Source: a virus
Lineage: Duplodnaviria; Caudoviricetes
Length of the DNA: 62,891 nt
Strand: one strand, 5' to 3'
IMG/VR virus record: IMGVR_UViG_3300027754_000089
Location: 1 to 62,891 of that record
The notes under the pieces: generated by a model
Told to the model about the DNA's origin: nothing
The model's input: only the letters and a program-made list of their open reading frames with translations
Databases searched by the model: none
In this document: one piece after another, positions 1 through 62,891 of the stretch
How the letters are laid out: the number at the start of each line of letters is the position of its first letter
Numbering within the stretch: the first letter of the stretch is position 1
Program-made: the position numbers and the translations under genes

Positions 1-165
1 ATGAACCGCCGAGCGTTCTGTTTTAACGATCCGGGCACTGGCAAAACATTGTCAGCGCTGTGGGCTGCGGACTATTTAATGGAACGCAATGAAGTCAGGC
101 GTGTTCTTGTTCTGTGCCCTTTGTCCATCATGCACAGTGCTTGGATGGGTGACATCAATCGAAGT
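1..165 (+). repeat. Terminal overlap, copy 1
   Basis: Matches 62727-62891 except at positions 15, 18, 33, 39. Confidence 0.95.
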
Positions 166-1308
166 GTTATCCATCGCTCAGCCGTTGTTGCGCACCATTC
201 TCAAGCTAGCCGACGCATTGAGATGATTCAGCAAGACTATAAGATTGTGATTGCAAACTACGATGGACTCAACTTGATAGCAAACGAAATCAAGAACGAT
301 GGGCGATTCGATCTCGTGATTGTGGATGAGGCCAACGCATACAAGAACCCATCAACGAGACGGTGGAAGGCGCTTGCATCTATTGTGAACCCTGACACTT
401 ATCTGTGGATGATGACGGGCACGCCCGCATCACAGTCTCCTGTAGACGCGTATGGTTTGGCTAGACTCGTTAACCCAAGCGGTGTACCCAAGTTTCAAAC
501 AGCATGGCGCGATAAGGTAATGAACAAGATCAGCATGTTTAAATATGCACCCAAGCCTATGGCAAGAGAGATGGTGTACGAAGCCCTACAGCCTGCTATA
601 CGCTTTACCAAAGATCAGTGCCTCGACTTGCCCCCAGTGATAACGGTGACGCGTGAGGTGCCGATGACGCCTCAACAGGCCAAATACTACAAGCTCCTCA
701 AAGAGCAGATGATGGTTCGTACATCAGGGGAAGTCATTAGTGCAATCAATGCGGGTGTGGCGGTTAGCAAACTCTTACAGATAAGTTGTGGAGCGGCTTA
801 CACCGATGACAAAGAGGTGGTGGAGTTTGATGCCTCCCCACGCTTAAGCGTACTTGACGAAATCCTAGAAGAAACAGATCGCAAGGTCATCATCTTTGCT
901 ATGTTTAGGTCAAGCATCGACTCGATCATCAAGCATCTTGTAGGGAACGGTCATTCTGTTGGGACTATTCATGGTGACGTAACGGCAAGCAAGCGTGGGC
1001 AAATCATCAACGACTTTCAAACGACTGACAAGATCAAAGTCTTGGTGCTACAACCTCAAGCAACCGCACACGGGATTACCCTAACCGCCGCGGACACCGT
1101 TGTATTTTTTGGGCCATTGATGAGTGTAGAAATGTACACGCAGTGCATAGCGCGTGCGGATAGAAAGGGGCAAGACTCTGACAAAGTAACTGTGGTACAC
1201 ATTGAGTCAAGCCCAATAGAAAAGAAGTTGTTCAAGGCAATGGGTGAGAAAGTTTCTGACCACGCGTTGCTCGTTGGCATGTTTGATAGTGAAGTAAAAA
1301 ATATTTAA
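1..1308 (+). CDS. SNF2/SF2 helicase, C-terminal part
   Basis: Walker A PGTGKT, DEAN box, TGTP motif III, QCIARADRKGQ motif VI. Confidence 0.92.
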   Translation: MNRRAFCFNDPGTGKTLSALWAADYLMERNEVRRVLVLCPLSIMHSAWMGDINRSVIHRSAVVAHHSQASRRIEMIQQDYKIVIANYDGLNLIANEIKNDGRFDLVIVDEANAYKNPSTRRWKALASIVNPDTYLWMMTGTPASQSPVDAYGLARLVNPSGVPKFQTAWRDKVMNKISMFKYAPKPMAREMVYEALQPAIRFTKDQCLDLPPVITVTREVPMTPQQAKYYKLLKEQMMVRTSGEVISAINAGVAVSKLLQISCGAAYTDDKEVVEFDASPRLSVLDEILEETDRKVIIFAMFRSSIDSIIKHLVGNGHSVGTIHGDVTASKRGQIINDFQTTDKIKVLVLQPQATAHGITLTAADTVVFFGPLMSVEMYTQCIARADRKGQDSDKVTVVHIESSPIEKKLFKAMGEKVSDHALLVGMFDSEVKNI

Positions 1309-1316
1309 GAAAGGAG

Positions 1317-1359
1317 TTGCAAGCTGAAAATTTTATTGTATGATGTTAAACCTTAGACA
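1317..1359 (+). promoter_or_regulatory. Putative sigma70 promoter with adjacent 16-bp operator-like palindrome
   Basis: TTGCAA-16-TATGAT followed by TGTTAAACCTTAGACA. Confidence 0.55.
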
Positions 1360-1380
1360 AAAAATAAAGAGGAGAAGAAG

Positions 1381-1827
1381 ATGATAATTGATGATGAAGC
1401 CCCTCCAGTGGAGGAAACAAAAAACGAAATAGCTAACGTGTCTATGGATAAGTTAGCTAAAGTTTACCGCAAGATGTCCGCACGTGTTCAAGAGTTAACG
1501 CAAGCTTACGAGAACGAAGTTGAGCAAATAAAAGCCCAACAAGAACAAGTAAAGAATGCGCTCAAGGATATGATGTTGGCGTTAGGCGTGAGCTCTGTTC
1601 GCACAGATCAGGGCACAGTAGTGTTGTCTACCAAGACACGCTATAACACACAAGACTGGGACTCGTTTAAAACATTCATGCTTGAGCATGATGCAATTGA
1701 CTTGTTGGAAAAGCGCATTGCGCAAGGCAACATGGCAAAGTTTTTAGAAGAGAACCCCGGCCTTTTACCCCCCGGCTTAAACTCAAATACTGAGTACGCC
1801 ATTTCCGTTCGCAAACCAACTAAGTAA
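1381..1827 (+). CDS. Phage replication-module protein (coiled-coil N-terminus), function unknown
   Basis: Strong RBS GAGGAG; lies between helicase and SSB-like gene. Confidence 0.7.
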   Translation: MIIDDEAPPVEETKNEIANVSMDKLAKVYRKMSARVQELTQAYENEVEQIKAQQEQVKNALKDMMLALGVSSVRTDQGTVVLSTKTRYNTQDWDSFKTFMLEHDAIDLLEKRIAQGNMAKFLEENPGLLPPGLNSNTEYAISVRKPTK

Positions 1828-1840
1828 TTAGGAGAAGATC

Positions 1841-2071
1841 ATGTTGCATACATACCCGTTAGAAAAAGCACCTATTGTTATTGTAGGAGAAGGATTTAAA
1901 ACAGAAGAAGAAGCAGTCGCTGTATGGCACACGCTTGAGAATAAATTTGAATTTAAAGTGAAACTTATTTACAAAGGCCCCGAGTTCCCCGGAACAACGA
2001 TAGCTTTTACTTTAGAGAAGTGTGATCCCGAAGATTACAGAACGTATTATAAATTTGGTGAAATTGTTTAA
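1841..2071 (+). CDS. Hypothetical protein, AT-rich, possible moron
   Basis: RBS AGGAG; ORF exactly fills the gap between neighbours. Confidence 0.6.
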   Translation: MLHTYPLEKAPIVIVGEGFKTEEEAVAVWHTLENKFEFKVKLIYKGPEFPGTTIAFTLEKCDPEDYRTYYKFGEIV

Positions 2072-2081
2072 GGAGAAAAAA

Positions 2082-2981
2082 ATGAGCAACGTACAATTAT
2101 TTAACCCATCACAAGTACCCGCCTTTGCAAAGAACCGCAAAGAACTCTCACCCATCTCTAAAGCCCTTGCGGGTGGCTCATTAGGTGGCGGTGGCAAACG
2201 CATCTCTATCAAGGGTGGCGTTTTCCGTTTGGTCAATGGCGGTAAAGAGATCGCATCCATCGAAGATCGTCATCTGGACGTCGTGATTGTCAATGCCGCG
2301 CCTAAGATCGCACGCGTGTTTTATTTGAAGTCTTACGACGCTGAGTCTGTATCAGGCCCTGACTGCTACTCTAACGATGGCGAGACACCCGAGGCCAATG
2401 CTGTAAACAGGCAAGCTGAGAAGTGCTCCGAGTGTCCCAAGAACATCGCGGGCTCTGGTCAAGGTAACAGTCGCGCTTGCCGTTATCAACAACGTCTTGC
2501 TGTAGTACTGGCGAATGACATTAGCGGTGACGTGATGCAGTTGACATTGCCCGCGACTTCGATCTTTGGTAAAGAAGATGGAGACAAGCGACCACTACAA
2601 GCCTACGCTCGTTGGTTGGCCGCGCAGAACATCGACCCATCTGAGGTGGTGACGCGCATGAAGTTTGATACCAAGTCTGAGTCACCTAAGTTGTTCTTTG
2701 TGACAATGCGTTGGTTAACAGATGACGAGTTCCCTATTGCTACTGAAAAGGGTAAGACCGACGAAGCCGTCAAAGCCGTGACGTTTACTGTTGCCAAGAC
2801 AGATAACGTAGCACCTCCAGCACCTGTGGCTATCGCCGGTACAAAGCCAAAGAAAGTTGCACCGCCCGTAGCAGAGGAAGACGAGGAGCCAGTAGTTCGC
2901 AAAGAAGAGAAGAAGCCTAGCGCAGTACCCAAAGCCAAGGCCGCATTGTCTGATATGGTTGATGATTGGGATGATGAGTAA
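2082..2981 (+). CDS. Putative single-stranded DNA-binding/annealing protein
   Basis: ATG at 2082 after AAGGAG; Cys cluster, Pro/Lys linker, acidic tail DDWDDE; replication context. Confidence 0.6.
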   Translation: MSNVQLFNPSQVPAFAKNRKELSPISKALAGGSLGGGGKRISIKGGVFRLVNGGKEIASIEDRHLDVVIVNAAPKIARVFYLKSYDAESVSGPDCYSNDGETPEANAVNRQAEKCSECPKNIAGSGQGNSRACRYQQRLAVVLANDISGDVMQLTLPATSIFGKEDGDKRPLQAYARWLAAQNIDPSEVVTRMKFDTKSESPKLFFVTMRWLTDDEFPIATEKGKTDEAVKAVTFTVAKTDNVAPPAPVAIAGTKPKKVAPPVAEEDEEPVVRKEEKKPSAVPKAKAALSDMVDDWDDE

Positions 2982-3259
2982 TGGCATACTCACCTCAAAT
3001 TATTGAAGGTGTAAAGCTCGCGCCTAAGACGTTGGGTAACCAACTCGGGCGTTGGGCGATACATATTGACTTCCCAGTAACCAAAGTGGCCAAGGCAACT
3101 GGCGCTTCGCGTCAGTCAGTCTACAACTGGTTCAATGGTGGCGAAGTCTTCGTAGCGTACCGCCCTGCGGTACAGTCTCTCATCAACATATTAAAAACGT
3201 CGCCCACTGCGGACGAGGCTTGGAGGAAATCATGCAAGGCATTCAACCTAGACACTTAA
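2981..3259 (+). CDS. XRE/Cro-like helix-turn-helix regulator
   Basis: VTKVAKATGASRQSVYNWFNG HTH signature. Confidence 0.8.
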   Translation: MAYSPQIIEGVKLAPKTLGNQLGRWAIHIDFPVTKVAKATGASRQSVYNWFNGGEVFVAYRPAVQSLINILKTSPTADEAWRKSCKAFNLDT

Positions 3260-3417
3260 CCAACGAAGAACTTATCAGGATAAGCGCACAAGAACTAGAC
3301 GCTCTTGGTTCAATGCCTCCTAGTTTTCAACAAGAATTGCTGAGACGCTTTACTGCGCTACACCCAAAAGACGAGTTCCCTCCCAAAGACCCCCGTCAGC
3401 AAGAACTTTTCTCGTAA
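3232..3417 (+). CDS. Hypothetical protein
   Basis: GGAGG RBS before ATG 3232. Confidence 0.65.
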   Translation: MQGIQPRHLTNEELIRISAQELDALGSMPPSFQQELLRRFTALHPKDEFPPKDPRQQELFS

Positions 3418-3431
3418 CCTGAAGGATACAT

Positions 3432-6365
3432 ATGACTCCGCTTGAATTTCTAGCGGTTGTTCTACCGTCCGCGGGCTTGGGAAAATACTGCGTGGTGGAA
3501 CTGAACCAAAAACAACATGCGTATGCAGATACGATAGAGGAGCTTGCGCCATACATCAACGATTGGAACAACTATAAGTACGACATTTTCTTCGCTGTAG
3601 CTACCTTCGGGGAGTCACGCGGCGCAGACGATGCTCAGTACATCAAGTCGTTCTTTATTGATTTGGATGGCTACTCAAGCAAGAAAGAGGCGGGCTTGGC
3701 GCTAGATACCTTTATGAAGAGTACGGGTTTCGATGCGCTAGGCACACCTTGGATAGTGAGTTCGGGTGGTGGGCTACATTGCTACTGGCCGTTGACGGAT
3801 GCCATCCCTGTGGGTATTTGGAAACCTATTGCTGAGAATCTAAAAAGGTTGGCAGCACAAGAGCATTTCAAGATCGACATGACGGTAACTGCTGACGCGG
3901 CTAGGATTCTGCGTGTGCCGGGGACACAGAACTTTAAGAAGAAGTACCGCTTGCCTCGTCCTGTAAAGATACTGCAAGAGGGTGACCTGTTTAATTTAGC
4001 TGACTTCTCCAAGATCATTTATGACAAGGTGGAGGCTCCCGCACCCACACCCGTTGCGAAACCCACACCGACAAACATAGCGGGGCAACGCCCCAAGTCT
4101 TTGCAAACGGCAAGCCAAATCAAACTGATCCAAGACAGCTATACGCTCTTTGGCAACTTCGAGAACCAATGCGGTCAAGTCCAAGACTACATTGCTACGG
4201 CTCAAGAAGACGGCAAGGAACCTATATGGCGTGGTCTTTTATCTTGGGCCAAGGTGTGCGAGGACGGCGATGATAAAGCAATATGGCTCTCGGATATGCA
4301 CCCATACCCGCATGATCGGATGTACCAAAAACTCAACGAGATCAAAGGCCCATACGCTTGTATCAAGATGGACAGCGAGAACCCCGGCATATGCGAGAAG
4401 TGCCCGCACTGGGGCAAGATTACGAACCCATTGATACTGGGCAGAGAAATCAAGACCGACAACACCGCCAAAGAGATACCGTTGACGCCCGTACAAATGG
4501 TGGAATTTGATGAGACAGAACTTGACGTTGAAGAGTCTTATGAACCCGAAGAAGAAGAAAGCTTGCCCTTAGCGCCTAGCGTTACACGTCCTGAACCCCC
4601 GCGAGGATATAGTTATGGCGAACACGGTGGTGTCTACTGCACTCGATCCGAAGAAGACGAAACCACAGGCAAAAAGACAAAGAAGAACATTCAAATTCTT
4701 GAGTACGACTTTTTTGTGGTTGACTTGTTAAAGACTGAAACTGAGCATTTAATACACATGGCCGCATGTAAACCCCAAGGCGTGAAGACTCTTAACTTCC
4801 CACAAAAGTCGATTGTCAGCAGTGTCGAGACTTTAAAGTGGTTGGCCGCCGAGAACGTCTTGTCTTCGTTTGGGGGCTACGACAAAGTTTTGTATGAATA
4901 TGTTAGTGCTTGCGCACGCCAAGCTTCAACAACCAAAGAGCCTATCGTAGTTCCGTTCCAGTGTGGTTGGCAAGATGACAACTCGTTTGTCTACAACAAG
5001 AGGGTGTTCACTAAAGATGGTCGTGAGACGCGAGTCCCTATGCCCGGCCTTGAAAATATTAACAAACACACAACACCGGAGGGTGACCTTGGTGTTTGGC
5101 AACAATTATGGAAAACAATATTCATCGACAAACCGAACATGGAGACGGCCCTCGCTATCTGTTTAGATTCATTTGGATCTCCCCTAATGCGTTTTACAGA
5201 ATACGAAGGTTTTGTGTGGCACATCGGGTCAAGGTGGTCAGGCACGGGAAAGTCCCTAGTCCTAAGCGCTAAAGCCGGAGTGTGGGGTCACCCGTTGAGA
5301 TACAGGACAGGCAAGAGTACGTCACTCGTAACTCTGCAACAAAGGGCGGGGCTTTTAAACAGTATGCCCCTTTTGATTGACGAGATCACCAGTACGCAAC
5401 GAAACAATATGGAGTGGGCACCTACCTTTATCTTTGACTTTGCGGAGGGTCAGGGTAAGGAAAGGATGGAGGCGGGGGCAAACAAAGAACGCGTGAACAA
5501 CAGCGTTTGGAGGACAACCTGTACCATGACCTCCAATGAAAAGCTGACCGATTACATGGCCGGAGCCCGCAAGCATAGCTCAAATGGTGAGCTTCTGAGG
5601 ATGTTGGAGTGGACGCCTCACGTCAAACTAGAGTGGACTAAAGAGGAACGCGCCATCCTGTTGGAGATTAAACGTAATTACGGCGTAGCAGGTGAAGCAT
5701 GGGTTCGTTGGTTGGTCAGGAATCAAAAGACAGCAGATGAGGTCGTTCAAAAGATACACAAACATCTTAAGAAAGCCTTGAACTTTACCGATGACGAGCG
5801 TTATTGGCACGCGGGATGCACAGTTATCGTAGCGGCTGCCGTCCTTTTGCGGAAAGAATACGCCAATATCCTTGACGTGGAGATCAATAAAGTCATCAAC
5901 GCCTTGAAAGGTTTGGTTGAGAAAGGCCGTGCGGTTATCTTAGGTAGTGTGCGCACTGCTGAAGACGTATTGAACACCTACATCAGCGACAACTACGGCA
6001 ACTTCGTGGTCATCAAGAAGGCAGATGGCCGCCTACTGGCCTCATGGGGGGAGGATGGCGTGGTCGATAAGTCGATCACAAGGTCTAAAGTTCTTGGGCG
6101 GGTGGAGCATGGGCTTATGCGTCCGGGCTACCGCGAGTTCTTTATTGAGGAAGGGATGTTGAAGAAACATTGCGTGAGCATGAGCTTTGGCTACGACGAG
6201 TTCAAGTCGCAGATGGAGTCCTTGTTTAGCGTGACCTACATCAAGAAAGACATGTTGTCCAAGACCAATGGCCCACTGATGCGCGTGAACGTGATGCACA
6301 TTAGCTTTAAAGAAGAAGTGTTTGATGGTAATACAATATCCTTGGACACTCCTAAAGAAGGGTGA
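3432..6365 (+). CDS. Primase-helicase (AEP/RepB-like primase, Cys-rich linker, DUF927-like and P-loop helicase)
   Basis: FFIDLDG, SSGGGLHCYW, RILRVPGT primase motifs; CEKCPH; SGTGKS Walker A and LLIDE Walker B. Confidence 0.85.
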   Translation: MTPLEFLAVVLPSAGLGKYCVVELNQKQHAYADTIEELAPYINDWNNYKYDIFFAVATFGESRGADDAQYIKSFFIDLDGYSSKKEAGLALDTFMKSTGFDALGTPWIVSSGGGLHCYWPLTDAIPVGIWKPIAENLKRLAAQEHFKIDMTVTADAARILRVPGTQNFKKKYRLPRPVKILQEGDLFNLADFSKIIYDKVEAPAPTPVAKPTPTNIAGQRPKSLQTASQIKLIQDSYTLFGNFENQCGQVQDYIATAQEDGKEPIWRGLLSWAKVCEDGDDKAIWLSDMHPYPHDRMYQKLNEIKGPYACIKMDSENPGICEKCPHWGKITNPLILGREIKTDNTAKEIPLTPVQMVEFDETELDVEESYEPEEEESLPLAPSVTRPEPPRGYSYGEHGGVYCTRSEEDETTGKKTKKNIQILEYDFFVVDLLKTETEHLIHMAACKPQGVKTLNFPQKSIVSSVETLKWLAAENVLSSFGGYDKVLYEYVSACARQASTTKEPIVVPFQCGWQDDNSFVYNKRVFTKDGRETRVPMPGLENINKHTTPEGDLGVWQQLWKTIFIDKPNMETALAICLDSFGSPLMRFTEYEGFVWHIGSRWSGTGKSLVLSAKAGVWGHPLRYRTGKSTSLVTLQQRAGLLNSMPLLIDEITSTQRNNMEWAPTFIFDFAEGQGKERMEAGANKERVNNSVWRTTCTMTSNEKLTDYMAGARKHSSNGELLRMLEWTPHVKLEWTKEERAILLEIKRNYGVAGEAWVRWLVRNQKTADEVVQKIHKHLKKALNFTDDERYWHAGCTVIVAAAVLLRKEYANILDVEINKVINALKGLVEKGRAVILGSVRTAEDVLNTYISDNYGNFVVIKKADGRLLASWGEDGVVDKSITRSKVLGRVEHGLMRPGYREFFIEEGMLKKHCVSMSFGYDEFKSQMESLFSVTYIKKDMLSKTNGPLMRVNVMHISFKEEVFDGNTISLDTPKEG

Positions 6366-6558
6366 GGGCTTCTTTATTCCAAGCCTTGACTTAGAAAAGA
6401 CGAGGGAACTGGGGCTACGCGCCTCAGTTCGCCATCGCATCAAGTCTCACGCTCGGTTCGGGATCAAGGAAGGGCGGATTGGCGTGTGGTTTTATCGAGA
6501 TTTTCCCGCATCGTATTTGCGAACCGAATCTTCATCTGACGAACCTCATCCAACTTAG
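6325..6558 (+). CDS. Small hypothetical protein, last gene of plus arm
   Basis: YPWxxLKKGEGFFIP...GVWFYR pattern typical of small phage proteins; overlaps both neighbours. Confidence 0.55.
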   Translation: MVIQYPWTLLKKGEGFFIPSLDLEKTRELGLRASVRHRIKSHARFGIKEGRIGVWFYRDFPASYLRTESSSDEPHPT

Positions 6559-9500
6559 AACGCTTATCTTCTCCTGACATGCTGGTTGAGCGTATTGCAT
6601 TCTCGTACGCAGTCAAGTCACGCATGGTGGATGTGTAATAGTCAGACATAGATGCCATCATGTAATCATTGCTACGGGTTTGAACCAAGCGCATGGCCTC
6701 GGCTTTCTCACCTTTGGTAATGAGATCATCCACAGTAGTCTCAAGCTTTTTCAAGTCCGCTAGCTTGTCGTAAACGCTTGTAATAATCCCGCCCGCATCA
6801 TTGGGTTGGAACAGACCGCCAACAACAGGCGTCTCAGACAAACGCTTATACGCTTTCTCTGGTGATTCCCCCGTTGGTACGCCCATGCTGACCGCTTGTG
6901 CAAAAGCCAAACCCATCGTGCCGGTATAACCACGAATCAACTCGTCCAACTTAATTGGAGAAACACCCGCTACTTTGCCAATCAATTTAGATACCTCAGT
7001 TGTATTGGCTCTAAACTGATATTCGGGCATTAGCGCGGCCTCATGGGGCGTAAGAGTATCTCTACCTGTATAGAACGACTTGCCCAATCCTGCTTCAATA
7101 GCTGGACGCAGTGCTTGGGGAATACCGTAAGACGTACCGCCGGGGATGGTCTGCAACAAGATTTGTTCAAACGCTTTCACAGCTTCTTCTCCGCCGTGCT
7201 TGTTCTTCATGGTGTTGTACAACGCCTCGGGCAAAGCCTTAAAGATGTAACCAATCTCAAAAGGAATTGGCAAACGAATAGGTTCGTCTACGCCGGGGAT
7301 ACGAATAAACCAGTTGCCGTACTTTTGTTCTGGCGTGGCATTCTTGTACGCCTCGTCATCTTGCATCATGTTTGCGTAGGCCAGAGTACCCGCCGCAACC
7401 ATCAAACCTCGTGTCAACAATTTCTCTTGAATCTTTAAGCGTTCATTGAACGGAAGCTTTCCTGTCAACGCTTTGTACAACACGTTCATGGATTGAATCT
7501 GCGCGTTAAAGAAAGGAATCATAGCGTTCATCCAATGCACGCTAGGTGATGCTCCGCGCTTGTTAAAGTTCATAGACTCAAGCGACATTAGCGTGGCTTC
7601 CATTTCAGAAAGACCTTGCTTAATGTAGCTGTTGTATTGTGCGCGGCGTGTAGCGGCATCGGCTTCCATGTTAATTGCTTCGGCTTTGGCAATAAGTTGT
7701 GACCAGTTTGATCTACCGGCAGTGATGTCTTTAAGAATCTTGGTCAAGTCTTCGCTTGTACCCGTAAAGATTTGACCGCCTGTAATACCACGCTTTTCAA
7801 GTATTTCTTTTGTTGGACTGCCGATCTCTCTTATTGCTCCCATCACAGGGGTAAAGTCAGCACCGGCCAATAAAGGTGCGGCAACTGAGTCACGGAACAA
7901 CTGCTTTGCCGCGTATAGAGGCGATAGTGTCACGGCTTTACGCAACAACTGTGCGGGAGCGGCAAGCAAACGCATCATGGCGGGCATCTGTGTTGGGATA
8001 CCTTCCATGCCTTTGACCAATATGTCAGCAGGAATGCCTACTTGATCGGTGTCAATAAGCGCATACTTGTCTTGGCCGTTGTCTTTAAACTTAACCACAT
8101 CAGGGCCGGACGTTGATCTGCCCCCGCCAATTTTAGCCAAGCCCATGTTGGCCAATTCAAACACAGCGTTCTTTGTGGCTAAGTTGCGTAAGCCCATGTC
8201 CGCAAGCATGTTGGTGTTTTGCACCGAGCTTGTCATAAAGTCTAGGATAGGTTCATCACCGCCAACCAACTCTTGCAAGTAGGGTTGCTCAGCAATGCTA
8301 CCAATGCGCACGGGTGTTTCGCTACCAATAACCAACTCAGCTACGCCGTTGCGTTGACGATACCAAGGAATGTAATCGTTTTCTTTTAACAAATTAGCGG
8401 CGTGCTCTTTAGATATAGCGCCAGTTTGTACCAAGAAGTTGATAAGGTTTTTGTTATACCCGTTGTATTCATGGCGGGCGGCTTCAAAAATCTTTTTAAG
8501 ACCGGGGGTATTTTCCACGGCTTTAACTGCGGCGGCCAAATCAGCTTCTGTCACTCGGCCATTAAAGTTTAGAGAACCAATGCCTTTATCTTTAACGCGA
8601 ACAGCCGACATGTACAATGTAAATAATCTGTTTACAGCTTCTCCATTGCCAACCAAAGGCGTGGCTTCTTTCAAAGTCTCCACGACTCCTTTTAGGCTAT
8701 CGCCCTCAGTGGCTTCAATCAAGTATTCTTTTTTGCCATCAGCACGGATTTTCTCAACTATCTGAGGTGCACCCCTAGCAACAGACTGTGCTACAAAGTT
8801 CATGCGCTGATCGTACATGCGCAAATAGAACATCATTTGTGAACCACGCAAAGGTTCCATCAGTTTAGATAGCTTTTCAAACCCAGCAAAACGATCCACA
8901 AATTGTGTCTCTAGGCCGAGCCACCCGCCGGAGGCGGCTTGAACGCGTTGCTTGATATTCTTTTGTTTGGCAACAAACTGGTCAGCAATATGCCCCGCCG
9001 CGGCAAGTTCTGCTGAAACATATTTAGGTTTTACAGAAAATAATAATTCTCCTACTTCAGGCAATTCATTTTCTGCAATTTCTCCGTTTTCTTTTTTGGG
9101 TAGTTTATCTATTGTAGCAACAAGCTGTGAACGCACATTTAAAACAGCCGCTTGTAATTTTTCAACTGCGTCAGGTTTGCTTTTTAACAAATCTATTAAA
9201 GATTCAGTAGAATCCCCGTTGCCGTAACTTTCCCAATGTAGATGCGAGTACAGGCTTTCTTTACCTTCTATATCGGAATCCGCGTTGTACAACGCTTCAG
9301 CAAATACATCGTTATCTATATCAAAAGAATATTGTTTTACTATGTTTCGTAAAGCCGGAGTTTTAGCCATGCCTATCGCAGTGCTAAACCATGAGTCAGC
9401 GGCATTTAGTGTTGCGTTAAACAGTTTTGCTTTAGCGTCAAGCGACATACCCATGTTAACTGCGGGTAACTGCATTCCACCAACCGCGGCTACTGCCCCA

Positions 9501-12500
9501 CGTAAAAAAGCACGGCGACTCATACCGCTTGGCGTAGGTTGCATTTCCATTTGTGCCGCACCAAACGCCATGTCAACCAAGCCTTGTGCGTCAAGGCTTT
9601 CAGGGCGCATACCAAACTTTTGCAATAGTTTACGAAAACTATCTGCAATTTTACTTAGCCACTCACCCAACACACCTTTGATTTTGTTAGGGGTAACGCC
9701 CGCCTTAACCGCTTCTTCAACAGCATACGCCAAGATTTCATCAGATCTTTGACTTGCTGGGGTGTTAGCTTCGTCTACCCGTGCTATAGCTTCTTTAGCA
9801 ATGCGAGACTCTACAGAGTTGTCGTTTCTTTTTGCCCAAGATTCAATAGTGCTACTGAGCGTGTCATACTGTTCTTTGCCAAGTATGTTCTTTAACCCAA
9901 CGTGAGCGCCTACTTCGTGCAGTAAAACACCTAACGCTTGTCCTTGATTAATATTTTCTGCAATTAAAAAAACTTTGTTACCCGCAGTATCTACAAAACC
10001 GCGTGTGTTTGAAGGAATGCGGTCTTTATATTGAGGGTTGCTTTGTAATAGGGCATTAACAGAAGAATAGATTTTAATACGGCCTAGATCAGTAAAGTGT
10101 TTTTTTAATTCTTGATTAACTATAGAAACAGTACTGGGATTATCTGTACTACCGCGAGAAAACCCAATGCCTTTTTCAAGGTCTTCGTCAGCTTGGAAAA
10201 CCAACGGCCCCGCCTTGCCTTCATATATTTGTTCGCGTGTCACGTTAAGCACTTCTTCTGTCAACGCCACGGTTTCAGCAAACAAAGACTGCGCCGCTTT
10301 AGCGGGCATATTAAAGAATTGAGAAAGCGCTTCAACAAATCTAGTAAAAATACTCTTACGTGGTTTGTCTGAAGGAATTTCAGTCAACAGTTTTTGAAAT
10401 TCTCTGTTGGCAAACAACTCTGCAACAAATTCTTTGGCGTTGGTTAAACCGTAAATATCAGAAGGCTTCTTAGCGCCCAAGACCATGCTATGATTTCTAA
10501 AGTATGTTCTGCCTTCTGGCGTAGCTAACCAATCTACAACTTTAAGACGCAAAGCATCCATTTGTTTCATCAACTCAGGCTGCAAGTTCATAGCGCGAAC
10601 AGTTGCAGCATGAGTCAACTCATGCAATAAAACTTTATTAACTTGCGCTGAATTACTATTTACATAAACAACGTCAAGAGACGTGGTATAAATCCCCGAC
10701 GCACGCATTTTACCGTCTACAAGATAATCGTCAGTCATGTAAACACGACCGCTACCATCCATTATGGGGGCTTTAGAAAACACTTCAGCCAACGCATTAA
10801 ACAATTGCCTAACCATTGGAGACGTTGTTTTTTGTGCACCATAACGGGCGGCTTCTTCAAAAGTCAAACCATGCAACGGATGATCTTTTGCTATCGTTGT
10901 ATTAAATTTACGCGCGCCTGCGTTTTCAACAGCTTCTTTAGTCATTGACCGCAATTGTTCAGGTGTAGGTGCGGGTTTAGGTGTAGGTTTAAGTGCTGGC
11001 TCTTTTCTTTTTATTGGTGGATAGTTAATTAATGTTTTTACAGCAATAGGTCTGCTAGGTTTAAAAGGCGGCACTCGCATTGGATCAAAATCATTGTTCA
11101 ACGCATCGTCAATTAAATCGTCTTGTAATTGACTTTCAGGTGCTTTCTCTGCATTCTTTAATATCTTGCGTTCTTCTTTGAACGTGGCTTTAGCCGCTTC
11201 TTTGTTGAGCTTAGCATCTCTTACATACGCTTGTTGTTCAATAGTTAATTTTCTAAGCTCTTCTTTTGCATCATTGCGTTTAGCAACAGCTTCTTTTTTG
11301 GCTGTAGCTTGTTTCTTACGGCCTTCTGCGGTTGCAGATGGGTTGTTGGCAATGTAATCAATTTGTTTTTGTGCGGCAGCAAGTTCAACTTTCTTTACGG
11401 CAATCTGTTCAAGAGGCGTAACTTTGCCTTCGGCTTTTTCAAGTTTAAATTGTCTTTCTTGTTCAGCAACATTTGGTTCTTTAATAGCCGTCTGTATACG
11501 CCCTGTTTTAGTTTTGACTACGCCTTCTACTTTGCGAGTGGATAGTCTTAAAGGACGAATGCCTGACTCTTCGTACATTTGTTTCATGGTTGCTTCTAAT
11601 GTCGCACGTTGTGCTTCATCAAACTCTTCCATTGCTTCTTGTTCTTTACGATAAAATTCGTCAGTACTCGTAATTTTCTGTGGTGCGTTGTCTAATGCGT
11701 TGTATATTTTGTTGTACGAATTTTCCACAGCTTTGGCCGCGGCTTCCATTCCTGCTTTATCACCAGCAATACGTGCTTTTTCATACGCATTTTCGTATTT
11801 GCCAATGGCTCCACGCAAACCATTAACCGTATTTTGTACCGAAAAATTTAACGTATCACGAATAACAATGGTTTTATTGCTGCCGGGCGTACGTTCCAAT
11901 ATAGTGGCAATAGTCGGAGTACCGGGTTCTTTAGCGGGCATACCCGCCGCTTCACGCGCAGCCTCCGCTTTGTTCTTAGCAACTGTTTCTTCGTTCTGAG
12001 CTTTTCTAACAGCTTCTTTTGCGGCTTCTAATTTACGTTCGGCCTTATCGCCTTCGTTTATTAACGCCTTGTCAATAGTGTTGCCTGCTTGTTCTTCAAG
12101 AACTTTTTTCTGTGTGGCACGCGCTTGCTCAAGAGCTTTCTCAATACTATTAAAAATCTTTTTGTGCTTTTCAATGTCTTTAATAATAAATTCAAAACCG
12201 GCACGAATTTTTTTAGTATACGGGTGCAACAACAATTCTTTGGACACATAGTCCAAGCCATCCTCTAGTTCTTCTAGCTTTTTCTTAGCCTGAAAATAAG
12301 CTGTCTCAAGATCAGAAACCATGTTTCCAATTCTTTGACGAGCGGACATGCGTTGTTTTCTAATATTATTGGCTATTTTTATAGCTGTTGTAACAGCAGA
12401 ATCTTCAGCGGTAATTTTAGTCAGCGTTGCACGCGCCGCTTCAACAGGGTTTTTCTTGGACTCCTCAAGCTTTTTGTTGTACGCGTCAATCCGTTTTTGT

Positions 12501-15500
12501 TCTTCTTCAATCTTTCTTGCAATCGTGGCCGCACGCTTGGCTTGGAACTCAACTTGTCTGTTGTCTTCTGCAATAGATGCGCGAAGCTTATTAACTTCAC
12601 CGCTATCAAGGAAATTCATAAAGCGTTTGCTTGTTGTTCTGGTCACGCCTTTCTCAGACGCACCGGGGAACAACTCATTTTGCGCACCCTCATCGGCAAC
12701 GGCACCGCGCATGTTTTTAAGATCTTCCTCCAACTGACGCGGCATCTCCAACGCAAGACCGTTCTCTACACGGCGTACTTGCTCAAGCACAAGGTCTTGG
12801 CTTTCAGGCGATAGGTTTTTAAAATACTTTTGTAGCAACTCAAGTTGCGTAGTGTCTTCTTCAGAAGCTCTATTGAGCGCGGCTTCAAACTGCTGTTCTG
12901 TGGAACGTGTTTGTCCTTGGAACTGTGTCTTAAGTATGGGCGTTACTTTTGTAACTTTTGCATTGCCCTGCTCACGCGGCGCAGGGGCTTCAATGCCAGA
13001 TGCTTCATCAACGGCATCGCGCATTTGGCTACGTAAAGCTTTGGCCGCGGCATCATAGTTGTTGAAAACACGTTGCCCTAAAGGAGCACGGGAGATTTCT
13101 TCTTCTGCACCTCTAACAACTTTGTTAGCGCGCATCTGTGCTTGCGTTGTCTTAACCTGTAAAGGCTCAAAAATACCCGCACCGCGCTCAATCAATTCGG
13201 TTAAAACTTGTTCTAAGTTACCAACCGCATCTGTCTTTTCTTTGATAGATAACGGTGGTAGTTTGGCAATAACACGTTTAGCATCTATTTCATTCAACGC
13301 CAAACCAATAACAGTATCTTTTAAACGCTCTGCGGCGTTGCGCAATGTTTGGATTCGTGCATCGGAACGATACACGCTGTCTTCTCGTATGCGTTTAATA
13401 AAATCAGACAACCTATCAAAGGCGGTAAGTTGTGCTTGTGCCAAACGTGTAGCTCTGTTGGCACGGATAGTGTCAGGCGTTTGTTTACCTTCAACACCAG
13501 TTTCTTTAGCCAACAACCCTATCTCAAGTTGTCCAGCCCCTTGTTCTGTATCGGGTTCTCTAAGGTCAGCCAGTTGTTTGCGGATTTCTTGAGCACGCGT
13601 AGAGTTATTTGTAGCAAGCGCATACGACAGTTGTGCACGCAAAGAATCTGCTTGGCTTACACGTTCTGCGCCCATGCCTTCCATAACACGACCAACAACA
13701 AGTTTGTCCGTTTGTCTTTTACTTGTCAATATAGAGTCCACAAGCTTGTCCACTTGTGTAGAAACCTGACCCGTAGGTAAAGTAAAAGGCCCGCGACGCT
13801 CTTGCATACGCATCATTGCGTTGCGTTCTGGCGCTAGCTTGGCATTGCGTTCTGCTTCAGCAGTGGCTTCATCTTCTTGTTTACGTACGTTATCAAGATA
13901 CTCACGCTCTTGATCTTCAATTTCTTGTGGGCCGGGTTCATATGCGCGTGCTTTGAACGCTTCTTTAGATTCAACAAATTGATTTTTAAACTCACGCTTG
14001 GGCCCAAAGTCAAAGCCCAATTGTTCTTGGCCCGCTTCTTTCTTCAGCGCTTGGATCTCTTCACGTAGCTTTTTGGCTTTCTCAGGATCGTAGGCTGGGC
14101 CTGCCATGTCAGCAAACTCAGCTTCTTTCTTGGCCAATCTGTTCTGTATCTCTTGGGGATTTTTATACCCGCCAAGTTCTTTCAGTTGTTCATCAACGTA
14201 TTTCTTTTCATTGCGCAACAAGTTGCCCTGACGTTGCAATTTCTCATGCGCGTCATAGTCTTTTTTGGCTACGGCGTTGGACTCTTGTTCTTGATGTGCC
14301 TCTAAAAGACGTTCTAGTTCCTGCTGTTTTTGAGCAAACTCAACAACTTTCTTTTTGTTTTCGTCTTCAACTTGTTCTGAAGGTTTAACTTCTTCCGGAA
14401 CTTCTACGGGCTCCATACCGGGCAATGTGCCCTGTGCACTCTGGTAATACTCTTGTTGTGTCGGCCCTTGCGGTACTTCTTGAGCCGCCTGTTGTTCTAT
14501 GTTGGCATAGCGCTGTTCTTGTGCTTGCTGTGCTGCGCCCTTAACGCGGCGATACTCGCCCACTTGTTCTGCAAGCTGTTTGCCAATCTCTTTAAGCTGG
14601 GCACGAGCCGCCTTATAGGCGTCAATCTCTTCAAAAGATGCGCCTTTGCCGGGTCTTTTTATGGCTTTGAGATCGCGGAACTGCTTATCCAAAGCCTCGT
14701 AATTGTTAACAAACTCCGTGGCGTACTCAGGCGTTTGTTTGCGTGCTTCTAATTGAGCCGCTTCTTCTGCCTGTACGCGCTGAGCTTCTTCCTCCTGCCC
14801 CATCTGCTCCATGCGAGCTTTACGTTGTGCAATTTGTTTCTCTTGCTCAACTTGTTGTCTAGCACCACCGCGCTCAGACAAACGACCCGCCGCACCCATA
14901 GGCGCCAACAACCCAACTTGATATGCTGTCTGGCCATACTCGCGTAACGCGTCATCACTGGTAAGGGATAACCCTGCCTGTGAACGCTCCAACATTTGTT
15001 GTGCAACTTCTGTGGGAATCTCAGCCAATGCGCCTGTGGCTGTACCTTTTGCAAGAGTAGTAAGTAGCTTTTCTTCTGCCAACTTAGCGGCGTTGGCTCC
15101 TCCGCCCAATAGTGCTTTCTCAGGAATGCCAGTCAACTTACTGACAAGACGCCCGCCCAAAGGAATAAAGTTACCAGCAACATCTAACGCGGCTTGAGGC
15201 ACTGCTGCAAACCCAGCTTTCTCTCTGTTAATTTTTACAGGTTCACCACGCGCAGTTTGTTCTTCTGCTTGGCGTTCAATGTTGCCACCAAATTGAGTCA
15301 ATAAAGAAGGTACTGCGGCTCCGGCTAAACCACCAATAAGCGCACCCGTTGGGCCTGCAATTGAACCAAGGGCGGCACCTGCTCTAGCGCTACCAGCAAG
15401 AGCGGCAATGTTGGGGGCTTGTTCTGCTAATGCTGCGGGGATTTGACTGACTACTTCGCCTGCCGCAGGAAGAATGCCTTTTTCTTTGTATGCCTTGATT

Positions 15501-15808
15501 ACTTTATCAAGACTGGTTTGTTCAGCGTAACGCTCACCAATGTCTTTGCCACGTGAAATACCGGCTTTAGCCGCTTCCTCTGGACTACCGCCTAACAAAG
15601 AAGAAATACCTGTACGTGCTTGAGAGATGAGGGACTCAGCGCCTTTGCTTACTGCGGCACCAAGTCCTTTTTTAGAGTACCCAACTTGTTCATAGAACTC
15701 GGGTAGCGGGATGTCTGGGTAAAACTTTTCGTGAAGTGCGTCTGCTAGTTGCTTGTCGCTTAAGTCCTTGTACTGTGGAAACTTACTACGTACTTCACTG
15801 ATGTTCAT
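6464..15808 (-). CDS. Giant (3114 aa) virion ejection / large polyvalent protein with zincin-like motifs and probable LPD38-type C-terminus
   Basis: Last gene of structural arm; Ala/Gly hydrophobic N-terminal region, long coiled coils, HELTH and HEVGAH motifs, C-terminal IPFFNAQIQ...RLPIPFEIG pattern. Confidence 0.75.
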   Translation of the reverse strand: MNISEVRSKFPQYKDLSDKQLADALHEKFYPDIPLPEFYEQVGYSKKGLGAAVSKGAESLISQARTGISSLLGGSPEEAAKAGISRGKDIGERYAEQTSLDKVIKAYKEKGILPAAGEVVSQIPAALAEQAPNIAALAGSARAGAALGSIAGPTGALIGGLAGAAVPSLLTQFGGNIERQAEEQTARGEPVKINREKAGFAAVPQAALDVAGNFIPLGGRLVSKLTGIPEKALLGGGANAAKLAEEKLLTTLAKGTATGALAEIPTEVAQQMLERSQAGLSLTSDDALREYGQTAYQVGLLAPMGAAGRLSERGGARQQVEQEKQIAQRKARMEQMGQEEEAQRVQAEEAAQLEARKQTPEYATEFVNNYEALDKQFRDLKAIKRPGKGASFEEIDAYKAARAQLKEIGKQLAEQVGEYRRVKGAAQQAQEQRYANIEQQAAQEVPQGPTQQEYYQSAQGTLPGMEPVEVPEEVKPSEQVEDENKKKVVEFAQKQQELERLLEAHQEQESNAVAKKDYDAHEKLQRQGNLLRNEKKYVDEQLKELGGYKNPQEIQNRLAKKEAEFADMAGPAYDPEKAKKLREEIQALKKEAGQEQLGFDFGPKREFKNQFVESKEAFKARAYEPGPQEIEDQEREYLDNVRKQEDEATAEAERNAKLAPERNAMMRMQERRGPFTLPTGQVSTQVDKLVDSILTSKRQTDKLVVGRVMEGMGAERVSQADSLRAQLSYALATNNSTRAQEIRKQLADLREPDTEQGAGQLEIGLLAKETGVEGKQTPDTIRANRATRLAQAQLTAFDRLSDFIKRIREDSVYRSDARIQTLRNAAERLKDTVIGLALNEIDAKRVIAKLPPLSIKEKTDAVGNLEQVLTELIERGAGIFEPLQVKTTQAQMRANKVVRGAEEEISRAPLGQRVFNNYDAAAKALRSQMRDAVDEASGIEAPAPREQGNAKVTKVTPILKTQFQGQTRSTEQQFEAALNRASEEDTTQLELLQKYFKNLSPESQDLVLEQVRRVENGLALEMPRQLEEDLKNMRGAVADEGAQNELFPGASEKGVTRTTSKRFMNFLDSGEVNKLRASIAEDNRQVEFQAKRAATIARKIEEEQKRIDAYNKKLEESKKNPVEAARATLTKITAEDSAVTTAIKIANNIRKQRMSARQRIGNMVSDLETAYFQAKKKLEELEDGLDYVSKELLLHPYTKKIRAGFEFIIKDIEKHKKIFNSIEKALEQARATQKKVLEEQAGNTIDKALINEGDKAERKLEAAKEAVRKAQNEETVAKNKAEAAREAAGMPAKEPGTPTIATILERTPGSNKTIVIRDTLNFSVQNTVNGLRGAIGKYENAYEKARIAGDKAGMEAAAKAVENSYNKIYNALDNAPQKITSTDEFYRKEQEAMEEFDEAQRATLEATMKQMYEESGIRPLRLSTRKVEGVVKTKTGRIQTAIKEPNVAEQERQFKLEKAEGKVTPLEQIAVKKVELAAAQKQIDYIANNPSATAEGRKKQATAKKEAVAKRNDAKEELRKLTIEQQAYVRDAKLNKEAAKATFKEERKILKNAEKAPESQLQDDLIDDALNNDFDPMRVPPFKPSRPIAVKTLINYPPIKRKEPALKPTPKPAPTPEQLRSMTKEAVENAGARKFNTTIAKDHPLHGLTFEEAARYGAQKTTSPMVRQLFNALAEVFSKAPIMDGSGRVYMTDDYLVDGKMRASGIYTTSLDVVYVNSNSAQVNKVLLHELTHAATVRAMNLQPELMKQMDALRLKVVDWLATPEGRTYFRNHSMVLGAKKPSDIYGLTNAKEFVAELFANREFQKLLTEIPSDKPRKSIFTRFVEALSQFFNMPAKAAQSLFAETVALTEEVLNVTREQIYEGKAGPLVFQADEDLEKGIGFSRGSTDNPSTVSIVNQELKKHFTDLGRIKIYSSVNALLQSNPQYKDRIPSNTRGFVDTAGNKVFLIAENINQGQALGVLLHEVGAHVGLKNILGKEQYDTLSSTIESWAKRNDNSVESRIAKEAIARVDEANTPASQRSDEILAYAVEEAVKAGVTPNKIKGVLGEWLSKIADSFRKLLQKFGMRPESLDAQGLVDMAFGAAQMEMQPTPSGMSRRAFLRGAVAAVGGMQLPAVNMGMSLDAKAKLFNATLNAADSWFSTAIGMAKTPALRNIVKQYSFDIDNDVFAEALYNADSDIEGKESLYSHLHWESYGNGDSTESLIDLLKSKPDAVEKLQAAVLNVRSQLVATIDKLPKKENGEIAENELPEVGELLFSVKPKYVSAELAAAGHIADQFVAKQKNIKQRVQAASGGWLGLETQFVDRFAGFEKLSKLMEPLRGSQMMFYLRMYDQRMNFVAQSVARGAPQIVEKIRADGKKEYLIEATEGDSLKGVVETLKEATPLVGNGEAVNRLFTLYMSAVRVKDKGIGSLNFNGRVTEADLAAAVKAVENTPGLKKIFEAARHEYNGYNKNLINFLVQTGAISKEHAANLLKENDYIPWYRQRNGVAELVIGSETPVRIGSIAEQPYLQELVGGDEPILDFMTSSVQNTNMLADMGLRNLATKNAVFELANMGLAKIGGGRSTSGPDVVKFKDNGQDKYALIDTDQVGIPADILVKGMEGIPTQMPAMMRLLAAPAQLLRKAVTLSPLYAAKQLFRDSVAAPLLAGADFTPVMGAIREIGSPTKEILEKRGITGGQIFTGTSEDLTKILKDITAGRSNWSQLIAKAEAINMEADAATRRAQYNSYIKQGLSEMEATLMSLESMNFNKRGASPSVHWMNAMIPFFNAQIQSMNVLYKALTGKLPFNERLKIQEKLLTRGLMVAAGTLAYANMMQDDEAYKNATPEQKYGNWFIRIPGVDEPIRLPIPFEIGYIFKALPEALYNTMKNKHGGEEAVKAFEQILLQTIPGGTSYGIPQALRPAIEAGLGKSFYTGRDTLTPHEAALMPEYQFRANTTEVSKLIGKVAGVSPIKLDELIRGYTGTMGLAFAQAVSMGVPTGESPEKAYKRLSETPVVGGLFQPNDAGGIITSVYDKLADLKKLETTVDDLITKGEKAEAMRLVQTRSNDYMMASMSDYYTSTMRDLTAYENAIRSTSMSGEDKRSKLDEVRQMKIRFANTMRENLDKTTRQSALP

Positions 15809-15818
15809 GTTTTACTTT

Positions 15819-17936
15819 CTACGTTTTACGTAATCCCAGAGGGTCTAATTGTGCACCGGCTGTTGCGGTACCGCTGCTTATCCCAGCAGGTGTTGCCATT
15901 CTAAACGCTTGAAACGCTCTTTGCAAGAACTCATCTTGTTTTGCTCTTTGCATTTCTGGGGTCAAACTCATAGCATCCATTTTGTTTAAAGATTTAAGCC
16001 AATTGTCGTACATTACATCTGCTTGGTGCATTGCTTGCGCTGTATTGACTCCGCCAGATTCAAGATTTGACGCTTTAGCGTTGGCTTCTCTGGCCAAAGC
16101 CTGACGATACATGTCTTCGCGTTCAGTCTTTTGTTGCTCGCGTTTCATGGCAAGAGCGCCAAGTCCAGCTTCGCCCACAGCACCACCAATATTGGGGTTT
16201 TTGCTAGCCATTAAACCAAGACCAAACGCTACAAGGTCGTCGTCGCTCATGCCTTTGGCTTTCTTTGGCGTTAACTCTGCTTTAGCCGCTTCCATAAAGG
16301 AGTCTTTGGCTTTCTCAGGAATGCCTTGTTTAATTTCCCCATTGGGGCTCATGTCATCATCTCTTAGTGGCACTGGTGCAACTGGAGCAGTTTCTTCTGT
16401 GCCGGGTTCAACCAAAGGTTGATTCAAAGGACGCACTAAATTTCTAGCCGTTTCCTCATTAAAGCCTAACGACGTTCCTTTGCGACCACTGGGGGCGCTA
16501 GTGATAACCCTAGGTATTTGTGATACTGCATTTTTCATTTGCTCCATGTAAGGCATTTTGCTTGGGCCTTCGGGATTGTTTGCAGCAGCATCTTGAATAG
16601 CAGCCGCAAAACCAACATCGCCGCTCATGGCGCTCAACATAGGATTGTCTACCATTTCTTTACGACGGTTTGCAGGTAAAGTTTGCAAATCTTGCATTGC
16701 TTTATCAGTCAACATACCACCAATAACAGGGATAGCCGTTGCAACGCCAGCACCACGAATCAAACCGGGTACTCTACTGGCTGAAAAAGCTTCACGAGCA
16801 GTAGGTATCAAAGCAGAAGGTATTAGTGATTGACCTAAACCTGTACCAGTTGTGCCTTCTAAACTTGGCATTTTTTCTTTGTTTTGCAAAGAAGCAAGTC
16901 CCGCATCTTTATTTGGTAATTCCCCTGCATTGGCTGACGGCAAACCAAGCCCTGCCATTTTTAATTTTGTCCAGTTACGAAGATCTCCAACAGTTTTTTC
17001 TCCTTTACTGCCTAGCACTTCAGGATTAGCTTTAATAATTTCGTCTGCTCTTTTAGGAGTTGTATTTTTTAAAAACTCAGCAACTGTTTGTTTTGGATTG
17101 GCGGTTAATAGAGCTTTGCCAACAGGTTCCCCTAAAAAATGAGTTCCGTACAATTCGTGCGGTTCAGGAGCCCTGCCCAAAGATTTTTCCAAAGCCTTTT
17201 GATTTTTGCCAAGATATAAACCACCCAATCTAATTGCTTCGCCGGGATCATTGCGCAACGCTGGATCACCGCCTAAATCTTTGTATGTTTTATCAATAAA
17301 TTGAAAAAAGTTGGTAGCCGAAGATTTTGGATTTTTACCTGTTCCTTCTACGCCTGCAATCATTTGCATTACTTTTGGATCTACCCCATTGGCTATAGCA
17401 GAATCAATCATCATTTGACGATAGTCAGGTTTAGCTTTAACAGCCCCTTGATCCGCAAAATGTGCAACACCGCCAGCAGCCATACTTCTTGGGGTCACAC
17501 CACTGTCGGGATGCAAGTCAACTGCGGGAGCCATCTGAGCATAGTTAAACATGCCCGGTTGTTGGGGGCCGCCATCGGCATAACCCGCGATACCACCATC
17601 AGCCATGTGCTGTAAGTTGGGAGCGTTTAGTGCTCCAATGCCTTGGTTCTCAGGTAATACAGTACCGCCGTGTGCATAGCCTGTGGCGTTGCCCATCATA
17701 TCCACATTAGGCATAGACCCTACGTCAGCTACAGCCGCTTCATTGACTTTAGGAGGCATAGCTCCAGCCATTCTCGCTTGTGCAGCACGGCGCATTTCTT
17801 TACGGCGTGAGTCTTCCGAAATAATAAACGGAAGCACATAAGGATCATTTTTGTGCATCATCGCCATCTGCTTCAATGCCATATCAGGCATCATTGCAAT
17901 TCCAGATGTAAGTTTTTGTGAGTTGGGTAGTGCCAT
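15819..17936 (-). CDS. Ejection protein with lytic transglycosylase (SLT-like) domain
   Basis: IAGVE...SSATNFFQFIDKTY...LYGTHFLG lysozyme-like motifs; position among ejection genes. Confidence 0.7.
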   Translation of the reverse strand: MALPNSQKLTSGIAMMPDMALKQMAMMHKNDPYVLPFIISEDSRRKEMRRAAQARMAGAMPPKVNEAAVADVGSMPNVDMMGNATGYAHGGTVLPENQGIGALNAPNLQHMADGGIAGYADGGPQQPGMFNYAQMAPAVDLHPDSGVTPRSMAAGGVAHFADQGAVKAKPDYRQMMIDSAIANGVDPKVMQMIAGVEGTGKNPKSSATNFFQFIDKTYKDLGGDPALRNDPGEAIRLGGLYLGKNQKALEKSLGRAPEPHELYGTHFLGEPVGKALLTANPKQTVAEFLKNTTPKRADEIIKANPEVLGSKGEKTVGDLRNWTKLKMAGLGLPSANAGELPNKDAGLASLQNKEKMPSLEGTTGTGLGQSLIPSALIPTAREAFSASRVPGLIRGAGVATAIPVIGGMLTDKAMQDLQTLPANRRKEMVDNPMLSAMSGDVGFAAAIQDAAANNPEGPSKMPYMEQMKNAVSQIPRVITSAPSGRKGTSLGFNEETARNLVRPLNQPLVEPGTEETAPVAPVPLRDDDMSPNGEIKQGIPEKAKDSFMEAAKAELTPKKAKGMSDDDLVAFGLGLMASKNPNIGGAVGEAGLGALAMKREQQKTEREDMYRQALAREANAKASNLESGGVNTAQAMHQADVMYDNWLKSLNKMDAMSLTPEMQRAKQDEFLQRAFQAFRMATPAGISSGTATAGAQLDPLGLRKT

Positions 17937-17940
17937 TTTA

Positions 17941-18948
17941 TTAACCCATGTTATAGATTGCTAACTCTGCTAAACCAGCAGGACGTTTGACTGCACCGCC
18001 TTCAGCAAATAAACCAAGGCCTTTGGCAGCAATACCCGCACCAGCAACTTGCCCTAGCATAGAAGGGGGCGCTTGATACACACTGCCTGTACTCTGGGCC
18101 ATTGGAAGACCGCGCAAGATATCGGACATAAAACTGATTTGCTTGTATGGGTTGTTCTGGTAGTTCAAGAAGTCTTGATACTGATTGTTCAACTGGTTTT
18201 GAACTTGCTGTTGCTGTACGCCACCATACTGCGCTTGTTGCGCGTTGATGCCCATGTTTTGTTGGTACTGCTGATTGCCAATGCCAGCTAAGTTTGAAGC
18301 GGCAGTATTGGCTGCTTGAAGACCTTGAAGCCCAAGACCTGCACCAAACTGTTGCTGTTGAGCATTGAGTTGGTTCTGGGTGTTGTATTGAGTTTGCGCT
18401 TGGTTGTACGCATCAAATTGATTTTTGGCTAAATTGCGTTGAAGGTCAGCGTTGTTTTGCGCGCCCATAATGGCTTGACGCCCACCACCAAACGCACCGC
18501 CTAATGTGGCTTGTGCATTATTTTGTGCATTTTGGATACCCGCATTTCTATAAGCTGCCGCATCCATGACGCCTGTAAAAGGATTCATCATGCTGTTGCC
18601 AGTTATATTACCCTTTGCGTCTTTAATATTGGCGTTGCTAAACGCGGTGTTGAAATTAGATGGGCTAAACGTGTATTGTTGATTAAGAGCCCCAAGACCT
18701 GCCATACCCGCAAGAGCTGTTGCATCTTGCAACTGCGGTGCAGTTTGCATAGTAGCCGCATTGCCAAACGCTTGTTGCTGTAGGGGCGTGAACTGCGCTA
18801 CCCGGTCTCCCATATACTGTTGATAATCAACATTAGGATCTGTAATAGCTCGGGCATTCCCGATCATGTTTTCTACATCCGCTTTAGCGTAGTCGGGGAT
18901 GGTTGTGTAATTTGTTGTTTGTTGTACAAATTGTGGATCTGATGCCAT
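17941..18948 (-). CDS. Gln/Asn/Gly-rich ejection (DNA pilot-like) protein
   Basis: GAFGGGRQAI motif, Q-rich low complexity, synteny. Confidence 0.65.
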   Translation of the reverse strand: MASDPQFVQQTTNYTTIPDYAKADVENMIGNARAITDPNVDYQQYMGDRVAQFTPLQQQAFGNAATMQTAPQLQDATALAGMAGLGALNQQYTFSPSNFNTAFSNANIKDAKGNITGNSMMNPFTGVMDAAAYRNAGIQNAQNNAQATLGGAFGGGRQAIMGAQNNADLQRNLAKNQFDAYNQAQTQYNTQNQLNAQQQQFGAGLGLQGLQAANTAASNLAGIGNQQYQQNMGINAQQAQYGGVQQQQVQNQLNNQYQDFLNYQNNPYKQISFMSDILRGLPMAQSTGSVYQAPPSMLGQVAGAGIAAKGLGLFAEGGAVKRPAGLAELAIYNMG

Positions 18949-18957
18949 GATTCTTCC

Positions 18958-21639
18958 TTATACGGGTAAGTATTTAGCGGCATTGGTATTGGTTGCCACT
19001 TGCTTTTTGCCAGTTGTTTTTGCGCGTGCGTTCTGTACACGATCCATCATTGCGTAAAGCTTACGAGCACCTGCTTCAGTAGAACCATTTCCTATTTCAG
19101 ACACAATGCGCGCAGGCACCACAAACTCACCATCAGCAAGGCGTGCAGGCTGACGATTACCAATAGAAGCAGGAATAGAATCAGAGACACCATCCCCCGG
19201 GCCACGGAGCAAGCGACCGCCATCAGAGTAGCCGCCTAAAGAACCCAAACCGCCCATTGCCATGCCGCCATCTGCGTAAACTTGTGGGGGATTAAAGTTA
19301 AATTTGCCTGTTGTTTTTGAAAAGAATGGATGACGCGCAGTACCGCCACGAGCCATGCCTATTAAACCGCCGTTAGCACCATGCACGGCTTCAAACTCAC
19401 TGGCTGTATTTGCAACAAGCTTACCGTTAGCGTCATAGTAACGACCATCAACCCCAAAATAAAATCCGGGGTAGTCTTTTAACTGTGTTGCAGTTTTAGG
19501 AGGTGTCCCATTTGCACCGGGAACTGAAATTGTTTTAGTGCTTAAAGAAGGCGCAGCACCAGATGCAGTTTTAGACGCTGCGTTTGCAGCCACGCTAGGG
19601 TCATAGTTTGGATTGGGGATTCTTTTATGTGTTACTGGATCAAAAATTTCTTTTACGTCAGATGCGTAAATTTTTTCATCTGGTTTAAGACCTAAGACCG
19701 CTTCCATATATGACTTAGATACTTTTGACGCCGATGTTTTAAGAGGTGCTGTGCCTTGACCTGTTAAAAAATTATATGCAGCAAAAGAGTCCCCAGTCAT
19801 CGTATTGAACTGTTTGTTTGCTTCCTCCGGTGTCTTAGGCGCTTTAGGAAAATAACCGGGGCTACCGCCACCTGCTGTCCAAGCATCTGTAACTTCACCT
19901 AGGCCCGAGAATCCAGCATAAGGGCGAGCGGGTAGGTTTGGTGTTACAGATACTGTTTTATCCGCATTGAGTGTTAGATCACCGGGATTATTTTTATTAC
20001 CGTATGGATTGCTTGTGCCAACAGGTGCGTTGGTTTGTGGGTTTGTTGGTAATTGCGTAACTGTTTTAGGCAACGCAATAATGCCGGGGCCACCGCCACC
20101 AGTTCCGGTAGGAGCCGCACCGATAAGAGGAGCAACGGGAGGAACACCGGTAGAGGGAGGAGGGGAAGCACCGAGAGGATGCAGTTTAGCTTCTGCCGCA
20201 TCGTACCGTGCTTGTACTTGCGCTTCAGGAATTCCTGTGGTGCGTGATATTTCTTTGACGGTAATAGGATCAATTTTACCTGTTACAGGATCTTTATGCA
20301 CATCCATGTAAGACGCATATTGTTGATCGTAAGCACTTCCTAAATTTGCCAATGGTGTGGCGGGGCCTTGGTATGCACCTAACAAAGTTTTTTCTTTGCT
20401 ATAGTCTTGTGCTAAATTAAATCGGTCTAAAAAATCCGCTTGACTTAAACCGATTTGACTAGCCAAATTTGGTGATGATGTGGGCGTAAGCCCTAAATTT
20501 TGCATTTGTCTATAGTAAACTTCGTCGCTTGCATTAGGTTGTGTGTTTACAAAATTAACAAATTGAGTGGCGGCAGTAGGAGACGTTGCAGAAGCCGCAG
20601 CAGTATTGCCATAAGTTAAAGCGCCAATATCTCCTGTATAACCAAGAGCTTGTGCAACTTGTTGTGCTTGCGTTGAGTTTTGAATTCCATAACTGTTTAC
20701 AACATCTTGAGCACTTGTACCGGGAGCAAATCCAGATCGTCCGGCTTCAATAGCGCCTGCCACATCAAAGCGACGCACACCATTTTCAATCCGCCCGCCT
20801 TGAGCTAGTGCCACGATACCGCCTGTTGCAGCGGTAGCGGGTTGTTGATAGATGTCTGAGAAGTTACGGCTACCCCATTCGCTAGCCTTGACCGCAGGCA
20901 AATCAATCATGTGATGCGTTACAGGATCGTAAATCTTTTGGCGAATGTATGCAGGGTTTACTGGGGCTGGTGTAGTGGTTTTTACGCCTTGGTCAGCTAA
21001 CATTGGAGATACTGCCATTAAACCGGACGCAGCGTTATTTTTAGCAAAAGTTCCTAAATCGCCGGGAGTTGCAGTTACGGCGTTATATCCGCCAGCAAGC
21101 TTGTCCATCTGAGGCATAGCGTTAAGTTGTGCTGTTACGCTTTCACCTAAAGCTCCGGGATTGTTTAGAAGATGCGCTTTGTATGCTTCTGATCCAACAT
21201 CTGTGCCTAAACCAGCCGCAAGTCCTTGTTCTGCACTAGCAAGTGCTCCGGGTGCAGCGGCTTGTGTTCCCGCAGCGGCTAAATTTCCAGCTATGTCTGC
21301 CCCGCCGTAAGCACCCAATCCAGCCATAAGTCCACGAGACAAACTACCCGTTGCCAGAGTCATAATGCCGCCAGTAGCAACACCTGCCATCATTGACGAT
21401 AAACCAAATCCAGCGGGGCCAAGCAAAGCACCCAATGCCATAGGTGCGGCGGCTTTAAGTACGTCGTCTAAAAAGCCAGCTTCGGGTAAACCCGTATGTG
21501 GGTTGATTGTTAAATCCCCACCTTTGGCGTGAGCAAGGCTACGCAATCCAGCAACTTCGCTGGGCGTCATGTGCACAAGCATTTTGTCGTTGCCACGACC
21601 TTGTTGCGCTAAGTGATTGGCTACGTGTTGGAGACTCAT
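18958..21639 (-). CDS. Ejection/internal virion protein with tape-measure-like GPGDGxSDSIPA...GEFVV C-terminal module
   Basis: N-terminal GRGND.MLVHM...TINPHTGLPE motif, hydrophobic Gly/Ala segment, recognisable C-terminal module. Confidence 0.65.
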   Translation of the reverse strand: MSLQHVANHLAQQGRGNDKMLVHMTPSEVAGLRSLAHAKGGDLTINPHTGLPEAGFLDDVLKAAAPMALGALLGPAGFGLSSMMAGVATGGIMTLATGSLSRGLMAGLGAYGGADIAGNLAAAGTQAAAPGALASAEQGLAAGLGTDVGSEAYKAHLLNNPGALGESVTAQLNAMPQMDKLAGGYNAVTATPGDLGTFAKNNAASGLMAVSPMLADQGVKTTTPAPVNPAYIRQKIYDPVTHHMIDLPAVKASEWGSRNFSDIYQQPATAATGGIVALAQGGRIENGVRRFDVAGAIEAGRSGFAPGTSAQDVVNSYGIQNSTQAQQVAQALGYTGDIGALTYGNTAAASATSPTAATQFVNFVNTQPNASDEVYYRQMQNLGLTPTSSPNLASQIGLSQADFLDRFNLAQDYSKEKTLLGAYQGPATPLANLGSAYDQQYASYMDVHKDPVTGKIDPITVKEISRTTGIPEAQVQARYDAAEAKLHPLGASPPPSTGVPPVAPLIGAAPTGTGGGGPGIIALPKTVTQLPTNPQTNAPVGTSNPYGNKNNPGDLTLNADKTVSVTPNLPARPYAGFSGLGEVTDAWTAGGGSPGYFPKAPKTPEEANKQFNTMTGDSFAAYNFLTGQGTAPLKTSASKVSKSYMEAVLGLKPDEKIYASDVKEIFDPVTHKRIPNPNYDPSVAANAASKTASGAAPSLSTKTISVPGANGTPPKTATQLKDYPGFYFGVDGRYYDANGKLVANTASEFEAVHGANGGLIGMARGGTARHPFFSKTTGKFNFNPPQVYADGGMAMGGLGSLGGYSDGGRLLRGPGDGVSDSIPASIGNRQPARLADGEFVVPARIVSEIGNGSTEAGARKLYAMMDRVQNARAKTTGKKQVATNTNAAKYLPV

Positions 21640-21672
21640 ATTTTCCCCGTAAATAAGTTAGAGTTTATCATA

Positions 21673-22002
21673 TTAGCCTACTTTCCAGTTGGTTCCATTG
21701 GAGAATACAGGCACTGTGTTTGCCCCACCGCTAGCTACCGTTGTATTAAAAGTAGTCACCGAAGAATCCGATACAAAAGTTCTTGTGCCCGCACCTGATG
21801 TAACCGCATTAGGTAATGTAGCTACTGTATACACCGTAGTGCCAACTGTGTAGCTATTGACAATTACGTTTAAGGCATTGTTGAGCTGGTTGAAGTACAA
21901 ACGCAACACGTTGGCAAACTGATCTTGATAGCGACGCTCGTACGCCTCTGTACCTAAAGGCAAGTTCGGTACTGGGGGGTTGATGATCGGTTGTGCTGCC
22001 AT
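21673..22002 (-). CDS. Small tail-associated structural protein
   Basis: Coupled to hub gene; beta-rich C-terminus PVFSNGTNWKVG. Confidence 0.55.
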   Translation of the reverse strand: MAAQPIINPPVPNLPLGTEAYERRYQDQFANVLRLYFNQLNNALNVIVNSYTVGTTVYTVATLPNAVTSGAGTRTFVSDSSVTTFNTTVASGGANTVPVFSNGTNWKVG

Positions 22003-24131
22003 TAGCGTCTGCCGTCAGGACGAATATCTAGCCTAGGGGCGCCCAACTGCCAAGTTGTACCTACTTTGTTAGACGCCATCTTGATAATCAACTGCCGTCC
22101 ACGTACCCGTGTGTAGACTTCGCCTGTAAATGTCTCAGGGTTTGCACTTAGACTAACGCTGTAAGCAGTGTTTGCTACGGGGTTGTTTGTGCCTGAACCT
22201 GAGTTGTACATGGGGTAAAGCGTCATTGTGGCTTCTGGGCTTGTGCCGCTTGTGGAACCCGAGAAAGTTAAGTCAGGAAGTACTCTCCACACGAAAGCAA
22301 AATTATGCCCATCCCCAATATCAAACTCTGAAGAAGAAATATAAGCGTCAATAGCTGCCGCAGTGCCTGTTTCAACATCGTCAACACCACTTTCTTGATT
22401 AAGAATGTAATTGGTATATGTAGCCGCCAAAGGTGCAGCTTGTAGTCCCGTATCCAACCATGCTGTTCTAGCCATTTTGCCGTAGTACCAAAGCTTTTCA
22501 AGGTAGTTATAGACTACATAACGGTCAATGGCCGTATTTACTGTTATACCATCAGCTAAGTATTTAGAACAATAGAACCACCATACCTCATTGTAGGCTT
22601 CTACGGTACTGCCAAAAACTTGTTGGCTTTGGTTTTGGTTTAAGTCTTGGAACACAAATCTACGCAAATCACAGTTAAGCGTTTGTACACGACCATCGTA
22701 AGAATAGAACTTATCAATACCCATCCAGTACACAATACCAGACGCAATGGTTGCTGCATTTGGCCCCATGATAGAGATGTTGTCTCCAAGGAGTTGAGTC
22801 TTCCAGTAGTAAGGAGAGCCTACGTATTGCAAGGAATAGACCGATTGATCCGTAAACACCACAATCTCTTGACGAGTTTGGACGGCAGAAATAATTTGCG
22901 AGCCGTGGGACAACCGGATACTGCCCGCTTGGTTTGTGGCATCGGGTGTCCACTCATAAGGGTTTTCCTGATCTGACCAACGAATTAACATAGGATCTAT
23001 TGTTGAACCGCCGTAATCGTTTGTACCAAAAGCAATTACAAACCTAGAAGCATCAGATACAAGCATGTAATTTTGAAACAAAGGCACATCAACCAACAAC
23101 GATATAGAGCATCCTGAACCCGTAGATGTTGTGTTGACTATTGCACCTGCGCTATTCAAGATATTAGCCGTTAAGCCTTGCACGTTGTACAGATAGTATG
23201 TAGTAGCCGCAGATACGCCAGTAGGCATTGAGCTTGTGGTGGCAAACTGAACGGCTGTACCTTCAGTCAAAGGAATAGTAAATGTAACTACGGTTGGAGA
23301 TGCGTTGGTAAACGTGACAGCACCACCTAAACTAGACAATAAAACACCTCTTGTGCTCCCCCCACTGGTGGCTTTCCAATAGTAAATACCACCTCCACGA
23401 GGGCCAAAAATCAAATTCTCGCCAAAGTTTTGTGCGTTCCACAACTGAAGAGCTGAAACAATGGATTGACCGTTGCCCCATGTACCGTAGCCCCAGAGTC
23501 CAGCACCCCAACCTACAAGTGCATTTTGAAAAGCTGGGCCAGTATTGAGTTGATAGGCTGCGGTTACTGTACCGCCATTTCCTGTATCGCTAGCATTGGA
23601 TGTAACAGTATTACCAGCAGTGTCCTTGGCGGTAAATGTATAAGTGGTTGTACTTGTAACGGTAATTTGATACCCTGTTGTTAAATTTAATACTGCGGCA
23701 GTGATATTGCCGCCTAGACTTGTAGATCCACTAAAAGTTACAAAGTCTCCCGTAATAGCTCCGTGTGCAGATACTGTGTTAACACTGATGGTTGAGCTAA
23801 AAGGCGATATGGTAACCGCAGTAAATGGGCTGGCTAGCGTTGCAGTGACTCTAATAGGCGTAATGTCATAGAACGCACCGCCCTGAAGAACATAAAACTT
23901 TAAGTTTGTACCTACAGCCAGTGTGTAGATGTTTGCCAAAGTAAACCAGTTCCAAAGAGTGCGGCAAACGCCTAAGAATTTATTTGCTGTGTATTGCGTC
24001 CACCCGCCAATCTTTTCAGGCGTGCCTTGACGAAAGCGTACTTTGTCGGATTCATACCAGCCACCCTCGTTTGTGTATCGAGTGTTCTCCCTATTGACCC
24101 CAGGCTTAAAAACGACTTTCTGTAATGGCAT
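22002..24131 (-). CDS. Tail hub/nozzle (P22 gp10 / tubular protein B-like)
   Basis: Start MPLQKVVFKPG at 24131; beta-propeller-like repeats, IRWSDQE motif, ends DIRPDGRR. Confidence 0.75.
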   Translation of the reverse strand: MPLQKVVFKPGVNRENTRYTNEGGWYESDKVRFRQGTPEKIGGWTQYTANKFLGVCRTLWNWFTLANIYTLAVGTNLKFYVLQGGAFYDITPIRVTATLASPFTAVTISPFSSTISVNTVSAHGAITGDFVTFSGSTSLGGNITAAVLNLTTGYQITVTSTTTYTFTAKDTAGNTVTSNASDTGNGGTVTAAYQLNTGPAFQNALVGWGAGLWGYGTWGNGQSIVSALQLWNAQNFGENLIFGPRGGGIYYWKATSGGSTRGVLLSSLGGAVTFTNASPTVVTFTIPLTEGTAVQFATTSSMPTGVSAATTYYLYNVQGLTANILNSAGAIVNTTSTGSGCSISLLVDVPLFQNYMLVSDASRFVIAFGTNDYGGSTIDPMLIRWSDQENPYEWTPDATNQAGSIRLSHGSQIISAVQTRQEIVVFTDQSVYSLQYVGSPYYWKTQLLGDNISIMGPNAATIASGIVYWMGIDKFYSYDGRVQTLNCDLRRFVFQDLNQNQSQQVFGSTVEAYNEVWWFYCSKYLADGITVNTAIDRYVVYNYLEKLWYYGKMARTAWLDTGLQAAPLAATYTNYILNQESGVDDVETGTAAAIDAYISSSEFDIGDGHNFAFVWRVLPDLTFSGSTSGTSPEATMTLYPMYNSGSGTNNPVANTAYSVSLSANPETFTGEVYTRVRGRQLIIKMASNKVGTTWQLGAPRLDIRPDGRR

Positions 24132-24138
24132 GATGATC

Positions 24139-24567
24139 CTACGAGTAGATTCTTGTACCCATTTTATCAATGATAAGTGCTTGCCGTCTAGGAGTTTCTC
24201 CCTCTTTGGGTATGGCAATGTGTGTCCAGCGGTCAAACTCTCTTATCACTTGGTCATACTGTAAATCAGAGGCTATAACCAGTTTAACGACCTCATCAGG
24301 AGTAAGACTAGGCACACGGAGATCAGCAGCATTGCCAAAACGATGTGCGCTGGAATCTTTGCTTTTAACAGCGTCATTGACTTGCTTGCTACGAAACGCT
24401 GAGTTAACCATGATTGGCTTGCCTCCGAGTAGGCTTTTAACTTGTTCCAGAAACTCTGCAAGCCGTTGAAGATTCTTGGTTTCAGATTCATTAGGTTCAT
24501 TGTCAAACTCCCTGTGGTCAGTGATAGTTAACTCTGCTAAAGAAAAATGGGGTGTAAGTTGCGTCAT
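24139..24567 (-). CDS. Endolysin, peptidase M15 family
   Basis: NSAFR...SAHRFGNAAD...WTH Zn-binding motif set. Confidence 0.85.
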   Translation of the reverse strand: MTQLTPHFSLAELTITDHREFDNEPNESETKNLQRLAEFLEQVKSLLGGKPIMVNSAFRSKQVNDAVKSKDSSAHRFGNAADLRVPSLTPDEVVKLVIASDLQYDQVIREFDRWTHIAIPKEGETPRRQALIIDKMGTRIYS

Positions 24568-25064
24568 TTTGTTGGACTCGATTGATGGAGCAACGTATCT
24601 TTGGCTTGTGAGCCTGAAGATGAACCAAAGTAGAACGATAGGACAAGCATCAATGCACCATCTAAAGTACCCAGTACACGAGCAACCAACTCACGCATAG
24701 TCGGCTCAATTACATGGGTCAAGAGGAAGAACTGCACTGCCGCCCAAGCCAATACAATCATAACGGACAACGCAGGGGGTATAAAACTGCCTGTGGTCAT
24801 CTGCATCTGACGGGCGCTTGCACGGTCTGCTACTGCCAACTTTTCAAAGTCAAGACCCATCTCTTGCGCTCTGGCTTTCAATGCTAACTCTGCGGTTTGA
24901 AGGGAGGCTATTTGGTCGGCAGTCATCTTGCCTGAATTGATGGTTTCTTGAACCTTACTAGGGTCAACACCTATGGCTTTAGATATAGCCTCAACCGCCA
25001 TGCCTGCAAGTGGGCCGCCCATCGCTGTGGCTATTGTAGGTGCTATGCTTTTTAACCAATCCAT
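24564..25064 (-). CDS. Holin-like membrane protein (3TM holin type)
   Basis: DRASARQM motif, C-terminal TM helices, YFGSS; adjacent to endolysin. Confidence 0.75.
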   Translation of the reverse strand: MDWLKSIAPTIATAMGGPLAGMAVEAISKAIGVDPSKVQETINSGKMTADQIASLQTAELALKARAQEMGLDFEKLAVADRASARQMQMTTGSFIPPALSVMIVLAWAAVQFFLLTHVIEPTMRELVARVLGTLDGALMLVLSFYFGSSSGSQAKDTLLHQSSPTK

Positions 25065-25306
25065 TATTTGCTCTCCAACTTCTTAATCAATTTCTGCACC
25101 TTGATTTCGGTCTGTCGTACATCCATGTACATCCACATGAGGACTGGCATAAAGAACAAGACCAGACAAAGCAATATCACAATTACGATGACGTAGAAAG
25201 AGTCATCGTTAGAATCATCATCCACGCCCACAGGATCATTAGGATAGTTATTCCCCCTACTAGAACCCTGTGTTGAATTTTGCTTATAGCCTGTCTTCGT
25301 TGCCAT
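25064..25306 (-). CDS. Single-TM membrane protein in lysis cassette
   Basis: Long hydrophobic helix followed by coiled coil. Confidence 0.6.
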   Translation of the reverse strand: MATKTGYKQNSTQGSSRGNNYPNDPVGVDDDSNDDSFYVIVIVILLCLVLFFMPVLMWMYMDVRQTEIKVQKLIKKLESK

Positions 25307-25890
25307 TCAATTGCCTTCTTTCTGTCCAACTCCTCTTTTCTCGCCAGTTGTTGTTGGTTGGCAATGTGTCCGATCATCTTGTTGACTCTGCTATAAAGAT
25401 CCTTAAATTCACTGGGAACGTGGTACACCATGTACTCACGCAACTCATCGTTTAACTTCTCCATCTGTAGATCAGCAATAACTAACTTAATGGCAATGTC
25501 TTGTCCTTCTTCATCCCCTAACTTAGATGCTGTTGTCTCTTGCTCTTCTTTGTAGTGTTTCAAACCATTGTAGGCATGAAAGAACTTGGTTAGAGCATCA
25601 GCAACTTGGGCATAGATTTGATTCTCATCAAACTCAGGTTTCTTTGCCTTTTTAACTGGCTTTTCAACAGATTTTTGTTGAATTGGTTCTTTCTTATCCC
25701 CAAAAAGACCCGTTAAGAACCCCCACACTCCCTTGGCATCCTCTTGGATACCCTTTAAATCTTTGACTACACCTTCAACTTCAGCCTTGGCATCGAGGAC
25801 ATACTGCCTCCCCTCCTTGTACATCTCGCATGATTCTTTGACGAGTTTAAACGCAGAGGATGCAAGGGCAACAAGTGTAAAAGGATCAAT
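25183..25890 (-). CDS. Coiled-coil protein with C-terminal TM; probable non-canonical (ATT) start at 25890
   Basis: Frame open upstream of ATG 25824 to IDPFTLVALASSAF directly after previous stop. Confidence 0.55.
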   Translation of the reverse strand: MDPFTLVALASSAFKLVKESCEMYKEGRQYVLDAKAEVEGVVKDLKGIQEDAKGVWGFLTGLFGDKKEPIQQKSVEKPVKKAKKPEFDENQIYAQVADALTKFFHAYNGLKHYKEEQETTASKLGDEEGQDIAIKLVIADLQMEKLNDELREYMVYHVPSEFKDLYSRVNKMIGHIANQQQLARKEELDRKKAIEWQRRQAISKIQHRVLVGGITILMILWAWMMILTMTLSTSS

Positions 25891-25893
25891 TTC

Positions 25894-26088
25894 TTACAAC
25901 CCAAGAAGTTTGCTAAAGAACTGCCCTGCTACATTAGGGCCAAGAAGCACAAGAATCATCACACCATAAAGGAGATACTCAATCTTAGCCATGCGCTTTT
26001 CTCCATTTTTAAGGGACTCAGCTATATGGGTATATCGCTCTTCGCAAACAGCAACGTGAACAGCTAGATCTTTCTCTGTGTCAGTCAT
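25894..26088 (-). CDS. Small coiled-coil plus TM protein (XhlA/holin-like)
   Basis: MTDTEKDLAVHVAVCEERY...TM helix. Confidence 0.65.
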   Translation of the reverse strand: MTDTEKDLAVHVAVCEERYTHIAESLKNGEKRMAKIEYLLYGVMILVLLGPNVAGQFFSKLLGL

Positions 26089-26233
26089 TTGGCTTATCTT
26101 GTGGTGGAGGAGTCTGTGCCTGTGCCTCTTTCTGCACTTCAGCAATCAATTGGAACACTTGGTCATAGGGTTGCTTACCTAAGTAGCCCATGATGGCGTT
26201 GATGAGGTTGACAGGTAGTGTGATTTTGTCCAT
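26081..26233 (-). CDS. 50-aa hypothetical protein (not in ORF track)
   Basis: MDKITLPVNLINAIMGYLGKQPYDQVFQLI; GGAG RBS; coupled to both neighbours. Confidence 0.7.
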   Translation of the reverse strand: MDKITLPVNLINAIMGYLGKQPYDQVFQLIAEVQKEAQAQTPPPQDKPND

Positions 26234-27340
26234 TTATTTGTTCTCCAATGCTGTTACTTTTGCGCTGAGTTCTTGAATTGCTTTAATGCAAAGAGAAACC
26301 ATGTTGCCATAAGCCAAAGCATCAGGCAAACCATCTTCTGCGTATTGCACAAATTCCGTCAAACCAACAGCATGGACTTCTTCGGCAATTAAACCGCCAA
26401 AAATTGTTTCGCCATCGTTTTCGCTTTTGCCTTTATAAGTAACTGGGCGCAGTTGCAATACTTCCGCAAGACCATGTGTTGCTTCTTCAATATTTTTTTT
26501 GTACTTTAGTGAAGATGTTGAACGATAAAAATTACCACCTGAATCAATATATACATTTGCTCCACTACCGCTTGTAGTGTTATAAACCTGTGGAACTCTT
26601 AAGTCACCACCAGTAGTAATAACTAACCTAGGATTCCCATCCCCATCAGACAGCACGATGTAGTTGCTTGCTGTGCGAATGTCTAAACTACCTTGGTTGC
26701 CGTTGTAGCCACCAAGAATGGTGTTATTTGCGCCAGTAGTCATAACCCCACCAGCATAATACCCAATAAAAGTATTTTTTGCGCCTGTTGAAGCATAACC
26801 AGCTTGGTCACCCATCATGGTGCAATAACTTGCGTTGCTTGTATATCCAGCTTGTCTACCTACGTAATTTGATTGCACTCCCGTGGTATTTGTATACCCC
26901 GCTTGATAACCTACTGCTGTGTTGTTTGATGCTGTGTTGTAGCGTAATGCTTGTTGTCCAACGGCTATGTTGTAATTGCCTGATACATTGTCATATAAAA
27001 CAGATGTTCCTACTCCAACATTTCCCGCACCAGTAGTTGTAACTCGACCAGCATAAGCACCAATAAAATTATTGCTATCACCTGATGTAATTGCATTGCC
27101 AGCACTATATCCAATAGCAACAGTTAAGCCACCAGTATTTGTGGCAACTTGTGCTAAATTGCCTAAAACAGTATTGGTAGCGACAGAACCAGCACCTTGA
27201 CCAATAGTCAATCCATGAATAGTTGAGTCAGCAGATGTTGTAATAGATGTTACAGAAGGCGTTGATGTAAACGCAGTTGTCTGCGTAGTCGCATCTGAAA
27301 AGGTGATGCTAGGACTTGAACCCGAAATAACTGTGGTCAT
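26234..27340 (-). CDS. Tail fibre/spike with C-terminal intramolecular chaperone (peptidase S74)
   Basis: NxAxG beta-helix repeats; SSLKYKKNI...LRPVTY...GLIAEEV. Confidence 0.85.
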   Translation of the reverse strand: MTTVISGSSPSITFSDATTQTTAFTSTPSVTSITTSADSTIHGLTIGQGAGSVATNTVLGNLAQVATNTGGLTVAIGYSAGNAITSGDSNNFIGAYAGRVTTTGAGNVGVGTSVLYDNVSGNYNIAVGQQALRYNTASNNTAVGYQAGYTNTTGVQSNYVGRQAGYTSNASYCTMMGDQAGYASTGAKNTFIGYYAGGVMTTGANNTILGGYNGNQGSLDIRTASNYIVLSDGDGNPRLVITTGGDLRVPQVYNTTSGSGANVYIDSGGNFYRSTSSLKYKKNIEEATHGLAEVLQLRPVTYKGKSENDGETIFGGLIAEEVHAVGLTEFVQYAEDGLPDALAYGNMVSLCIKAIQELSAKVTALENK

Positions 27341-27341
27341 C

Positions 27342-27608
27342 TTATGCTCCTATTGCTGATATTTCTTCAGCAGATAATCCAAGCGCAGTTAACTTTGCTA
27401 TTGCAGATGCTTTAGCAGTTGCTTGTGCTTGTTGTTGTTCAGCGTATTGGGTTTCTAATATGGTAACTTGCGCTGTCACTTGCTCTGATGATATTGTTAT
27501 TTGATTGTTGTTTTCGTCTAATACAACCAAAGAATCAACATTATTACCTGAAATGTGTACAGCGTTTGTATATAAAGAAAGCACAGCTTTATGAATATTA
27601 ATACTCAT
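27342..27608 (-). CDS. Putative tail fibre assembly chaperone
   Basis: Small gene between fibres; KLTALGLSAEEI C-terminus. Confidence 0.5.
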   Translation of the reverse strand: MSINIHKAVLSLYTNAVHISGNNVDSLVVLDENNNQITISSEQVTAQVTILETQYAEQQQAQATAKASAIAKLTALGLSAEEISAIGA

Positions 27609-28267
27609 TGTCTAATCTCCATTAAAATTATCGTACTTGCATTAGTACTACCTGAAGGTTGTGCAGTTACACTCATTCCAGATAAACCTACTCTAAATTG
27701 TGTTGAATAAGTAGTGGAAGATGTTGTAGAAGGCGAATCTAAATAATTAAATGAGTAGTCGCTAATCATATATAATTGTTGATTTACTGCTGTACTTGTT
27801 TGAGCAATTCTCAAACTATAAGAACCTGAACTATCCCCACCATTTGTGACTAATTGAGTTGCACCTCTATACAATTGAACACCCACGTTAGTTTGATAAC
27901 CATAAGCACTTATTGCGGAATCCAAAAGAATTTGTTGACTTACTAAAACAAGAATTTTACTTGTACTAAATTGTGGTGTGATTGAAGCACTTAAATTTGT
28001 TGTGGCATAAGTTGTTGAAGTTGTGGTTGTGGGTGTCGAACTTGTACCCAACACAACTTGAACCACAGCACCACTAGGCATATTAGTAGCAGTTAATTGA
28101 CCTGTTATGCTTGATCCACTCATCACAGGAGCATTAGCAAACGTAGCAATCTGTCCTGAACTAATCGTCAACGCAGTTGTCCCTGCTGTCTGGAGTGCCA
28201 AAGCCCCTGAAGTATCAGAAGTAACAATGACCCCTGCTGATGTTGATGCGTTTACCGTTGCAGTCAT
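27605..28267 (-). CDS. Short tail fibre protein
   Basis: Ser/Thr-rich; GAVVQVV...SITPQFSTSKILV...STIILMEI tip pattern. Confidence 0.7.
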   Translation of the reverse strand: MTATVNASTSAGVIVTSDTSGALALQTAGTTALTISSGQIATFANAPVMSGSSITGQLTATNMPSGAVVQVVLGTSSTPTTTTSTTYATTNLSASITPQFSTSKILVLVSQQILLDSAISAYGYQTNVGVQLYRGATQLVTNGGDSSGSYSLRIAQTSTAVNQQLYMISDYSFNYLDSPSTTSSTTYSTQFRVGLSGMSVTAQPSGSTNASTIILMEIRQ

Positions 28268-28269
28268 GT

Positions 28270-29520
28270 TTATTTCCCTTCAAGAGCAGTTATACGCTCT
28301 GTTAGTGATGTAATTGTTGCTGATTGTGCTGTGACTAAAGCAGAGAGTTCTTGGATTGCTGATGTAAGAGTAGCCACCAAGAATGATGTGTCTACGCCTT
28401 GATAAACTGGCACGGTGCGTGTACCCATGACGGCAGGGGTTGTGATGTTGCCCTCTTCGTCTTTAACTGCGGGAGTGACTTCGTACTCTTCTTCACGGGT
28501 TCCATCTTTAGAACCATGAACGCACTCAGGTACTATTTCTTGTAATTCATGGGCGATGAAACCTTGACCATCTGAACCGTCAACATTCCATTTGTAAGTA
28601 ACGGGCTTTAGTAAAGCAACTTTAGCTAATGCGCCTGTCATTGGTGCAATGTTTTGTTTTAAACGATAGTCAGATGATGTGTTGTAAGAAGTGCTTGAGC
28701 CACTTGTATAAATAGCACCTACGCCGCTATTACCATTGAAAAACTCCATCATTGGCTGACTGCCTGTTCCAGTTCTACCACTTTGAAAAATGCCTGATGC
28801 CGTTATTCTTCCGTAACTTGTTGTTGGAGGAACTGCATATTGCCCACCTACTTGAAGGTTTTGACTAGAGTCTATACGCATGGCTTCTGTATTGTTTGTA
28901 GCAAATTTTAAATTTGCTGATTCGTAATTGTTAATAAGTGCATCAGTACCACCCATTTCAATTAACAAACCATCAGAATTACCAGTCCCCGTTGAACTGT
29001 TATGCACTCTTAATGAAGGATAAGATGGACTATATACTCTTATACTAGTGTTTGAAGTACCTTGTACATCTAGCCCATAAGCAGGACTACTTGTACCTAT
29101 ACCTACATTGCCACTAATGGGGTTGAGCAACAAACTTGTGTAAGTAGCCCCTCCAGCAGAATCTTGTACTTGCAATCCTTTAAATCCACTTGCAGTACCA
29201 GTAAAGTTTAAAGAGTAGCCAGTATTGTCTCTAATCTTTGCTTGGGAAGTTGTGTCAGACGCATATGTAGATAAAACATCAAATTTAGCCAAAGGCGAAG
29301 TTGTACCTATACCTAGATTTGTTCCTGTAAAAGTAAGCGCAGTCCCAGTAGTCAAAGCACTTGTACTTGTAGCGTATGCTACGCCATTCGTTGTGAACCC
29401 TGCTCCTGATGTTTGTATTGTTCCAGTTTCAGCAGGCAGAGTAATTGTGTACGTCCCTGTTGCCGATGGAGTGATTGTGGTACTTCCACTCGAAGAACCC
29501 GCTAAGACTAAATTTCCCAT
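28270..29520 (-). CDS. Tail fibre with S74 chaperone domain
   Basis: GNVGIGTSSP repeats; SSDYRLKQNI...GFIAHELQ. Confidence 0.85.
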   Translation of the reverse strand: MGNLVLAGSSSGSTTITPSATGTYTITLPAETGTIQTSGAGFTTNGVAYATSTSALTTGTALTFTGTNLGIGTTSPLAKFDVLSTYASDTTSQAKIRDNTGYSLNFTGTASGFKGLQVQDSAGGATYTSLLLNPISGNVGIGTSSPAYGLDVQGTSNTSIRVYSPSYPSLRVHNSSTGTGNSDGLLIEMGGTDALINNYESANLKFATNNTEAMRIDSSQNLQVGGQYAVPPTTSYGRITASGIFQSGRTGTGSQPMMEFFNGNSGVGAIYTSGSSTSYNTSSDYRLKQNIAPMTGALAKVALLKPVTYKWNVDGSDGQGFIAHELQEIVPECVHGSKDGTREEEYEVTPAVKDEEGNITTPAVMGTRTVPVYQGVDTSFLVATLTSAIQELSALVTAQSATITSLTERITALEGK

Positions 29521-29529
29521 GTTTGTTCC

Positions 29530-30396
29530 TTAAAGAATTACCCAACGAGCACCAGATGCCAATGTAACCGACACAGAACTCGCAAGCGTGATTGGCCCTG
29601 TTGACATTGCACTCTGCGTTGCAGGTACTGAATAACTTGTGTTGATGGTTTGATTGTTTATAAATAAGCCATTCCCTGCAACCAACTGTTCTGATTGAAA
29701 GTCACCTGTGCTTGGTTTATACAGAAGTTTTGCGTTGGATGTGTAAACAGTTAGAGCCGTTCCGCTTGTTGCGGCGGCAAACAAAGGATATTGGTTGGTG
29801 GCTAAAGCTGTTTCGTTGGTGATGGCTGCTCCGCCAACAGAAGCCCATGCCGTTCCGTTATAGCCCTCAAACTGAGTCGTTGTGGTATTGAACCGCAACA
29901 TACCCGATACGCCTGTAGGCTGTTGACCTGTTGTACCCTTGGGCAACTGAAGTGCCGCCACACCCACATAAGAGGAAACCTTGACGTAATCCGTAGAACT
30001 GAATGCAACAATGGCTTTCTCGCCGGGATAAATGATTACGCCCGTTTGACCAGTCGCCTTGATCGTGACGTTGTATGTGGTGTCTAGGTTGTTAACAATA
30101 TAAGAACGGCTGGAACTTGGAGCTGTGATCGTCACACTTGCCGCCAAAGAACTGATACTTAATATGTAATACTGCGCTGTCGATGCGCCAATGTTTGTAA
30201 CTAAATATGTACCAGCCGTATTAGATAGGGTCAATGCGTTGGCTGTAAACGAAGCTGATGTCAAAGCCAATGTACCCGCAATAGAAATATCCAAGTACTG
30301 CGTTAAGCCATTGTTTACATCGTCACCCCAGTTACCAGACTCTGTACCTGTGGTAATAAGCGGTAAGCTTAATAGTGTTGTTGGTGTGATTGCCAT
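29530..30396 (-). CDS. Tail fibre anchor/proximal fibre protein
   Basis: GTESGNWG N-terminus; GMLRFNTTTTQFEGYNG repeat. Confidence 0.65.
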   Translation of the reverse strand: MAITPTTLLSLPLITTGTESGNWGDDVNNGLTQYLDISIAGTLALTSASFTANALTLSNTAGTYLVTNIGASTAQYYILSISSLAASVTITAPSSSRSYIVNNLDTTYNVTIKATGQTGVIIYPGEKAIVAFSSTDYVKVSSYVGVAALQLPKGTTGQQPTGVSGMLRFNTTTTQFEGYNGTAWASVGGAAITNETALATNQYPLFAAATSGTALTVYTSNAKLLYKPSTGDFQSEQLVAGNGLFINNQTINTSYSVPATQSAMSTGPITLASSVSVTLASGARWVIL

Positions 30397-30406
30397 GTTT
30401 TCCTCA

Positions 30407-31348
30407 TTATGTCGGTATCAAAACCCAATTTGGTGTTTCAGCATCATTAACATCTGTCCAGCCCGGGGTCTGTGTATTCCCTATATTCTGCCACGAAGCA
30501 GTCTGGCTGTCATCAATTAAACTCCAGAAAATAACTCCCATTGTTCCTACCTGCGCTACTGCGGCAACCCCCGTTAAAGTAGCGCCCCTGCCTGTCATTG
30601 TTACTGTACCAACCGCACCGCTAGAACCCACTCCTGTCAATGCAATTGTGATGTTTACTGCTGTTGTTCCAACCGCACCTGTTGCTGTAGCGCCGCCCAG
30701 AGGAACAGACAAAACCCCGACTGTACCTGTAGCACTGACCCCTGTTAGATCAATTGCATTCGTAGCTACAACCGTGCCTACATTCCCTGTTCCGCCTACA
30801 CCTGTTAACGTAATTGTTAAACTGGGAGCAACTGTACCTACGTTTCCTGTGGCAAAGTCGCCTGTCTCTGCATCTGAATTTGTGGGAGTTACAGTCCCAA
30901 CAACACCAGAAGAAGCCACCCCAGTTATATCAAACGACTTACTTGGAGTAACAGAACCTACCAACCCACTAGCTAAAACTCCTGTTAAAGCCCTTGTATT
31001 ACTTACAGCAACTGATCCCGTTGTACCTGTAGCACCTACACCAGATAGGACTACTGAGATGTTAACTGTGGTTGATCCTACCGCCCCGCTTGCCCCAACA
31101 CCTGTCAAAGCTATCGTTAGATTTGCCCCAACCGTGCCTACATTACCTGTTGCAAAATCTCCTGTTTCAGAGTCTGTATTACTTGCAACTACAGTACCAA
31201 GATTGCCCGTTGCCCCAACACCTGTTAAAGCAATTGTTAAATTAACGCCAGTCGAGCCTACACCCCCCGAAGCAACATCACCTGTTAGCGGGGTTAAACC
31301 TATTCCCCACGGGCCATCGCCCCAAGCATTACTGCCCCATCCAGCCAT
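30407..31348 (-). CDS. Repetitive Gly/Thr/Val virion protein
   Basis: About 12 LTGVxATGxVGTV repeats; WG-rich N-terminus. Confidence 0.65.
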   Translation of the reverse strand: MAGWGSNAWGDGPWGIGLTPLTGDVASGGVGSTGVNLTIALTGVGATGNLGTVVASNTDSETGDFATGNVGTVGANLTIALTGVGASGAVGSTTVNISVVLSGVGATGTTGSVAVSNTRALTGVLASGLVGSVTPSKSFDITGVASSGVVGTVTPTNSDAETGDFATGNVGTVAPSLTITLTGVGGTGNVGTVVATNAIDLTGVSATGTVGVLSVPLGGATATGAVGTTAVNITIALTGVGSSGAVGTVTMTGRGATLTGVAAVAQVGTMGVIFWSLIDDSQTASWQNIGNTQTPGWTDVNDAETPNWVLIPT

Positions 31349-31358
31349 AGGTCACCTA

Positions 31359-31859
31359 TCAGGTTGTAGACAAGCGTAACAAAGCAGTTGATGTTGTATT
31401 GGCAGGCATTGTCAATGTAAACGTACCAGCACTAATAGTCTGAGAGCCAAACGTGTGAACGCTGACTGCTGTATTATTTTGCGTAGAGTTGTACACCAAT
31501 ACACAATCAAAAGCGGTGGTCACCGTCAAAGCTGTCCACGAAAAGTCTGCGGAAGGAGTCCAGTAAGCCACGCCTGCTGTTATCGATGAATTGGTTGCCG
31601 TAACCGCATATGCGTTTGTAATTGTTACGCCGCCTGCCGTGTATCCTGTGCCTGAAGTGTTGGTCACTTCACCTGTAGCAGAATAAGCGGCAGTAGAAGC
31701 GTTAATCGTAGCAGACGCAAAATACAACGCCGCTTTAAACGTGTCTTTTGTAGGAGCAGTTAAGCTACCTCGACTGACCAATGTAATTGATCCAAACTGA
31801 TGCCCGCCGTTCATTAGCTGGCCCATAAAAGAAGTTGCCATTGATTGTGTATTTGACAT
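31359..31859 (-). CDS. Virion structural protein (paralogue of 32063..32506)
   Basis: Shared ALY/F...GEV..GTGYT.GG...YN...FG...FT..P pattern. Confidence 0.65.
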   Translation of the reverse strand: MSNTQSMATSFMGQLMNGGHQFGSITLVSRGSLTAPTKDTFKAALYFASATINASTAAYSATGEVTNTSGTGYTAGGVTITNAYAVTATNSSITAGVAYWTPSADFSWTALTVTTAFDCVLVYNSTQNNTAVSVHTFGSQTISAGTFTLTMPANTTSTALLRLSTT

Positions 31860-31868
31860 GATAAATCC

Positions 31869-32063
31869 TTATAGTGAAGCCGCTTCAGCAGATGCAAAAT
31901 TTGGCATCTTTTTTAAAGTTACGTGAGCTGATCTGTGAACCAACTCCCCATCTAACCAATACTCAACCCATGTTGTGTACTCGTTGTCATTATCGACTGA
32001 ACCTTCTCTTTTTTCAAGAAGAGACTCGTCCATGTCGCCTTTGGTTGTTGTTACTATTGCCAT
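31869..32063 (-). CDS. Small hypothetical late protein
   Basis: Coupled start; WVEYWLDGELVHRSAHV. Confidence 0.65.
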   Translation of the reverse strand: MAIVTTTKGDMDESLLEKREGSVDNDNEYTTWVEYWLDGELVHRSAHVTLKKMPNFASAEAASL

Positions 32064-32506
32064 TATGCAATCCTTAAAATAGCGCTGGAGGCCACAGCGG
32101 TTGGAAATTGAATCGTGAATGAATTGGTGCAGGTTTTATCCGCACCAAAATCAAGAATACAAACAGATGCGTTGCTTTGACTTGTATTGTAAATCATAGC
32201 CCCACGAGCTGTAAACGCAGCGGGTGTCCATACCACATTGGTAAACGACCAGTATGCGGTTGTTCCATTGGTGTCGCCTGATGTGGGCGTTGTAACAATC
32301 GTTAATGGTTGACCGCCTTGCGTGTAACCTGTGCCTACAACCTCCCCAACAAGGGCTGTGCTGTACGTAGGGGTAGATGCGTTAATGGTAGACGCCGCCG
32401 TGAACAAAGCAATGTAGAACGTATTGGGGCTGGTTGGCCCAAAGTTATGTAGACCTTGAGCTAACTGAACCTTAAAGCTGGTAGTAGCCGTTTGGTATAA
32501 AGACAT
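32063..32506 (-). CDS. Virion structural protein (paralogue of 31359..31859)
   Basis: Shared motif pattern with paralogue. Confidence 0.65.
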   Translation of the reverse strand: MSLYQTATTSFKVQLAQGLHNFGPTSPNTFYIALFTAASTINASTPTYSTALVGEVVGTGYTQGGQPLTIVTTPTSGDTNGTTAYWSFTNVVWTPAAFTARGAMIYNTSQSNASVCILDFGADKTCTNSFTIQFPTAVASSAILRIA

Positions 32507-33372
32507 CAGTTAACCCCTTGCCTAAACTGAGGAGTACGGTACGCATCTTGACGCTCCAACCCATCACCCAGACGTTTAGCCAATGCAAGGGCTTCCATGA
32601 ATTTGGTGTTGTACAACTGCATCATGTCGGCTTCACCCTTCATAAAGGTATAAGCCTCGACCAAGGAAGCATACAGTAGCACAGTATCAAAGTTATCCCC
32701 AAGCCAAGTCTGACCACTGGTGGCAACGGTAATAGACTCAGGATAATAGTAAAAATGCAACTCTGCATTGTAATTAATATCTGGTGTTGGCCCAAGGATA
32801 AAACTTAACTCATTGGTGATAACACTATTTGTTACAGTGGGGCCAAACAAAGCATAATACTGGGGCATACCCGTAGATGTAGGAGTTGGGTACGCTTGCC
32901 TGATAAAGTTAACATCTTTGTTCAACAAAAACAAATACTCGCCCTGGAAGGTGATTGCTCCAGATACCGTAGCACTATTGGCTATTGACAAAGAAATAGT
33001 ATTTGTGGATATGGCCGTCACATACGCGCCTGTACCAATCCCTGTGCCTGTTACATATTGACCTACTACGATACCTGTAGAGATTGACACCGTTATGGTA
33101 AACGCACCTGACGTTCCTGTAGCCGTAGGCGCGCTTGCAGGAGCTGTATAAATAGCTAAAGAGTACGTAGACAAGTAATCGTTTGGACAACTTAAATACT
33201 TATTGCCCGCAGTTAAAACTCCCGTCATGTTTTTACGCAAAGACGGAAATTGAACAGAGTTATAAATACGCTGTTCAGCTTGCGTGATAAAGACGGGCAA
33301 ATCCGCTATGAAAGTAGTTTCATAGTTTTGGGTGTAATCCTGAATTGCTGTCTTTAACTGCGTATAGTTCAT
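32506..33372 (-). CDS. Head-tail adaptor / tubular protein A-like with inserted beta module
   Basis: MNYTQLKTAIQDY...GMPQYYA...GPTPD...LLYASLVEA. Confidence 0.7.
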   Translation of the reverse strand: MNYTQLKTAIQDYTQNYETTFIADLPVFITQAEQRIYNSVQFPSLRKNMTGVLTAGNKYLSCPNDYLSTYSLAIYTAPASAPTATGTSGAFTITVSISTGIVVGQYVTGTGIGTGAYVTAISTNTISLSIANSATVSGAITFQGEYLFLLNKDVNFIRQAYPTPTSTGMPQYYALFGPTVTNSVITNELSFILGPTPDINYNAELHFYYYPESITVATSGQTWLGDNFDTVLLYASLVEAYTFMKGEADMMQLYNTKFMEALALAKRLGDGLERQDAYRTPQFRQGVN

Positions 33373-33376
33373 GTCT

Positions 33377-33616
33377 TTAAGCCATTGGCCCTCTAGCCAT
33401 TAAACCTTTAGTTGCTGCACCTGTACCACGCACTTTGATGCCTGATGTTTTTACACCGGGATATTCATTGCTGTGGGTATTGGCAACAGACACGTTGGCG
33501 TCTTTCATGTATTTCTTGTTGCTTGGGCCAGTGGTCTCACTGATGCCCACTTTTTTACCGCTCATGGTGTGAGGGGCAGCATAAGCAGACGCAGGTAAAT
33601 TGTTGATCTTAGCCAT
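33377..33616 (-). CDS. Small basic late protein
   Basis: Ends RGTGAATKG; coupled to neighbour. Confidence 0.65.
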   Translation of the reverse strand: MAKINNLPASAYAAPHTMSGKKVGISETTGPSNKKYMKDANVSVANTHSNEYPGVKTSGIKVRGTGAATKGLMARGPMA

Positions 33617-33816
33617 TATCGACCCCTTCCGGTATTGCGTTGATTGGCTGCACGAGCCATGTTGCGACCCATTGTCATCATCGCTTTACTTGTAACACCA
33701 CCAGCGGCAAGCTTGAGTTTGGTACCCTTACCGCCTTTATGCTCTTGCGAGTCGTGCTGTTTAAAGGCTTTTTTAATCATAGCCTTGTCTTGTTTCGTGT
33801 CTTCTTTGTCCATCAT
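33616..33816 (-). CDS. Small basic late protein
   Basis: AGGAG RBS; contains LAAGG. Confidence 0.65.
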   Translation of the reverse strand: MMDKEDTKQDKAMIKKAFKQHDSQEHKGGKGTKLKLAAGGVTSKAMMTMGRNMARAANQRNTGRGR

Positions 33817-33822
33817 TAACTC

Positions 33823-34212
33823 CTACGTTGTAACTATCGTAACTGTACCAACTTGCACCTCGGGCATCAAGTAGTTTGGTGTCAACACCGTATCAAAACT
33901 ACTTGCCCCACCCACAGGGTTCCACCCCCATTGAAATACTCGACTACCTTCACCCTGGTAGCCATCTGCCAACAAGCCAGACGCCACATAACTTAAATCC
34001 GGCCTTGGGTTCCTGACCGCTTGTGGGTCATCAACTGGATACATACCCAATTGCAACTGCGGCTGATCTGGATCCCAACACTGAGGACATACCAAAAGAT
34101 TGTAAACCTTTGTCTTGATAATCTCTCTTTTAAGTTCCTTTAACTTATAGCGAAAGCCACATCGATCACACTCCGCAATCGCATTCTTGCCGGAGGAAAA
34201 CTTATTGCCCAT
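33823..34212 (-). CDS. Zn-finger protein
   Basis: CDRC...CPQC. Confidence 0.7.
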   Translation of the reverse strand: MGNKFSSGKNAIAECDRCGFRYKLKELKREIIKTKVYNLLVCPQCWDPDQPQLQLGMYPVDDPQAVRNPRPDLSYVASGLLADGYQGEGSRVFQWGWNPVGGASSFDTVLTPNYLMPEVQVGTVTIVTT

Positions 34213-35159
34213 TAAGAGCCACCACCGATGTACATCTGTCTAGGCACAAACCTGACAGCCGCTTTCTCTTGATCCTCCTGGGCCGCATTGTTCCAAGCCT
34301 CGTCATATTGAGACTTTAAAACCGTCAAACGCTCCAAACCATTTGGTACTTTAAGCGCAATGTAGTAAGCCAAGCCAGCGGCTAGGCAAGGAATGAACCT
34401 GAACGGTACATCCATCGTGTTTACACCGTTGCCAGCGTCTTGCAAACGACGCATACGCCAATAAACCAACTGGTAGGACTGTGACCCATCAGGAGTTGGC
34501 CAAACGGTCACGCTTTGCTTCTGAGAGTAGTAGATCAAGTCGCCAACACTGTGTGCGGCGGCTGTTGTATTGCTTTGACCACGTACACAATTCAAAAGAT
34601 ACGCTGGCGCAGTAGATGTGGCCGCTTGATACTCGTTAAATGCTATCAATTCAGTACCAATTTTGATAAAACCTGCGTTGGGCACGTTGACCAAGGAGGT
34701 AATTGGGATGGAAGTGGTTGTTGTGGTGATTGCCGCTTGCAAAGTGCCCGGCAAAAGGGACTCTTGTGCAGATAAACGCTGAATCCATATCTGGATGGGG
34801 CGTCCTTGCGTTAATTTGTTGGGGATTGTGGCGTAAGTGGATACGCTGATACGCGTAATGGTCAAATCTGACTGATTACTGGTGTTGTTTGCGTTGGTTC
34901 TGATGACATGTTCCAACAAATCCACCGTATCGTCAGGCAAAGCATAGGTTGGCTGGCCTTGAACAAGCGTAATCATGTCTTGCTCAAACGTCCACATGTT
35001 GACACCACGGTTTGCCCAGTCAGCAAACATTAAATTCATCGACCTGCGGGCAGTTCTAAGGTCATAACCCGTACGCATCTCAGAACCCGCACGCTCAAAC
35101 GCCTCTTCCACCATCTCAGAAAGGTCAAGATTGAAAGCAGAAACGCTTGAAGTGGTCAT
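34212..35159 (-). CDS. Head completion/adaptor protein (P22 gp4-like position)
   Basis: EEAFERAG...TARRSMNL...WPTPD...AGLAYY. Confidence 0.7.
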   Translation of the reverse strand: MTTSSVSAFNLDLSEMVEEAFERAGSEMRTGYDLRTARRSMNLMFADWANRGVNMWTFEQDMITLVQGQPTYALPDDTVDLLEHVIRTNANNTSNQSDLTITRISVSTYATIPNKLTQGRPIQIWIQRLSAQESLLPGTLQAAITTTTTSIPITSLVNVPNAGFIKIGTELIAFNEYQAATSTAPAYLLNCVRGQSNTTAAAHSVGDLIYYSQKQSVTVWPTPDGSQSYQLVYWRMRRLQDAGNGVNTMDVPFRFIPCLAAGLAYYIALKVPNGLERLTVLKSQYDEAWNNAAQEDQEKAAVRFVPRQMYIGGGS

Positions 35160-35356
35160 TATTTTTTACTTTTTTTAGGTTTCCACCCAACTGGGGTCAT
35201 ACCCACGGGTTCTCCTGTTTCAGAAAACCGCATGTACTGCGCCGTCTTTCCGCCTTTAGCATACTGGGTAAAGTCAGTGTCATCCCGGCGAGCTTTCTTA
35301 GCGCCTTTGGGCATTTTGGAAGGGAGAATGTCTCCCATACCGCGTGAGGCTATCAT
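35159..35356 (-). CDS. Small basic late protein
   Basis: MIASRGMG..., contains YAKGG. Confidence 0.65.
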   Translation of the reverse strand: MIASRGMGDILPSKMPKGAKKARRDDTDFTQYAKGGKTAQYMRFSETGEPVGMTPVGWKPKKSKK

Positions 35357-35359
35357 GGT

Positions 35360-35731
35360 TTAACCAGCTTTGCCGCCGTGCTTCATGCCTAAAGGAGTGC
35401 TGCCAGACATTTTAATCATGGTGCCTTTGGTTTTGCCTTTGGTAGCAAGACCATCACGGCTAGGAGAAGCAGTTTTTACAGAACCCATTTTTGCGGAAGT
35501 CATTCCACCGTTTGCCATTTTGCTCATACCTTTTTTCTTAGCCATCATTGCCATGAAGCCGGGGTTCATTTTAGAAGCCATAGTATCACCACCTTTTGAG
35601 AATTTTTTGCCTTTATCGGCGTTGTTAAAATCTTGTCCCACGGATTGCGGAACTCCTACCTTCTTTGCAAAAGCTGGATTATGAGCAATTGCTTCCATAA
35701 AACGATGCTGTTTGCCACTTGTACTTGGCAT
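35360..35731 (-). CDS. Small basic Met/Lys/Gly-rich late protein
   Basis: Start MPSTSGKQ overlaps upstream stop; three xxxGG motifs. Confidence 0.7.
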   Translation of the reverse strand: MPSTSGKQHRFMEAIAHNPAFAKKVGVPQSVGQDFNNADKGKKFSKGGDTMASKMNPGFMAMMAKKKGMSKMANGGMTSAKMGSVKTASPSRDGLATKGKTKGTMIKMSGSTPLGMKHGGKAG

Positions 35732-35904
35732 TACTTTCTCCAAGCCTTAACCGTATCGGTTTCCCAAATACGTAAGCACAACCACACAATGGTCAGTACA
35801 CCACCAACAAGACCCACTACAGGGGGGAACCACTCCATAAAACCACCTAATCCTACGACTACTGCGGCTCCATCAGCCATTACTTTTACATCGTGATTGT
35901 CCAT
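35731..35904 (-). CDS. 57-aa two-TM membrane protein (not in ORF track)
   Basis: MDNHDVKVMADGAAVVVGLGG...LTIVWLCLRIWETDTV; coupled on both sides. Confidence 0.7.
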   Translation of the reverse strand: MDNHDVKVMADGAAVVVGLGGFMEWFPPVVGLVGGVLTIVWLCLRIWETDTVKAWRK

Positions 35905-36248
35905 TATATGTACCTGCCTTTGGTTTTGCCCCGCTGGGCTATCCCATCAGCGCGGCTAGATGCAGTTATTTTTCCACCTTTACTCATAGGCACAGAGTAA
36001 TATCTGCTTCCACGTTTTTCAATTTTAGAGCCTCTATTTTTTTCTGCTGCTTCGGCTTTATTAAAGGTTTCATGTTGTTTGCCTTTTAAAACAACATAAC
36101 TGTTTTCTGGCAAATCATTTGCAATTCGTTCATCATCGGATGTTGGAGCGACAGACCCCCAGTGCTCACTTTTTTTCTTGGGCTGCATGTTGTAGGCTTT
36201 TGCTGTTTCATAATCAAAATCACTGCCTTCTGGGTCAAATGTAGCCAT
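35904..36248 (-). CDS. Hypothetical protein with C-terminal MSKGG...RADGIAQRGKTKG tag
   Basis: AT-rich unique body plus shared C-terminal motif. Confidence 0.7.
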   Translation of the reverse strand: MATFDPEGSDFDYETAKAYNMQPKKKSEHWGSVAPTSDDERIANDLPENSYVVLKGKQHETFNKAEAAEKNRGSKIEKRGSRYYSVPMSKGGKITASSRADGIAQRGKTKGRYI

Positions 36249-36249
36249 A

Positions 36250-36495
36250 TCAACAATTCCAAGCCCGCAGGCTTTTGTTAATCCGGCTGTTTGGGTCTTT
36301 CGCTGTTTTCTCTGAAGTCAACTTCGCTTTCATGCCTGACATTCTTGCACAGAATGACTTCTTCCTTGATCCGCCCTCTGGTTGGGGAGGCTTTAAATTC
36401 ATCCCCTCCTTCTTTGCGGATGCCCGACCTTTGGCGTTTAAACCGCCTTTCGGATTCTTTCCTTCTTTGCGTTGCCATGCTGGGGACTTAGCCAT
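36250..36495 (-). CDS. Small basic late protein
   Basis: GGLNAKGRAS...RKKSFCARM...SLRAWNC. Confidence 0.7.
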   Translation of the reverse strand: MAKSPAWQRKEGKNPKGGLNAKGRASAKKEGMNLKPPQPEGGSRKKSFCARMSGMKAKLTSEKTAKDPNSRINKSLRAWNC

Positions 36496-36784
36496 AGAAC
36501 ACCGTTATACCAGTCACAGTACCCGTACTTGTTGTCAAATACAACCCAGTGGAAGCCAAAATACCTTCTCCGGGAATTAACACGGAAGTCGTATTTGGTG
36601 TGCCAAGGCTTGCTATGTCCATTGTGTATAAAACCTCAGCCGAAGCACCACCATCTCGAATTTCAAACGTGGCTGCTGTACTGGCTTTCGGAGCCACAAC
36701 AAAACCACGTAAACGAGTACGCCCTGTATAGTAAGAACCAGCCGCACTAAGGTGTGCGCTTTTAACGTCTGTTTGCATCGTCAT
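36488..36784 (-). CDS. Small virion structural protein
   Basis: AGGAG RBS; beta-rich, IPGEGIL...TVFYG. Confidence 0.65.
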   Translation of the reverse strand: MTMQTDVKSAHLSAAGSYYTGRTRLRGFVVAPKASTAATFEIRDGGASAEVLYTMDIASLGTPNTTSVLIPGEGILASTGLYLTTSTGTVTGITVFYG

Positions 36785-36797
36785 GTGATGCTCCTAA

Positions 36798-37331
36798 TTA
36801 GTTCTGTGTGGCAGAAGGCGTTAATGCACCGTTTGAATTGGCTACCATGTAACGGAACGTAATCTGAACAATACCAGCAGTGCTTGGTGAGCCTGTGGTA
36901 AATGTTGGGGTTGCGGACACAATTACGTCAGTACTACCAATACCAATTCCATTGGGAGCTGCGGTACTAGAAGCGCCAGCATAAGCTGTTACTTGGGTGG
37001 TTGTAAGCGTTGGGCTTTGACGACCAGCAGTCAAAATAGTCGTTGAAGGATAATACAAGTTAGCAGTTGTACCGTCCCCAATTGTCATTACTGCGGCTGT
37101 AACTGTGCCTGACAAAGTAGTCAAGGTATCAACAATTACGTCAACAATATGTGAGCCAGCGGGTAATGTAAAACAAGTAATGGCGGTGGCAGAAGTAGCG
37201 CCCACCATGTTTAACTGGACAGTCTGACAAACCAGTGTTGCGCCAGTATTTTGAATCGTACCAGCAGTTGTGCCAGTTGTGTTTTTTACAGTGCCCAATA
37301 ACCAAGGGCCAAGGTGAGTTGCGAATCCCAT
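36798..37331 (-). CDS. Minor capsid/decoration protein
   Basis: Follows capsid; Thr-rich; TLPAGSHIVDV. Confidence 0.6.
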   Translation of the reverse strand: MGFATHLGPWLLGTVKNTTGTTAGTIQNTGATLVCQTVQLNMVGATSATAITCFTLPAGSHIVDVIVDTLTTLSGTVTAAVMTIGDGTTANLYYPSTTILTAGRQSPTLTTTQVTAYAGASSTAAPNGIGIGSTDVIVSATPTFTTGSPSTAGIVQITFRYMVANSNGALTPSATQN

Positions 37332-37415
37332 GAGGATCTCCTTACATACAAGTTAAGCGTATCAGTCGGTATGTCGTCTGCCGGGACAGTTTGATACGCC
37401 GGAAAGCCCGGAATA
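37332..37415 (-). ncRNA. Candidate structured cis-regulatory leader (chained pseudoknot)
   Basis: Three perfect complementary pairs CCGGG/CCCGG, GCGTATCA/TGATACGC, ACATAC/GTATGT. Confidence 0.55.
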
Positions 37416-37429
37416 GTTCTAATATACAC

Positions 37430-37462
37430 CAAAAGAAAAGGGGGCACAAGCCCCCTTTTCTA
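37430..37462 (-). terminator. Intrinsic terminator after major capsid gene
   Basis: GAAAAGGGGGC-TTGT-GCCCCCTTTTC followed by TTTT. Confidence 0.85.
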
Positions 37463-37467
37463 CTCTA

Positions 37468-38376
37468 TCAAGAACCTGCTGATCCCCAGATTCCCAATGG
37501 GTCTGACCAACCGAATGAATAACGCTCACGAGCTTTGTAACGGACGTTGCCCGTGTCGAAGTCTCCATCCATTGAGTTAACCAAAGCCATACGCTCAAAG
37601 TGCTTCAAGCCGTTAGGTACGTCAGTCGTCAAATACCAACCGTTTGAATCGGTCAAGAAGTGATTAACACAGTAACCTTCAGGGATTGCGCCCATTTGTT
37701 TCAATGCGTTGATGTCATTGTCAGTAGTGCCGACGCGGAGTTCGGTATCTAACAGACGTTTTGCAACGAACATTAAAGCTGGGGGAACAATCAGCTTACG
37801 TGGTTTAGCGGCGATCAAAAGTCCACGCTCATCTGTCCAAGCAGCGATCTGAATAACGGCGGCTTCCAAGGAAGTCTCGTTCAAATCAACTTGGGTTGTA
37901 GGAGTGTTGGAGTTTGTACCACCGTTCACCAATGGGTGAGCAGTATTGAACAAAGAAACATTGTCGCCACCAAGGTAAGCCGCGCTGAAACCGTTATTGA
38001 CAACGGAAGCAGCTTTAACTTGCTTGGTGTACGCCATAGCACGGGCCAACGCTTTGGTATAACGTGCAGACAATGAGTCATACAAGTTATCTTCCACAGC
38101 TTCTTCAGTGATGGAGAAGCCTAAAGCAATAGTCTCGTGGTTATAGCGAGCCGTGAAAGCTTCTTGCGCATTGTCATAAGCAATGGAAGAACCTTCATTT
38201 TTAACAGGAGCAGCGGAGAAACCAGCAAGCTTGGTCTCTTCTTCAAAGCTACGCTCAGATTTCTCTGTTTCGTAAAACTCTTTATGCTCTTCGCCGTAAC
38301 GTGCATACTCTAAACCGAACAATGCGTTCAAGCCTGGGAGTAACTCTTTTAATAGTTGTGCGCGGGAAATAGCCAT
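37468..38376 (-). CDS. Major capsid protein
   Basis: MAISRAQLLKELLPGLNALFG..., DFDTGNVRYKARERYSFG; strong codon bias; followed by terminator. Confidence 0.9.
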   Translation of the reverse strand: MAISRAQLLKELLPGLNALFGLEYARYGEEHKEFYETEKSERSFEEETKLAGFSAAPVKNEGSSIAYDNAQEAFTARYNHETIALGFSITEEAVEDNLYDSLSARYTKALARAMAYTKQVKAASVVNNGFSAAYLGGDNVSLFNTAHPLVNGGTNSNTPTTQVDLNETSLEAAVIQIAAWTDERGLLIAAKPRKLIVPPALMFVAKRLLDTELRVGTTDNDINALKQMGAIPEGYCVNHFLTDSNGWYLTTDVPNGLKHFERMALVNSMDGDFDTGNVRYKARERYSFGWSDPLGIWGSAGS

Positions 38377-38389
38377 TTTATATTACTCC

Positions 38390-39253
38390 TTATACACCAG
38401 TAGTATTGTTCATGCTATGGAAGTTTCCGTTCCATGTCACTAATACTTCAGGGAAGCCAACAAAACTCACTGATTGTGAGGCAATAGTAACTGCGGAGTT
38501 TAAAGTCAATGTTGTTGAATTGACGTTAGTGACCGTAATATAGTTACCTTGAGCACATCCAGTACCTGTAGCAATTACTTGCATACCAGCCAAAATTGCG
38601 CTGTTTGCTGCACCTAAAGTCAAGGTTGCTGAAGAACCTGAAGTAGAAGCAGTAGCAGAAACAACAACGGCGCTTTCAGAAACAACACCAATAACACGGA
38701 AAGGTGCTGCGGCTGTAACACGCGTGTTACCTGTACCGTTAGAAACAACACCACCTGTTAAGGCAAGGTATGAATCACCAGTAGTTGTAGAACCAAGGTT
38801 GGCTGTCAATGGGTACATATTACTACCAACAAAAGCTGGGTTCACATAACCGACAGTTACGTTGAGTGTATTAGCCAGAGAAGTAGCTTGACCAGCAACA
38901 ACAGCTTTAAACACAACGCGAGGATCATCAATTACGTAAGCAACAGCATTGTTTGATACGGTACTTGCAGGCCAGTATTGACTCTGAATGATTTGACCCA
39001 TTGAGTTTGTATATTGGCAACCAAGAAAAACACCTATCGTACCTGCAATTGCGGCAGTGGGACTTGATGCGGCAGAATAGCTACATGTAACAATTGAACC
39101 ATTTGCGGTCAACTGAACAATATCGCCATAGTACAAATTGGTACCGTAACCAGTAGCAATAGTGTACATACTGGTGGAACCAACATATGCTAAACCACCA
39201 TACTCTTTCAGTGGTTTTAGCCCGTAGGGGGCTGAGACGCTTGGATAAGCCAT
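38390..39253 (-). CDS. Capsid-associated (cement/decoration) protein
   Basis: Directly upstream of capsid; APYGLKP...GVFLGCQY. Confidence 0.65.
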   Translation of the reverse strand: MAYPSVSAPYGLKPLKEYGGLAYVGSTSMYTIATGYGTNLYYGDIVQLTANGSIVTCSYSAASSPTAAIAGTIGVFLGCQYTNSMGQIIQSQYWPASTVSNNAVAYVIDDPRVVFKAVVAGQATSLANTLNVTVGYVNPAFVGSNMYPLTANLGSTTTGDSYLALTGGVVSNGTGNTRVTAAAPFRVIGVVSESAVVVSATASTSGSSATLTLGAANSAILAGMQVIATGTGCAQGNYITVTNVNSTTLTLNSAVTIASQSVSFVGFPEVLVTWNGNFHSMNNTTGV

Positions 39254-39269
39254 TTAAGGACTCCTTAAG

Positions 39270-39722
39270 TTATTTAGAACCAGAACCAAACCCAGATCCG
39301 CGACTGACTGTTGACTTGCGGTCAGAGAACAGCGGCATCCTTGGATCATTGTTTCGCATAAAGTGATTGTCAACTGAGTCCATCTGATTTTGCGCTTGTT
39401 TGTTGAAATACTCGTCACGGGCTTTGGCTTGTTCAGAAGGTTGTTTGCATAGCATCAACCCACCAATCTCGACGTTGCCTGTCTTTTCATTCGCCTCAAG
39501 CATAAGCTCTGGATGGTCTACTGCCTTCACTGGCACCCAGCCATCGCGCATCTTACGAGACACGTTGGTTGGATCGGCTTGTCCCATAATATGCGTCGCT
39601 ATCCAGCGATAGACATATCCGGGTTCCGGTGTCGGATCGGGCAGTGTGCTCGATGGTGTATATACATACCGAGCGTTTTTGTCGCGTGAAGTTGTGTCAC
39701 GATTTGATCTGTTATCAGCCAT
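39270..39722 (-). CDS. Head morphogenesis protein, function unknown
   Basis: GYVYRWI...GWVPV...GGLMLCK; position between scaffold and capsid. Confidence 0.65.
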   Translation of the reverse strand: MADNRSNRDTTSRDKNARYVYTPSSTLPDPTPEPGYVYRWIATHIMGQADPTNVSRKMRDGWVPVKAVDHPELMLEANEKTGNVEIGGLMLCKQPSEQAKARDEYFNKQAQNQMDSVDNHFMRNNDPRMPLFSDRKSTVSRGSGFGSGSK

Positions 39723-40659
39723 TTTGAGCCTCCAATTTAGCTACTTGTGCAGCGTATTGCTGCGGGGTTAATCCAAACTTTTTTGCCAACGCAACTTGCG
39801 TGGTAGTTAGTTTGACCTTTCCTGCGGACGTAGAACGACCAGCAGGCGCAACAACAGTTGAGGGCCGTCTATTGACTTCAACAGATTTTTTGTCTTCAGA
39901 ACCACCGAATACTTCAGGGAACTTCGACTTTATGCGAGCATCAATTTGCTCGAAATACTCATCATTGCGGGGGTCTACACCTCCGTTGACTAGTTTTTGA
40001 TGCAGTCCTAGTGCGTAACTGGTAACTTCCTCAAACCCCGATGCACCAAACCACTGGTTTTTTGCCTGCCAGCGCAGTGACTTTTCGTCTGGTTGAACCT
40101 TTTGAGGTTGGGTATACTGCGTTTGTACCTCATTCCTTTCCTCTTGTAAAGGGGGAACACGATAATTTTTTACAGTTTCTAGTTGCATTTTAGCATCAGT
40201 CAAGGCTTCTTGAGCTGCAATGATGGCGTCTGTGTCAAATGCTTCTTGAGCTTCTTTGTATTGTTTGCGAGCCAACGTAAGGTCTGCTTCTGCTTTTTCC
40301 TTAGCGGAACTAACAAATGCTTCTTGCCCTACATTAACGCTCTTTTTAAGACTTTTATTCTCGTCTATCAGTTGTTGTGCAAGACGCTCAAGTTCTTGTC
40401 GCTCACGTTCTACCGAGTCTGCTCTACGGCGTTCATCATGTCTAGCGTGTGTCAACTCTTTGATACGTTTTTTAACACCGTCTGAATAACTGTCAAGTTC
40501 GTCATCGCTTGGGTCTTCAACTTCCCTGTTCAAGGGCTGGCGGCCACGATCACGTTCAGGGGTATCGTCAACAATTTCAATATCAACGTCTTCACCTTCA
40601 ATTTCGATGTCAATCTTTTTGTCTTCGATTTCATCGGGAAACTTGAATTTATCTTCCAT
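39715..40659 (-). CDS. Capsid scaffolding protein
   Basis: Acidic N-terminus, coiled coil, C-terminal LTTTQVALAKKFGLTPQQYA helix. Confidence 0.75.
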   Translation of the reverse strand: MEDKFKFPDEIEDKKIDIEIEGEDVDIEIVDDTPERDRGRQPLNREVEDPSDDELDSYSDGVKKRIKELTHARHDERRRADSVERERQELERLAQQLIDENKSLKKSVNVGQEAFVSSAKEKAEADLTLARKQYKEAQEAFDTDAIIAAQEALTDAKMQLETVKNYRVPPLQEERNEVQTQYTQPQKVQPDEKSLRWQAKNQWFGASGFEEVTSYALGLHQKLVNGGVDPRNDEYFEQIDARIKSKFPEVFGGSEDKKSVEVNRRPSTVVAPAGRSTSAGKVKLTTTQVALAKKFGLTPQQYAAQVAKLEAQNG

Positions 40660-40668
40660 GATTTTCCT

Positions 40669-41103
40669 TTAAGCGCGGGTAATCCCACGAGGGTCTTGCA
40701 CAACACATTCAACTTGGTCATCATTGATTACTCTGAATTCCTTGCCAAATATCTTCAATCGCGTACCTGTGTAGGTACGTACCACCACGAAATCCCCTTG
40801 TTTGCACCAAGGCCCACTAGGAAATTTAGCTGTGTCTTTATAGGCGTCTTCTCCTAGCGCCATGACAAACAGCGTGGTTGTACCCATCTGTTCTTGTTTG
40901 GCGTAGTCCATAGGACGCATTAAATCTAACTCCGTGCCATCTAATTTGTTAGATATGTCAGGCACGACGCAGAGTATTTTGTACCCTGTTGGAACGGGCA
41001 AAGCCGTTGCTCTATCTTCTATAGGTATGTCTTCATCAGGCATATCCATAGGAAAAATTTGTTCAGGCAGGCTTACGCCCGGTGGAAGAATAAGATCACT
41101 CAT
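40669..41103 (-). CDS. GroES-like co-chaperonin
   Basis: PTGYKIL...GPWCKQGDFVV..YTG..KIFGKEFRVINDDQV. Confidence 0.8.
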   Translation of the reverse strand: MSDLILPPGVSLPEQIFPMDMPDEDIPIEDRATALPVPTGYKILCVVPDISNKLDGTELDLMRPMDYAKQEQMGTTTLFVMALGEDAYKDTAKFPSGPWCKQGDFVVVRTYTGTRLKIFGKEFRVINDDQVECVVQDPRGITRA

Positions 41104-41290
41104 TGGCTTTTTCAACTTTCTCAAGCAGGTCAATTAAATAACGCTCTGCAATGGCTAGACCCGAAATAACACCACAGAGTTTTTGATATTCATCGAAAGT
41201 GCGACATTGACCCCCAGCGATATCATCGCAATAGTTGTTCATGTCGGTGCGTATTTGTTCGCGCAATACGCGTGCGAAGTCTTGGATCAT
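41096..41290 (-). CDS. Small hypothetical protein
   Basis: AAGGAG RBS; YQKLCGVISGL. Confidence 0.7.
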   Translation of the reverse strand: MIQDFARVLREQIRTDMNNYCDDIAGGQCRTFDEYQKLCGVISGLAIAERYLIDLLEKVEKANE

Positions 41291-43797
41291 TTAGGTACTT
41301 TCTCCTTTGGTTGCCGCGTGTTTGCGGCATGTTGAAGCGCAGTGGTTCTTGCTTGTAACTCCATCTGTGCTTTATTCTTGGCAATGTCAGCGCCCATTTG
41401 GACGCCCATTCGTTCTTGTTCAGATTGAGCTTTGGCTTGGCTTTCTTTGATTTGCGCGCCAACACGTAAGGCATCCAACTCCAACTGACCTTGAACTTTC
41501 TGTTCTTCAAGCTTTTGCTTGTCTGCGTCTCTTGCCAAATCTCCAGTAATCTTGATACCTTTGAGTTCAACTTCTTTCTGACGAATAGCCAAGTCTTGTT
41601 GTTGCATCTGCACCAAAGGATCCTGCATCTGTTGCTGGGCTTGCTGTTGTGCCGCTTGTGCCTGATCTTGTTGCAACACTTGATTGGCCGCTTGCGCCAT
41701 CATGGAAGACAGAGCCAACTCCAACTGTGGTGAAAGCTTCTCGTCTTCGGGAGGCATAGGCATACCCAACTGTTGCTCCACTTTTTGCCTGTACATATAT
41801 CCAGCATGTTCAGCCATATGCGCTTGTACAGCAGCCATCATTTGTTGCGCCATTGGGTTTTGTCCAATCACTTGCATGATGGCGGGGTTCTGCATCAAGG
41901 ACATGTGTACGCTGATATGCGCTTGGTGATCCTGATACATAAACGCTTTTAGGGGTTTACCTTTAAGAGCCTGCATATTCTCAGACACGGGGTCTGTTGG
42001 TTTCTGGTCATCTGGCAGGGGCACAAGCTTCTCAGCATTCTTAATGCCCAACACATCCAACATTGACCTGTGCAACTGTGGCAAGTCATAAATTTGAGGC
42101 GCCATCTGCGCCATCTGGATCACGGCCTGATACTGCACCACGCGTTGACTCATCGTTGCGGCATTTGGGTCACTTACGGGAATGACGTCCACCAAGTCGT
42201 AATCTTCCTTCTTGGCTTTCTTTGAACCATACTCAGGCTCATACGTGTAGGAAGTATCCGTGTAATCCCGTATGAGGTTTTTGATGAGCTTTAACTCTTG
42301 CTTTAAAGCAAAGTGCACACGCGCTTGGACTGCGGTCAATACTTTCAACTGGCGCTCAAGGAGGGCAAGCGTTGTACCTACAGGTGCTTGGCTAGACATG
42401 TCACTGATGTTCATGTCTGCTGTTGCCGCAAATCTTCTGCCTTCTTCAACAATCTGGTTCATCAAATTGAACAGTACGTTGCTAGGTTCTTTGTAAGGCA
42501 GCGGTAAGATTGAGTCTCTGATGTTGCCAGATGCAACGTCTACGTCCCTGAACTCACCCGGGGCAATCGGCGTGTCATCACCCTTGATGCGAAGTCCTCG
42601 GGACTTAAGACCGCCGGGGAGATTGGAGAGGGTGCCTGCATCAACAAGTTGACGCATAATGCTTGTAGCGGATTTGGCAAATCCTCCAATGAGGTGAAAG
42701 AGTCCAAAGCCATAGGCTCCAAAGCCGGGGATGTATTGGTAGTGGACAAAGTGTTGTCGTTTGAGTTTGAGCTCATCTCCCTCTTCCCAGTTCCGCCTAA
42801 TAGATAAGACTTCATTGCTTCCTTTGATTAGGGTTACGACGTATGGTAAACCAATGCCGGTCTCTTCGCCATCTTCATCTTCGTCTTTGTAGCCTTCCAA
42901 GTCCAAGTCAACGTGGCACTCATACAAAGTGTAGCGGTCATCGTTTAAGTCGCTAAAGCCTGTCTCTTTGTCCTTGGCTTGCTTGATGTCGTTTCTTTCT
43001 TTTGTAGGTTCTGCTAACTCTACGTCAAGATAGAACCCTGCTTGCTGTAGTTTAAGAATTTCGTTCTTGGTTTTCCTCATCACATGCGTTACACGGTAAC
43101 AAGTGTCCATGTCTGTTGCGCCATATGGAAGCAGCATGTCCTCCGCAGGCACAAACACACTGACCTGACGGCCAAGACCGGGATCGTAGTAGACTTTCTT
43201 AAACGCAGAACCCGTGGCTGGGAGACTCCACAGCATCCTTTCATGTTCGGGACGGAACTCTTTCATGGTCTCCGTCAGCTCATAATTCATGTCGTTCTCG
43301 ACATTGGTGGCTTTTTCTTTTAACTCTGGCGTCTCTTTACCCAATAGTTTGGTACGTACTGGCCCCTGTGCAGGGAATGTTTCTGTAATGGTCTCGGCTT
43401 GGAAGCGCACAACGGCCTCAGTAATCATAGGGTGGAACACGCCACACGCGCCGTCCCAAGGTTCTGTCCGGTTCTCAATCTGTAACCCAAGAAGCTTTAG
43501 TCCTTCTGTGTAGGCTTTCTCCCACTCTTTACGCGAACCACGGTCTTGGTCAATGTCAGAGTCCAAATCTCCTGCCAAAGAAGACAAAGCGCCTTCGTCC
43601 ATGTACTCGGCCAAGTTATCGCCAAAGCCTTCTTCATCGTCTTCACCGGGTTTGAGCTTGATCTCCATGTCCCCCGCTTTGATGCTGACTTCTTCAGGAT
43701 CAACGATCTCAATCTCTAAAGGTTCTTCTTCCTCAGCCAAAGCGTCTATGCCTTGCGGTGCTTGATACAGGGATTTGTCAAAATTACTTGTTGCCAT
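41287..43797 (-). CDS. Portal protein (P22-like, long Q-rich C-terminal barrel)
   Basis: 836 aa after terminase; GSAFKKVYYD; Q-rich coiled-coil tail. Confidence 0.88.
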   Translation of the reverse strand: MATSNFDKSLYQAPQGIDALAEEEEPLEIEIVDPEEVSIKAGDMEIKLKPGEDDEEGFGDNLAEYMDEGALSSLAGDLDSDIDQDRGSRKEWEKAYTEGLKLLGLQIENRTEPWDGACGVFHPMITEAVVRFQAETITETFPAQGPVRTKLLGKETPELKEKATNVENDMNYELTETMKEFRPEHERMLWSLPATGSAFKKVYYDPGLGRQVSVFVPAEDMLLPYGATDMDTCYRVTHVMRKTKNEILKLQQAGFYLDVELAEPTKERNDIKQAKDKETGFSDLNDDRYTLYECHVDLDLEGYKDEDEDGEETGIGLPYVVTLIKGSNEVLSIRRNWEEGDELKLKRQHFVHYQYIPGFGAYGFGLFHLIGGFAKSATSIMRQLVDAGTLSNLPGGLKSRGLRIKGDDTPIAPGEFRDVDVASGNIRDSILPLPYKEPSNVLFNLMNQIVEEGRRFAATADMNISDMSSQAPVGTTLALLERQLKVLTAVQARVHFALKQELKLIKNLIRDYTDTSYTYEPEYGSKKAKKEDYDLVDVIPVSDPNAATMSQRVVQYQAVIQMAQMAPQIYDLPQLHRSMLDVLGIKNAEKLVPLPDDQKPTDPVSENMQALKGKPLKAFMYQDHQAHISVHMSLMQNPAIMQVIGQNPMAQQMMAAVQAHMAEHAGYMYRQKVEQQLGMPMPPEDEKLSPQLELALSSMMAQAANQVLQQDQAQAAQQQAQQQMQDPLVQMQQQDLAIRQKEVELKGIKITGDLARDADKQKLEEQKVQGQLELDALRVGAQIKESQAKAQSEQERMGVQMGADIAKNKAQMELQARTTALQHAANTRQPKEKVPK

Positions 43798-43805
43798 GAT
43801 TGTCC

Positions 43806-44531
43806 TTAAATTAATTTAGTGCGACCGCCTTGACGGTAGTTGTCTGGCAATGTTATTGTAGGGCCTTTGCCTCTTGTAGCTTCTAACAATTCCATTTCAT
43901 TGCCGCCCAACGTCCCCGGAGTTAAACCCAAAGGTAAAAAACTCTCACCAATATCTCTAGCGGCTTTTCTGTATTCTCCTGCGCTTGCTGCGCCCGCACC
44001 GCCAAGTAAAGCGGCTGCTACGCCCGCTTTACCACCTAAACCTTTTAGTCTTTCTGGTCTAGGATGTACTTCAGTAATAGCATTACCCCAATGTATATTT
44101 TTACCTGATGAACCTACGGGGCTTTCGCTTCCATAAATTTCTACGGGATGTAAACCAACTTTTGGTTGTACTGCATAGGGCGCTTGCACCATTGTTGTTC
44201 CGGCTTTTTTAGGGCCGTAGTCCTCCATTAACTGTAAAGCCACCTTGCCTGTGGGCTTTCCGTTTTCTAAAACGGGGACAAATTTTGTACCCATTTCTGC
44301 ATTTTGATATAAGCCAGCTATATTGTTAACATCTTTTGGATCCATGAACACCGTTTTTACAGAACGCGGTTGAACGCCTGTAGAAGTATCTTTGTGATTT
44401 GCACCACTTCTGTTGCGTGTTGTTGTGCTATCTGTGTGGTGTGCGTAAGTAGAACCACGACCCGTTTTAAATACGGACGCTATATCATCTGTTCCTGTAG
44501 GTAACTTAAACAACGAATCATAATCAGCCAT
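43806..44531 (-). CDS. Hypothetical protein inserted between terminase and portal
   Basis: AT-richer; flanked by 17-bp direct repeats; ends YRQGGRTKLI. Confidence 0.7.
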   Translation of the reverse strand: MADYDSLFKLPTGTDDIASVFKTGRGSTYAHHTDSTTTRNRSGANHKDTSTGVQPRSVKTVFMDPKDVNNIAGLYQNAEMGTKFVPVLENGKPTGKVALQLMEDYGPKKAGTTMVQAPYAVQPKVGLHPVEIYGSESPVGSSGKNIHWGNAITEVHPRPERLKGLGGKAGVAAALLGGAGAASAGEYRKAARDIGESFLPLGLTPGTLGGNEMELLEATRGKGPTITLPDNYRQGGRTKLI

Positions 44532-44539
44532 GATTGTCC

Positions 44540-46069
44540 TTAATAGTATGCAGCGTGACGACTACGGAAAATAGACGGCTCGTCCTTTTCGTCTGAGTCT
44601 AACGAAATAAAGCCACCTTGCCTATAGCGAAGTAATGCTTGCGATGTTGTATCTACATAGTCGTCGTGCTCTCCTACAGGGAAAGACGCAACTTCTTCTA
44701 TCACTTCTCTGGCCCAGCGTGTGTCTGGTGCCCAGATTTTTCCTGAGCTGAATAGATCTGCCACGGCGTTGAGGCGCACCATCTTGTCATTACCTCGGCT
44801 AGGGCTGAACTCTTGAACAGGGATTCCCATACTGCGTAGCTCTTGGATAAGCGGCGCTCCTGCCGCCTTCTTTTCAACAATGAACGCATCGGGTTCCCAC
44901 TCCTTGTAATGTTTCAACGCCACTTGTTTCAATTCAGGAAATGCCATTCTATCCTTGAACGCGTCAAGGAGTATGACCTGTGGGCTGTCGTTTTCTTCTT
45001 CGTTGTAAAAAACTCCCCACGTTGTGCACGCACTGTAGTCAGAGTTGTTCTTGGTCTCAAACGCCGTATCCCAAGACTGTATGACGTACTCACACTTGGG
45101 TGGCTCGTCTGCTGTCCAGATGCGCCAATGCTTTCTGGAAATAATAGCGCTGTTGTCTGATGTGGGTTGCTGCATGTACTGGGCGTTCCAGTACTTTGGA
45201 TCCAAAGATGCTTTTGTTTTCTCAAGGGCTTCAATCGGCCACTGCTCTGGCCATAGGGATTTACCCGAAGGCAGTATTGCAGGCAACTCTACAATATCCC
45301 AAGTTTCCGCTTCAGGGTTTTTGGTTTGGTAATCAAGCAGTTTGCCCGTCAGATCTAGGAGCGACCAGCGCGTCATAATCACAATAATTGCCCCACCCGG
45401 CATCAAACGCTGCAACGGGCCCGTTTGAAACCATGACCATGCCGAGTCAAAAGCCAAACGACTGTTGGTTTTTACATCTTGCTCAGAATGAGGGTCGTCA
45501 ATAACAAACAAATCAGCGCCACGGCCAGCCAAAGCGCCGCCAACACCGGCTGCGTAGTATTGTCCACCAGCCGCAGTAGACCATTTACCAGCCGCCTTCT
45601 GATCCTCCGCAATGAGTGTGTTAGGAAAAATATCACGGTATTCCTCCGAATCAATTAAATTACGCACTCTGCGTCCAAAATCTTCTGAGAGTCCAGCGGT
45701 GTGGGTTCCCATGATGATCTTCTTCTCAGGAAACTTGCCTAAAAAATAAGCAGGAAACAAATAAGATGAAAACTCAGATTTTCCATGACGCGGTGCAATA
45801 TTTATGATTACGCGTTTTTTTGTTCCGCTGATGACATCTTCAAATATTTTGGCTAATTTCCTGTGATGTGGCCCCGTTTTAAAGCCGGGGTATACGGCGT
45901 TGGCAAACCCTAGAATGCTGTTCTGAGATGCAATGAGGCTGGCACGTTTCTCTTGGGCGTCAATGTCTTGGAGCAATTCCAGCTTCTCCTCCTTTGACAT
46001 GCGTGGGAGGTTTTGGGTAATGAGCTTGGACTCAAGTGGCGTCAGGCTCGTGATCTTGCTCAAGTCCAT
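44540..46069 (-). CDS. terL: Terminase large subunit
   Basis: APRHGKS Walker A, IDDP Walker B, SWDTA and HDDYVD nuclease motifs. Confidence 0.95.
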   Translation of the reverse strand: MDLSKITSLTPLESKLITQNLPRMSKEEKLELLQDIDAQEKRASLIASQNSILGFANAVYPGFKTGPHHRKLAKIFEDVISGTKKRVIINIAPRHGKSEFSSYLFPAYFLGKFPEKKIIMGTHTAGLSEDFGRRVRNLIDSEEYRDIFPNTLIAEDQKAAGKWSTAAGGQYYAAGVGGALAGRGADLFVIDDPHSEQDVKTNSRLAFDSAWSWFQTGPLQRLMPGGAIIVIMTRWSLLDLTGKLLDYQTKNPEAETWDIVELPAILPSGKSLWPEQWPIEALEKTKASLDPKYWNAQYMQQPTSDNSAIISRKHWRIWTADEPPKCEYVIQSWDTAFETKNNSDYSACTTWGVFYNEEENDSPQVILLDAFKDRMAFPELKQVALKHYKEWEPDAFIVEKKAAGAPLIQELRSMGIPVQEFSPSRGNDKMVRLNAVADLFSSGKIWAPDTRWAREVIEEVASFPVGEHDDYVDTTSQALLRYRQGGFISLDSDEKDEPSIFRSRHAAYY

Positions 46070-46643
46070 GCGGTTCCAAGTCTGTTATTTCATCTTTGTT
46101 GGCCAGTACGTCCACTACATCCATCAAGCGATTGAGCTTGTCTTTGATGCGGTTGTCCAACTCATCGTCAGTCATTTCCGCTTTCTTGACCTCAATCTTC
46201 TCAGTGAAGAGCCCAACTTCGGTTACCTTACCCAGCAGTCCCAGCGCTTTAAGTCGTATGTTGGCGTTGGGAGATTGAGTCTCCTCAACGATTTTGGCCA
46301 CTGTGTACCCACGAAGCTCCCGCGCCATATCAATAAACGCCCAGTCATAAGCGCTCAACATTCCTGTCAGGTGCCTTACAGCTTCTGGGGTTTTAAGTTC
46401 GGCAAGAGATGCTTTTTGTTCTAGGGTGTCTGTTGTAATGGTTAACGACCCAAAAGCTTTACGGGCGGCATTGGTTTCTTTTTCCTTGACCAGATCTTCA
46501 TCAGACTCTACGCCAAGTTCTTCTAACCACTTTGTTGTGGCGTATTGCGCCGACACGATTTCATTGGGCGAAGCGTCGTCCAATTTTAAGAAGCCATCCC
46601 GAGAGGTGACCTCGGGTTCATAATGCACCAAGTGATCTAACAT
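46032..46643 (-). CDS. Probable terminase small subunit
   Basis: Upstream of and overlapping terL; RLKALGLLGK motif; likely ATG at 46643. Confidence 0.65.
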   Translation of the reverse strand: MLDHLVHYEPEVTSRDGFLKLDDASPNEIVSAQYATTKWLEELGVESDEDLVKEKETNAARKAFGSLTITTDTLEQKASLAELKTPEAVRHLTGMLSAYDWAFIDMARELRGYTVAKIVEETQSPNANIRLKALGLLGKVTEVGLFTEKIEVKKAEMTDDELDNRIKDKLNRLMDVVDVLANKDEITDLEPHGLEQDHEPDAT

Positions 46644-46657
46644 TTTTGCGTAGGCCC

Positions 46658-46686
46658 TTGCAACCTCGATAGCGTTAATGTACACT
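46658..46686 (+). promoter_or_regulatory. sigma70-like promoter for candidate sRNA
   Basis: TTGCAA-17-TACACT. Confidence 0.6.
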
Positions 46687-46692
46687 ACATTT

Positions 46693-46778
46693 GAAGTCTA
46701 GTGCAAGCAGTTGCCTTACTTCTCCTCTTGGTTTTGCAAAGAAACCATTCGCCCCACCTGTGCGTGGGGCTTTTTTTA
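46693..46778 (+). ncRNA. Candidate anti-Shine-Dalgarno small RNA
   Basis: Promoter, unpaired CTTACTTCTCCTCT between hairpins, intrinsic terminator; no credible ORF. Confidence 0.55.
46751..46778 (+). terminator. Intrinsic terminator
   Basis: GCCCCAC-CTGTGC-GTGGGGC followed by T7. Confidence 0.85.
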
Positions 46779-47046
46779 TGGGGTTGTGTCTAAAGTTTGA
46801 CAGAAGGTTTTTTAGAATTTTTATAAAATTTGTGGGGGTATTGTGTTTGTCAAAAGCGCCTAGCGTTGCCAACTACCCGACAGAAGGGGACATAAGGTAA
46901 CTAAAGTATTACAAAGTTATTGAGAATGGTTGTGGAACAGTGTTCATGGTCAACGGAGGGTGGCGGTCGTAAAGTCGGTGGTGGGGGTACGGTGGGTCAA
47001 CGCCCACAGCAATTCGGTGCTGTCAAGGGTATTGCTAAACGTGCTG

Positions 47047-47055
47047 TGCTATAAT
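47047..47055 (+). promoter_or_regulatory. Extended -10 early promoter
   Basis: TGCTATAAT about 80 bp upstream of first early gene. Confidence 0.65.
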
Positions 47056-47133
47056 AGAGGCATCGGTTGGGGGAACTCAATCGGTCGTCAACGCCTCGTA
47101 CGTCAACGAGGTTTTTTTATTGGAGATATTCAA

Positions 47134-47505
47134 ATGCCTAAATTTAACTTCACACCTGTTCAACAAGTCTTCGCTGATGCTGAAAACGATTCTCTGTCTT
47201 ACATGGATAGGTTACTCACACTTGGTATCGCTACCAAGGCTGAGGCTAAGCCACACGCAATGAGCTACGCATCGATCAGGTATGGTGCAAAGATCACAGA
47301 GGGACGTCAGGGCAACGTGTTGCCAAGAAACTCAGATGCTGAGCGTGCGATGTATCGGGTGCTTGCCTTGTGCTTTCCCAGTGCTGACAAACCTGTCAGC
47401 AGTCAGCAAGCCGTTGCCAAGAAGACAGACGAGGTAGCTAAGCTCATCAAGGCTTACGCCAAGTTAACTGGTGCTGAGAAGCGCCGTTTCAAGTCATCTA
47501 TCTGA
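47134..47505 (+). CDS. First early protein, hypothetical
   Basis: GGAG RBS, ATG at 47134. Confidence 0.7.
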   Translation: MPKFNFTPVQQVFADAENDSLSYMDRLLTLGIATKAEAKPHAMSYASIRYGAKITEGRQGNVLPRNSDAERAMYRVLALCFPSADKPVSSQQAVAKKTDEVAKLIKAYAKLTGAEKRRFKSSI

Positions 47506-47581
47506 TGCGTTTTTTCAGTCAGGCGTGCGGGGTGATCTCGCACGTTGTTTCTTTTCATGTCAAACCTAGGAGATATAAACC

Positions 47582-47806
47582 ATGAATGAATACGCACACT
47601 ACCAAGCCCAATACGCTCAAGAGCAATCTGAGAGCGATGCGCTTAATGACTGGCTTGGCTTTCCCAGAGTGGACAAAGCCCACGCCAAGGTCATTGAACG
47701 GCAACTCAATAGAAACCGCCCATCTTGGAAACAAGTACAAGAGCGGTTCTCTTTTGAGGTTGCTTGCGCTAAGTACGAAGAAGCCCTAAAGGGCAAACGC
47801 TATTAA
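47582..47806 (+). CDS. Early hypothetical protein
   Basis: AGGAG RBS. Confidence 0.65.
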   Translation: MNEYAHYQAQYAQEQSESDALNDWLGFPRVDKAHAKVIERQLNRNRPSWKQVQERFSFEVACAKYEEALKGKRY

Positions 47807-47874
47807 GACAACCTAGCCTAATGCTCGCAAGAGCATTGGGGTGCGCTGTTGCACCTTAACTAAGGAGAATCTAA

Positions 47875-48036
47875 ATGAACCATGCTTACCTGTTGAACAG
47901 TAGCTACCCTGCAATCCTACTCATCCTCATGCTGTGCGCTGAACCACAGCCCTTGTGGGATGTAATCGAACCGCTCCATGACGATCTCACCGATGCGGAA
48001 ATTGACGAACTCAACCTAATCTATTCAGGAGAATAA
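47875..48036 (+). CDS. 53-aa early protein (not in ORF track)
   Basis: AAGGAG RBS; MNHAYLLNSSYPAILLILMLCAE...IYSGE. Confidence 0.6.
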   Translation: MNHAYLLNSSYPAILLILMLCAEPQPLWDVIEPLHDDLTDAEIDELNLIYSGE

Positions 48037-48038
48037 CC

Positions 48039-48221
48039 ATGTCAGCTAAAGTAATTCTTAGCGAGATCTTCCTCGCAGTCGCTCTCACTCAGTCCATCAT
48101 TTTCTTTGGTGGTTTCCTATGGGAAACATCAGGCTTGCTTTGGGTATTTATACCCATAGGTTCAGCCTTCATCTTAGGTATGCAGATCACCCGCCTTTTC
48201 TTTATCTACACAGGAGAATAA
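48039..48221 (+). CDS. Two-TM early membrane protein
   Basis: AGGAG RBS; two hydrophobic helices. Confidence 0.65.
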   Translation: MSAKVILSEIFLAVALTQSIIFFGGFLWETSGLLWVFIPIGSAFILGMQITRLFFIYTGE

Positions 48222-48223
48222 CC

Positions 48224-48412
48224 ATGCCCAAGAATATCAAAGCCCAATGGCAACAACTCAAGCGTGACCTACGCTACGCTGACGAACTCTACAAGAGAAG
48301 CGATGACGCCTACGCCAAGCACAAGAAACAACTGCAAGCCGAGACCAAGGCAAGCATGGACGAATGGCGCTCAATCAAAGGCGAGTGCCGTCAGCTTCGC
48401 CTCTTCAAATGA
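48224..48412 (+). CDS. Early hypothetical protein
   Basis: AGGAG RBS before ATG 48224. Confidence 0.65.
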   Translation: MPKNIKAQWQQLKRDLRYADELYKRSDDAYAKHKKQLQAETKASMDEWRSIKGECRQLRLFK

Positions 48413-48534
48413 CTGCTGACAATCTGTCAGCACTCACTTCTCCACAACACGTTGTGGAGAAGTACAAAAGTGTTGCTAAAAAACACAGACCCACGTGTAT
48501 CGAAACATTGACCTACGCGTGGGTCATCTACAAC

Positions 48535-48725
48535 CCGCATGGATCCTAGCGATGACCCAATACCCAGCCCACAACACTATATATATAATTAAAGAAAAAA
48601 GATTTATATATATATATACACATGCAACTGGGTGTCCTTTTCTTTGTTTGTCTAAATAATTGAGGCTATTTGGAAATTGGCATTCATATCAGGACAACCC
48701 CGTAGTAAACGTAGCATTCATGCGG
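48535..48725. other. Candidate replication origin
   Basis: Non-coding (TA)n-rich tract 48578-48618 flanked by inverted 14-bp repeats. Confidence 0.4.
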
Positions 48726-48807
48726 TATACTGGCATGACCACGAGCACGGCAAGCGCTCGATAATGGTGGGTATTTGACCGATTCAAGTGGGTATGCGGA
48801 GGCAAAA

Positions 48808-49437
48808 ATGACACAAAAACGATGCAAAAAGTGTGGCGAGGACAAACCCCTCGCTGATTTCAAACGACAGCTATCACGTGCTCAAGCACTAGCGAAAGGA
48901 TACAAAGGAGATTTCTTGGTGACCATCGAGTCCTCGATGTGCAAGCCATGCCAACCACGCAAACGCAAGCTGACCGAACTCAGCGCTAAAGAACTGCAAA
49001 ACAAAGTGACGAGTGGTGACATCAGCGAACTGGACAAGCGACTCATCCTAGAAAAAAGAAACGCAGAAACACCCGTCAAGCGGGCGATGAGCACACGCAA
49101 ACGATGGTTGAAAGAATGGGGCGCCGAACTTTACGAGTTACTCAAACCCATGCAAGACGAGATCGAATCAGTCGAACGCCAATGTAGATACGCAAGGGTT
49201 GGAAAGCACGAAGAGCAAGTCGTTTTCTTTGAGTGGTACGCGCAGACCTTACGGCAACAGAAAGCCAAGATCGAATTGGAATACGAGAAGAACCCACGCC
49301 GAGTGACTACCTCAAGGTTCGATGAACTACTAGACCCTGAGCTAACCTCAGATGTGCGTGAGGGATGGCGAGCCATACCCTTGGATGAACGCATGAGATT
49401 GAAACAACCCGCCTTGGTCTTGTTCCGAGGCAAATAA
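48808..49437 (+). CDS. Early protein with N-terminal Cys4 Zn finger
   Basis: GGAGG RBS; CKKC...CKPC. Confidence 0.7.
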   Translation: MTQKRCKKCGEDKPLADFKRQLSRAQALAKGYKGDFLVTIESSMCKPCQPRKRKLTELSAKELQNKVTSGDISELDKRLILEKRNAETPVKRAMSTRKRWLKEWGAELYELLKPMQDEIESVERQCRYARVGKHEEQVVFFEWYAQTLRQQKAKIELEYEKNPRRVTTSRFDELLDPELTSDVREGWRAIPLDERMRLKQPALVLFRGK

Positions 49438-49522
49438 GAATCTGAGTGCTGACACGTTGTCAGCACTGGATAGCCCCCTTGCTTGTCAAGGGTTTTTGTA
49501 AACGTAGATAGGAGAATGAAGA

Positions 49523-49780
49523 ATGAAATATTACATCGGAGAAATACATGAGCGCAATGGTGACATGGAGTACGACACCAAGTATTTGTTTAAGACAAGG
49601 AGCGACCCTGACAAGTACACCGAAAAGGTGGCTATGGAATGGCGCGGTAGTGACAAAAGTGATTGGGATGAGCAAGAGAGTGGGTATTGGTCTGACTGCT
49701 CTTTGATCTTTGACCACGGCAGTAACGAGATACCCAAAGAAGATTTTGTGGTGTTGAAAAAGTATTTATCAGTTCTTTAA
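49523..49780 (+). CDS. Early hypothetical protein
   Basis: AGGAG RBS. Confidence 0.65.
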   Translation: MKYYIGEIHERNGDMEYDTKYLFKTRSDPDKYTEKVAMEWRGSDKSDWDEQESGYWSDCSLIFDHGSNEIPKEDFVVLKKYLSVL

Positions 49781-49792
49781 AGGAGAAACAAA

Positions 49793-50038
49793 ATGATTAA
49801 AAGACCATCACCTAAAAGCATACGCAAAGCATTTGCTGAACATTTAACCGTTGACGTAAAGGGATACGAACAAACGGTTTGGGATATTTTGAATTGGGTA
49901 GGTATCGAGGATGTGATTTTGTTTTTGCAAGACTATGTGCATCAGGGGGATTCTAGTGTTGGGGTGCATATTGATTACGAACACATGATTACACATGACC
50001 TTGAGGAATCAATTAAACAATTAGGAGAAACAAAATGA
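49793..50038 (+). CDS. Early hypothetical protein
   Basis: AAGGAG RBS. Confidence 0.65.
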   Translation: MIKRPSPKSIRKAFAEHLTVDVKGYEQTVWDILNWVGIEDVILFLQDYVHQGDSSVGVHIDYEHMITHDLEESIKQLGETK

Positions 50039-50208
50039 AAGCATGGAAAGGCGTAGTAGTAACTACATATCAGGAAAAACTAACAGTACTGGCTGACACG
50101 AAAGAAGAAGCCGAGTTACTTATGTATGACCGAGCGAATCCTATGGGGGATAGCGTAAGTGGTGAGATGGAAGTGTATGACTTAGTTGAAATGGGAGAAA
50201 GCAAATGA
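50035..50208 (+). CDS. 57-aa early protein (not in ORF track)
   Basis: AGGAG RBS; ATGA overlaps at both ends. Confidence 0.65.
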   Translation: MKAWKGVVVTTYQEKLTVLADTKEEAELLMYDRANPMGDSVSGEMEVYDLVEMGESK

Positions 50209-50585
50209 GCAAAACCAAGTCAGCCATTTATTGGCGGGACATCAAGTCCGAAGGCGAGATCAATGGGCGCTGGGTTATCGAAGCGAGAGACGGCACTTTG
50301 GTTGCCGACCATGCGCCAGTTGACACAGACGAGAGTCTGACATTCACCGCACCCAACGGCAAACGCTACTGGGACACAACGACCCACTCACAGTGGACAC
50401 CAAGAACAGTAGAAATCGACATCAAGAAACTAACAGAGGAGGCAGTCAACCACATGGAGAGCGTAGAAGATGTGCGTTGGTCTGTGGGTATGGCACTTCA
50501 AGAATTGTACGGAGACGAGTTTGTTTACGCCATGCAAATTGAATTGGGAAAAAAGTATTTACAACACACAGGAGGTAAGAAATGA
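50205..50585 (+). CDS. Early hypothetical protein
   Basis: GGGAG RBS; coupled. Confidence 0.65.
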   Translation: MSKTKSAIYWRDIKSEGEINGRWVIEARDGTLVADHAPVDTDESLTFTAPNGKRYWDTTTHSQWTPRTVEIDIKKLTEEAVNHMESVEDVRWSVGMALQELYGDEFVYAMQIELGKKYLQHTGGKK

Positions 50586-50761
50586 AATGCAATCACACAA
50601 GAGAAGAATCATGGTGGGTGCATGATGGACAGGGCATCCCATTAGCTCGGGTCTGTGACAAGTGCATCGATGAGGTGCTTTCAAAATACAACCCTGTAGT
50701 TTTGGGTCACTACACCCAAGCAGACATTGATGAACCAATTGAGGAGAAAGAAAATGAATAG
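50582..50761 (+). CDS. 59-aa early protein, Cys/His-containing
   Basis: AGGAGG RBS; CNH...CDKC. Confidence 0.6.
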   Translation: MKCNHTREESWWVHDGQGIPLARVCDKCIDEVLSKYNPVVLGHYTQADIDEPIEEKENE

Positions 50762-50906
50762 CAATTTACTAGACGAGTACTGCAAGCTAGAGTACGGACA
50801 CACCGATTGGGAGGTGACGTACAAAGACGGCAACGCCCACATCACCATGTATGCGACACCAAGAGAGGGCTATGAGCCCGAGGAGATCGAAGATGAAATT
50901 GAGTAA
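50754..50906 (+). CDS. 50-aa acidic early protein
   Basis: GAGGAG RBS. Confidence 0.55.
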   Translation: MNSNLLDEYCKLEYGHTDWEVTYKDGNAHITMYATPREGYEPEEIEDEIE

Positions 50907-50985
50907 GACAGAAATCATTTATCGGGTAGTCGTATTGACTGCGCTGATAGTGTTGGCGCTAGACCTTTTGGTATGGCGCCCTTGA
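50893..50985 (+). CDS. 30-aa single-TM peptide
   Basis: GAGGAG RBS; MKLSKTEIIYRVVVLTALIVLALDLLVWRP. Confidence 0.55.
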   Translation: MKLSKTEIIYRVVVLTALIVLALDLLVWRP

Positions 50986-51054
50986 GGGGAGAGGAGAGAG
51001 AACGGTCATGTTCTCTCTCATGGCTTTTTATTTTTAACTTTAGGAGATTATCAA

Positions 51055-51459
51055 ATGAACGACGCAATCAATTTAGACTTCATCAACGCACTCACCAAGG
51101 TGCTCAGCAATTACATCGACCAACAAGTCGATAAGAAAGTGGGCGAGGTGTTGGCATCAAGCGCAACCATGAAAGAGATCGATGAAAGCTTTGAGAAACG
51201 TATTTTGGAACTCACCAAAGAATCCATGCTTGAGGCAATCGATGAACACTGCGCTAACGAAGAGCACAAAGATGACGATGACATCGAGAGCGTGGTCAGT
51301 GACCATGACTTCAGCGATCAAGTGTACGAGGCGGTCAACGATGCGGTCAATGACCATGATTTCAGCGATGCCATCAACGCGGCGCTCGCTGACTATGATC
51401 TAAGCGATCACGTGCGCTCAGCAATGGCGTCAATGCAATTCAAAGTGTCAGTAGAGTAA
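51055..51459 (+). CDS. Highly acidic early protein with internal DHDFSD repeats
   Basis: AGGAG RBS; composition. Confidence 0.7.
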   Translation: MNDAINLDFINALTKVLSNYIDQQVDKKVGEVLASSATMKEIDESFEKRILELTKESMLEAIDEHCANEEHKDDDDIESVVSDHDFSDQVYEAVNDAVNDHDFSDAINAALADYDLSDHVRSAMASMQFKVSVE

Positions 51460-51519
51460 GTAGAGAGTCGAGTGCTGACACGTTGTCAGCACTCATTTAA
51501 TTAACCAAGGAGAAATCAA

Positions 51520-51906
51520 ATGGGATATAGATCAGATGTAACAGGCATCATCAAATTCAAGACACACGAAGACAGAGAGAAGTTTGTACTCATGGTGCGA
51601 GCACGCAACGATGACATGTACACGATGTGCTTCAGCAACCAAGACGAAGCTAACAACTGGAACCACGACTACAGACACGAACCCATAATGACATTCCAAT
51701 TCATAGACGTCAAATGGTATTCAGACTTCCCCGATGTTAAAACGCACTACGCTTTGTGTGAGTACGCCATTGAGACATTCAACGCTGAGTGGCTCATTGT
51801 GCAGATAGGTGAAGACGGCGCAACAGAAGAGGAGGGTAGCGATGACCATGAATTAGCAGACTACATTCGAGTAGTACACAACATTGAAACACATTTCGGT
51901 AACTAA
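51520..51906 (+). CDS. Early hypothetical protein
   Basis: MGYRSDV...DVKWY...IGED. Confidence 0.7.
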   Translation: MGYRSDVTGIIKFKTHEDREKFVLMVRARNDDMYTMCFSNQDEANNWNHDYRHEPIMTFQFIDVKWYSDFPDVKTHYALCEYAIETFNAEWLIVQIGEDGATEEEGSDDHELADYIRVVHNIETHFGN

Positions 51907-51921
51907 ACAAGGAGAAATCAA

Positions 51922-52911
51922 ATGGGATATTCAACATCATCCAATCAACTGCAATCAATCGGTTCTTTCGCACGAGCCAAGAGCTACTTCGAGAGTCAAC
52001 CCGCACGCAGAGGTAGCAAGTGGCTAGCGCATCAACGCCCACTAAGGGCAGACAAGGGAGGCGCTAGACTGCATCACTATCGCATAGAGAAACAGATTGA
52101 CGAGAAGTACTATGACATCGTACTCTACAGCACAGTGATGGCTAGGTTCTATGCACCCGAGGCTAGCGGTGCCGAGCGCCGTCTTTATATGGGGGATCAA
52201 ACGCAAACGAGTCAGCAGTTCATGTCCAACGTGCTGAACAAACGCGAAGTCAACTATGCGACACCCGTAGGTAGCGACGACGATCACACCATCATGCCCA
52301 TATATCACAAGCCATGCCAAGACATCAGTGAGGATAAGCCGTTCAGCTTGGAGGTATACGTTGTGGACGACAAGATCGACATCAGTAGGTCAAGGCATAC
52401 GCCACACTATGTGCATCGCGCAAGCAAGGATGACAGGCAACACAAAGCCAATACGCTCAAGCACTTCGATACGTTTGTGTTGATGGCAATGATGCGCTTG
52501 CCTGAGTACGAGAACAATGTGACGATAGACTACTCTAAGGGTAGAGCGTTCGGCGGTGATCCCATCGGACACTCAGACAGATCTTTGATGCAGAGGATGC
52601 TCATGGCAGAGCCATCGCAAGAAGAGATCGAGCAGTTCTTCCAGTTCGGTCAAGCCGTCTTCGATGTATTGGCAAGCAAGCGCGGTGTAAAGCAACAGAA
52701 CTTCACAGTAACACGTAGGTGGTACACCAACCAACAACAATCAAGCACGTACGCTCAGCTTGAGAAGAAGATCACGCCCGAGGAGTTCCGCAAGTCGTTT
52801 CACAATAAGATCGCCGAGGCGCTACAACTCGGGGCTAAGTCAACGAAGATAGAGATTCCACAATTCGTTGCTGTAAGAGATTATCCTAGGACGGCTATCC
52901 GCCTAGGGTAA
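51922..52911 (+). CDS. Early hypothetical protein
   Basis: AAGGAG RBS; 329-aa ORF. Confidence 0.75.
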   Translation: MGYSTSSNQLQSIGSFARAKSYFESQPARRGSKWLAHQRPLRADKGGARLHHYRIEKQIDEKYYDIVLYSTVMARFYAPEASGAERRLYMGDQTQTSQQFMSNVLNKREVNYATPVGSDDDHTIMPIYHKPCQDISEDKPFSLEVYVVDDKIDISRSRHTPHYVHRASKDDRQHKANTLKHFDTFVLMAMMRLPEYENNVTIDYSKGRAFGGDPIGHSDRSLMQRMLMAEPSQEEIEQFFQFGQAVFDVLASKRGVKQQNFTVTRRWYTNQQQSSTYAQLEKKITPEEFRKSFHNKIAEALQLGAKSTKIEIPQFVAVRDYPRTAIRLG

Positions 52912-52917
52912 ACGAGG

Positions 52918-52950
52918 GGGTTGTCAATGCTTTGACAACCCTGTTATAAT
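52918..52950 (+). promoter_or_regulatory. Promoter overlapped by palindromic operator
   Basis: GGGTTGTCAA-TGCT-TTGACAACCC then extended -10 TGTTATAAT. Confidence 0.7.
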
Positions 52951-52985
52951 GAAAGAAAAAAACTTAACACAAAGAGGAGTTTAAT

Positions 52986-54182
52986 ATGACGTTTGAAAAG
53001 ATGACGCTTAATCAGCGTATACAAGCAGTTAACATTGACTGCATGAGGCACCCCAAGTTTGCACTACTCAGTGGTGTGATCTGCATGGGCAAGTCCGAGG
53101 TTAGCGAGAAGACCAGAACCGCATCAACCAATGGACGCGACAAGAAGTATGGCGTGGATTTCATCACGCCTCTCAACCGCAAGCAGTTGCGCTATCTCGT
53201 TCTTCACGAGAACTTTCACGTAGCTCTCAAGCATTGCACACTACACAAGGCAACATCGAGTAAGTATCCCAAGCTTACCAACGTGGCTCACGACTATGTG
53301 GTCAATGCGCTCATCGAGGAGATGGATCCTAACTTCCAGTTCATTGAGCGTCCTACATCTACCTTACTCATTGACCGCAAGTACTTCGGTTGGTCGTTCC
53401 CTCAAGTCTTCAATGATCTGATTGCTCAAGGTCGCAAGGAACCCGAGGATGGTGAGGGCGATGGCGGTGACGATGGACATGACCCCGAGCCCATCGATGC
53501 ACACGAGGACGGCGAGTTCGCACCCGAGGAGATCGAGAAGATCGACAAGCAAGTGGACGATGCGAATCGTCAAGGCGAGATGCTTGCACGCAAGATGGCG
53601 GGCAAAGAGGCGGGCGGTCGTGACATCTTCGGTTATGCCAAGGAACGTATGACCGACTGGCGTACGGCATTGCAAGACTTCATCGCTACGATCTCAGTAG
53701 GTGACGATCAGTCAAGGTTCTGTCCTCCCAACAAGCGCTTGCTCGCAAGCGGGTTCATCATGCCGTCCCACTTCACCGAGTCCATTGGTGAGATCATCAT
53801 CGCGGCTGACACATCGGGCTCCATGTATCCTTACTACAGCACGTTGTTTGGAGAGATCGCTCGCATCTGCACACTCACTAAGCCTGAGAAGGTTCGCATC
53901 ATATGGTGGGACACTGCTGTATGCGGTGAGCAAGTGTTCAAGCAAGGTGACTACGATCAGATCGGTACCGCGCTACGTCCTCAAGGCGGGGGCGGGACTA
54001 CTCCGCACGTTGTAGTTGATTACATCAGAGACAAGAAGATCGACGCCAAGGCAATCGTTTGGTTATCAGACGGCTACCTCGGTTGCGATACACCAGTTAC
54101 TCCCATGCCATCTTTGTGGGGTATCGTAGAGAACGACTCGTTCGTTCCTACGCATGGCAAAGTGTTACACATCAATCTTTAA
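52986..54182 (+). CDS. Metallopeptidase plus vWA domain protein (DUF2201-like)
   Basis: LHENFH HExxH; DTSGS MIDAS; GGGT; LSDG. Confidence 0.85.
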   Translation: MTFEKMTLNQRIQAVNIDCMRHPKFALLSGVICMGKSEVSEKTRTASTNGRDKKYGVDFITPLNRKQLRYLVLHENFHVALKHCTLHKATSSKYPKLTNVAHDYVVNALIEEMDPNFQFIERPTSTLLIDRKYFGWSFPQVFNDLIAQGRKEPEDGEGDGGDDGHDPEPIDAHEDGEFAPEEIEKIDKQVDDANRQGEMLARKMAGKEAGGRDIFGYAKERMTDWRTALQDFIATISVGDDQSRFCPPNKRLLASGFIMPSHFTESIGEIIIAADTSGSMYPYYSTLFGEIARICTLTKPEKVRIIWWDTAVCGEQVFKQGDYDQIGTALRPQGGGGTTPHVVVDYIRDKKIDAKAIVWLSDGYLGCDTPVTPMPSLWGIVENDSFVPTHGKVLHINL

Positions 54183-54206
54183 TTCATTAACTCAGGAGAT
54201 ATTCAC

Positions 54207-55331
54207 ATGTCACAATATTTATCATTCACACAAGTTCAGTCCCTCATCGCTAACGTGGGTCACAAGCGCACCATCCTCGTGGAGGGCGAGAACGGCATCG
54301 GCAAGACTGCCCTCTTCCATGCCATCAAGCGTATGCCTCAGTTTGCCAATCACATTGCAGTTGACCCAGTTGATTGCACTCAGTTGTCCGATGGTTCAGT
54401 ATGGATGCCTGACCTTGATCGTGAGAACGGCGTGTCACGCGAGTTACCCAACGAGCGGTTCGGCGTATCGAAGACCAATCAGCTAGGTGTCAATGGTAGC
54501 AAGCCTATCCTCGTGATGCTTGATGAGATTGCCAAGGCTCCACAGTTCATCAAGAACGTGCTCGCTCCAATCATCTACGAGAGACGCGTTGGTGCATACC
54601 ACTTCGTTGAGGGTAGCGTGGTGTTCATGGGTACGAACCTTGCCATCGAGGGTCTAGGCGATTCGATCCAAGCACATCTGCGCAATCGTCTTGTGTTCGT
54701 TAAGATGCGCAAGTCAACGTCAGAGGAGTGGGTCAAGTGGGCAACCGATGCGGGGGTCAATCCTACTGTGATCGCGTTCGTTGCCAACGAGCCTCGTGTT
54801 ATGGAGTCATTCATTGACTACGAGAAGGGCGGTAAGTATGAGGGCAAAACGCTATCGAAAGAGAACGGCATGATCTTCAATCCCAAGTCCATGCAACTCG
54901 CGTATGCTACGCCTCGCTCCTTGGTCGCGGCGGGTGACATCCTTGATACGTGCCTCGGCAATGTCGATGACGATACGCTTGAGGAAGCTTTGGTTGGTGC
55001 AATAGGCGAGGTGACTGCGCGTGCGATGGCATCGTTCGTTCGCTTTGGTCAAGACATCTGTGAGTATTCACGTGTGATCGCTGACCCTGACAAGGCCCCT
55101 CTGTCTGACAATCCTACTGCTCAGTTGATTCAAGTCTTCCAGTTCGTATCTCGTGCATCGAATCGTACCGAGGCTGAGGCAATCGTCAAGTACGTATGGC
55201 GTATGCGTGCAGAGATGCAATCGATCTTCTGCAATACAGTTAGTTCGTCCCAACGTGCGGGGCTTTTCGCAACCATCAGTGAGTTCGGTCGCATGTTGAC
55301 TGCTCACAAAATCTTTTTCACAACCAAGTAA
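54207..55331 (+). CDS. MoxR-like AAA+ ATPase
   Basis: GENGIGKT Walker A, MLDE Walker B, LRNR, TPRS. Confidence 0.85.
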   Translation: MSQYLSFTQVQSLIANVGHKRTILVEGENGIGKTALFHAIKRMPQFANHIAVDPVDCTQLSDGSVWMPDLDRENGVSRELPNERFGVSKTNQLGVNGSKPILVMLDEIAKAPQFIKNVLAPIIYERRVGAYHFVEGSVVFMGTNLAIEGLGDSIQAHLRNRLVFVKMRKSTSEEWVKWATDAGVNPTVIAFVANEPRVMESFIDYEKGGKYEGKTLSKENGMIFNPKSMQLAYATPRSLVAAGDILDTCLGNVDDDTLEEALVGAIGEVTARAMASFVRFGQDICEYSRVIADPDKAPLSDNPTAQLIQVFQFVSRASNRTEAEAIVKYVWRMRAEMQSIFCNTVSSSQRAGLFATISEFGRMLTAHKIFFTTK

Positions 55332-55349
55332 TCTAAGGAGATATTCACT

Positions 55350-56234
55350 ATGACTACAACTACACCACGTTTCAATCTCGATACATGCACACTACTCGTT
55401 GAGTTCAACGCATCTGTGTGGACAGCACGCAAGCTCGACAAGACAACCACGACTGAGGTCGTGGCAAGCAAGCACGCGGGGTCTAAGGATGCCGCTCGTG
55501 TCAACAAGCACTTGCTCGCAGGGCGTACAGAACTCGATGTCATTCAACAAGCCGTTGGTCGTGCTCGTCAGTTTGTGTACGACAAGACCTTGCCTTGGTC
55601 TGACTCAGGCTTGCGTCTCTTGCCTACTGTTAACTTTATGCAGTTCACCGAGCGGATGAATGACTTCGATGAGGAGATCAGCGCCTTGGTCAAATCATTC
55701 GTGGCTATTTATCCTACGCTCATCACGGCTCAGGCGATGGCTCTCGGTGATATGTTCAAGAGAGATGACTACCCAACGGCCAACGAGATACTCACCAAGT
55801 TCTCGTTCAGGGTCAACTACATGCCTGTACCTACATCAGGGGACATTCGTGTAGACGTTGGCAACCAAGCGCAGAAAGAACTCAACGATAGGTTGCAAGC
55901 CTTGACTCAGGAGCGCATCGACAATGCGATGAATGACATCAAGACCCGCCTACTCGATCACCTCAAGCGCATGTCCGATAGGCTCACGACTGACTACGTT
56001 GCGGGCGAGGCCAAGCAGAGAAGATTCCACGACACGTTGGTAGATGGTGCCTTGGATCTGTGCGACATGGCCAAGTCCTTGAACGTGACCAATGACGTGG
56101 GGCTTGAGCAAGCACGCAAAGAGTTAGAGCAATTGCTCACCGGTGTAACTCCCGACGAGTTACGTAAGAACGAGGCTATCCGTCAAGATGTCAAGAAGAA
56201 CGTCGACTCTATCCTCAGTAAGTTTGATTTTTAA
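55350..56234 (+). CDS. DUF3150-like helical protein
   Basis: WTARKLD...TLPWSDSGLRLLP...DYP; follows AAA/vWA pair. Confidence 0.6.
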   Translation: MTTTTPRFNLDTCTLLVEFNASVWTARKLDKTTTTEVVASKHAGSKDAARVNKHLLAGRTELDVIQQAVGRARQFVYDKTLPWSDSGLRLLPTVNFMQFTERMNDFDEEISALVKSFVAIYPTLITAQAMALGDMFKRDDYPTANEILTKFSFRVNYMPVPTSGDIRVDVGNQAQKELNDRLQALTQERIDNAMNDIKTRLLDHLKRMSDRLTTDYVAGEAKQRRFHDTLVDGALDLCDMAKSLNVTNDVGLEQARKELEQLLTGVTPDELRKNEAIRQDVKKNVDSILSKFDF

Positions 56235-56244
56235 GGAGAAGACA

Positions 56245-56481
56245 ATGCGCGATAAACGGGTCGTGCCTTACGACACAGGTAAGGTAAAGATAGGGGAGCG
56301 GTACGTACCGCCCCCTCCCCCGATGGATGAACAAGCCGAGCAGATCCAAGCGGGTCTGCTTGAGATTCATCCGTGGTATGTCACAACTTTCCGCAACACG
56401 TTGCTATACGTGTTTGCGTGTTTGCTTGCCTTGGCATTATTTTTAATCATATCTTTTATGGAAAGGAACGGTCATGCCTGA
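56245..56481 (+). CDS. Small membrane protein
   Basis: AAGGAG RBS; PYDTGKVKIG; C-terminal TM. Confidence 0.65.
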   Translation: MRDKRVVPYDTGKVKIGERYVPPPPPMDEQAEQIQAGLLEIHPWYVTTFRNTLLYVFACLLALALFLIISFMERNGHA

Positions 56482-57001
56482 TATTAAGAGTGCTTTGGCC
56501 AAAGCTTTGGATGAATGGTCACGCGAAGAAGAAACACAATTTAAACAACCCGAGGAGAAACAAATGGATCCACGCAGTAACATGCCACAAACTTTTAAAA
56601 TAACCAACAACATCGCACGCAGAACGTTTGAATACGTGCGGGACAACCCTGGCCTCAAAGCCAAAGAAGTGGGGCGACACTTTGGGTCTCTTGGGCTTAA
56701 GCCTCATTCAGCGGTAGCTATGATGTCAGCATCGGTAGCGAATGGCATTATGCGTAGAGACGAGAACTCAAGATACTACACAACCATACCTGAGTACAGG
56801 CCACTAAAGAAACTTAAACCCAAAGACAAACCAAGCGCAGGCATTGCCGCGCTACCAGTCAAACGCGTGGAGAAAAAGGTAGAACGTGTGGAGAGGGTTA
56901 TGCCTATACAACAATCTACGGCAAGCACTATACTAGGTACCCTCAATGTAGTTGAGGCCAAGAAACTTTATCAAGAACTCAAAGTAATATTCGAGGGATA
57001 A
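56474..57001 (+). CDS. Putative winged-helix DNA-binding protein
   Basis: FEYVRDNPGLKAKEV...GIMRRDENSRYY. Confidence 0.55.
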   Translation: MPDIKSALAKALDEWSREEETQFKQPEEKQMDPRSNMPQTFKITNNIARRTFEYVRDNPGLKAKEVGRHFGSLGLKPHSAVAMMSASVANGIMRRDENSRYYTTIPEYRPLKKLKPKDKPSAGIAALPVKRVEKKVERVERVMPIQQSTASTILGTLNVVEAKKLYQELKVIFEG

Positions 57002-57002
57002 A

Positions 57003-57251
57003 ATGAAAAAATACGATGGACTCGACGATGCAATTATTGGCCCCGCATCTATATGGCGAGATGGTACGCAAGTATCTGTACTGGTCTACGATGCCGAGGA
57101 GATAAGAAAAATATTCATGCTGAGAGATGGCATGGATGCAGATGAGGCACGCGAGTTCATCGAGTACAACATCGAAGGCGGGTACATAGGTAAAGACACG
57201 CCTGTTTTAGTATGGAGAGACGACTTATGGTGGGAGGACGAAGATGATTGA
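57003..57251 (+). CDS. Small acidic phage protein
   Basis: DGLDDAIIG...EAREFIEYNIEGGYIG.TP. Confidence 0.7.
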   Translation: MKKYDGLDDAIIGPASIWRDGTQVSVLVYDAEEIRKIFMLRDGMDADEAREFIEYNIEGGYIGKDTPVLVWRDDLWWEDEDD

Positions 57252-57507
57252 TTTTATTTTAAACATATTGACGTGGTTCCTGATAATGCTTGGCATCGGC
57301 AGCATAGGGATCTTTGTGTGGTTTGTTGTATGGACAATGACAGGGGAGATAGACAAATGAATAAATTTTTAGTTCAAAATGAATTTGGCGTATGGGTAGT
57401 TGATATCTTTGCTTTGTGGTTAAGCACTCACAAACTAGGTGAAATTGACAATCCAAACCCTGTACACAACGAGGTAGCCGTAGATATATTTTTGATTGGA
57501 GTTGGCA

Positions 57508-57741
57508 ATGATTAAAACACCTGAAGACGAAGAGTTCGAGCGCATCGAGAAAGAATCAGGATGGCGCAAGAGGCAAGTGCAAGCAAGCATTGAAGATGAC
57601 GATGACATTCAAGACTACAAAAAGCCTTGGGCAGGGTTGACTGATGAGGAGATACAGGAATGCCTGAAGGGTTTACCAACAGAAACCATCGATGTTTACG
57701 CAAGACGCATTGAGAAAGCTTTAAAGGATAAGAACACATGA
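57508..57741 (+). CDS. Hypothetical protein
   Basis: GGAG RBS; KPWAGLTDEEI...IEKALKDKN. Confidence 0.65.
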   Translation: MIKTPEDEEFERIEKESGWRKRQVQASIEDDDDIQDYKKPWAGLTDEEIQECLKGLPTETIDVYARRIEKALKDKNT

Positions 57742-57938
57742 AAAAAATAATGACTGAACGCTTTGCCATCCTTGGCAAGAACAACTTATACCTTAAACCA
57801 TTCATTGATGACACGCCGTATCTGCTATTTAAAACAAAAAAAGATGCAGAGAAAGTTGTTGCGTTGGAACCCGCAAGCAAATATAAAATTGTCAGGGTAC
57901 GAGTAACCATCGAACCCGCACAAGGAATTTTGAGCTAA
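57738..57938 (+). CDS. Hypothetical protein
   Basis: AAGGA RBS; coupled. Confidence 0.6.
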   Translation: MKKIMTERFAILGKNNLYLKPFIDDTPYLLFKTKKDAEKVVALEPASKYKIVRVRVTIEPAQGILS

Positions 57939-58105
57939 GGATATCATTTAGTCCCAACGCGTATAAGCCTAGTAGATGCGACTACATTTTGGGGGTGCAA
58001 GAGGGCCTTAGCTTAAATTGAAAAATTCTCTTTTGCACCTATCTCCTAGCACGACGAGGGGCGTGTAATCTACTTATCCCCTCACCTTTAACTTTGGAGA
58101 ACACA

Positions 58106-58387
58106 ATGGCAACACCAGAAGCAACAGTTAAAAAACATATCAGAAACATACTCAATGAGAAAGGAGTTTATTATGCAATGCCCATCGGAACTGGATACGG
58201 AAATTCAGGAGTGCCTGACTTCCTTGTATGCCATCAAGGAAAATTTATCGGTATTGAAGCGAAAGCAGGAACCAATAGACCAACAACGCTACAAGAAGAT
58301 CACCTTTACCGTATTAGACAAACTGGAGGGATCTCCTTGGTGGTCAATGAAACAAACCTAGATGAACTAAGGAGGATACTAGAATGA
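58106..58387 (+). CDS. VRR-NUC domain nuclease (resolvase-like)
   Basis: GVPDFL...GIEAKAG...LQ. Confidence 0.85.
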   Translation: MATPEATVKKHIRNILNEKGVYYAMPIGTGYGNSGVPDFLVCHQGKFIGIEAKAGTNRPTTLQEDHLYRIRQTGGISLVVNETNLDELRRILE

Positions 58388-58656
58388 ACTTAGACGAAAA
58401 AGAATTAGAAAGACGCATTGCGCAAATGACCGAAGAAGAGCAAGTGCACTTCAAAGCAACGATACATGTCTTGGCATCGTGTTATGGAGAAGAAGCTCAT
58501 AGCGCTGTGTTGATACTCAAGGACGATAGCCCATTGGCGCAAGTGATACATTTCAATTGCAACGACATGGAAGCTACTGGCATTGTGCACTCAGCCTCGC
58601 GGTACTATGATTTTATTAACGTGGTGGATGCCCCGCCCAAGGAGAACTTTAATTGA
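58384..58656 (+). CDS. Hypothetical protein
   Basis: AAGGAGG RBS; coupled. Confidence 0.7.
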   Translation: MNLDEKELERRIAQMTEEEQVHFKATIHVLASCYGEEAHSAVLILKDDSPLAQVIHFNCNDMEATGIVHSASRYYDFINVVDAPPKENFN

Positions 58657-60635
58657 CAAAACCCTACGACAGAATATTAACAATTGACTTTGAGACGCGT
58701 TGGTCTAAAACAGACTACACGCTCTCTAAGATGACCACAGAGGAGTACATACGAGATGATAGGTTTACCGCGTTCGGAGCTTGTATACATGAGTATGGAA
58801 GCACAGATTCAATTGAATGGTATGGAGGATCAGAACTACCTGAACTCTTTTCAAGTATCGACTGGGGACGAACCGCCGTACTTGCACATAATGCACAGTT
58901 CGATATTGCCATACTCGAATGGGTATATTCCTGTCGACCCGCTTTTATCTTCGACTCGCTATCAATGGCGAGAGCTTTACGAGGCGTGGAGGTTGGCAAT
59001 AGTCTTGCCAAACTTGCGGGAGATTTTGGTCTTCCCCCCAAAGGGCAAGCCATACACAGCACAGATGGTCTGGCCGAGTTGGACGAACACGTGGAACTTG
59101 AACTTGCAGACTATTGCAAACACGACGTATATCTGTGCGAACGAATTTTTGAAAGACTCGTACAGGGGTACCCCACCAAAGAACTTAGACTGATTGACAT
59201 GACGCTAAAGATGTTCACGCGTCCAACGCTAGTGCTTGACCCCCTTAAACTATCCAATGCCATCGAAGAAGAGAGGACATCTCGTGAAGAACTATTACAA
59301 AGACTCGGCGTGGAAGAAGTTGAACTGGCGTCGAATCCAAAGTTTGCTGAACAACTACGAAAACTCGGTGTGGTTCCCCCGACTAAGACGAGTAAAACCA
59401 CAGGGAAAGAAACGCTTGCGTTGGCTAAGAATGACGCCCTTTTTCAGGCGCTCCTTAACGGTCAACGTGAAGACGTTACCCTTCTATGTCAAGCGCGTCT
59501 ACGGGTTAAATCAACAACCGAACGCACAAGGGCGCAGAGGTTCTTGGATATTAGTCAGCGAGGTAGTTTACCGGTTCCGCTCTCGTACTATGGCGCTAAA
59601 AGCGGGCGCTGGTCAGCGTCGAAAGGCTCAGCCATCAACATGCAAAACTTAAAGCGGGGGACAAAGGAACGCCCCTCATTCCTACGCGAAGCAATCATGG
59701 CTCCCGATGGGCATCAGTTGGTTGTTGGGGATCTATCTCAAATAGAACCACGTGTCCTTGCATGGCTTAGTGACTACGAAGATATGCTTAACATCTTTAG
59801 GGCGGGCGGTGACCCGTATGCCGCGTTTGGTGCGCAGATGTTTAACGTACCCGGACTCAGCAAAGACGAACACCCCGAACTTAGGCAGTCAGCAAAGAGT
59901 GCGCTCCTTGGTTGCGGTTACGGACTAGGTTGGGCATCGTTCGCTTCACAACTACTGACAGGATTCCTTGGAGCAAAGCCGGTGCGGTACGAGAAAGCGT
60001 TTGCCAAGACGTTGAGCGTTGATTTAGATTACATGACCAAGTTTTTGGATTGGGATGAGAATGCCCTACGCTTGGAGGAGATCCCGCACACCTGTAGCTC
60101 TAAGGAGCTCTTGATACACGCAGTAGCCTCTAAGAAGATCATCGACATTTACCGCGCCACAGCGTACCCCGTTGTAGCGTTCTGGAGTCTGTGCAACACG
60201 TTGCTAGAAAGATCTTTGTTTAATGGTCAAGAATATAAATATAAATGCTTGACATTTCGCAAAGAAGAAATAGAATTACCAAATGGCATGAAACTTTTAT
60301 ATCCCAATTTGAGGATTGAGAAGGACGATGAGGGTAGGAACCAGTATGTATACGGGTCAGACGCTACCAAGCTTTATGCGGGAAAGATTACGAACAATGT
60401 CACACAAGCGTTAGCGCGCATTGTGATGACGGATGGAATGCTCAGAGTATCCAAAAGATACTTCATAGCAGGTACAGTGCACGACGAACAAATCGTAGTC
60501 GTGCCGGATGCTGAAGTAGAAGAAGCTAAGACTTGGGTCTTGGCGCAAATGACTATGGAGCCAAGCTATATGCAAGGCATACCATTAGACGCAGAGGTTG
60601 GCGCTCACAAGCGCTATGGGTTAGCTAAAAATTAA
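58653..60635 (+). CDS. DNA polymerase family A with 3'-5' exonuclease
   Basis: DFET, HNAQFD, YCKHD exo motifs; DLSQIEPR motif A, RQSAKSALLGCGYG motif B, VHDE motif C. Confidence 0.93.
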   Translation: MTKPYDRILTIDFETRWSKTDYTLSKMTTEEYIRDDRFTAFGACIHEYGSTDSIEWYGGSELPELFSSIDWGRTAVLAHNAQFDIAILEWVYSCRPAFIFDSLSMARALRGVEVGNSLAKLAGDFGLPPKGQAIHSTDGLAELDEHVELELADYCKHDVYLCERIFERLVQGYPTKELRLIDMTLKMFTRPTLVLDPLKLSNAIEEERTSREELLQRLGVEEVELASNPKFAEQLRKLGVVPPTKTSKTTGKETLALAKNDALFQALLNGQREDVTLLCQARLRVKSTTERTRAQRFLDISQRGSLPVPLSYYGAKSGRWSASKGSAINMQNLKRGTKERPSFLREAIMAPDGHQLVVGDLSQIEPRVLAWLSDYEDMLNIFRAGGDPYAAFGAQMFNVPGLSKDEHPELRQSAKSALLGCGYGLGWASFASQLLTGFLGAKPVRYEKAFAKTLSVDLDYMTKFLDWDENALRLEEIPHTCSSKELLIHAVASKKIIDIYRATAYPVVAFWSLCNTLLERSLFNGQEYKYKCLTFRKEEIELPNGMKLLYPNLRIEKDDEGRNQYVYGSDATKLYAGKITNNVTQALARIVMTDGMLRVSKRYFIAGTVHDEQIVVVPDAEVEEAKTWVLAQMTMEPSYMQGIPLDAEVGAHKRYGLAKN

Positions 60636-60647
60636 ACAGGAGAAGTA

Positions 60648-60944
60648 ATGAGAATACCAAAGAGAGTAACTGTAGGTAGCACTAAATACAAAGTATTGGT
60701 GAACGATAGCGAGCTTGAAGAGGATGCAATGGGGGCAATCAACTTTGGTTTAAAAATAATTTCAATAAGAACGCAGTTCAATAACGGCAAACGCATAGCC
60801 AAAGAAGAGGTTAGCGACTCGTTTTGGCACGAGATAACACATGCAGTTTTGTTTGATATGGGGCATGAGCTTTATAACAACGAAGTGTTTGTCCGTTCGT
60901 TTGCCAACAAGTTATCCGATGCAATAGATTCAGCAAGGTTCTAA
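60648..60944 (+). CDS. Small zincin-like metallopeptidase
   Basis: FWHEITHA...NE. Confidence 0.65.
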   Translation: MRIPKRVTVGSTKYKVLVNDSELEEDAMGAINFGLKIISIRTQFNNGKRIAKEEVSDSFWHEITHAVLFDMGHELYNNEVFVRSFANKLSDAIDSARF

Positions 60945-60945
60945 A

Positions 60946-61611
60946 ATGAAAAAACCCGCATGGTCACATAGCTCTCTCAAAGATTACGAGGGATGCCAAC
61001 GCCGATACCAAGAAGTCAAGGTCTTAAAGAACTACCCGTTCACTGAGACTGAGGCCACAAGATACGGCAACATCGTACACGAAGCCTTAGAACTTTATGT
61101 GCGGGACGGCACTCCTCTACCTCCTGAGTTTTCCCAATTTCAATCAACCGTAGACGCGTTGCTCAAAAAGGAAGGGCGCAAGCTCGCTGAGTATGAGATG
61201 GCGCTAACCATTGACTTAAAGCCTACGACTTGGAAAGCTAGTGACGTGTGGGTGCGCGGCATTGCTGATTTACTTATTGTGAACGATGACAACCTGACCG
61301 CATGGGTGGCTGACTACAAGACGGGTAACAACAAGTACCCTGACAGAGATCAGTTGGTGCTCATGTCGATCATGGTGTTCACTCACTTCCCCCATATCAG
61401 GAAGGTCAACTCCGCGTTGCTTTTCTTGGTTAAGAATGATATGGTGAGAATGTCCATGACGCATGACCAAGCGGAGAAACATTGGTGGGACTATCGTGAA
61501 AGATACGCCCGCCTTGAGGCGTCCTTTGAGCATGACGTGTGGAACCCCAATCAAACGCCATTGTGCGGTTGGTGCCCTGTGAAAACGTGTGAATTTCATC
61601 CAAAACATTAG
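60946..61611 (+). CDS. PD-(D/E)xK (Cas4/RecB-like) exonuclease
   Basis: C...RGIAD...DYKTG...QL...CGWCPVKTC. Confidence 0.85.
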   Translation: MKKPAWSHSSLKDYEGCQRRYQEVKVLKNYPFTETEATRYGNIVHEALELYVRDGTPLPPEFSQFQSTVDALLKKEGRKLAEYEMALTIDLKPTTWKASDVWVRGIADLLIVNDDNLTAWVADYKTGNNKYPDRDQLVLMSIMVFTHFPHIRKVNSALLFLVKNDMVRMSMTHDQAEKHWWDYRERYARLEASFEHDVWNPNQTPLCGWCPVKTCEFHPKH

Positions 61612-61619
61612 GAGCAACG

Positions 61620-61886
61620 ATGCCTTACGTTAACAAACCAAGACCGTATAAAAAAGAATACGAGAAGTACGACGGTACACCCGCCGTTAAAAAGAAACGT
61701 GCTGAACGCAATCAAGCACGCGCCGAGATGATGAAGGAAGGTAAAGTACATAAAGGAGATGGTAAAGATGTCGATCACAAAAAGCCACTCTCTAAAGGCG
61801 GAACTACATCTAAATCTAATCTTAGGGTCGTCAGCGCGCATGACAACCGATCCTACCCAAGAAAGTCTGACCACAGTCCCAAGTGA
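61620..61886 (+). CDS. HNH endonuclease
   Basis: DVDHKKPLSKGG...NLRVVSAHDNR. Confidence 0.85.
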   Translation: MPYVNKPRPYKKEYEKYDGTPAVKKKRAERNQARAEMMKEGKVHKGDGKDVDHKKPLSKGGTTSKSNLRVVSAHDNRSYPRKSDHSPK

Positions 61887-62067
61887 TTTGTTGATTAACC
61901 TGTGGGTATGCCGGTTTGGAAACGACTGGGTAGACACGCAAGAGGTGGCAGAAGATGACTTCTTTCAAAAAGTAGGGCGAAGACTACGTGCCGAAGGAGA
62001 ACTGGAGATGCACTATCTCACCGATAGAGCGCGATTAATGTGTAGAAAACCAAAAGAGGAGAAGTAA
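61840..62067 (+). CDS. Hypothetical protein
   Basis: LINLWVCRFGNDWV; ATG at 61840. Confidence 0.55.
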   Translation: MTTDPTQESLTTVPSDLLINLWVCRFGNDWVDTQEVAEDDFFQKVGRRLRAEGELEMHYLTDRARLMCRKPKEEK

Positions 62068-62472
62068 ATGAACATATGTCCACACTGCGAACAAAAGATT
62101 CGCAAACTTAATCCGCATAGGATGTGTAGATCAAAAATTGCTTTGTTGAATTACATTGCACAACAAGAAGATTGGGTAAAAATATCAACAGGTTCTCCAA
62201 GACAAGTAGCCGGAGATGCCGCGGTACTTGCCATTAGATTGGAATGGTTCGGCCTTGTAGAGCATGGCCCTCGCAGATCAGGTTTGTACAGAGCCACGCT
62301 TAACGGCATTAATTTTTTAAAAGGGACTCATGCCGTACCCAAAGTTATTTGGTGTAGAGATGGCAGAGTTATTGATCGTGACACCATGTTGGTAACAATC
62401 GGTAGCGTTAAGCACGTGGTATTAGACAACGCGTATTGGAGCGCGTACCCATCTATGCAGAGGAGCGCATAG
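62068..62472 (+). CDS. Hypothetical protein (CPHC, possible winged helix)
   Basis: GAGGAG RBS; coupled to helicase start. Confidence 0.65.
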   Translation: MNICPHCEQKIRKLNPHRMCRSKIALLNYIAQQEDWVKISTGSPRQVAGDAAVLAIRLEWFGLVEHGPRRSGLYRATLNGINFLKGTHAVPKVIWCRDGRVIDRDTMLVTIGSVKHVVLDNAYWSAYPSMQRSA

Positions 62473-62891
62473 TGCAGATCGTAGAAAACAAAGCGCTTGT
62501 TCTACGAACGCGAAACCCCAGTAAGTACGCAATCATTCCTAAACACAAAGTTCTTTCTGAGAATGGTGGTGTGTACGAAGTTGCCGTTTACTGGGGGCTT
62601 GATGAGTCCCGCGTACTTAGAAACCTAGGCGTTAAGAATGTACCGTCCCCCATCACAAGAAGATACACATGGCCGGGCAAGTATTTGCCAATGGCTCACC
62701 AAATAGAAACGTCTGCTTTCCTCACAATGAACCGCCGAGCATTTTGTTTTAACGATCCTGGCACGGGCAAAACATTGTCAGCGCTGTGGGCTGCGGACTA
62801 TTTAATGGAACGCAATGAAGTCAGGCGTGTTCTTGTTCTGTGCCCTTTGTCCATCATGCACAGTGCTTGGATGGGTGACATCAATCGAAGT
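62472..62891 (+). CDS. SNF2-family helicase, N-terminal part (continues at base 1)
   Basis: GTG at 62472 after AGGAG; open frame MQIVENKALVLRTRNP...HQIETSAFLTMNRRAFCFND in frame with ORF 1..1308. Confidence 0.9.
   Translation, partial: MQIVENKALVLRTRNPSKYAIIPKHKVLSENGGVYEVAVYWGLDESRVLRNLGVKNVPSPITRRYTWPGKYLPMAHQIETSAFLTMNRRAFCFNDPGTGKTLSALWAADYLMERNEVRRVLVLCPLSIMHSAWMGDINRS
62727..62891 (+). repeat. Terminal overlap, copy 2
   Basis: Matches 1-165; last 126 bp identical. Confidence 0.95.

Follow-up and report, generated by a model that had tools for sequence, protein, structure and literature searches.

A hydrophobic-x-x-Gly-Gly motif shared by the ejection proteins and small basic head-block proteins of a podophage: a possible docking element

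In phages T7 and P22, internal proteins, including an SLT-bearing one, leave the capsid before the DNA. T7 has the core proteins gp14-16 and the small ejected head proteins gp6.7 and gp7.3, P22 ejects gp7, gp20 and gp16, and assembly of neither phage is known to need a protease. Phage T4 uses a capsid-targeting sequence, a single N-terminal peptide that is removed by the prohead protease. Lambda offers a further point of reference in the end of its tape-measure protein gpH. According to a study of this phage, gpH residues ~690-817, which bear the pentapeptides FATGG and YATGG, remain with the particle and are unresolved, and the function of the gpH core stretch is not known either (PMC12617516).

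The window analysed here, i.e., the whole stretch of 62,891 nucleotides, is a complete podophage genome of 62.9 kb with the HTVC023P-type phages as distant relatives. Pfam and PHROG scans of the called proteins revealed a podophage-like gene set with matches to SU10-type adaptors and without a tail-tube or sheath match. The order of three genes, encoding proteins of 893, 335 and 705 aa, resembles the order of the ejection genes in T7 and P22, and the likeness would extend to internal proteins, one of them SLT-bearing, that leave the capsid before the DNA. The head gene block also contains, between capsid and adaptor genes, the genes of four small basic proteins, and from this location we infer that these proteins are part of the virion. 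All features listed with coordinates below lie on the minus strand.

Judged from the sequence, these seven proteins share a short linear motif that consists of M/Y/F/L, A/K/S, any residue and Gly-Gly. The initial annotation had proposed such a tag for late proteins, and all of its listed instances were found at the respective genes. In the 40 late proteins (gene starts between 15.8 and 46.1 kb), the degenerate pattern [MYFL][ASKR]xGG, which was set after inspection of the data, occurred 18 times compared to 3.94 ± 1.96 expected from per-protein shuffles. None of 2000 composition-preserving shuffles reached this number, so Gly/Ala/Met composition fails to explain the count. The stricter pattern [MYF]AxGG was found 10 times with 0.94 expected, and GG alone was not enriched (94 vs 93.9). 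The remaining 39 proteins contained one motif with 1.82 expected. Without a preset pattern, a scan restricted to the window ranked the exact pattern MA.GG second of 8922 (P 2e-5), A.GG third of 4209 and Y..GG first of 4230, none of which was individually significant after multiple-test correction. We regard conservation in homologues, above the window-only statistics, as the decisive support for the motif.

The motif sites occur partly as tandem pentapeptide arrays (e.g., YADGG-MAMGG-LGSLGG-YSDGG). The sequence on either side of them is Lys-rich in the small proteins, whereas ejection proteins have acidic or Gly-rich surroundings, and position 2 is alanine in 73% of the ejection-protein sites. 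Two of the glycine-rich motif regions were modelled with AlphaFold2 (AF2) and gave no confident structure. The carriers had been described as unrelated, which is generally correct, as hhalign detected no homology between the families beyond the motif; the exceptions are two local similarities, one between the C-termini of the 127-aa and 114-aa small proteins (E 5.5e-7 over 24 columns) and one between residues 109-166 of the 705-aa and residues 268-297 of the 893-aa protein (E 1.4e-4).

The 705-aa ejection protein (15819..17936) has a Met-rich N-terminal region of 165 aa with a cluster of five sites at residues 87-161 (17454..17678), namely YAHGG 87, MADGG 111, YADGG 119, MAAGG 152 and the degenerate FADQG at about 159. 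Its PHROG transglycosylase match covers residues 168-295; thus, the SLT-like region starts immediately past MAAGG/FADQG, as had been observed before. MA.GG-type motifs are present in 11/11 listed members of the family. The 335-aa Gln/Asn-rich protein (17941..18948) matches a 'DNA ejection protein' family (phrog_4287, E 2.2e-13) and carries FAEGG near its C-terminus at residues 314-318 (17995-18009); in this column, 19/19 aligned homologues retain GG and 12/19 have the full motif. The 893-aa protein (18958..21639) is a tape-measure-like ejection protein. It contains motifs at residues 37 (HAKGG), 270 (AATGG), 278 (LAQGG), 587, 754 (GANGG), 762 (MARGG), 788 (YADGG), 793 (MAMGG) and 804 (YSDGG). 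The last five belong to a C-terminal array at residues 754-808 (19216..19380; alignment A2) with the order GANGG, MARGG, YADGG, MAMGG, GSLGG, YSDGG, across which the AF2 pLDDT is below 50. [YF]SDGG is found in 20/20 members of this family. The motif adjoins variable modules, as the initial annotation had noted, and indels in alignments A2 and A3 gain or lose units of spacer plus motif. The depositor of the GB2A homologue annotated it as 'tail length tape measure protein'.

The small carriers have pI values of 9.4-10.7 and Lys+Arg contents of 18-24%. A 66-aa protein (33616..33816; pI 10.6) has LAAGG at residues 36-40 (33697-33711), a column kept in 46/46 homologues, and a 65-aa protein (35159..35356; pI 10.2) has YAKGG at residues 32-36 (35249-35263), kept in 60/60. 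The 127-aa Lys/Met/Gly-rich protein (35360..35743; pI 10.5) consists of an N-terminal three-helix domain at residues 8-44 (AF2 pLDDT 82-87) and a remainder with pLDDT 46-59, with sites at residues 48 (FSKGG), 76 (MANGG) and 120 (MKHGG). Among its homologues, motif-like residues are kept at these sites in 58/60, 60/60 and 39/60, and GG in 59/60, 60/60 and 58/60, respectively. The fourth protein, of 114 aa (35904..36248), has MSKGG at residues 88-92 (35973-35987). It shares with the 127-aa protein a C-terminal DGIAQRGKTKG unit, which in the latter is a G-x4-GKTKG unit at residues 97-107, and both families have kept a Walker-A-like G-x4-GKT string.

The enrichment recurred in 100 related metagenomic loci, where it concerned the same seven families. 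Observed and expected counts were 27 and 2.3 for the 705-aa, 21 and 4.1 for the 335-aa and 89 and 11.6 for the 893-aa family, and 19 and 0.8, 31 and 2.6, 75 and 4.4, and 7 and 1.2 for the small proteins of 66, 65, 127 and 114 aa; as homologues are related sequences, these family counts are not independent events. Capsid, portal, adaptors, a 744-aa protein and fibres of these loci had motif counts at or below expectation. In the databases, 120 longer relatives of the 127-aa protein contained 702 motifs with 33.3 expected, and 120 relatives of the 893-aa protein contained 642 with 82.7 expected. Copies per protein ranged from 1 to 11, adjacent copies were often 5, 8, 9 or 11 residues apart (the 5-residue spacing was counted 32 and 15 times), and the residue following Gly-Gly was unconstrained. 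Variable copy number and spacing and the indels of whole units are typical of multivalent linear motifs. Together, these data support a portable motif under protein-level selection that is limited to the three ejection proteins and the small basic head-block proteins.

Several observations speak against a general code for virion cargo. No motif occurs in the LPD38 polyvalent protein of 3114 aa, which among the proteins of this phage would be the most obvious cargo for ejection. Unlike the proteins described here, gp13-16 of T7 and gp7, gp20 and gp16 of P22 carry 0-1 motifs each, as by chance, and no enrichment was seen in GB2A or HTVC023P, both of them distant relatives; ejection proteins in general therefore do not require the motif. 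In correction of the initial annotation, YRQGG also occurs in the large terminase and FRAGG at residue 382 of the DNA polymerase. The terminase (44540..46069) has its site at residue 482, within the Terminase_6C match to the nuclease domain (332-480/486). It is kept as [FY]R[QR]GG in 11/11 homologues, whereas the terminases of HTVC023P and P22 lack it; this single conserved site is probably intrinsic to the fold. A 241-aa ORF between terminase and portal (43806..44531) has YRQGG close to its end, at residues 232-236, with codons and flanks that differ from those of the terminase site. A comparison with the ORFs of the 100 related loci, of which 12 carry the terminase, gave no homologue of this ORF, and the instance therefore stands as an unconfirmed singleton. 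About four chance matches are expected in the late proteins, so that singletons of this kind may be chance, and YRQGG of this ORF is probably an incidental match.

The C-terminal array of the 893-aa protein leads into a near-invariant module (18961..19230) with 63 invariant columns in 18 sequences and the layout YSDGG ... ADGEFVVPARIV ... LYAMMDR. Per locus, its codons showed 8-32 synonymous changes out of 62 and 0-7 non-synonymous ones, and at least 7995 database proteins match the module. Pfam Tape_meas_lam_C (PF09718) did not match it at E values up to 10, nor did any other Pfam or NCBIfam model, and there was no tape-measure family among the Pfam matches of the whole protein. Six tape-measure ends were aligned: lambda gpH (~733-785), N15 gp16, the T1-like phages KP36, BEK3 and A123, and Pseudomonas phage Cruim01. 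In 6/6 phages, a core with the pattern 'PAG-VH-GEFV ... G ... LY-LM' is preceded by F[AS]xGG and followed by YAxGG. Within the gpH end, no part is more widely conserved than this core piece, which matches 1044 phage records. gpH itself contains FATGG 733, YATGG 778, MRDGG 842 and FSGGG 847, i.e., four motifs with 0.35 expected. The initial annotation was right that siphovirus tape-measure proteins carry similar motifs, and both flanking ones are invariant in the six ends. Comparison of alignment A2 with the tape-measure alignment A7 by hhalign gave E 4.4e-5 (probability 69%, 32 columns), and comparison of the module profile with lambda alone gave E 0.003 (probability 11%). The module appears similar to the 'GEFV' module that siphovirus tape-measure proteins conserve: YSDGG precedes 'PARLADGEFVVPARIVSEIG ... 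LYAMM' in the 893-aa protein as F[AS]xGG precedes the core in the tape-measure ends. However, the 893-aa protein lacks the second motif past the core that all six ends have, a podophage would have no tail tube to measure, and the motif has here multiplied to 8-9 copies and spread to other proteins.

Some candidate signals were rejected. The T4 capsid-targeting sequence is short and portable, as the motif is, and directs otherwise unrelated proteins into the head for ejection with the DNA. The motifs described here, however, recur and lie within the chain or at its C-terminal end, and the Pfam and PHROG scans gave no prohead protease. Double-glycine leaders do not fit either, as the motifs are not N-terminal and neither a C39 peptidase nor an ABC exporter was matched. 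The motif codons, with Gly encoded by GGC or GGT, are not Shine-Dalgarno-like and vary synonymously.

What could the motif do? That it is an artefact of Gly/Ala/Met-rich proteins and a post hoc pattern is scarcely credible. The failure of the exact window-only patterns after multiple-test correction would fit this explanation, which appears largely refuted by the shuffles, by motif columns kept across homologues while the flanks vary, and by a roughly 5- to 25-fold enrichment of the same families elsewhere. Proteolysis is unlikely. In this reading, Gly-Gly or its immediate surroundings would be cut by a protease of phage or host during assembly or after ejection, so that the ejection proteins release modules and the small proteins become shorter. 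The adenovirus protease and the papain-like protease of coronaviruses use hydrophobic-x-Gly-Gly sites, and African swine fever virus processes its polyproteins at Gly-Gly-x sites. As in the phage, a hydrophobic residue precedes Gly-Gly in virion or core proteins, some of them small and basic. The position of the motifs at module borders would suit cleavage, such as the start of the SLT region past MAAGG/FADQG and the motif-rich linker of the fused 335-aa and SLT proteins in loci L005, L008 and L010, as would the lambda precedent, where, fifty years on, neither the cleavage site of gpH nor its protease is known (PMC12617516). Adenain/PLpro-type sites were nevertheless rejected: the hydrophobic residue lies four positions before the second Gly, where those sites have three, the motifs are closely tandem, and Pfam and PHROG found no cysteine protease among the called proteins. 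The same scans recognised no protease family in the late region, in agreement with the initial annotation; the 'protease' PHROG matches of the capsid protein are restricted to its capsid part. Capsid profiles cover the length of this 302-aa protein, without a delta-like extension in Pfam or PHROG, and as in T7 and P22, assembly may need no protease. Cutting at arrays with a spacing of 5-11 residues would release tiny peptides, a cut in the middle of a 65-66-aa protein seems pointless, and the position after Gly-Gly is not constrained. The T5 tape-measure protein also counts against cleavage at the motif, being cleaved after R1127 and not at Gly-Gly (PMC10038345).

A passive hinge or elastic linker without a specific partner, which would aid unfolded storage, channel threading and refolding, deserves slightly more credence than cleavage and is still improbable. 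The tandem arrays with their frequent 5-residue spacing, the glycine-rich sites without structure in the AF2 models and the variable flanks all agree with it, and elastomeric Gly-rich pentapeptide repeats resemble the arrays. However, positions 1 (M/Y/F/L) and 2 are over-constrained for a hinge, single copies are strictly conserved in the 65-66-aa proteins, 1-11 copies are far fewer than in true elastomers, and the T7 and P22 ejection proteins do without the motif. For the small basic proteins only, motif and G-x4-GKT(K/R)G could form phosphate-binding glycine loops that coat the packaged DNA, with the copies in ejection proteins being a separate tape-measure-type feature. We consider this very unlikely. 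The basic pI, the Lys-rich motif flanks and the Walker-A-like string point towards it, while the core motif has acidic flanks in ejection proteins (YADGG, MADGG, YSDGG), Pfam, PHROG and NCBIfam returned no DNA-binding family, and the reading is purely inferential.

Our preferred reading, held tentatively and at less than even confidence, is that internal proteins of the ejection set dock through the motif, which would act as a multivalent 'sticker'. The hydrophobic residue would be exposed beside a Gly-Gly turn, and through it unfolded internal proteins could bind a common site, either on each other or on the portal or exit channel. Motif proteins would then load together and exit together with the DNA. 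Both the binding and the identity of the partner are presumed here, and a common site is not assured because the flanks differ between ejection and small proteins. FG-repeat nucleoporins, with hydrophobic-plus-glycine units scattered in disordered chains that make many weak contacts, offer an analogy only: like elastomers, they vary in number and spacing of units, whereas the phage proteins have far fewer copies and another consensus. In a broader and rather unlikely version, the motif would be a portable code of the ejection apparatus, with one reader site or enzyme that also acts on gpH-type glycine-rich ends. If this is true, a small protein that gains the pentapeptide would be recruited into, or processed for, the injected protein set, which would explain the spread of the motif to unrelated small basic proteins and across thousands of environmental phages.

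The window is a complete phage genome record of 62,891 bp. Its SNF2-family helicase gene leaves the right end and resumes at the left (62436-62891 and 1-1308, plus strand), which makes the linear record a circularly permuted form of the genome. A block of minus-strand genes runs from position 46,685 down to 6,464, starting with the large terminase (44540), a 241-aa ORF, the portal (41287) and the capsid protein (37468). It continues through a series of small ORFs, a pair of SU10-type adaptors and two fibre proteins, each ending in a Peptidase_S74 intramolecular chaperone domain (26234-27340 and 28270-29520). The block then closes with a 744-aa structural protein, an 893-aa protein (18958-21639), a 335-aa protein assigned to a 'DNA ejection protein' PHROG (17941-18948), a 705-aa SLT-like protein (15819-17936) and, directly downstream of these ejection genes, a 3114-aa polyvalent-type protein that ends in an LPD38 domain (6464-15808). 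No close DNA relatives were found in the phage collection. The portal shares 35-45% identity with the portals of the Pelagibacter phages HTVC023P/HTVC027P, the Planktothrix/Synechococcus phages Pag-Yong1/MinM2, the Roseobacter phages CRP-901/902 and the Caulobacter phages GB2A/RW, and many closer relatives of the window occur among metagenomic viral contigs. A literature search on Pag-Yong1, MinM2, DSL-LC04 and Pra-JY27 listed only a metagenome-assembly paper. We also observed that an 81-aa DUF6321 protein (36250-36495, minus strand) matches the C-terminal ends of several PHROG families that are far longer, reaching 928 positions; it resembles a stand-alone version of a module otherwise found within large proteins.

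A hydrophobic-x-x-Gly-Gly pentapeptide recurs in the late proteins, and all instances listed in the initial annotation were present. The pattern [MYFL][ASKR]xGG occurs 18 times in 40 late proteins, compared to 3.94 ± 1.96 expected from per-protein shuffles; none of 2000 shuffles reached 18, and amino acid composition, against which the initial annotation had advised a control, does not reproduce the count. The other 39 proteins contain one match vs 1.82 expected. The narrower pattern [MYF]AxGG was found 10 times in late proteins (0.94 expected), and GG by itself was not enriched. Because the degenerate pattern had been defined after the fact, all exact patterns in the window were scanned too: MA.GG ranked second of 8922, A.GG third of 4209 and Y..GG first of 4230. 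As none of them alone survives correction, the evidence from the window by itself is suggestive without being decisive.

For comparison, 100 related loci were fetched and their ORFs called. Alignments of homologues revealed retained motif columns and variable flanks. Among the small carriers, all on the minus strand, LAAGG of the 66-aa protein (33616-33816) was kept in 46 of 46 homologues and YAKGG of the 65-aa protein (35159-35356) in 60 of 60, while the 127-aa protein (35360-35743) retained FSKGG in 58, MANGG in all and MKHGG in 39 of 60 homologues (GG alone in 59, 60 and 58). Likewise, GG of the FAEGG in the 335-aa protein was present in 19/19 homologues and the full motif in 12/19, [YF]SDGG in 20/20 members of the 893-aa family, and MA.GG-type motifs in 11/11 members of the 705-aa family. 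Counted over the non-identical proteins of the 100 loci, which share descent and are not independent events, motifs exceeded the shuffled expectation in the 705-aa (27 vs 2.3), 335-aa (21 vs 4.1) and 893-aa (89 vs 11.6) families, and in those of the 66-aa (19 vs 0.8), 65-aa (31 vs 2.6), 127-aa (75 vs 4.4) and 114-aa (35904-36248; 7 vs 1.2) proteins. Portal and fibre families were at or below expectation, in line with the scarcity proposed for them, as were those of the capsid, both adaptors and the 744-aa protein. The same scarcity had been proposed for the terminase, which does carry one conserved [FY]R[QR]GG, a single site within its nuclease domain. Database relatives extended the pattern, with 702 motifs vs 33.3 expected in 120 longer relatives of the 127-aa protein and 642 vs 82.7 in 120 relatives of the 893-aa protein. 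The motif has been kept even in places where the sequence around it has diverged. By these comparisons it is real, selected and widespread, and chance is a very improbable explanation.

The core starts with M, Y, F or L; its second position is A in 73% of cases in the ejection proteins and K, A or S in the small proteins, and any residue and Gly-Gly follow, with T, V or A common two positions further on. The motif is bordered by Gly-rich or acidic sequence in the ejection proteins and by Lys-rich sequence in the small ones. Neighbouring copies are often spaced by 5, 8, 9 or 11 residues, and indels among homologues gain or lose units of spacer plus motif. Three further features of the 127-aa and 114-aa proteins were observed. 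Both share a Walker-A-like G-x4-GKT(K/R)G string, which sits in an otherwise unstructured Lys-rich tail; up to 11 repeats of both units occur in longer relatives; and a C-terminal Cys is found in 18 of 20 aligned members of the 127-aa family, the window's copy having Gly.

An internal Shine-Dalgarno-like signal (GGAGG) was rejected as the origin of the motif, as the Gly-Gly codons at 19 motif sites start with GGC or GGT and never read GGA-GG; these codons differ between sites and vary synonymously. Domain homology among the carriers was rejected too. An all-against-all profile comparison of ten families yielded only two local similarities, one between the 127-aa and 114-aa proteins over the DG-x-A-x2-GKTKG unit (E 5.5e-7) and one across a double motif, linking residues 109-166 of the 705-aa protein with residues 268-297 of the 893-aa protein (E 1.4e-4). 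The remaining best inter-family alignments were short and insignificant, several of them centred on the motif itself. The description of the carriers as unrelated therefore holds as far as wider homology is concerned and fails for these two local matches. No curated family or solved structure covering the motif regions was found in Pfam, NCBIfam or PDB sequences, and literature searches by motif strings gave no phage paper naming it among the hits listed. A recent copy of the terminase end into the 241-aa ORF of the terminase-portal gap (43806-44531, minus strand) was rejected, since flanks and codons differ. The ORFs of the 100 loci include no homologue of this ORF, although the terminase is present in 12 of the loci, and its YRQGG is an unconfirmed singleton. 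A weak match links residues 18-156 of the ORF to an interior stretch of an 'endolysin' PHROG profile with 2185 positions.

The final ~90 residues of the 893-aa protein (18961-19230, minus strand) hardly vary among 18 relatives that diverge elsewhere in the protein, with 8-32 of 62 codons changed synonymously per locus and 0-7 non-synonymously. A match to this C-terminal part was found in at least 7995 database proteins, some with inteins elsewhere in the protein (PF07591, PF14890), and the homologue in Caulobacter phage GB2A (hhalign E 3.4e-13) is annotated as a tape-measure protein. The link to lambda gpH drawn in the initial annotation was borne out: FATGG 733, YATGG 778, MRDGG 842 and FSGGG 847 amount to four motifs vs 0.35 expected. 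The stretch of the gpH end that is retained across 1044 phage records spans residues ~745-785. In all six phages compared (lambda, N15, KP36, BEK3, A123 and Cruim01), F[AS]xGG and YAxGG flank this core, 'PAG-VH-GEFV ... G ... LY-LM'. The window's module, 'YSDGG ... PARLADGEFVVPARIVSEIG ... LYAMM', matches this core with E 4.4e-5 and a probability of 69% (E 0.003 against lambda alone), and PF09718 does not match. We regard the two as probably homologous over a short module. Its presence in a phage without a tail tube suggests a role in ejection rather than in length measurement, and would fit a common ancestry of ejection machinery.

Several results limit the reading of the motif as a cargo code. 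Its amplification is specific to the clade of the window, as T7 gp13-16 and P22 gp7/20/16 have 0-1 motifs each, and GB2A and HTVC023P showed neither enrichment (8 vs 5.6 in one count) nor homologues of the small carriers (tblastn, E 1e-3). The 3114-aa protein has no motif among its 18 GG sites. That the motifs are processing sites seems rather unlikely. The T5 tape-measure protein is cut after R1127, according to PMC10038345, and PMC12617516 describes the gpH C-terminal region as cleaved and unresolved in structure. Pfam and PHROG searches recovered no protease family in the late region; the only peptidase-like Pfam match was a 398-aa DUF2201_N putative metallopeptidase with a VWA-like domain (52986-54182) in the early region, adjoining the gene of a weakly AAA-like ATPase (374 aa; both within 52986-55331, plus strand). 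For a 314-aa head-block protein (39715) considered as a protease candidate, ESM Atlas gave only unnamed viral clusters and was uninformative.

AlphaFold2 with family alignments gave no confident fold for the motif stretches. In the C-terminal 170 aa of the 893-aa protein, mean pLDDT was 54, with values under 50 across the greater part of the motif array and of the invariant segment, where no autonomous fold except one helix was predicted; the 127-aa protein averaged 60, with helices at residues 8-44 (pLDDT 82-87) and a pLDDT of 46-59 in the remainder. Only residues 818-849 of gpH are resolved, according to PMC10721106. The 335-aa and SLT proteins, which the window encodes separately (15819-18948), form a single fusion of ~900 aa with a motif-rich linker in three relatives (L005:6728-9436, L008:2898-5567, L010:8901-11627). 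A passive turn or elastic linker would be a possible, if somewhat unlikely, explanation of the motif. Phosphate-binding loops would concern only the small proteins, which are basic (pI 9.4-10.7), and are improbable. Our tentatively favoured reading is that unfolded internal or ejected proteins may use it as a short linear motif for multivalent docking, which would have come down from the tape-measure-type end module and then multiplied in the window's clade.

The carrier group is very widespread among uncultured phages, as reflected by the database proteins sharing the associated module. The presence of the motif in the gpH C-terminal region makes its role directly testable in lambda, a model phage for which PMC12617516 leaves unsettled where gpH is cut, by which protease, and what the fragment does. 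Should the motif prove to act in docking or processing, it would provide a sequence rule predicting which small phage proteins enter the host with the DNA.

Follow-up and report, generated by a model that had tools for sequence, protein, structure and literature searches.

What occupies the short stretch between the major capsid protein gene of this phage and the gene that follows it, and does it act as RNA? The window (the whole stretch of DNA that was analysed, 62,891 nucleotides) was read in a first-pass annotation, made from the letters alone, as carrying three perfect helices at this place, interleaved in the order a b a′ c b′ c′ on the minus strand, with c′ abutting the Shine–Dalgarno (SD) sequence of the next gene. 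The helices, their order and the direct junction of c′ with AAGGAG and the following ATG are all present (Table 1), and the comparisons below confirm the flagged stretch, at the level of sequence, as a real, evolutionarily conserved RNA knot that would form the whole untranslated leader of a capsid cement protein message.

Table 1. Features of the leader and its surroundings. Positions are counted from the first letter of the window; descending pairs run 5′ to 3′ on the minus strand.
Feature	Position	Strand	Remarks
Major capsid protein gene, 302 aa	37468..38376	-	Immediately upstream of the leader region; PHROG 371 “major head protein” E 8.6e-22; PF25209 Phage_capsid_4 E 2.5e-13
Intrinsic terminator of the capsid gene	37431..37460	-	Stem 37460-37450 / 37445-37435, loop TTGT, T run
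Sigma-70-like promoter	37421..37449	-	-35 TTGTGC 37449-37444 in terminator loop and stem; 17-nt spacer; -10 TATATT 37426-37421
Conserved double-pseudoknot leader	37334..37411	-	78-nt covariance-model match; model R1 98.2 bits, E 3.7e-19; model R2 87.2 bits
Helix a, 5′ strand CCGGG	37411-37407	-	Pairs with CCCGG 37385-37381; 2–3 nt past the predicted RNA start
Second CCGG (a″)	37399..37402	-	Alternative local partner of helix a; overlaps outer end of b; clade-specific
Helix b, 5′ strand GCGTATCA	37399-37392	-	Pairs with TGATACGC 37364-37357
Stem d, CTG 37389-37387 / CAG 37380-37378	37378..37389	-	Hairpin; 6-nt loop bears helix a 3′ strand CCCGG 37385-37381
Helix c, 5′ strand ACATAC	37374-37369	-	Within the loop closed by helix b; pairs with 37344-37349
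Helix b, 3′ strand TGATACGC	37364-37357	-	Nearly invariant GA just before
Helix c, 3′ strand GTATGT	37349-37344	-	Directly adjoins the SD
SD AAGGAG 37343-37338, spacer, ATG 37331-37329	37329..37343	-	
Capsid cement (decoration) protein gene, 177 aa	36798..37331	-	Jellyroll core and conserved N-terminal arm

Along the minus strand the capsid gene is followed by a strong terminator, a promoter-like TTGTGC-17-TATATT and the leader of about 80 nt, which is present in single copy and is the sole covariance-model match in the whole 62.9-kb record. To helices a, b and c we add a 3-bp stem d and an extra inner pair of b, giving the full order a, b, d, a′, d′, c, b′, c′; the extra position (A37391 with C37365) is A·C in the window copy. 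Chance alone rarely produces such a chain: when the 84-nt leader was shuffled 3000 times with its dinucleotides kept, a chained triple of perfect helices, each of 5 bp or more, appeared 31 times and the observed 19 bp were reached once. For a 63-kb window read on both strands this result, taken alone, is suggestive but not decisive. The energy of a nested-only fold of 37320–37470 is not exceptional either (z -1.60, with 13 of 200 shuffles folding as well); pseudoknots are invisible to nested folding.

The decisive evidence is, in our judgement, comparative. Of 81 capsid-related sources, 74 are matched by a covariance model, with one match per source and locus and always on the gene strand, and in the 73 distinct sequences 94.8% of cells pair, with 21 of the 23 pairs changed on both sides. 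Covariation in homologues had been named beforehand as the check on the proposed structure, and the two crossing pseudoknots are borne out by this pairing and by the compensatory changes. Slid controls on the same 73-sequence alignment give 22–39% pairing, and none of 500 shuffles reaches the observed pairing or covariation score. The helices also hold up individually. Helix b (8–10 bp) is 98.6% paired with 8/8 pairs changed on both sides, and finds support on an unfitted MAFFT alignment as well. Where the alignment was fitted to b and d alone, 94.9–96.4% of helix a is paired (4/5 pairs changed on both sides) and 88–91% of helix c (6/6). That MAFFT alignment, A2 (31 sequences), which is fitted to no structure, gives 97.4% pairing for b, c and d together, 12 of 16 pairs being changed on both sides; since A2 and its counterpart A1 misplace gaps in helix a, both were used for b, c and d only.

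The changes themselves are extensive. Helix a occurs as CCGGG/CCCGG, CCAGG/CCTGG, CTGGG/CCCAG and CCGAG/CTCGG, and further as CTAGG/CCTAG, CCTAG/CTAGG, CCAAG/CTTGG and CCGGA/TCCGG, and the middle pair of stem d is UA in 33, AU in 31, CG in eight and GC in one of the 73 sequences. Against this variation stand a few near-invariant unpaired nucleotides, namely an A, an AC and a GA: the A·A mismatch flanking stem d is conserved in 67/73, and the two positions before b′ are G in 69/73 and A in 72/73. One pair of model R1, joining the purine after b to the C after stem d, was rejected, since that C is invariant whatever its partner (GC 44, AC 18); the purine pairs instead with the base before b′, which is the extra inner b pair, and there the relatives do covary (GC 38, AU 17, GU 5). 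By mean duplex energy helix c is the weakest (-4.8 kcal/mol, vs. -8.9 for b and -6.8 for a).

Might the stretch instead work as DNA, as a set of protein-binding CCNGG repeats or an anchor for recombination that swaps cement genes, with no RNA device at all? One clade does have three CCNGG-like motifs, the leader lies at the border of a hypervariable gene where assembly graphs branch, and some relatives have GIY-YIG homing-endonuclease genes inserted directly upstream of it. However, compensatory changes keep four helices paired in sequences that differ completely, and CCNGG is replaced by CTAGG, CCTAG or CCAAG together with matching partners. Moreover, helix b contains G·U pairs (e.g., UG 12 and GU 16 at two of its pairs), which would be A·C on the other strand; together with the fact that all 78 model matches lie on the gene strand, they fix which strand is transcribed. 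A purely DNA-level role is already hard to hold and, to our mind, scarcely credible.

A second CCGG (a″) lies close to the first and could pair with it locally. Such an a″ is found in 31 of the 73 distinct sequences, compared with 3.2 expected from shuffled loops; it is present in all rows whose helix a is CCGGG, CCAGG, CCGGA or CCGAG and changes along with them, and is found in 0/31 rows of the CTGGG, CTAGG, CCTAG and CCAAG types. Ten further rows start with CGGGG (the model clipped the first C) and were scored as lacking a″. The CCGG-loop-CCGG hairpin was therefore rejected as the general fold, being absent from these four clades and missing in L111, L112, L116 and L258. We keep it as a probable clade-specific alternative, which would compete with helix a in about half of the family.

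Which gene does the leader serve? The first-pass annotation had proposed post-capsid structural genes in general; the target has narrowed to one specific gene, that for the capsid cement protein. The AlphaFold2 model of its product (pLDDT 78.5) has as its top Foldseek match chain 7eel_H of the Pam1 capsid (E 1.6e-4), and VIA-align gives Z scores of 11.7 for 7eel_H, 11.2 for 8h89_J (GP4 capsid), 10.6 for 7dn2_1 (KHP30) and 9.5 for 7dou_4 (KHP40, “trimeric cement protein”), as against at most 7.8 for generic jellyrolls. A profile match to “Cement protein gp15” (E 0.0013) and the annotation “cement protein” of the gene at the same position in phage DSL-LC04 agree with the model. With a jellyroll like the solved cement proteins of Pam1, GP4, KHP30 and KHP40, encoded beside the capsid gene, the product of 36798..37331 is, on the evidence of the modelled fold, a jellyroll capsid cement protein.

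The link between leader and cement gene is exclusive in our material. Nearly all of the 154 reading frames downstream of the element open with a cement-type N-terminal arm (MxxTTFSGP, MGFATHLGPW or MALxTT...WRS), about a dozen of the 154 being mis-picked upstream starts. Behind the arm the proteins fall into many sequence families unrelated to one another, and PHROGs and Pfam searches with 16 of the downstream proteins gave one weak match only, to a PHROG of unknown function. The RNA core stays constant throughout: the leader and the first ~26 codons, which encode the arm, are kept while the body of the cement gene is swapped. One contig (X2) spans 37253–37539, with 451 nt replaced by 421 other letters. 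An RNA device is tied here to a single virion component, one with a hypervariable body and a retained leader and arm. The earlier idea of a packaging or structural RNA has nothing in its favour, the element always being a 5′ untranslated region.

At its 5′ edge the leader is placed just as closely. The terminator of the capsid gene, whose stem measures 12 bp in the MFE fold and in the centroid fold alike, is the sole strong terminator-like site on the minus strand between 33000 and 41000 (consensus scan), and the arrangement is alike in many relatives. The promoter that had been proposed within it matches the consensus at 3/6 positions of the -35 and 5/6 of the -10 box, and was not listed by a simple promoter scanner because of its weak -35. 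It is backed by conservation: of 60 distinct upstream contexts, 56 have a -10 box with 5/6 matches, and in 59 the box ends 7–10 nt before helix a. Among 65 control windows 300 nt upstream, two reach 5/6. This placement holds whatever lies upstream, both behind the terminator and behind an inserted gene that has a TTGACA -35. The -35 box of the relatives reaches at least 4/6 in 20/60 contexts, and is exactly TTGACA in nine and TTGTGC in 16. The -35/-10 pair, a spacing within 16–18 nt and the conserved position are those of a sigma-70-type promoter. Transcription is predicted to start near A37414, and from the distance between the -10 box and helix a the RNA would begin with 1–3 unpaired nucleotides.

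A fixed distance from the promoter would also suit an element of transcription or processing, either a put-like antitermination RNA or one that fixes where the message begins by cleaving itself or by resisting nucleases, and a double pseudoknot with a tied 5′ end recalls nuclease-resistant and ribozyme folds. However, a consensus scan of the gene strand from 33000 to 37331 found no strong terminator-like site on which antitermination could act, the Rfam ribozyme models gave no match, and the helix order is unlike that of the HDV-like, twister, pistol and hatchet ribozymes. The tight junction with the SD, moreover, points to translation, and we consider a role of this kind quite improbable.

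At the 3′ edge, an SD could be recognised in 140 distinct elements; its 5-mer follows c′ immediately in 95, overlaps it in 36 and lies 1–7 nt away in nine, so that the pseudoknot runs up to or over the SD of the cement gene (gap 0 or overlap) in 131 of the 140. The SD lies wholly inside c′ in five elements (L039, L038, L002, L029 and L058), and relatives of the HTVC027P type (HTVC027P, 023Pt_psg01) appear by eye to keep a reduced pseudoknot of b and c, with c′ taking in the SD. The fixed contact between helix c and the SD backs the tie to translation of the next gene that had been claimed at the outset.

Most likely, we believe, the leader is a cis-acting element that shields the 5′ end of the message and gates ribosome binding, and so would control the amount of cement protein made. 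The message would start at its own sigma-70-type promoter, partly inside the capsid terminator and ~2–3 nt before helix a, and the RNA, by its covariation, folds into one compact body in which helix b closes a loop holding hairpin d and the 5′ strand of c. The 5′ tail folds back onto the loop of d (helix a, the first pseudoknot) and the 3′ tail onto the inner strand (helix c, the second), so that both ends of the leader are tied into the knot; a 5′ end buried in this way should hinder 5′-end-dependent decay. The SD sits at, or partly inside, the 3′ edge of the weakest helix, and the balance between open and closed c would set the ease of 30S initiation. The likely outcome is a fixed or tunable output of cement relative to capsid from a long-lived message. 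That this output matters is suggested by GP4, in which cement and capsid protein are reported to be equimolar (540:540). As a whole, this picture of a complete cement-mRNA leader with its own promoter, a buried 5′ end and a helix-c gate is the one we favour, if by a modest measure; the comparisons show the fold, its placement relative to the -10 box and the SD, its exclusive tie to cement genes and what the gene encodes, and the start of transcription, the protection from decay and the gating are what we infer from the arrangement.

Known 5′-terminal stabilisers of bacterial mRNA include the ompA 5′ UTR hairpin, the Bacillus subtilis aprE leader and the stabiliser of phage SP82. Like them, the leader would have its structure a few nucleotides from the (here predicted) 5′ end, with a strong ribosome-binding site close after; they are simple hairpins, whereas the leader builds a double pseudoknot from four helices, conserves its junction nucleotides and belongs to one gene only. 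Stabilisation could be had from a simple 5′ hairpin. A generic stabiliser or enhancer would also be expected before other highly expressed late genes, and the element is found only before cement genes. As the SD is outside the helix in most members, gating may be weak. So elaborate a fold, with its near-invariant unpaired A, AC and GA, hints at a specific partner, one that a leader with a shielded end and a gate does not name. The competing a/a″ hairpin of about half of the family likewise has a role that this picture leaves unexplained.

Such a partner could be a trans-acting phage protein whose binding to the knot stabilises helix c and keeps the 30S subunit blocked or trapped, which would place cement synthesis after capsid maturation; candidates would be the cement protein in its free form, the capsid protein and the very basic small proteins encoded just downstream. 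Pseudoknotted operators in leaders are well known from T4 gene 32, from rpsO of Escherichia coli, bound by S15, and from the alpha operon, where S4 binds a double pseudoknot. Each is a 5′ UTR pseudoknot at the ribosome-binding site of one specific gene, as is the leader described here, which shares the double pseudoknot with the S4 operator and its phage origin with that of gene 32, and which has in common with autogenous operators in general a structured element at the ribosome-binding site of its own gene. It differs from all three in sequence and helix order, in having both RNA ends fold into a loop closed by one central helix, and in leading to an acidic cement product, whose composition argues against nucleic-acid binding. 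The exclusive link to cement genes, the complex fold with its near-invariant unpaired nucleotides, the SD adjoining or inside helix c and the joint retention of leader and ~26-codon arm while the gene body is swapped would all fit an operator. However, 101 of the cement proteins have a median pI of 4.9, a K+R share of 3% and a net charge near +1 over their first 30 residues. So acidic and K/R-poor a composition is unlike that of RNA-binding repressors and makes simple self-repression by the product improbable; against an operator, too, the protein bodies come from many unrelated families and the RNA core is constant. An operator of this kind we regard as rather unlikely.

A small molecule is the other conceivable partner. 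A metabolite or ion might stabilise the pseudoknot and alter access to the SD, as in H-type riboswitches, making the leader the first of a new class. At ~80 nt, with pseudoknots, conserved junction nucleotides and a 3′ strand beside or overlapping the SD, it resembles preQ1-II, preQ1-III, SAM-II and SAM-V, compact pseudoknots that hide the SD, and here as there translation could depend on how stable the pseudoknot is; its occurrence in phages of hosts as distant as those of a SAR11 phage and of lake phages is what a universal ligand would allow. It departs from them in its extra 5′ pseudoknot, its inserted hairpin and its structural, not metabolic, gene; being found only before one structural gene without a metabolic link, having few conserved unpaired positions compared with typical aptamers and matching no Rfam riboswitch model at E up to 10 (preQ1-II/III and SAM-II/V included) make a riboswitch very improbable. 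A broader proposal, which we find doubtful, is that the knot is a sensor, of a new class of riboregulators, that keeps cement from being translated until helix c is opened or locked by a late signal. A small molecule could give this signal, as could a phage protein that capsid maturation sets free or uses up; cement synthesis would then be coupled to the appearance of expanded, DNA-filled heads, and the clade-specific a/a″ hairpin would be the alternative state. In a bolder variant, the knot, with both of its ends threaded through it, would act as a bacterial analogue of those viral RNAs that resist exonucleases.

The first-pass annotation had also allowed that the element might be a catalogued environmental motif. 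This was not upheld by Rfam 15, which has no match at gathering score anywhere in the window; at E up to 10, the 11 weak matches within 37100–37700 all fall on the terminator hairpin (37417–37474) and none on 37334–37411. Its double-pseudoknot RNA, SD junction, promoter and tie to translation have stood, and its packaging RNA and catalogued motif have not; its switch or protein-binding role is conjectural. In the available portions of the literature, including PMC10690425, PMC12753301, PMC9599517 and bioRxiv 10.64898/2026.09.22.753630, no description of the motif was found. The nearest precedent is Fremin et al. (2023; PMC10690425), whose text reports 8,495 “DNAVirus_X” candidate structured RNAs predicted from IMG/VR, i.e., like ours, covarying motifs from intergenic IMG/VR sequence upstream of phage genes. 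The motifs named in its main text precede GP20, GP32, terminase and similar genes, none of them a cement or decoration gene, and the method as described there covers nested structures only, while the leader is a double pseudoknot. So abundant a motif may well be among their set all the same, the comparison being with the main-text descriptions.

How widely, then, is the element spread? The covariance models find it also in the cultured Pelagibacter phage HTVC023P and in phage DSL-LC04; a blastn search with the leader gave no match among 50,697 phage records, and the models alone found these two copies. Pag-Yong1, CRP-902, HTVC027P and 023Pt_psg01 gave no covariance-model match, and Pag-Yong1 has unrelated GC-rich hairpins. 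IMG/VR holds at least 600 relatives of the capsid protein and, judging by the matches, very many aquatic phages, from lakes and from the ocean, carry the motif. A 14-base core pattern retrieved 120 stretches from genome contigs, two of which were real elements, both on short phage-like MAG or draft contigs. In the RNA runs, the exact contigs listed (X1) end at 37329 and resume at 37510; contigs of this kind tell neither expression level nor transcript ends, and we read the gap as a branch point of the assembly, in sequence that strains have in common, and not as a finding.

Even as a stabiliser only, the leader would be a new and clean double-pseudoknot family for RNA structural work: a well-supported and structurally unusual RNA, absent from Rfam, whose two tails are both folded into the loop of its central helix. 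If it sets or senses cement output, it would be a first example of control of capsid decoration at the RNA level in tailed phages, and would offer expression engineering a 5′ UTR module that is compact and portable; cultured phage–host pairs exist in which control of cement output could be tested. Finally, the stretch is present in a lake metatranscriptome library, as contigs only, which is not proof of a transcript.

The leader is a chained double pseudoknot that lies between the capsid gene and the cement gene, and it is associated with cement genes. The whole record of the window (62,891 bases, 99% complete) was scanned and holds a single copy, and the helices, the Shine-Dalgarno (SD) junction and the promoter hexamers described in the first-pass annotation were all found on the minus strand, exact to the single base. 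The terminator hairpin is the sole strong terminator-like site on this strand between 33000 and 41000, and 9 nt separate the end of TATATT from the start of the leader.

Features of the capsid–cement locus in the window, in order of transcription
Feature	Position	Strand	Remarks
Major capsid gene, 302 aa	37468–38376	minus	PHROG 371, PF25209; stop at 37468
Capsid-gene terminator	37460–37431	minus	12-bp G+C-rich hairpin + T run, after capsid gene
Promoter-like hexamers	TTGTGC 37449–37444; TATATT 37426–37421	minus	17-nt spacer
Helix a	CCGGG 37411–37407 with CCCGG 37385–37381	minus	
Helix b	GCGTATCA 37399–37392 with TGATACGC 37364–37357	minus	
Helix c	ACATAC 37374–37369 with GTATGT 37349–37344	minus	
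Shine-Dalgarno AAGGAG	37343–37338	minus	adjoins the 3′ strand of helix c (c′)
Cement ORF, 177 aa	36798–37331	minus	ATG at 37331–37329

When the 84-nt leader was shuffled 3000 times with dinucleotides preserved, 31 shuffles contained some chained triple of perfect helices, each 5 bp or longer, and 1 attained the observed total of 19 bp; for a single sequence taken from a window of 63 kb, this is no more than suggestive. Since the nested-only fold of the region is also unremarkable (z −1.60), the case for an RNA rests on relatives. The capsid protein has at least 600 of these in IMG/VR, and 80 loci with 84–90% capsid identity were kept for comparison. The leader was located by blastn-short in 32 of the 80, and homology to the 177-aa protein was detectable in 12; the leader is therefore better conserved than the gene that follows it. 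After a core-motif scan had added more loci, a simple parser gave 111 distinct 75-nt elements. A covariance model of helix b and stem d only (R1, built from 43 gapless sequences) matched 65 of 81 sources (the window and the 80 loci) at E ≤ 1, and the model rebuilt from those matches (R2) found 74 of the 81, plus the phages HTVC023P and DSL-LC04 and two genome contigs. The 78 R2 matches in 89 sources each have E ≤ 0.0021 (E-values being rough), lie on the gene strand and occur once per source. Among the seven sources without an R2 match, the sequences of L060 and L062 end too early for the element, L056 has a divergent copy seen by eye, and L010, L045, L063, and L079 carry additional genes after the capsid gene and may stop short of the cement gene.

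Pairing is retained while the letters change. In alignment A2 (31 sequences, MAFFT, no structure fitted) helices b and c and stem d are 97.4% paired, both partners have changed in 12 of the 16 pairs, and slides give 11–42%; the corresponding percentage in the seed alignment A3 is biased because its members were picked for pairing. In A4 (60 distinct sequences, fitted to b and d only) helix a is 94.9% paired with 4/5 pairs changed, and helix c 88–91% paired with 6/6 changed. The largest alignment, A6, comprises 73 distinct sequences, also fitted to b and d only: the whole structure is 94.8% paired versus 68.7% in shuffles (slides 22–39%), 21 of 23 pairs have changed on both sides, double-change cells number 446 versus 120, and the covariation score of 0.668 (0.199 in shuffles) was reached by none of 500 shuffles. 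By helix, pairing is 96.4% (a), 98.6% (b), 100% (d), and 88–90% (c), the count for helix a being lowered because the model clipped its first C in 10–11 rows. Helix a alone occurs as CCGGG/CCCGG, CCAGG/CCTGG, CTGGG/CCCAG, CCGAG/CTCGG, CTAGG/CCTAG, CCTAG/CTAGG, CCAAG/CTTGG, and CCGGA/TCCGG. An explanation of the conservation at the level of the DNA we consider extremely improbable.

The relatives also refine the fold. Stem d (CWG/CWG) carries the 3′ strand of helix a (a′) in its 6-nt loop; its middle pair flips (UA 33, AU 31, CG 8, GC 1 in 73 rows), and an A·A mismatch lies beside it in 67/73. Helix b gains an extra inner pair in relatives (GC 38, AU 17, GU 5 of 73), a position at which the window has an A·C mismatch (37391/37365), the sole A·C row among the 73. 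With stem d included, the strands thus run a, b, d, a′, d′, c, b′, c′, and helix b closes a loop into which the 5′ tail and the 3′ tail both fold. Among unpaired bases, the two mismatched A, the AC that follows d and the GA that precedes b′ are nearly invariant. A second CCGG (37402–37399), a possible local partner of helix a, exists in roughly half of the family, the window included. It covaries with helix a (CCAGG with CCTGG, CCGAG with TCGG) and is found in 31/73 rows versus 3.2 expected: every row of CC[GA]G type has it, as against 0/31 rows of other types. Because this second CCGG shares sequence with the outer end of helix b, its pairing and helix b are mutually exclusive states.

Both edges of the element are fixed. 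Of 60 distinct upstream contexts, 56 contain a −10 hexamer with 5/6 matches, versus 2/65 control windows, and the hexamer ends 7–10 nt before helix a in 59/60; at −35, TTGACA occurs in 9 of the contexts and TTGTGC, within the terminator, in 16. In L008, L054 and L057 an additional gene separates the capsid terminator from the leader; there the promoter stays with the leader, and both are intact. From the fixed spacing and this joint movement, the RNA is predicted to start 1–3 nt before helix a, in the window at about A37414. At the other edge, an SD could be recognised in 140 distinct elements; its 5-mer directly follows c′ in 95, overlaps c′ in 36 (lying entirely within c′ in L039, L038, L002, L029, and L058) and is 1–7 nt away in 9. 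Given the fixed promoter distance and SD junction, the entire UTR is one compact fold that extends from about +3 up to the SD; a role for this fold in transcription or processing seems improbable. As to the inserted ORFs, L054:4023–4727 encodes a homing endonuclease with GIY-YIG and NUMOD3 matches (Pfam E 5.7e-11 and 2.1e-12), L008:3164–3901 matches GIY-YIG weakly, short of the cut-off, and L057:4026–4622 is without family.

Pfam and PHROG searches gave no family for the 177-aa protein. Its AlphaFold2 model (35 relatives, pLDDT 78.5) has a confident beta core and 30 low-confidence N-terminal residues. The best Foldseek match is 7eel_H of the Pam1 capsid (E 1.6e-4), to which VIA-align gives Z 11.7 (rmsd 2.4, 114 aligned), followed by 8h89_J of the GP4 capsid (11.2), 7dn2_1 (10.6), and 7dou_4, a “trimeric cement protein” (9.5), with generic jellyrolls at ≤7.8. 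A sequence profile against PDB chains matched “Cement protein gp15” of phage KHP30 (E 0.0013), and the DSL-LC04 gene in the same position was annotated “cement protein” by its depositors. Nearly all of the 154 ORFs downstream of elements (about a dozen being mis-picked upstream ATGs) open with an N-terminal arm from a small related set (MxxTTFSGP, MGFATHLGPW, MALxTT..WRS), and the protein bodies vary widely. The gene body (window 36801–37253) is swapped between strains; the capsid 3′ end, the leader and about 26 initial codons of the gene do not change. RNA-library contigs from two lake samples join the leader and these codons to differing bodies, a loose end in X1 running into another allele at 37339, and X2 record 11 spanning 37253–37539 with 451 nt exchanged for 421 others.

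Among cultured relatives, capsid identity is 72% for Planktothrix phage Pag-Yong1, 63% for Pelagibacter phages HTVC023P and HTVC027P, 62% for DSL-LC04, and 54% for Roseobacter phage CRP-902. The element precedes HTVC023P gp41 (R1 37 bits, R2 44.5 bits) and the DSL-LC04 cement gene (17.8 and 40.5 bits), its four helices complementary in different letters and the terminator, −10 box and leader layout as in the window. HTVC027P and phage 023Pt_psg01 matched neither R1 nor R2; by eye, a reduced leader without helix a precedes their cement-type genes (L385:2960–3052 and L386:2950–3030), consisting of helix b, an inner hairpin and helix c (CCTAG/CTAGG) with the SD within its 3′ strand. In Pag-Yong1, the closest by capsid identity, the “minor capsid protein” gene is preceded by a 105-nt G+C-rich gap (L261:3904–4007) that holds two other hairpins and that neither model matched; this lineage seems to have replaced the leader. 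Of 120 pattern matches in genome contigs, only 2 are true elements followed by a cement-type ORF; these, from a Verrucomicrobia MAG (L314) and a “Gammaproteobacteria bacterium” assembly (L338), appear to be phage contigs binned with cellular genomes and are thus unusable as host evidence.

The expectation that the leader might be an already catalogued environmental motif was not borne out by Rfam 15, which gave no match in the window at gathering score and, at E up to 10, matched the terminator hairpin and not the leader. Full-text searches of the literature returned no account of a cement-gene double-pseudoknot leader; PMC10690425 reports 8,495 structured RNAs predicted from IMG/VR, some unnamed entry of which may correspond to the motif.

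The fold, its position and its link to cement genes are established. As to function, we lean on balance toward a cis-acting, post-transcriptional leader that would tune stability and translation. Helix a, burying the 5′ end, should impede 5′-end-dependent decay, and helix c, the weakest (mean duplex energy −4.8 kcal/mol vs. −8.9 for b and −6.8 for a) and placed against or over the SD, would set the ease of ribosome start. The outcome would be a defined output of cement protein, which is needed in amounts like those of the capsid protein (540:540 as reported for GP4). Because the leader is exclusive to cement genes and has conserved unpaired bases, there is room for a specific partner. A protein-operated operator is unlikely, a riboswitch is quite improbable, and simple self-repression by the cement protein is opposed by the acidity of these proteins (median pI 4.9). 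A similarly slim chance falls to something outside all of these explanations.

Just upstream of the capsid gene, the window encodes a 287-aa T/S/A/G-rich protein (38390–39253, minus) without Pfam or PHROG family, and isolates have shorter hypothetical proteins in the matching position. Several small ORFs with a very high lysine and glycine content lie downstream of the cement gene (35360–36495, minus) and may code for internal or ejection proteins. An 81-aa DUF6321 protein among them (PF19846, E 8.7e-20) has further matches to the C-terminal ends of PHROG families that are much longer.

Follow-up and report, generated by a model that had tools for sequence, protein, structure and literature searches.

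The window analysed here, which is the whole of an IMG/VR virus record (62,891 bp; estimated completeness 99%), is organized as two divergent arms, the late genes lying on the minus strand and the early and replication genes on the plus strand. The late arm includes an LPD38 protein of 3114 aa (6464-15808), the portal (41287-43797) and terL (44540-46069), which adjoins terS (46032-46643), all on the minus strand. terS starts at the ATG at 46643, from which the homology of 69 relatives also begins, and not at the upstream GTG at 46685. A relationship to N4-like phages with hairpin promoters was considered and dropped, the 3114-aa protein carrying LPD38 and giving no polymerase signal. The early/replication arm runs on the plus strand from 47134 across the record end to 6365 and contains small ORFs, a DNA polymerase, a PD-(D/E)XK nuclease, an SNF2 helicase and a primase-helicase. 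A control region of 490 nt separates the two arms, and inside it sits the small RNA unit that is our subject.

As the initial annotation had proposed, the unit opens with a plus-strand promoter, TTGCAA-17-TACACT (46658-46686), and closes with a GC-rich hairpin followed by a run of seven T. The -35 hexamer occupies 46658-46663 and the -10 hexamer 46681-46686, the latter within a palindrome-like block, AATGTACACT. A simple promoter scan of the window did not call this pair, which scores 8/12; a terminator scan did call the intrinsic terminator (46751-46777, plus strand), with its GCCCCAC/GUGGGGC stem at 46751-46770 and its T run at 46771-46777. The predicted sRNA is 85 nt long (46693-46777, plus strand), its 5' end being placed 7 nt after the -10 hexamer and its 3' end at the U run. 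Its minimum free energy is -30.2 kcal/mol (z -3.64), and none of 200 shuffled sequences folded equally well; example RNAs from the family give fold z-scores of -3.3 to -5.3. Stem-loop 1 (46693-46722) has an outer stem GAAGU/ACUUC and an inner stem GCAA/UUGC, and stem-loop 2 (46729-46747) is closed by UGGUUUU/AAACCA in the fold; the two small hairpins originally noticed, GCAA/TTGC and TGGTTTT/AAACCA, are thus present on the plus strand at 46703-46714 and 46729-46747. The view that these ~85 nt hold no credible ORF was upheld, since the two ORFs listed across the unit both continue through the terminator. With its own predicted promoter, an unpaired conserved seed and an intrinsic terminator with a U tail, the unit has the sequence hallmarks of the base-pairing, terminator-ended (Hfq-type) sRNAs of bacteria.

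Searches of IMG/VR with terL and terS gave 83 related loci, 72 of which, counting the window, have enough upstream sequence for comparison. In 63 of these 72 a hairpin and at least five T come after the module, on the strand that carries them in the window; the T run is imperfect at three loci (L014, L036 and L037), the module region is cut off at another (L016), and five (L050, L057, L060, L065 and L069) are without the whole module. The promoter is kept as TTGnnn in its -35 element, the spacing from TTG to the -10 being exactly 17 nt in 51/57 distinct relatives, and the -10 reads TACACT in 45/57, the others having mostly TATACT, TATAGT, TATATT or TATAAT. The distance between the promoter and the last T of the run is 72-126 nt in the relatives, mostly 83-89.

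We built a covariance model, R1, from 24 well-aligned sequences. In the window its sole match is at 46699-46777 (27.5 bits, E 5.7e-4), and over 750 kb of related loci it gives 69 good matches and two weak stray ones, with one match per locus, always oriented alike; the five complete genomes carry one copy each. A sequence pattern has at least 120 occurrences in further data, and of 117 further loci among those listed R1 matches 103. Among the nearest isolates, which are the Pelagibacter phages HTVC027P/023P, DSL-LC04 and MinM2 at ~50% terL identity, the RNA was undetectable beside terL, and DSL-LC04 has a weak R1 match only, located after its polymerase gene. A blastn search of isolated phages with 46000-48000 found no match. 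terL matches on MAG contigs span many phyla at 50-76% identity. A search for RNA sequencing runs containing the phage returned none; one run, probably of DNA and thus uninformative on expression, contained short contigs of related phages only, at 85-95% likeness. Zero Rfam families reach their gathering score anywhere in the window, and the comparison points to a well-supported predicted RNA family that is absent from Rfam and carried by the contigs of more than 100 relatives.

The fold varies in sequence while keeping its plan: stem-loop 1, the unpaired and almost invariant UUCUCCUU, stem-loop 2, a short U-rich linker and the terminator. The alignment of 61 distinct rows has 1401 pair cells, of which 92.2% are standard pairs; shuffling lowers this share to 69.5%, and sliding the partners lowers it to 37-48%. 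Because the alignment was fitted to the model it is biased towards the structure, yet the values for slid partners lie far below. Double changes occur in 24 of the 25 pairs across these rows. They affect all eight pairs of helix 2 (stem-loop 1), where 93.7% of cells are paired, all six of helix 3 (stem-loop 2), whose stems vary among lineages, and nine of ten in helix 4 (the terminator). The covariation score, 0.559 against 0.203, was equalled in none of 500 shuffles, and a second set of loci behaves alike (91.1% paired; 0.507 against 0.200). RNAalifold predicted zero pairs on a plain MAFFT alignment because the variable hairpins are misaligned there.

Several of these measures also distinguish the strands. 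G-U cells number 273 against 18 A-C cells, pairing reaches 92.2% on the plus strand against 74.0% on the other, and in 52/54 cases the plus-strand RNA folds more stably than the reverse complement (means of -36.4 and -27.3 kcal/mol, respectively; Wilcoxon p 2e-10). The G-U excess, the greater stability and the occurrence of the T run on one side only argue that the functional RNA is that of the plus strand. The computational checks suggested with the initial annotation all came out in its favour. The alignment of the terS-upstream region and the covariance model thus bear out the initial claim of a conserved, structured, plus-strand RNA gene, whose predicted promoter, fold, strand, terminator and seed conservation are shown by comparison among relatives.

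These counts and energies weigh against a functional minus strand, in which the GGAG and an ATG would start an upstream ORF or a longer terS, or the plus RNA would be a cis-antisense regulator. Most relatives do have an ATG, GTG or TTG located 2-13 nt beyond the GAG core, and the reading frame continues into terS in 9 of 63 distinct sequences. However, the resulting ORFs have 1-48 codons in differing frames relative to the conserved bases, and of the 59 sequences with the motif 14 lack a start codon in that range. The window is one of these, its minus strand having an in-frame TAG and no start. The GGAG motif also lies upstream of a conserved minus-strand promoter. We found no conserved minus-strand ORF in the relatives, so the GAGGAG does not appear to be simply the ribosome site of a late micro-ORF; the micro-ORF was dropped as a candidate, and we give little credence to the minus-strand explanation as a whole.

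That minus-strand promoter bears directly on how the unit may be wired. A promoter-like pair conserved as TTGCRC, 17-18 nt and TACAYT occupies 46706-46677 of the minus strand in the window, with a -35 TTGCAC (46706-46701), an 18-nt spacer and a -10 TACATT (46682-46677). Its -35 is the complement of a plus-strand GCAA with a conservation of at least 90%, and this GCAA stays at one fixed position whether it falls in a loop or a stem of the RNA; a role of the GCAA/UUGC hairpin as a protein operator is conceivable but was dropped as a candidate. terS starts 20-50 nt past the common -10, on the other strand, in 64 of 66 R1 matches among those listed. We read the arrangement as two divergent promoters with a common palindromic -10, the terS (late) promoter being predicted. 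Since the terS promoter points away from the sRNA, the two transcripts should not overlap, and the earlier suggestion that the RNA is antisense to the late-operon leader was not borne out. As the two -10 hexamers overlap, RNA synthesis and late transcription are likely to be either coupled or mutually exclusive.

The same geometry could mean that the act of transcription matters and not the RNA, the divergent promoter occluding or insulating the terS promoter and the terminator stopping read-through into the early promoters. The overlap of two conserved promoters at a palindromic -10 is what such an arrangement would look like, the terminator directly precedes a near-consensus early promoter, and relatives without the module carry a promoter-like pair immediately before terS. 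Yet three stem-loops maintained through compensatory and G-U changes, and an unpaired UUCUCC that does not vary, go beyond what occlusion needs, and we regard this explanation as very unlikely. Phage control regions are also known to hold the short terminated transcript of lambda PR'-tR' (6S RNA) and the nut and put antitermination RNAs. The unit shares with PR'-tR' a constitutive promoter, a terminator within ~100 nt and a place in a phage control region. It differs in pointing away from terS and the late genes, in ending before a separate strong early promoter, and in that its conserved feature is an anti-Shine-Dalgarno stretch. Lambda Q-type control operates upstream of, and co-directionally with, the controlled operon, and the unit is not so placed. 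A nut/boxA-like or lambda 6S-like element was accordingly rejected, the direction being wrong and the unit ending before another promoter.

The anti-Shine-Dalgarno stretch, UUACUUCUCCUCUU, lies at 46716-46729 of the plus strand, and the initial annotation had rightly placed it (TTACTTCTCCTCTT) between the two small hairpins. Its family-wide core, UUCUCC, falls at 46720-46725, and in the minimum free energy fold of the window's RNA positions 46723-46728 are unpaired. Its unpaired columns read C in 60, U in 60, C in 60 and C in 57 of the 61 distinct rows, so that CUUCUCC, whose conservation had been anticipated, proves almost invariant in relatives.

Within the window, the reverse complement AAGAGGAGAAGTAA occurs exactly at 62054-62067, as first noted, with near matches at 60635-60648 (one mismatch) and 1367-1380 (two mismatches), and the 8-nt AGGAGAAG matches at 1830 and 56234 are likewise present. 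Four matches to the reverse complement of the seed were observed against 0.47 expected, and four were reached in none of 100 shuffles; this control is weak, since shuffles lose the enrichment in ribosome sites. The best predicted target is the initiation region of ORF 62068-62472 (62046-62070 on the plus strand), which matches over 14/14 nt, or over 20 nt with a 2-nt bulge when extended across 62046-62067 as the initial annotation had it, with a duplex of -27.8 kcal/mol. Further predicted targets are the initiation regions of ORF 1381-1827 (1367-1383, plus strand; AAGAGGAGAAG; -22.8 kcal/mol) and ORF 60648-60944 (60635-60650, plus strand; AGGAGAAGTAATG; -19.3 kcal/mol). A homologue of the best target gene was absent from the five relatives searched. 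The part of the RNA that matches the spacer and AUG is paired within stem-loop 1. Early and late genes show a modest difference in duplex energy when a 26-nt seed window is used (p 0.034), and a generic 16S-like anti-Shine-Dalgarno sequence separates them equally (p 0.03; difference of differences p 0.89).

In the window, GGAGAA-N2-6-ATG occurs 20 times on the plus strand, always in the early arm, against twice on the minus strand, where chance would give 2.18 in all and no one of 100 shuffles reached 22; the contrast between early and late ribosome sites drawn by the initial annotation thus holds at 20 early to 2 late. The other complete genomes give 20 early and 5 late (G001) and 18 and 2 (G002), both counted with an ORF filter, 14 and 2 (G008, excluding the module's own late-strand copy) and 21 and 2 (G009), while other Shine-Dalgarno types are evenly distributed over both arms. 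Comparison of the five complete genomes therefore shows putative ribosome sites of the GGAGAA type to be almost confined to the early arm.

The flanks of the seed differ among these genomes, and the sites differ with them. The window's RNA has UUAC-UUCUCC, and its early sites include GGAGAAGTAA twice and GGAGAAGCAA never. In G001 the RNA has CAUUGC-UUCUCC and GGAGAAGCAA is found at five early sites; in G008 it has CAUUUGC-UUCUCC, with five early sites reading GGAGAAGCAA(A)ATG, at least two of which match over 14 nt; and in G009 it has UUUGC-UUUCUCC, with eight early sites reading GGAGAAAGCA and none GGAGAAGCAA. The expected co-variation of the seed with the dominant early site is thus seen in the flanks in four of the five complete genomes, while only the core matches in G002, whose RNA carries CUCCUCCUU and GCUUUCCUU and whose early sites read GGAGAACCACC. 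Setting G008 against G009 in a two-by-two table (5, 1 / 0, 8) gives ~0.003, calculated by hand and ignoring kinship. At other loci of the UUGC-UUCUCC types, the first 3 kb of the early arm have GGAGAA followed by GCA ten times and by GTA once, a thin trend in the same direction. Comparison thus shows the seed flanks to co-vary with the commonest predicted early site in four genomes, kinship being ignored.

The comparison of carriers with non-carriers of the RNA comprises one genome, G006 (66% complete), which has no R1 match; GGAGAA accounts for 5 of its 20 GGAG-type early-strand sites, and its early strand is without any repeated site. Sites of the GGAGAA type are not confined to carriers: DSL-LC04, with its weak R1 match, has 11 of them in 50 kb, although its different gene order makes it a weak control.

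The RNA might instead work through a protein, its pyrimidine stretch binding or titrating an RNA-binding protein of host or phage, or the repeated early GGAGAA-A-rich sites might be targets of a phage nuclease or repressor of the T4 RegB/RegA type and have no connection with the RNA. T4 offers precedents: RegB uses an 11-nt early-mRNA site with GGA and an A-rich tract (PMC1702504), and RegA, which acts on about 30 mRNAs, uses initiation regions (PMC3014915), so proteins can serve as readers of early sites specific to a class. A protein reader leaves unexplained, however, that the seed and its flanks exactly complement the early sites and change with them, and we find this account hardly credible. 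The likeness to T4 is one of logic, namely the post-transcriptional shut-off of an early message class through signals in initiation regions; there the readers are proteins, whereas here the proposed reader is an RNA, which makes its specificity readable from sequence.

CU-rich sRNAs that are complementary to ribosome sites and have multiple targets are known from Betaproteobacteria, with RF02278, Burkholderia ncS03/05/27/62, bdhR1 and Bordetella pertussis S17S as named examples (excerpts of PMC5688073, PMC4603805 and PMC11722255), and these RNAs, RF02278 and Bordetella S17 in particular, are the closest known kind. The Rfam/Infernal check, besides returning no family at gathering score, brought out this resemblance: RF02278 scores 20.3 bits in the window and 27.1 bits in L022, the only relative of 12 to be listed against it at E up to 1. 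With 20-27 bits against a cut-off of 50, the window's RNA is not a member of RF02278. The 5' UGUCUCCU of RF02278 aligns to CUUCUCCU of the window, and its two hairpins align to stem-loop 2 and the terminator, that is, to the 3' two-thirds of the phage RNA. Both have an unpaired CU-rich stretch 5' of the first aligned hairpin, which in the phage RNA is UUCUCC. The phage RNA lacks the second CU-rich loop (CUCCUC), its stem-loop 2 loops varying and not being CU-rich, and it has three hairpins, with an extra 5' stem-loop, against two in the ~57-92 nt of RF02278. RF02278 is present in several chromosomal copies in Burkholderia-like genomes; the phage RNA is single copy, fixed beside terS, with flanks that match the phage's own early genes. 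By analogy, it would work like sRNAs of the RF02278 kind while standing outside that family.

This resemblance raises the question of whether the RNA is aimed at the host, as a copy or mimic of betaproteobacterial CU-rich sRNAs that reprograms the translation of host transporter and metabolic genes, the match to phage sites being secondary. The best Rfam matches, below threshold, are indeed to RF02278; the layout is alike (unpaired UGUCUCCU, hairpin, AUUca, terminator); and RNAs of this kind repress many host mRNAs at ribosome sites, according to excerpts of PMC5688073 and PMC11722255. The seed flanks, on the other hand, track the phage's own early sites in four genomes, and we consider an RNA directed primarily at the host unlikely, while noting that host-aimed and phage-aimed readings are mutually compatible.

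Among phage RNAs, P22 sar is an antisense RNA of the cis type that covers a ribosome site. In the window, the strand opposite the unit has a Shine-Dalgarno-like motif, but this is situated upstream of the promoter conserved on that strand, with no conserved ORF attached to it. The c4 RNA of P1/P7 is likewise a small phage RNA that blocks translation around a ribosome site (excerpts of PMC12197685). The c4 and sar RNAs each have a single target transcript, adjacent or overlapping, in an immunity region; the phage RNA described here would instead reach many early genes in trans, over distances of up to 20 kb. Described phage sRNAs mostly target one neighbouring message or host genes, judging by the available parts of the same review, and no phage RNA of the present design came up in Rfam, among the papers listed by a full-text search on phage-encoded anti-Shine-Dalgarno sRNAs or in those parts of that review (PMC12197685).

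Based on these comparisons we can propose how the unit might act. From TTGCAA-17-TACACT, the sigma-70 polymerase of the host would read the plus strand as far as the intrinsic terminator, giving an RNA whose three stem-loops leave UUCUCC(U) exposed between stem-loops 1 and 2. This stretch could then nucleate on GGAGAA-type Shine-Dalgarno sites, which some 14-21 early-arm genes per genome carry, with pairing spreading into the 3' arm of stem-loop 1 and so over the spacer, reaching the AUG as well in many of the genomes. The two A that follow GGAG would pair with the sRNA and not with the canonical anti-Shine-Dalgarno sequence of 16S rRNA, and these extra pairs would favour the sRNA at exactly the GGAGAA sites. 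Binding of the 30S subunit would be blocked, and one RNA could repress a whole temporal class of genes, while the common -10 would tie its synthesis to the activity of the late promoter, in either direction. Transcription of the RNA, its pairing in vivo, the repression and its timing, and any need for Hfq are what we infer from the sequence comparisons.

That an RNA of ~85 nt pairs with GGAGAA sites, blocks 30S and represses the early gene class is the reading we favour, with a probability of roughly 0.58. The initial proposal of a trans-acting repressor with multiple targets thus gains from the conserved RNA gene and from the co-variation of seed and sites, and loses its component of antisense to the late leader. 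More tentatively, and at less than even odds, the RNA may be a class-wide translational off-switch whose seed co-evolves with an 'address' made of GGAGAA and spacer, and which is tied through the common -10 to the start of late transcription.

One conserved RNA thus appears matched to its phage's own temporal gene class, in a match that drifts jointly across genomes, and the natural GUAA, GCAA and AGCAA addresses are ready-made controls of specificity. It also adds a well-supported predicted RNA family to what Rfam holds. If the proposal is true, the RNA would be a counterpart of T4 RegA/RegB that can be read from sequence in more than 100 uncultivated freshwater phages, and would provide a simple RNA-based timing of the lytic programme in this large group.

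Immediately 3' of the terminator of the predicted sRNA lies a candidate early promoter (46797-46829), which combines a perfect TTGACA with a TTATAAA at a spacing of 18-19 nt, in AT-rich surroundings. A simple promoter scan of the window did not call this pair; it is kept in nearly all relatives. It is probably the main early promoter.

Further downstream, a promoter of the extended -10 type (TGCTATAAT, 47047-47055) precedes a conserved two-hairpin leader (region 47047-47133) ahead of the first early gene, which starts at ATG 47134 and is preceded by GGAGA. The second hairpin (47093-47112, with a run of seven T behind it) is terminator-like, and this unit stops 4 nt short of that GGAGA. Many relatives share the extended -10 and the first hairpin (CATCGGTTGGGGA...) and have the second hairpin at the same position, and the leader may act as an attenuator or represent a second small RNA. 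The stretch between the two promoters holds two more conserved elements, kept even in relatives without the sRNA: the inverted repeat GGAACAGTGTTC at 46934-46945 and, at 46980-46998, the G-rich block GGTGGGGGTACGGTGGGTC. They may form an operator or an origin, or mark a packaging site.

The sRNA module itself varies among related phages. Upstream of terS it is absent as a whole from five loci (L050, L057, L060, L065 and L069), which have promoter-like hexamers there (TTGCTT or TTGCAT, 17 nt, then TAGAGT or TACAGT). Since these hexamers sit only 6-7 nt ahead of the terS ATG, their placement suggests that the terS message would be leaderless in these phages. In five other loci (L021, L026, L047, L058 and L059), an insertion of about 35 nt within stem-loop 1, the 5' stem-loop of the sRNA, brings its own hairpin (UUUGGCC...GGCCAAA) and extends the predicted RNA to 119-126 nt. 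Phage DSL-LC04 (L236), an isolate with a different gene order, gave a weak match to the sRNA covariance model (27974-28055, minus strand; 25.1 bits). The match, made up of GUCUCCUC and then a terminator, lies immediately 3' of the DNA polymerase I stop codon, and may be either a 3'UTR-derived relative of the sRNA or a chance similarity.

The late arm ends with a minus-strand ORF of 3114 aa (6464-15808) that carries an LPD38 domain (large polyvalent protein) at its C-terminal end, the only match in a Pfam search of this ORF. On the early arm, several genes have near-identical initiation regions, both in the window, where two pairs are identical (48028/48213 and 51509/51911), and in the complete relative genome G009, where AAGGAGAAAGCAAATG occurs at least four times in 2.3 kb (L232, 5734-7970). 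These initiation regions look like repeated cassette junctions.
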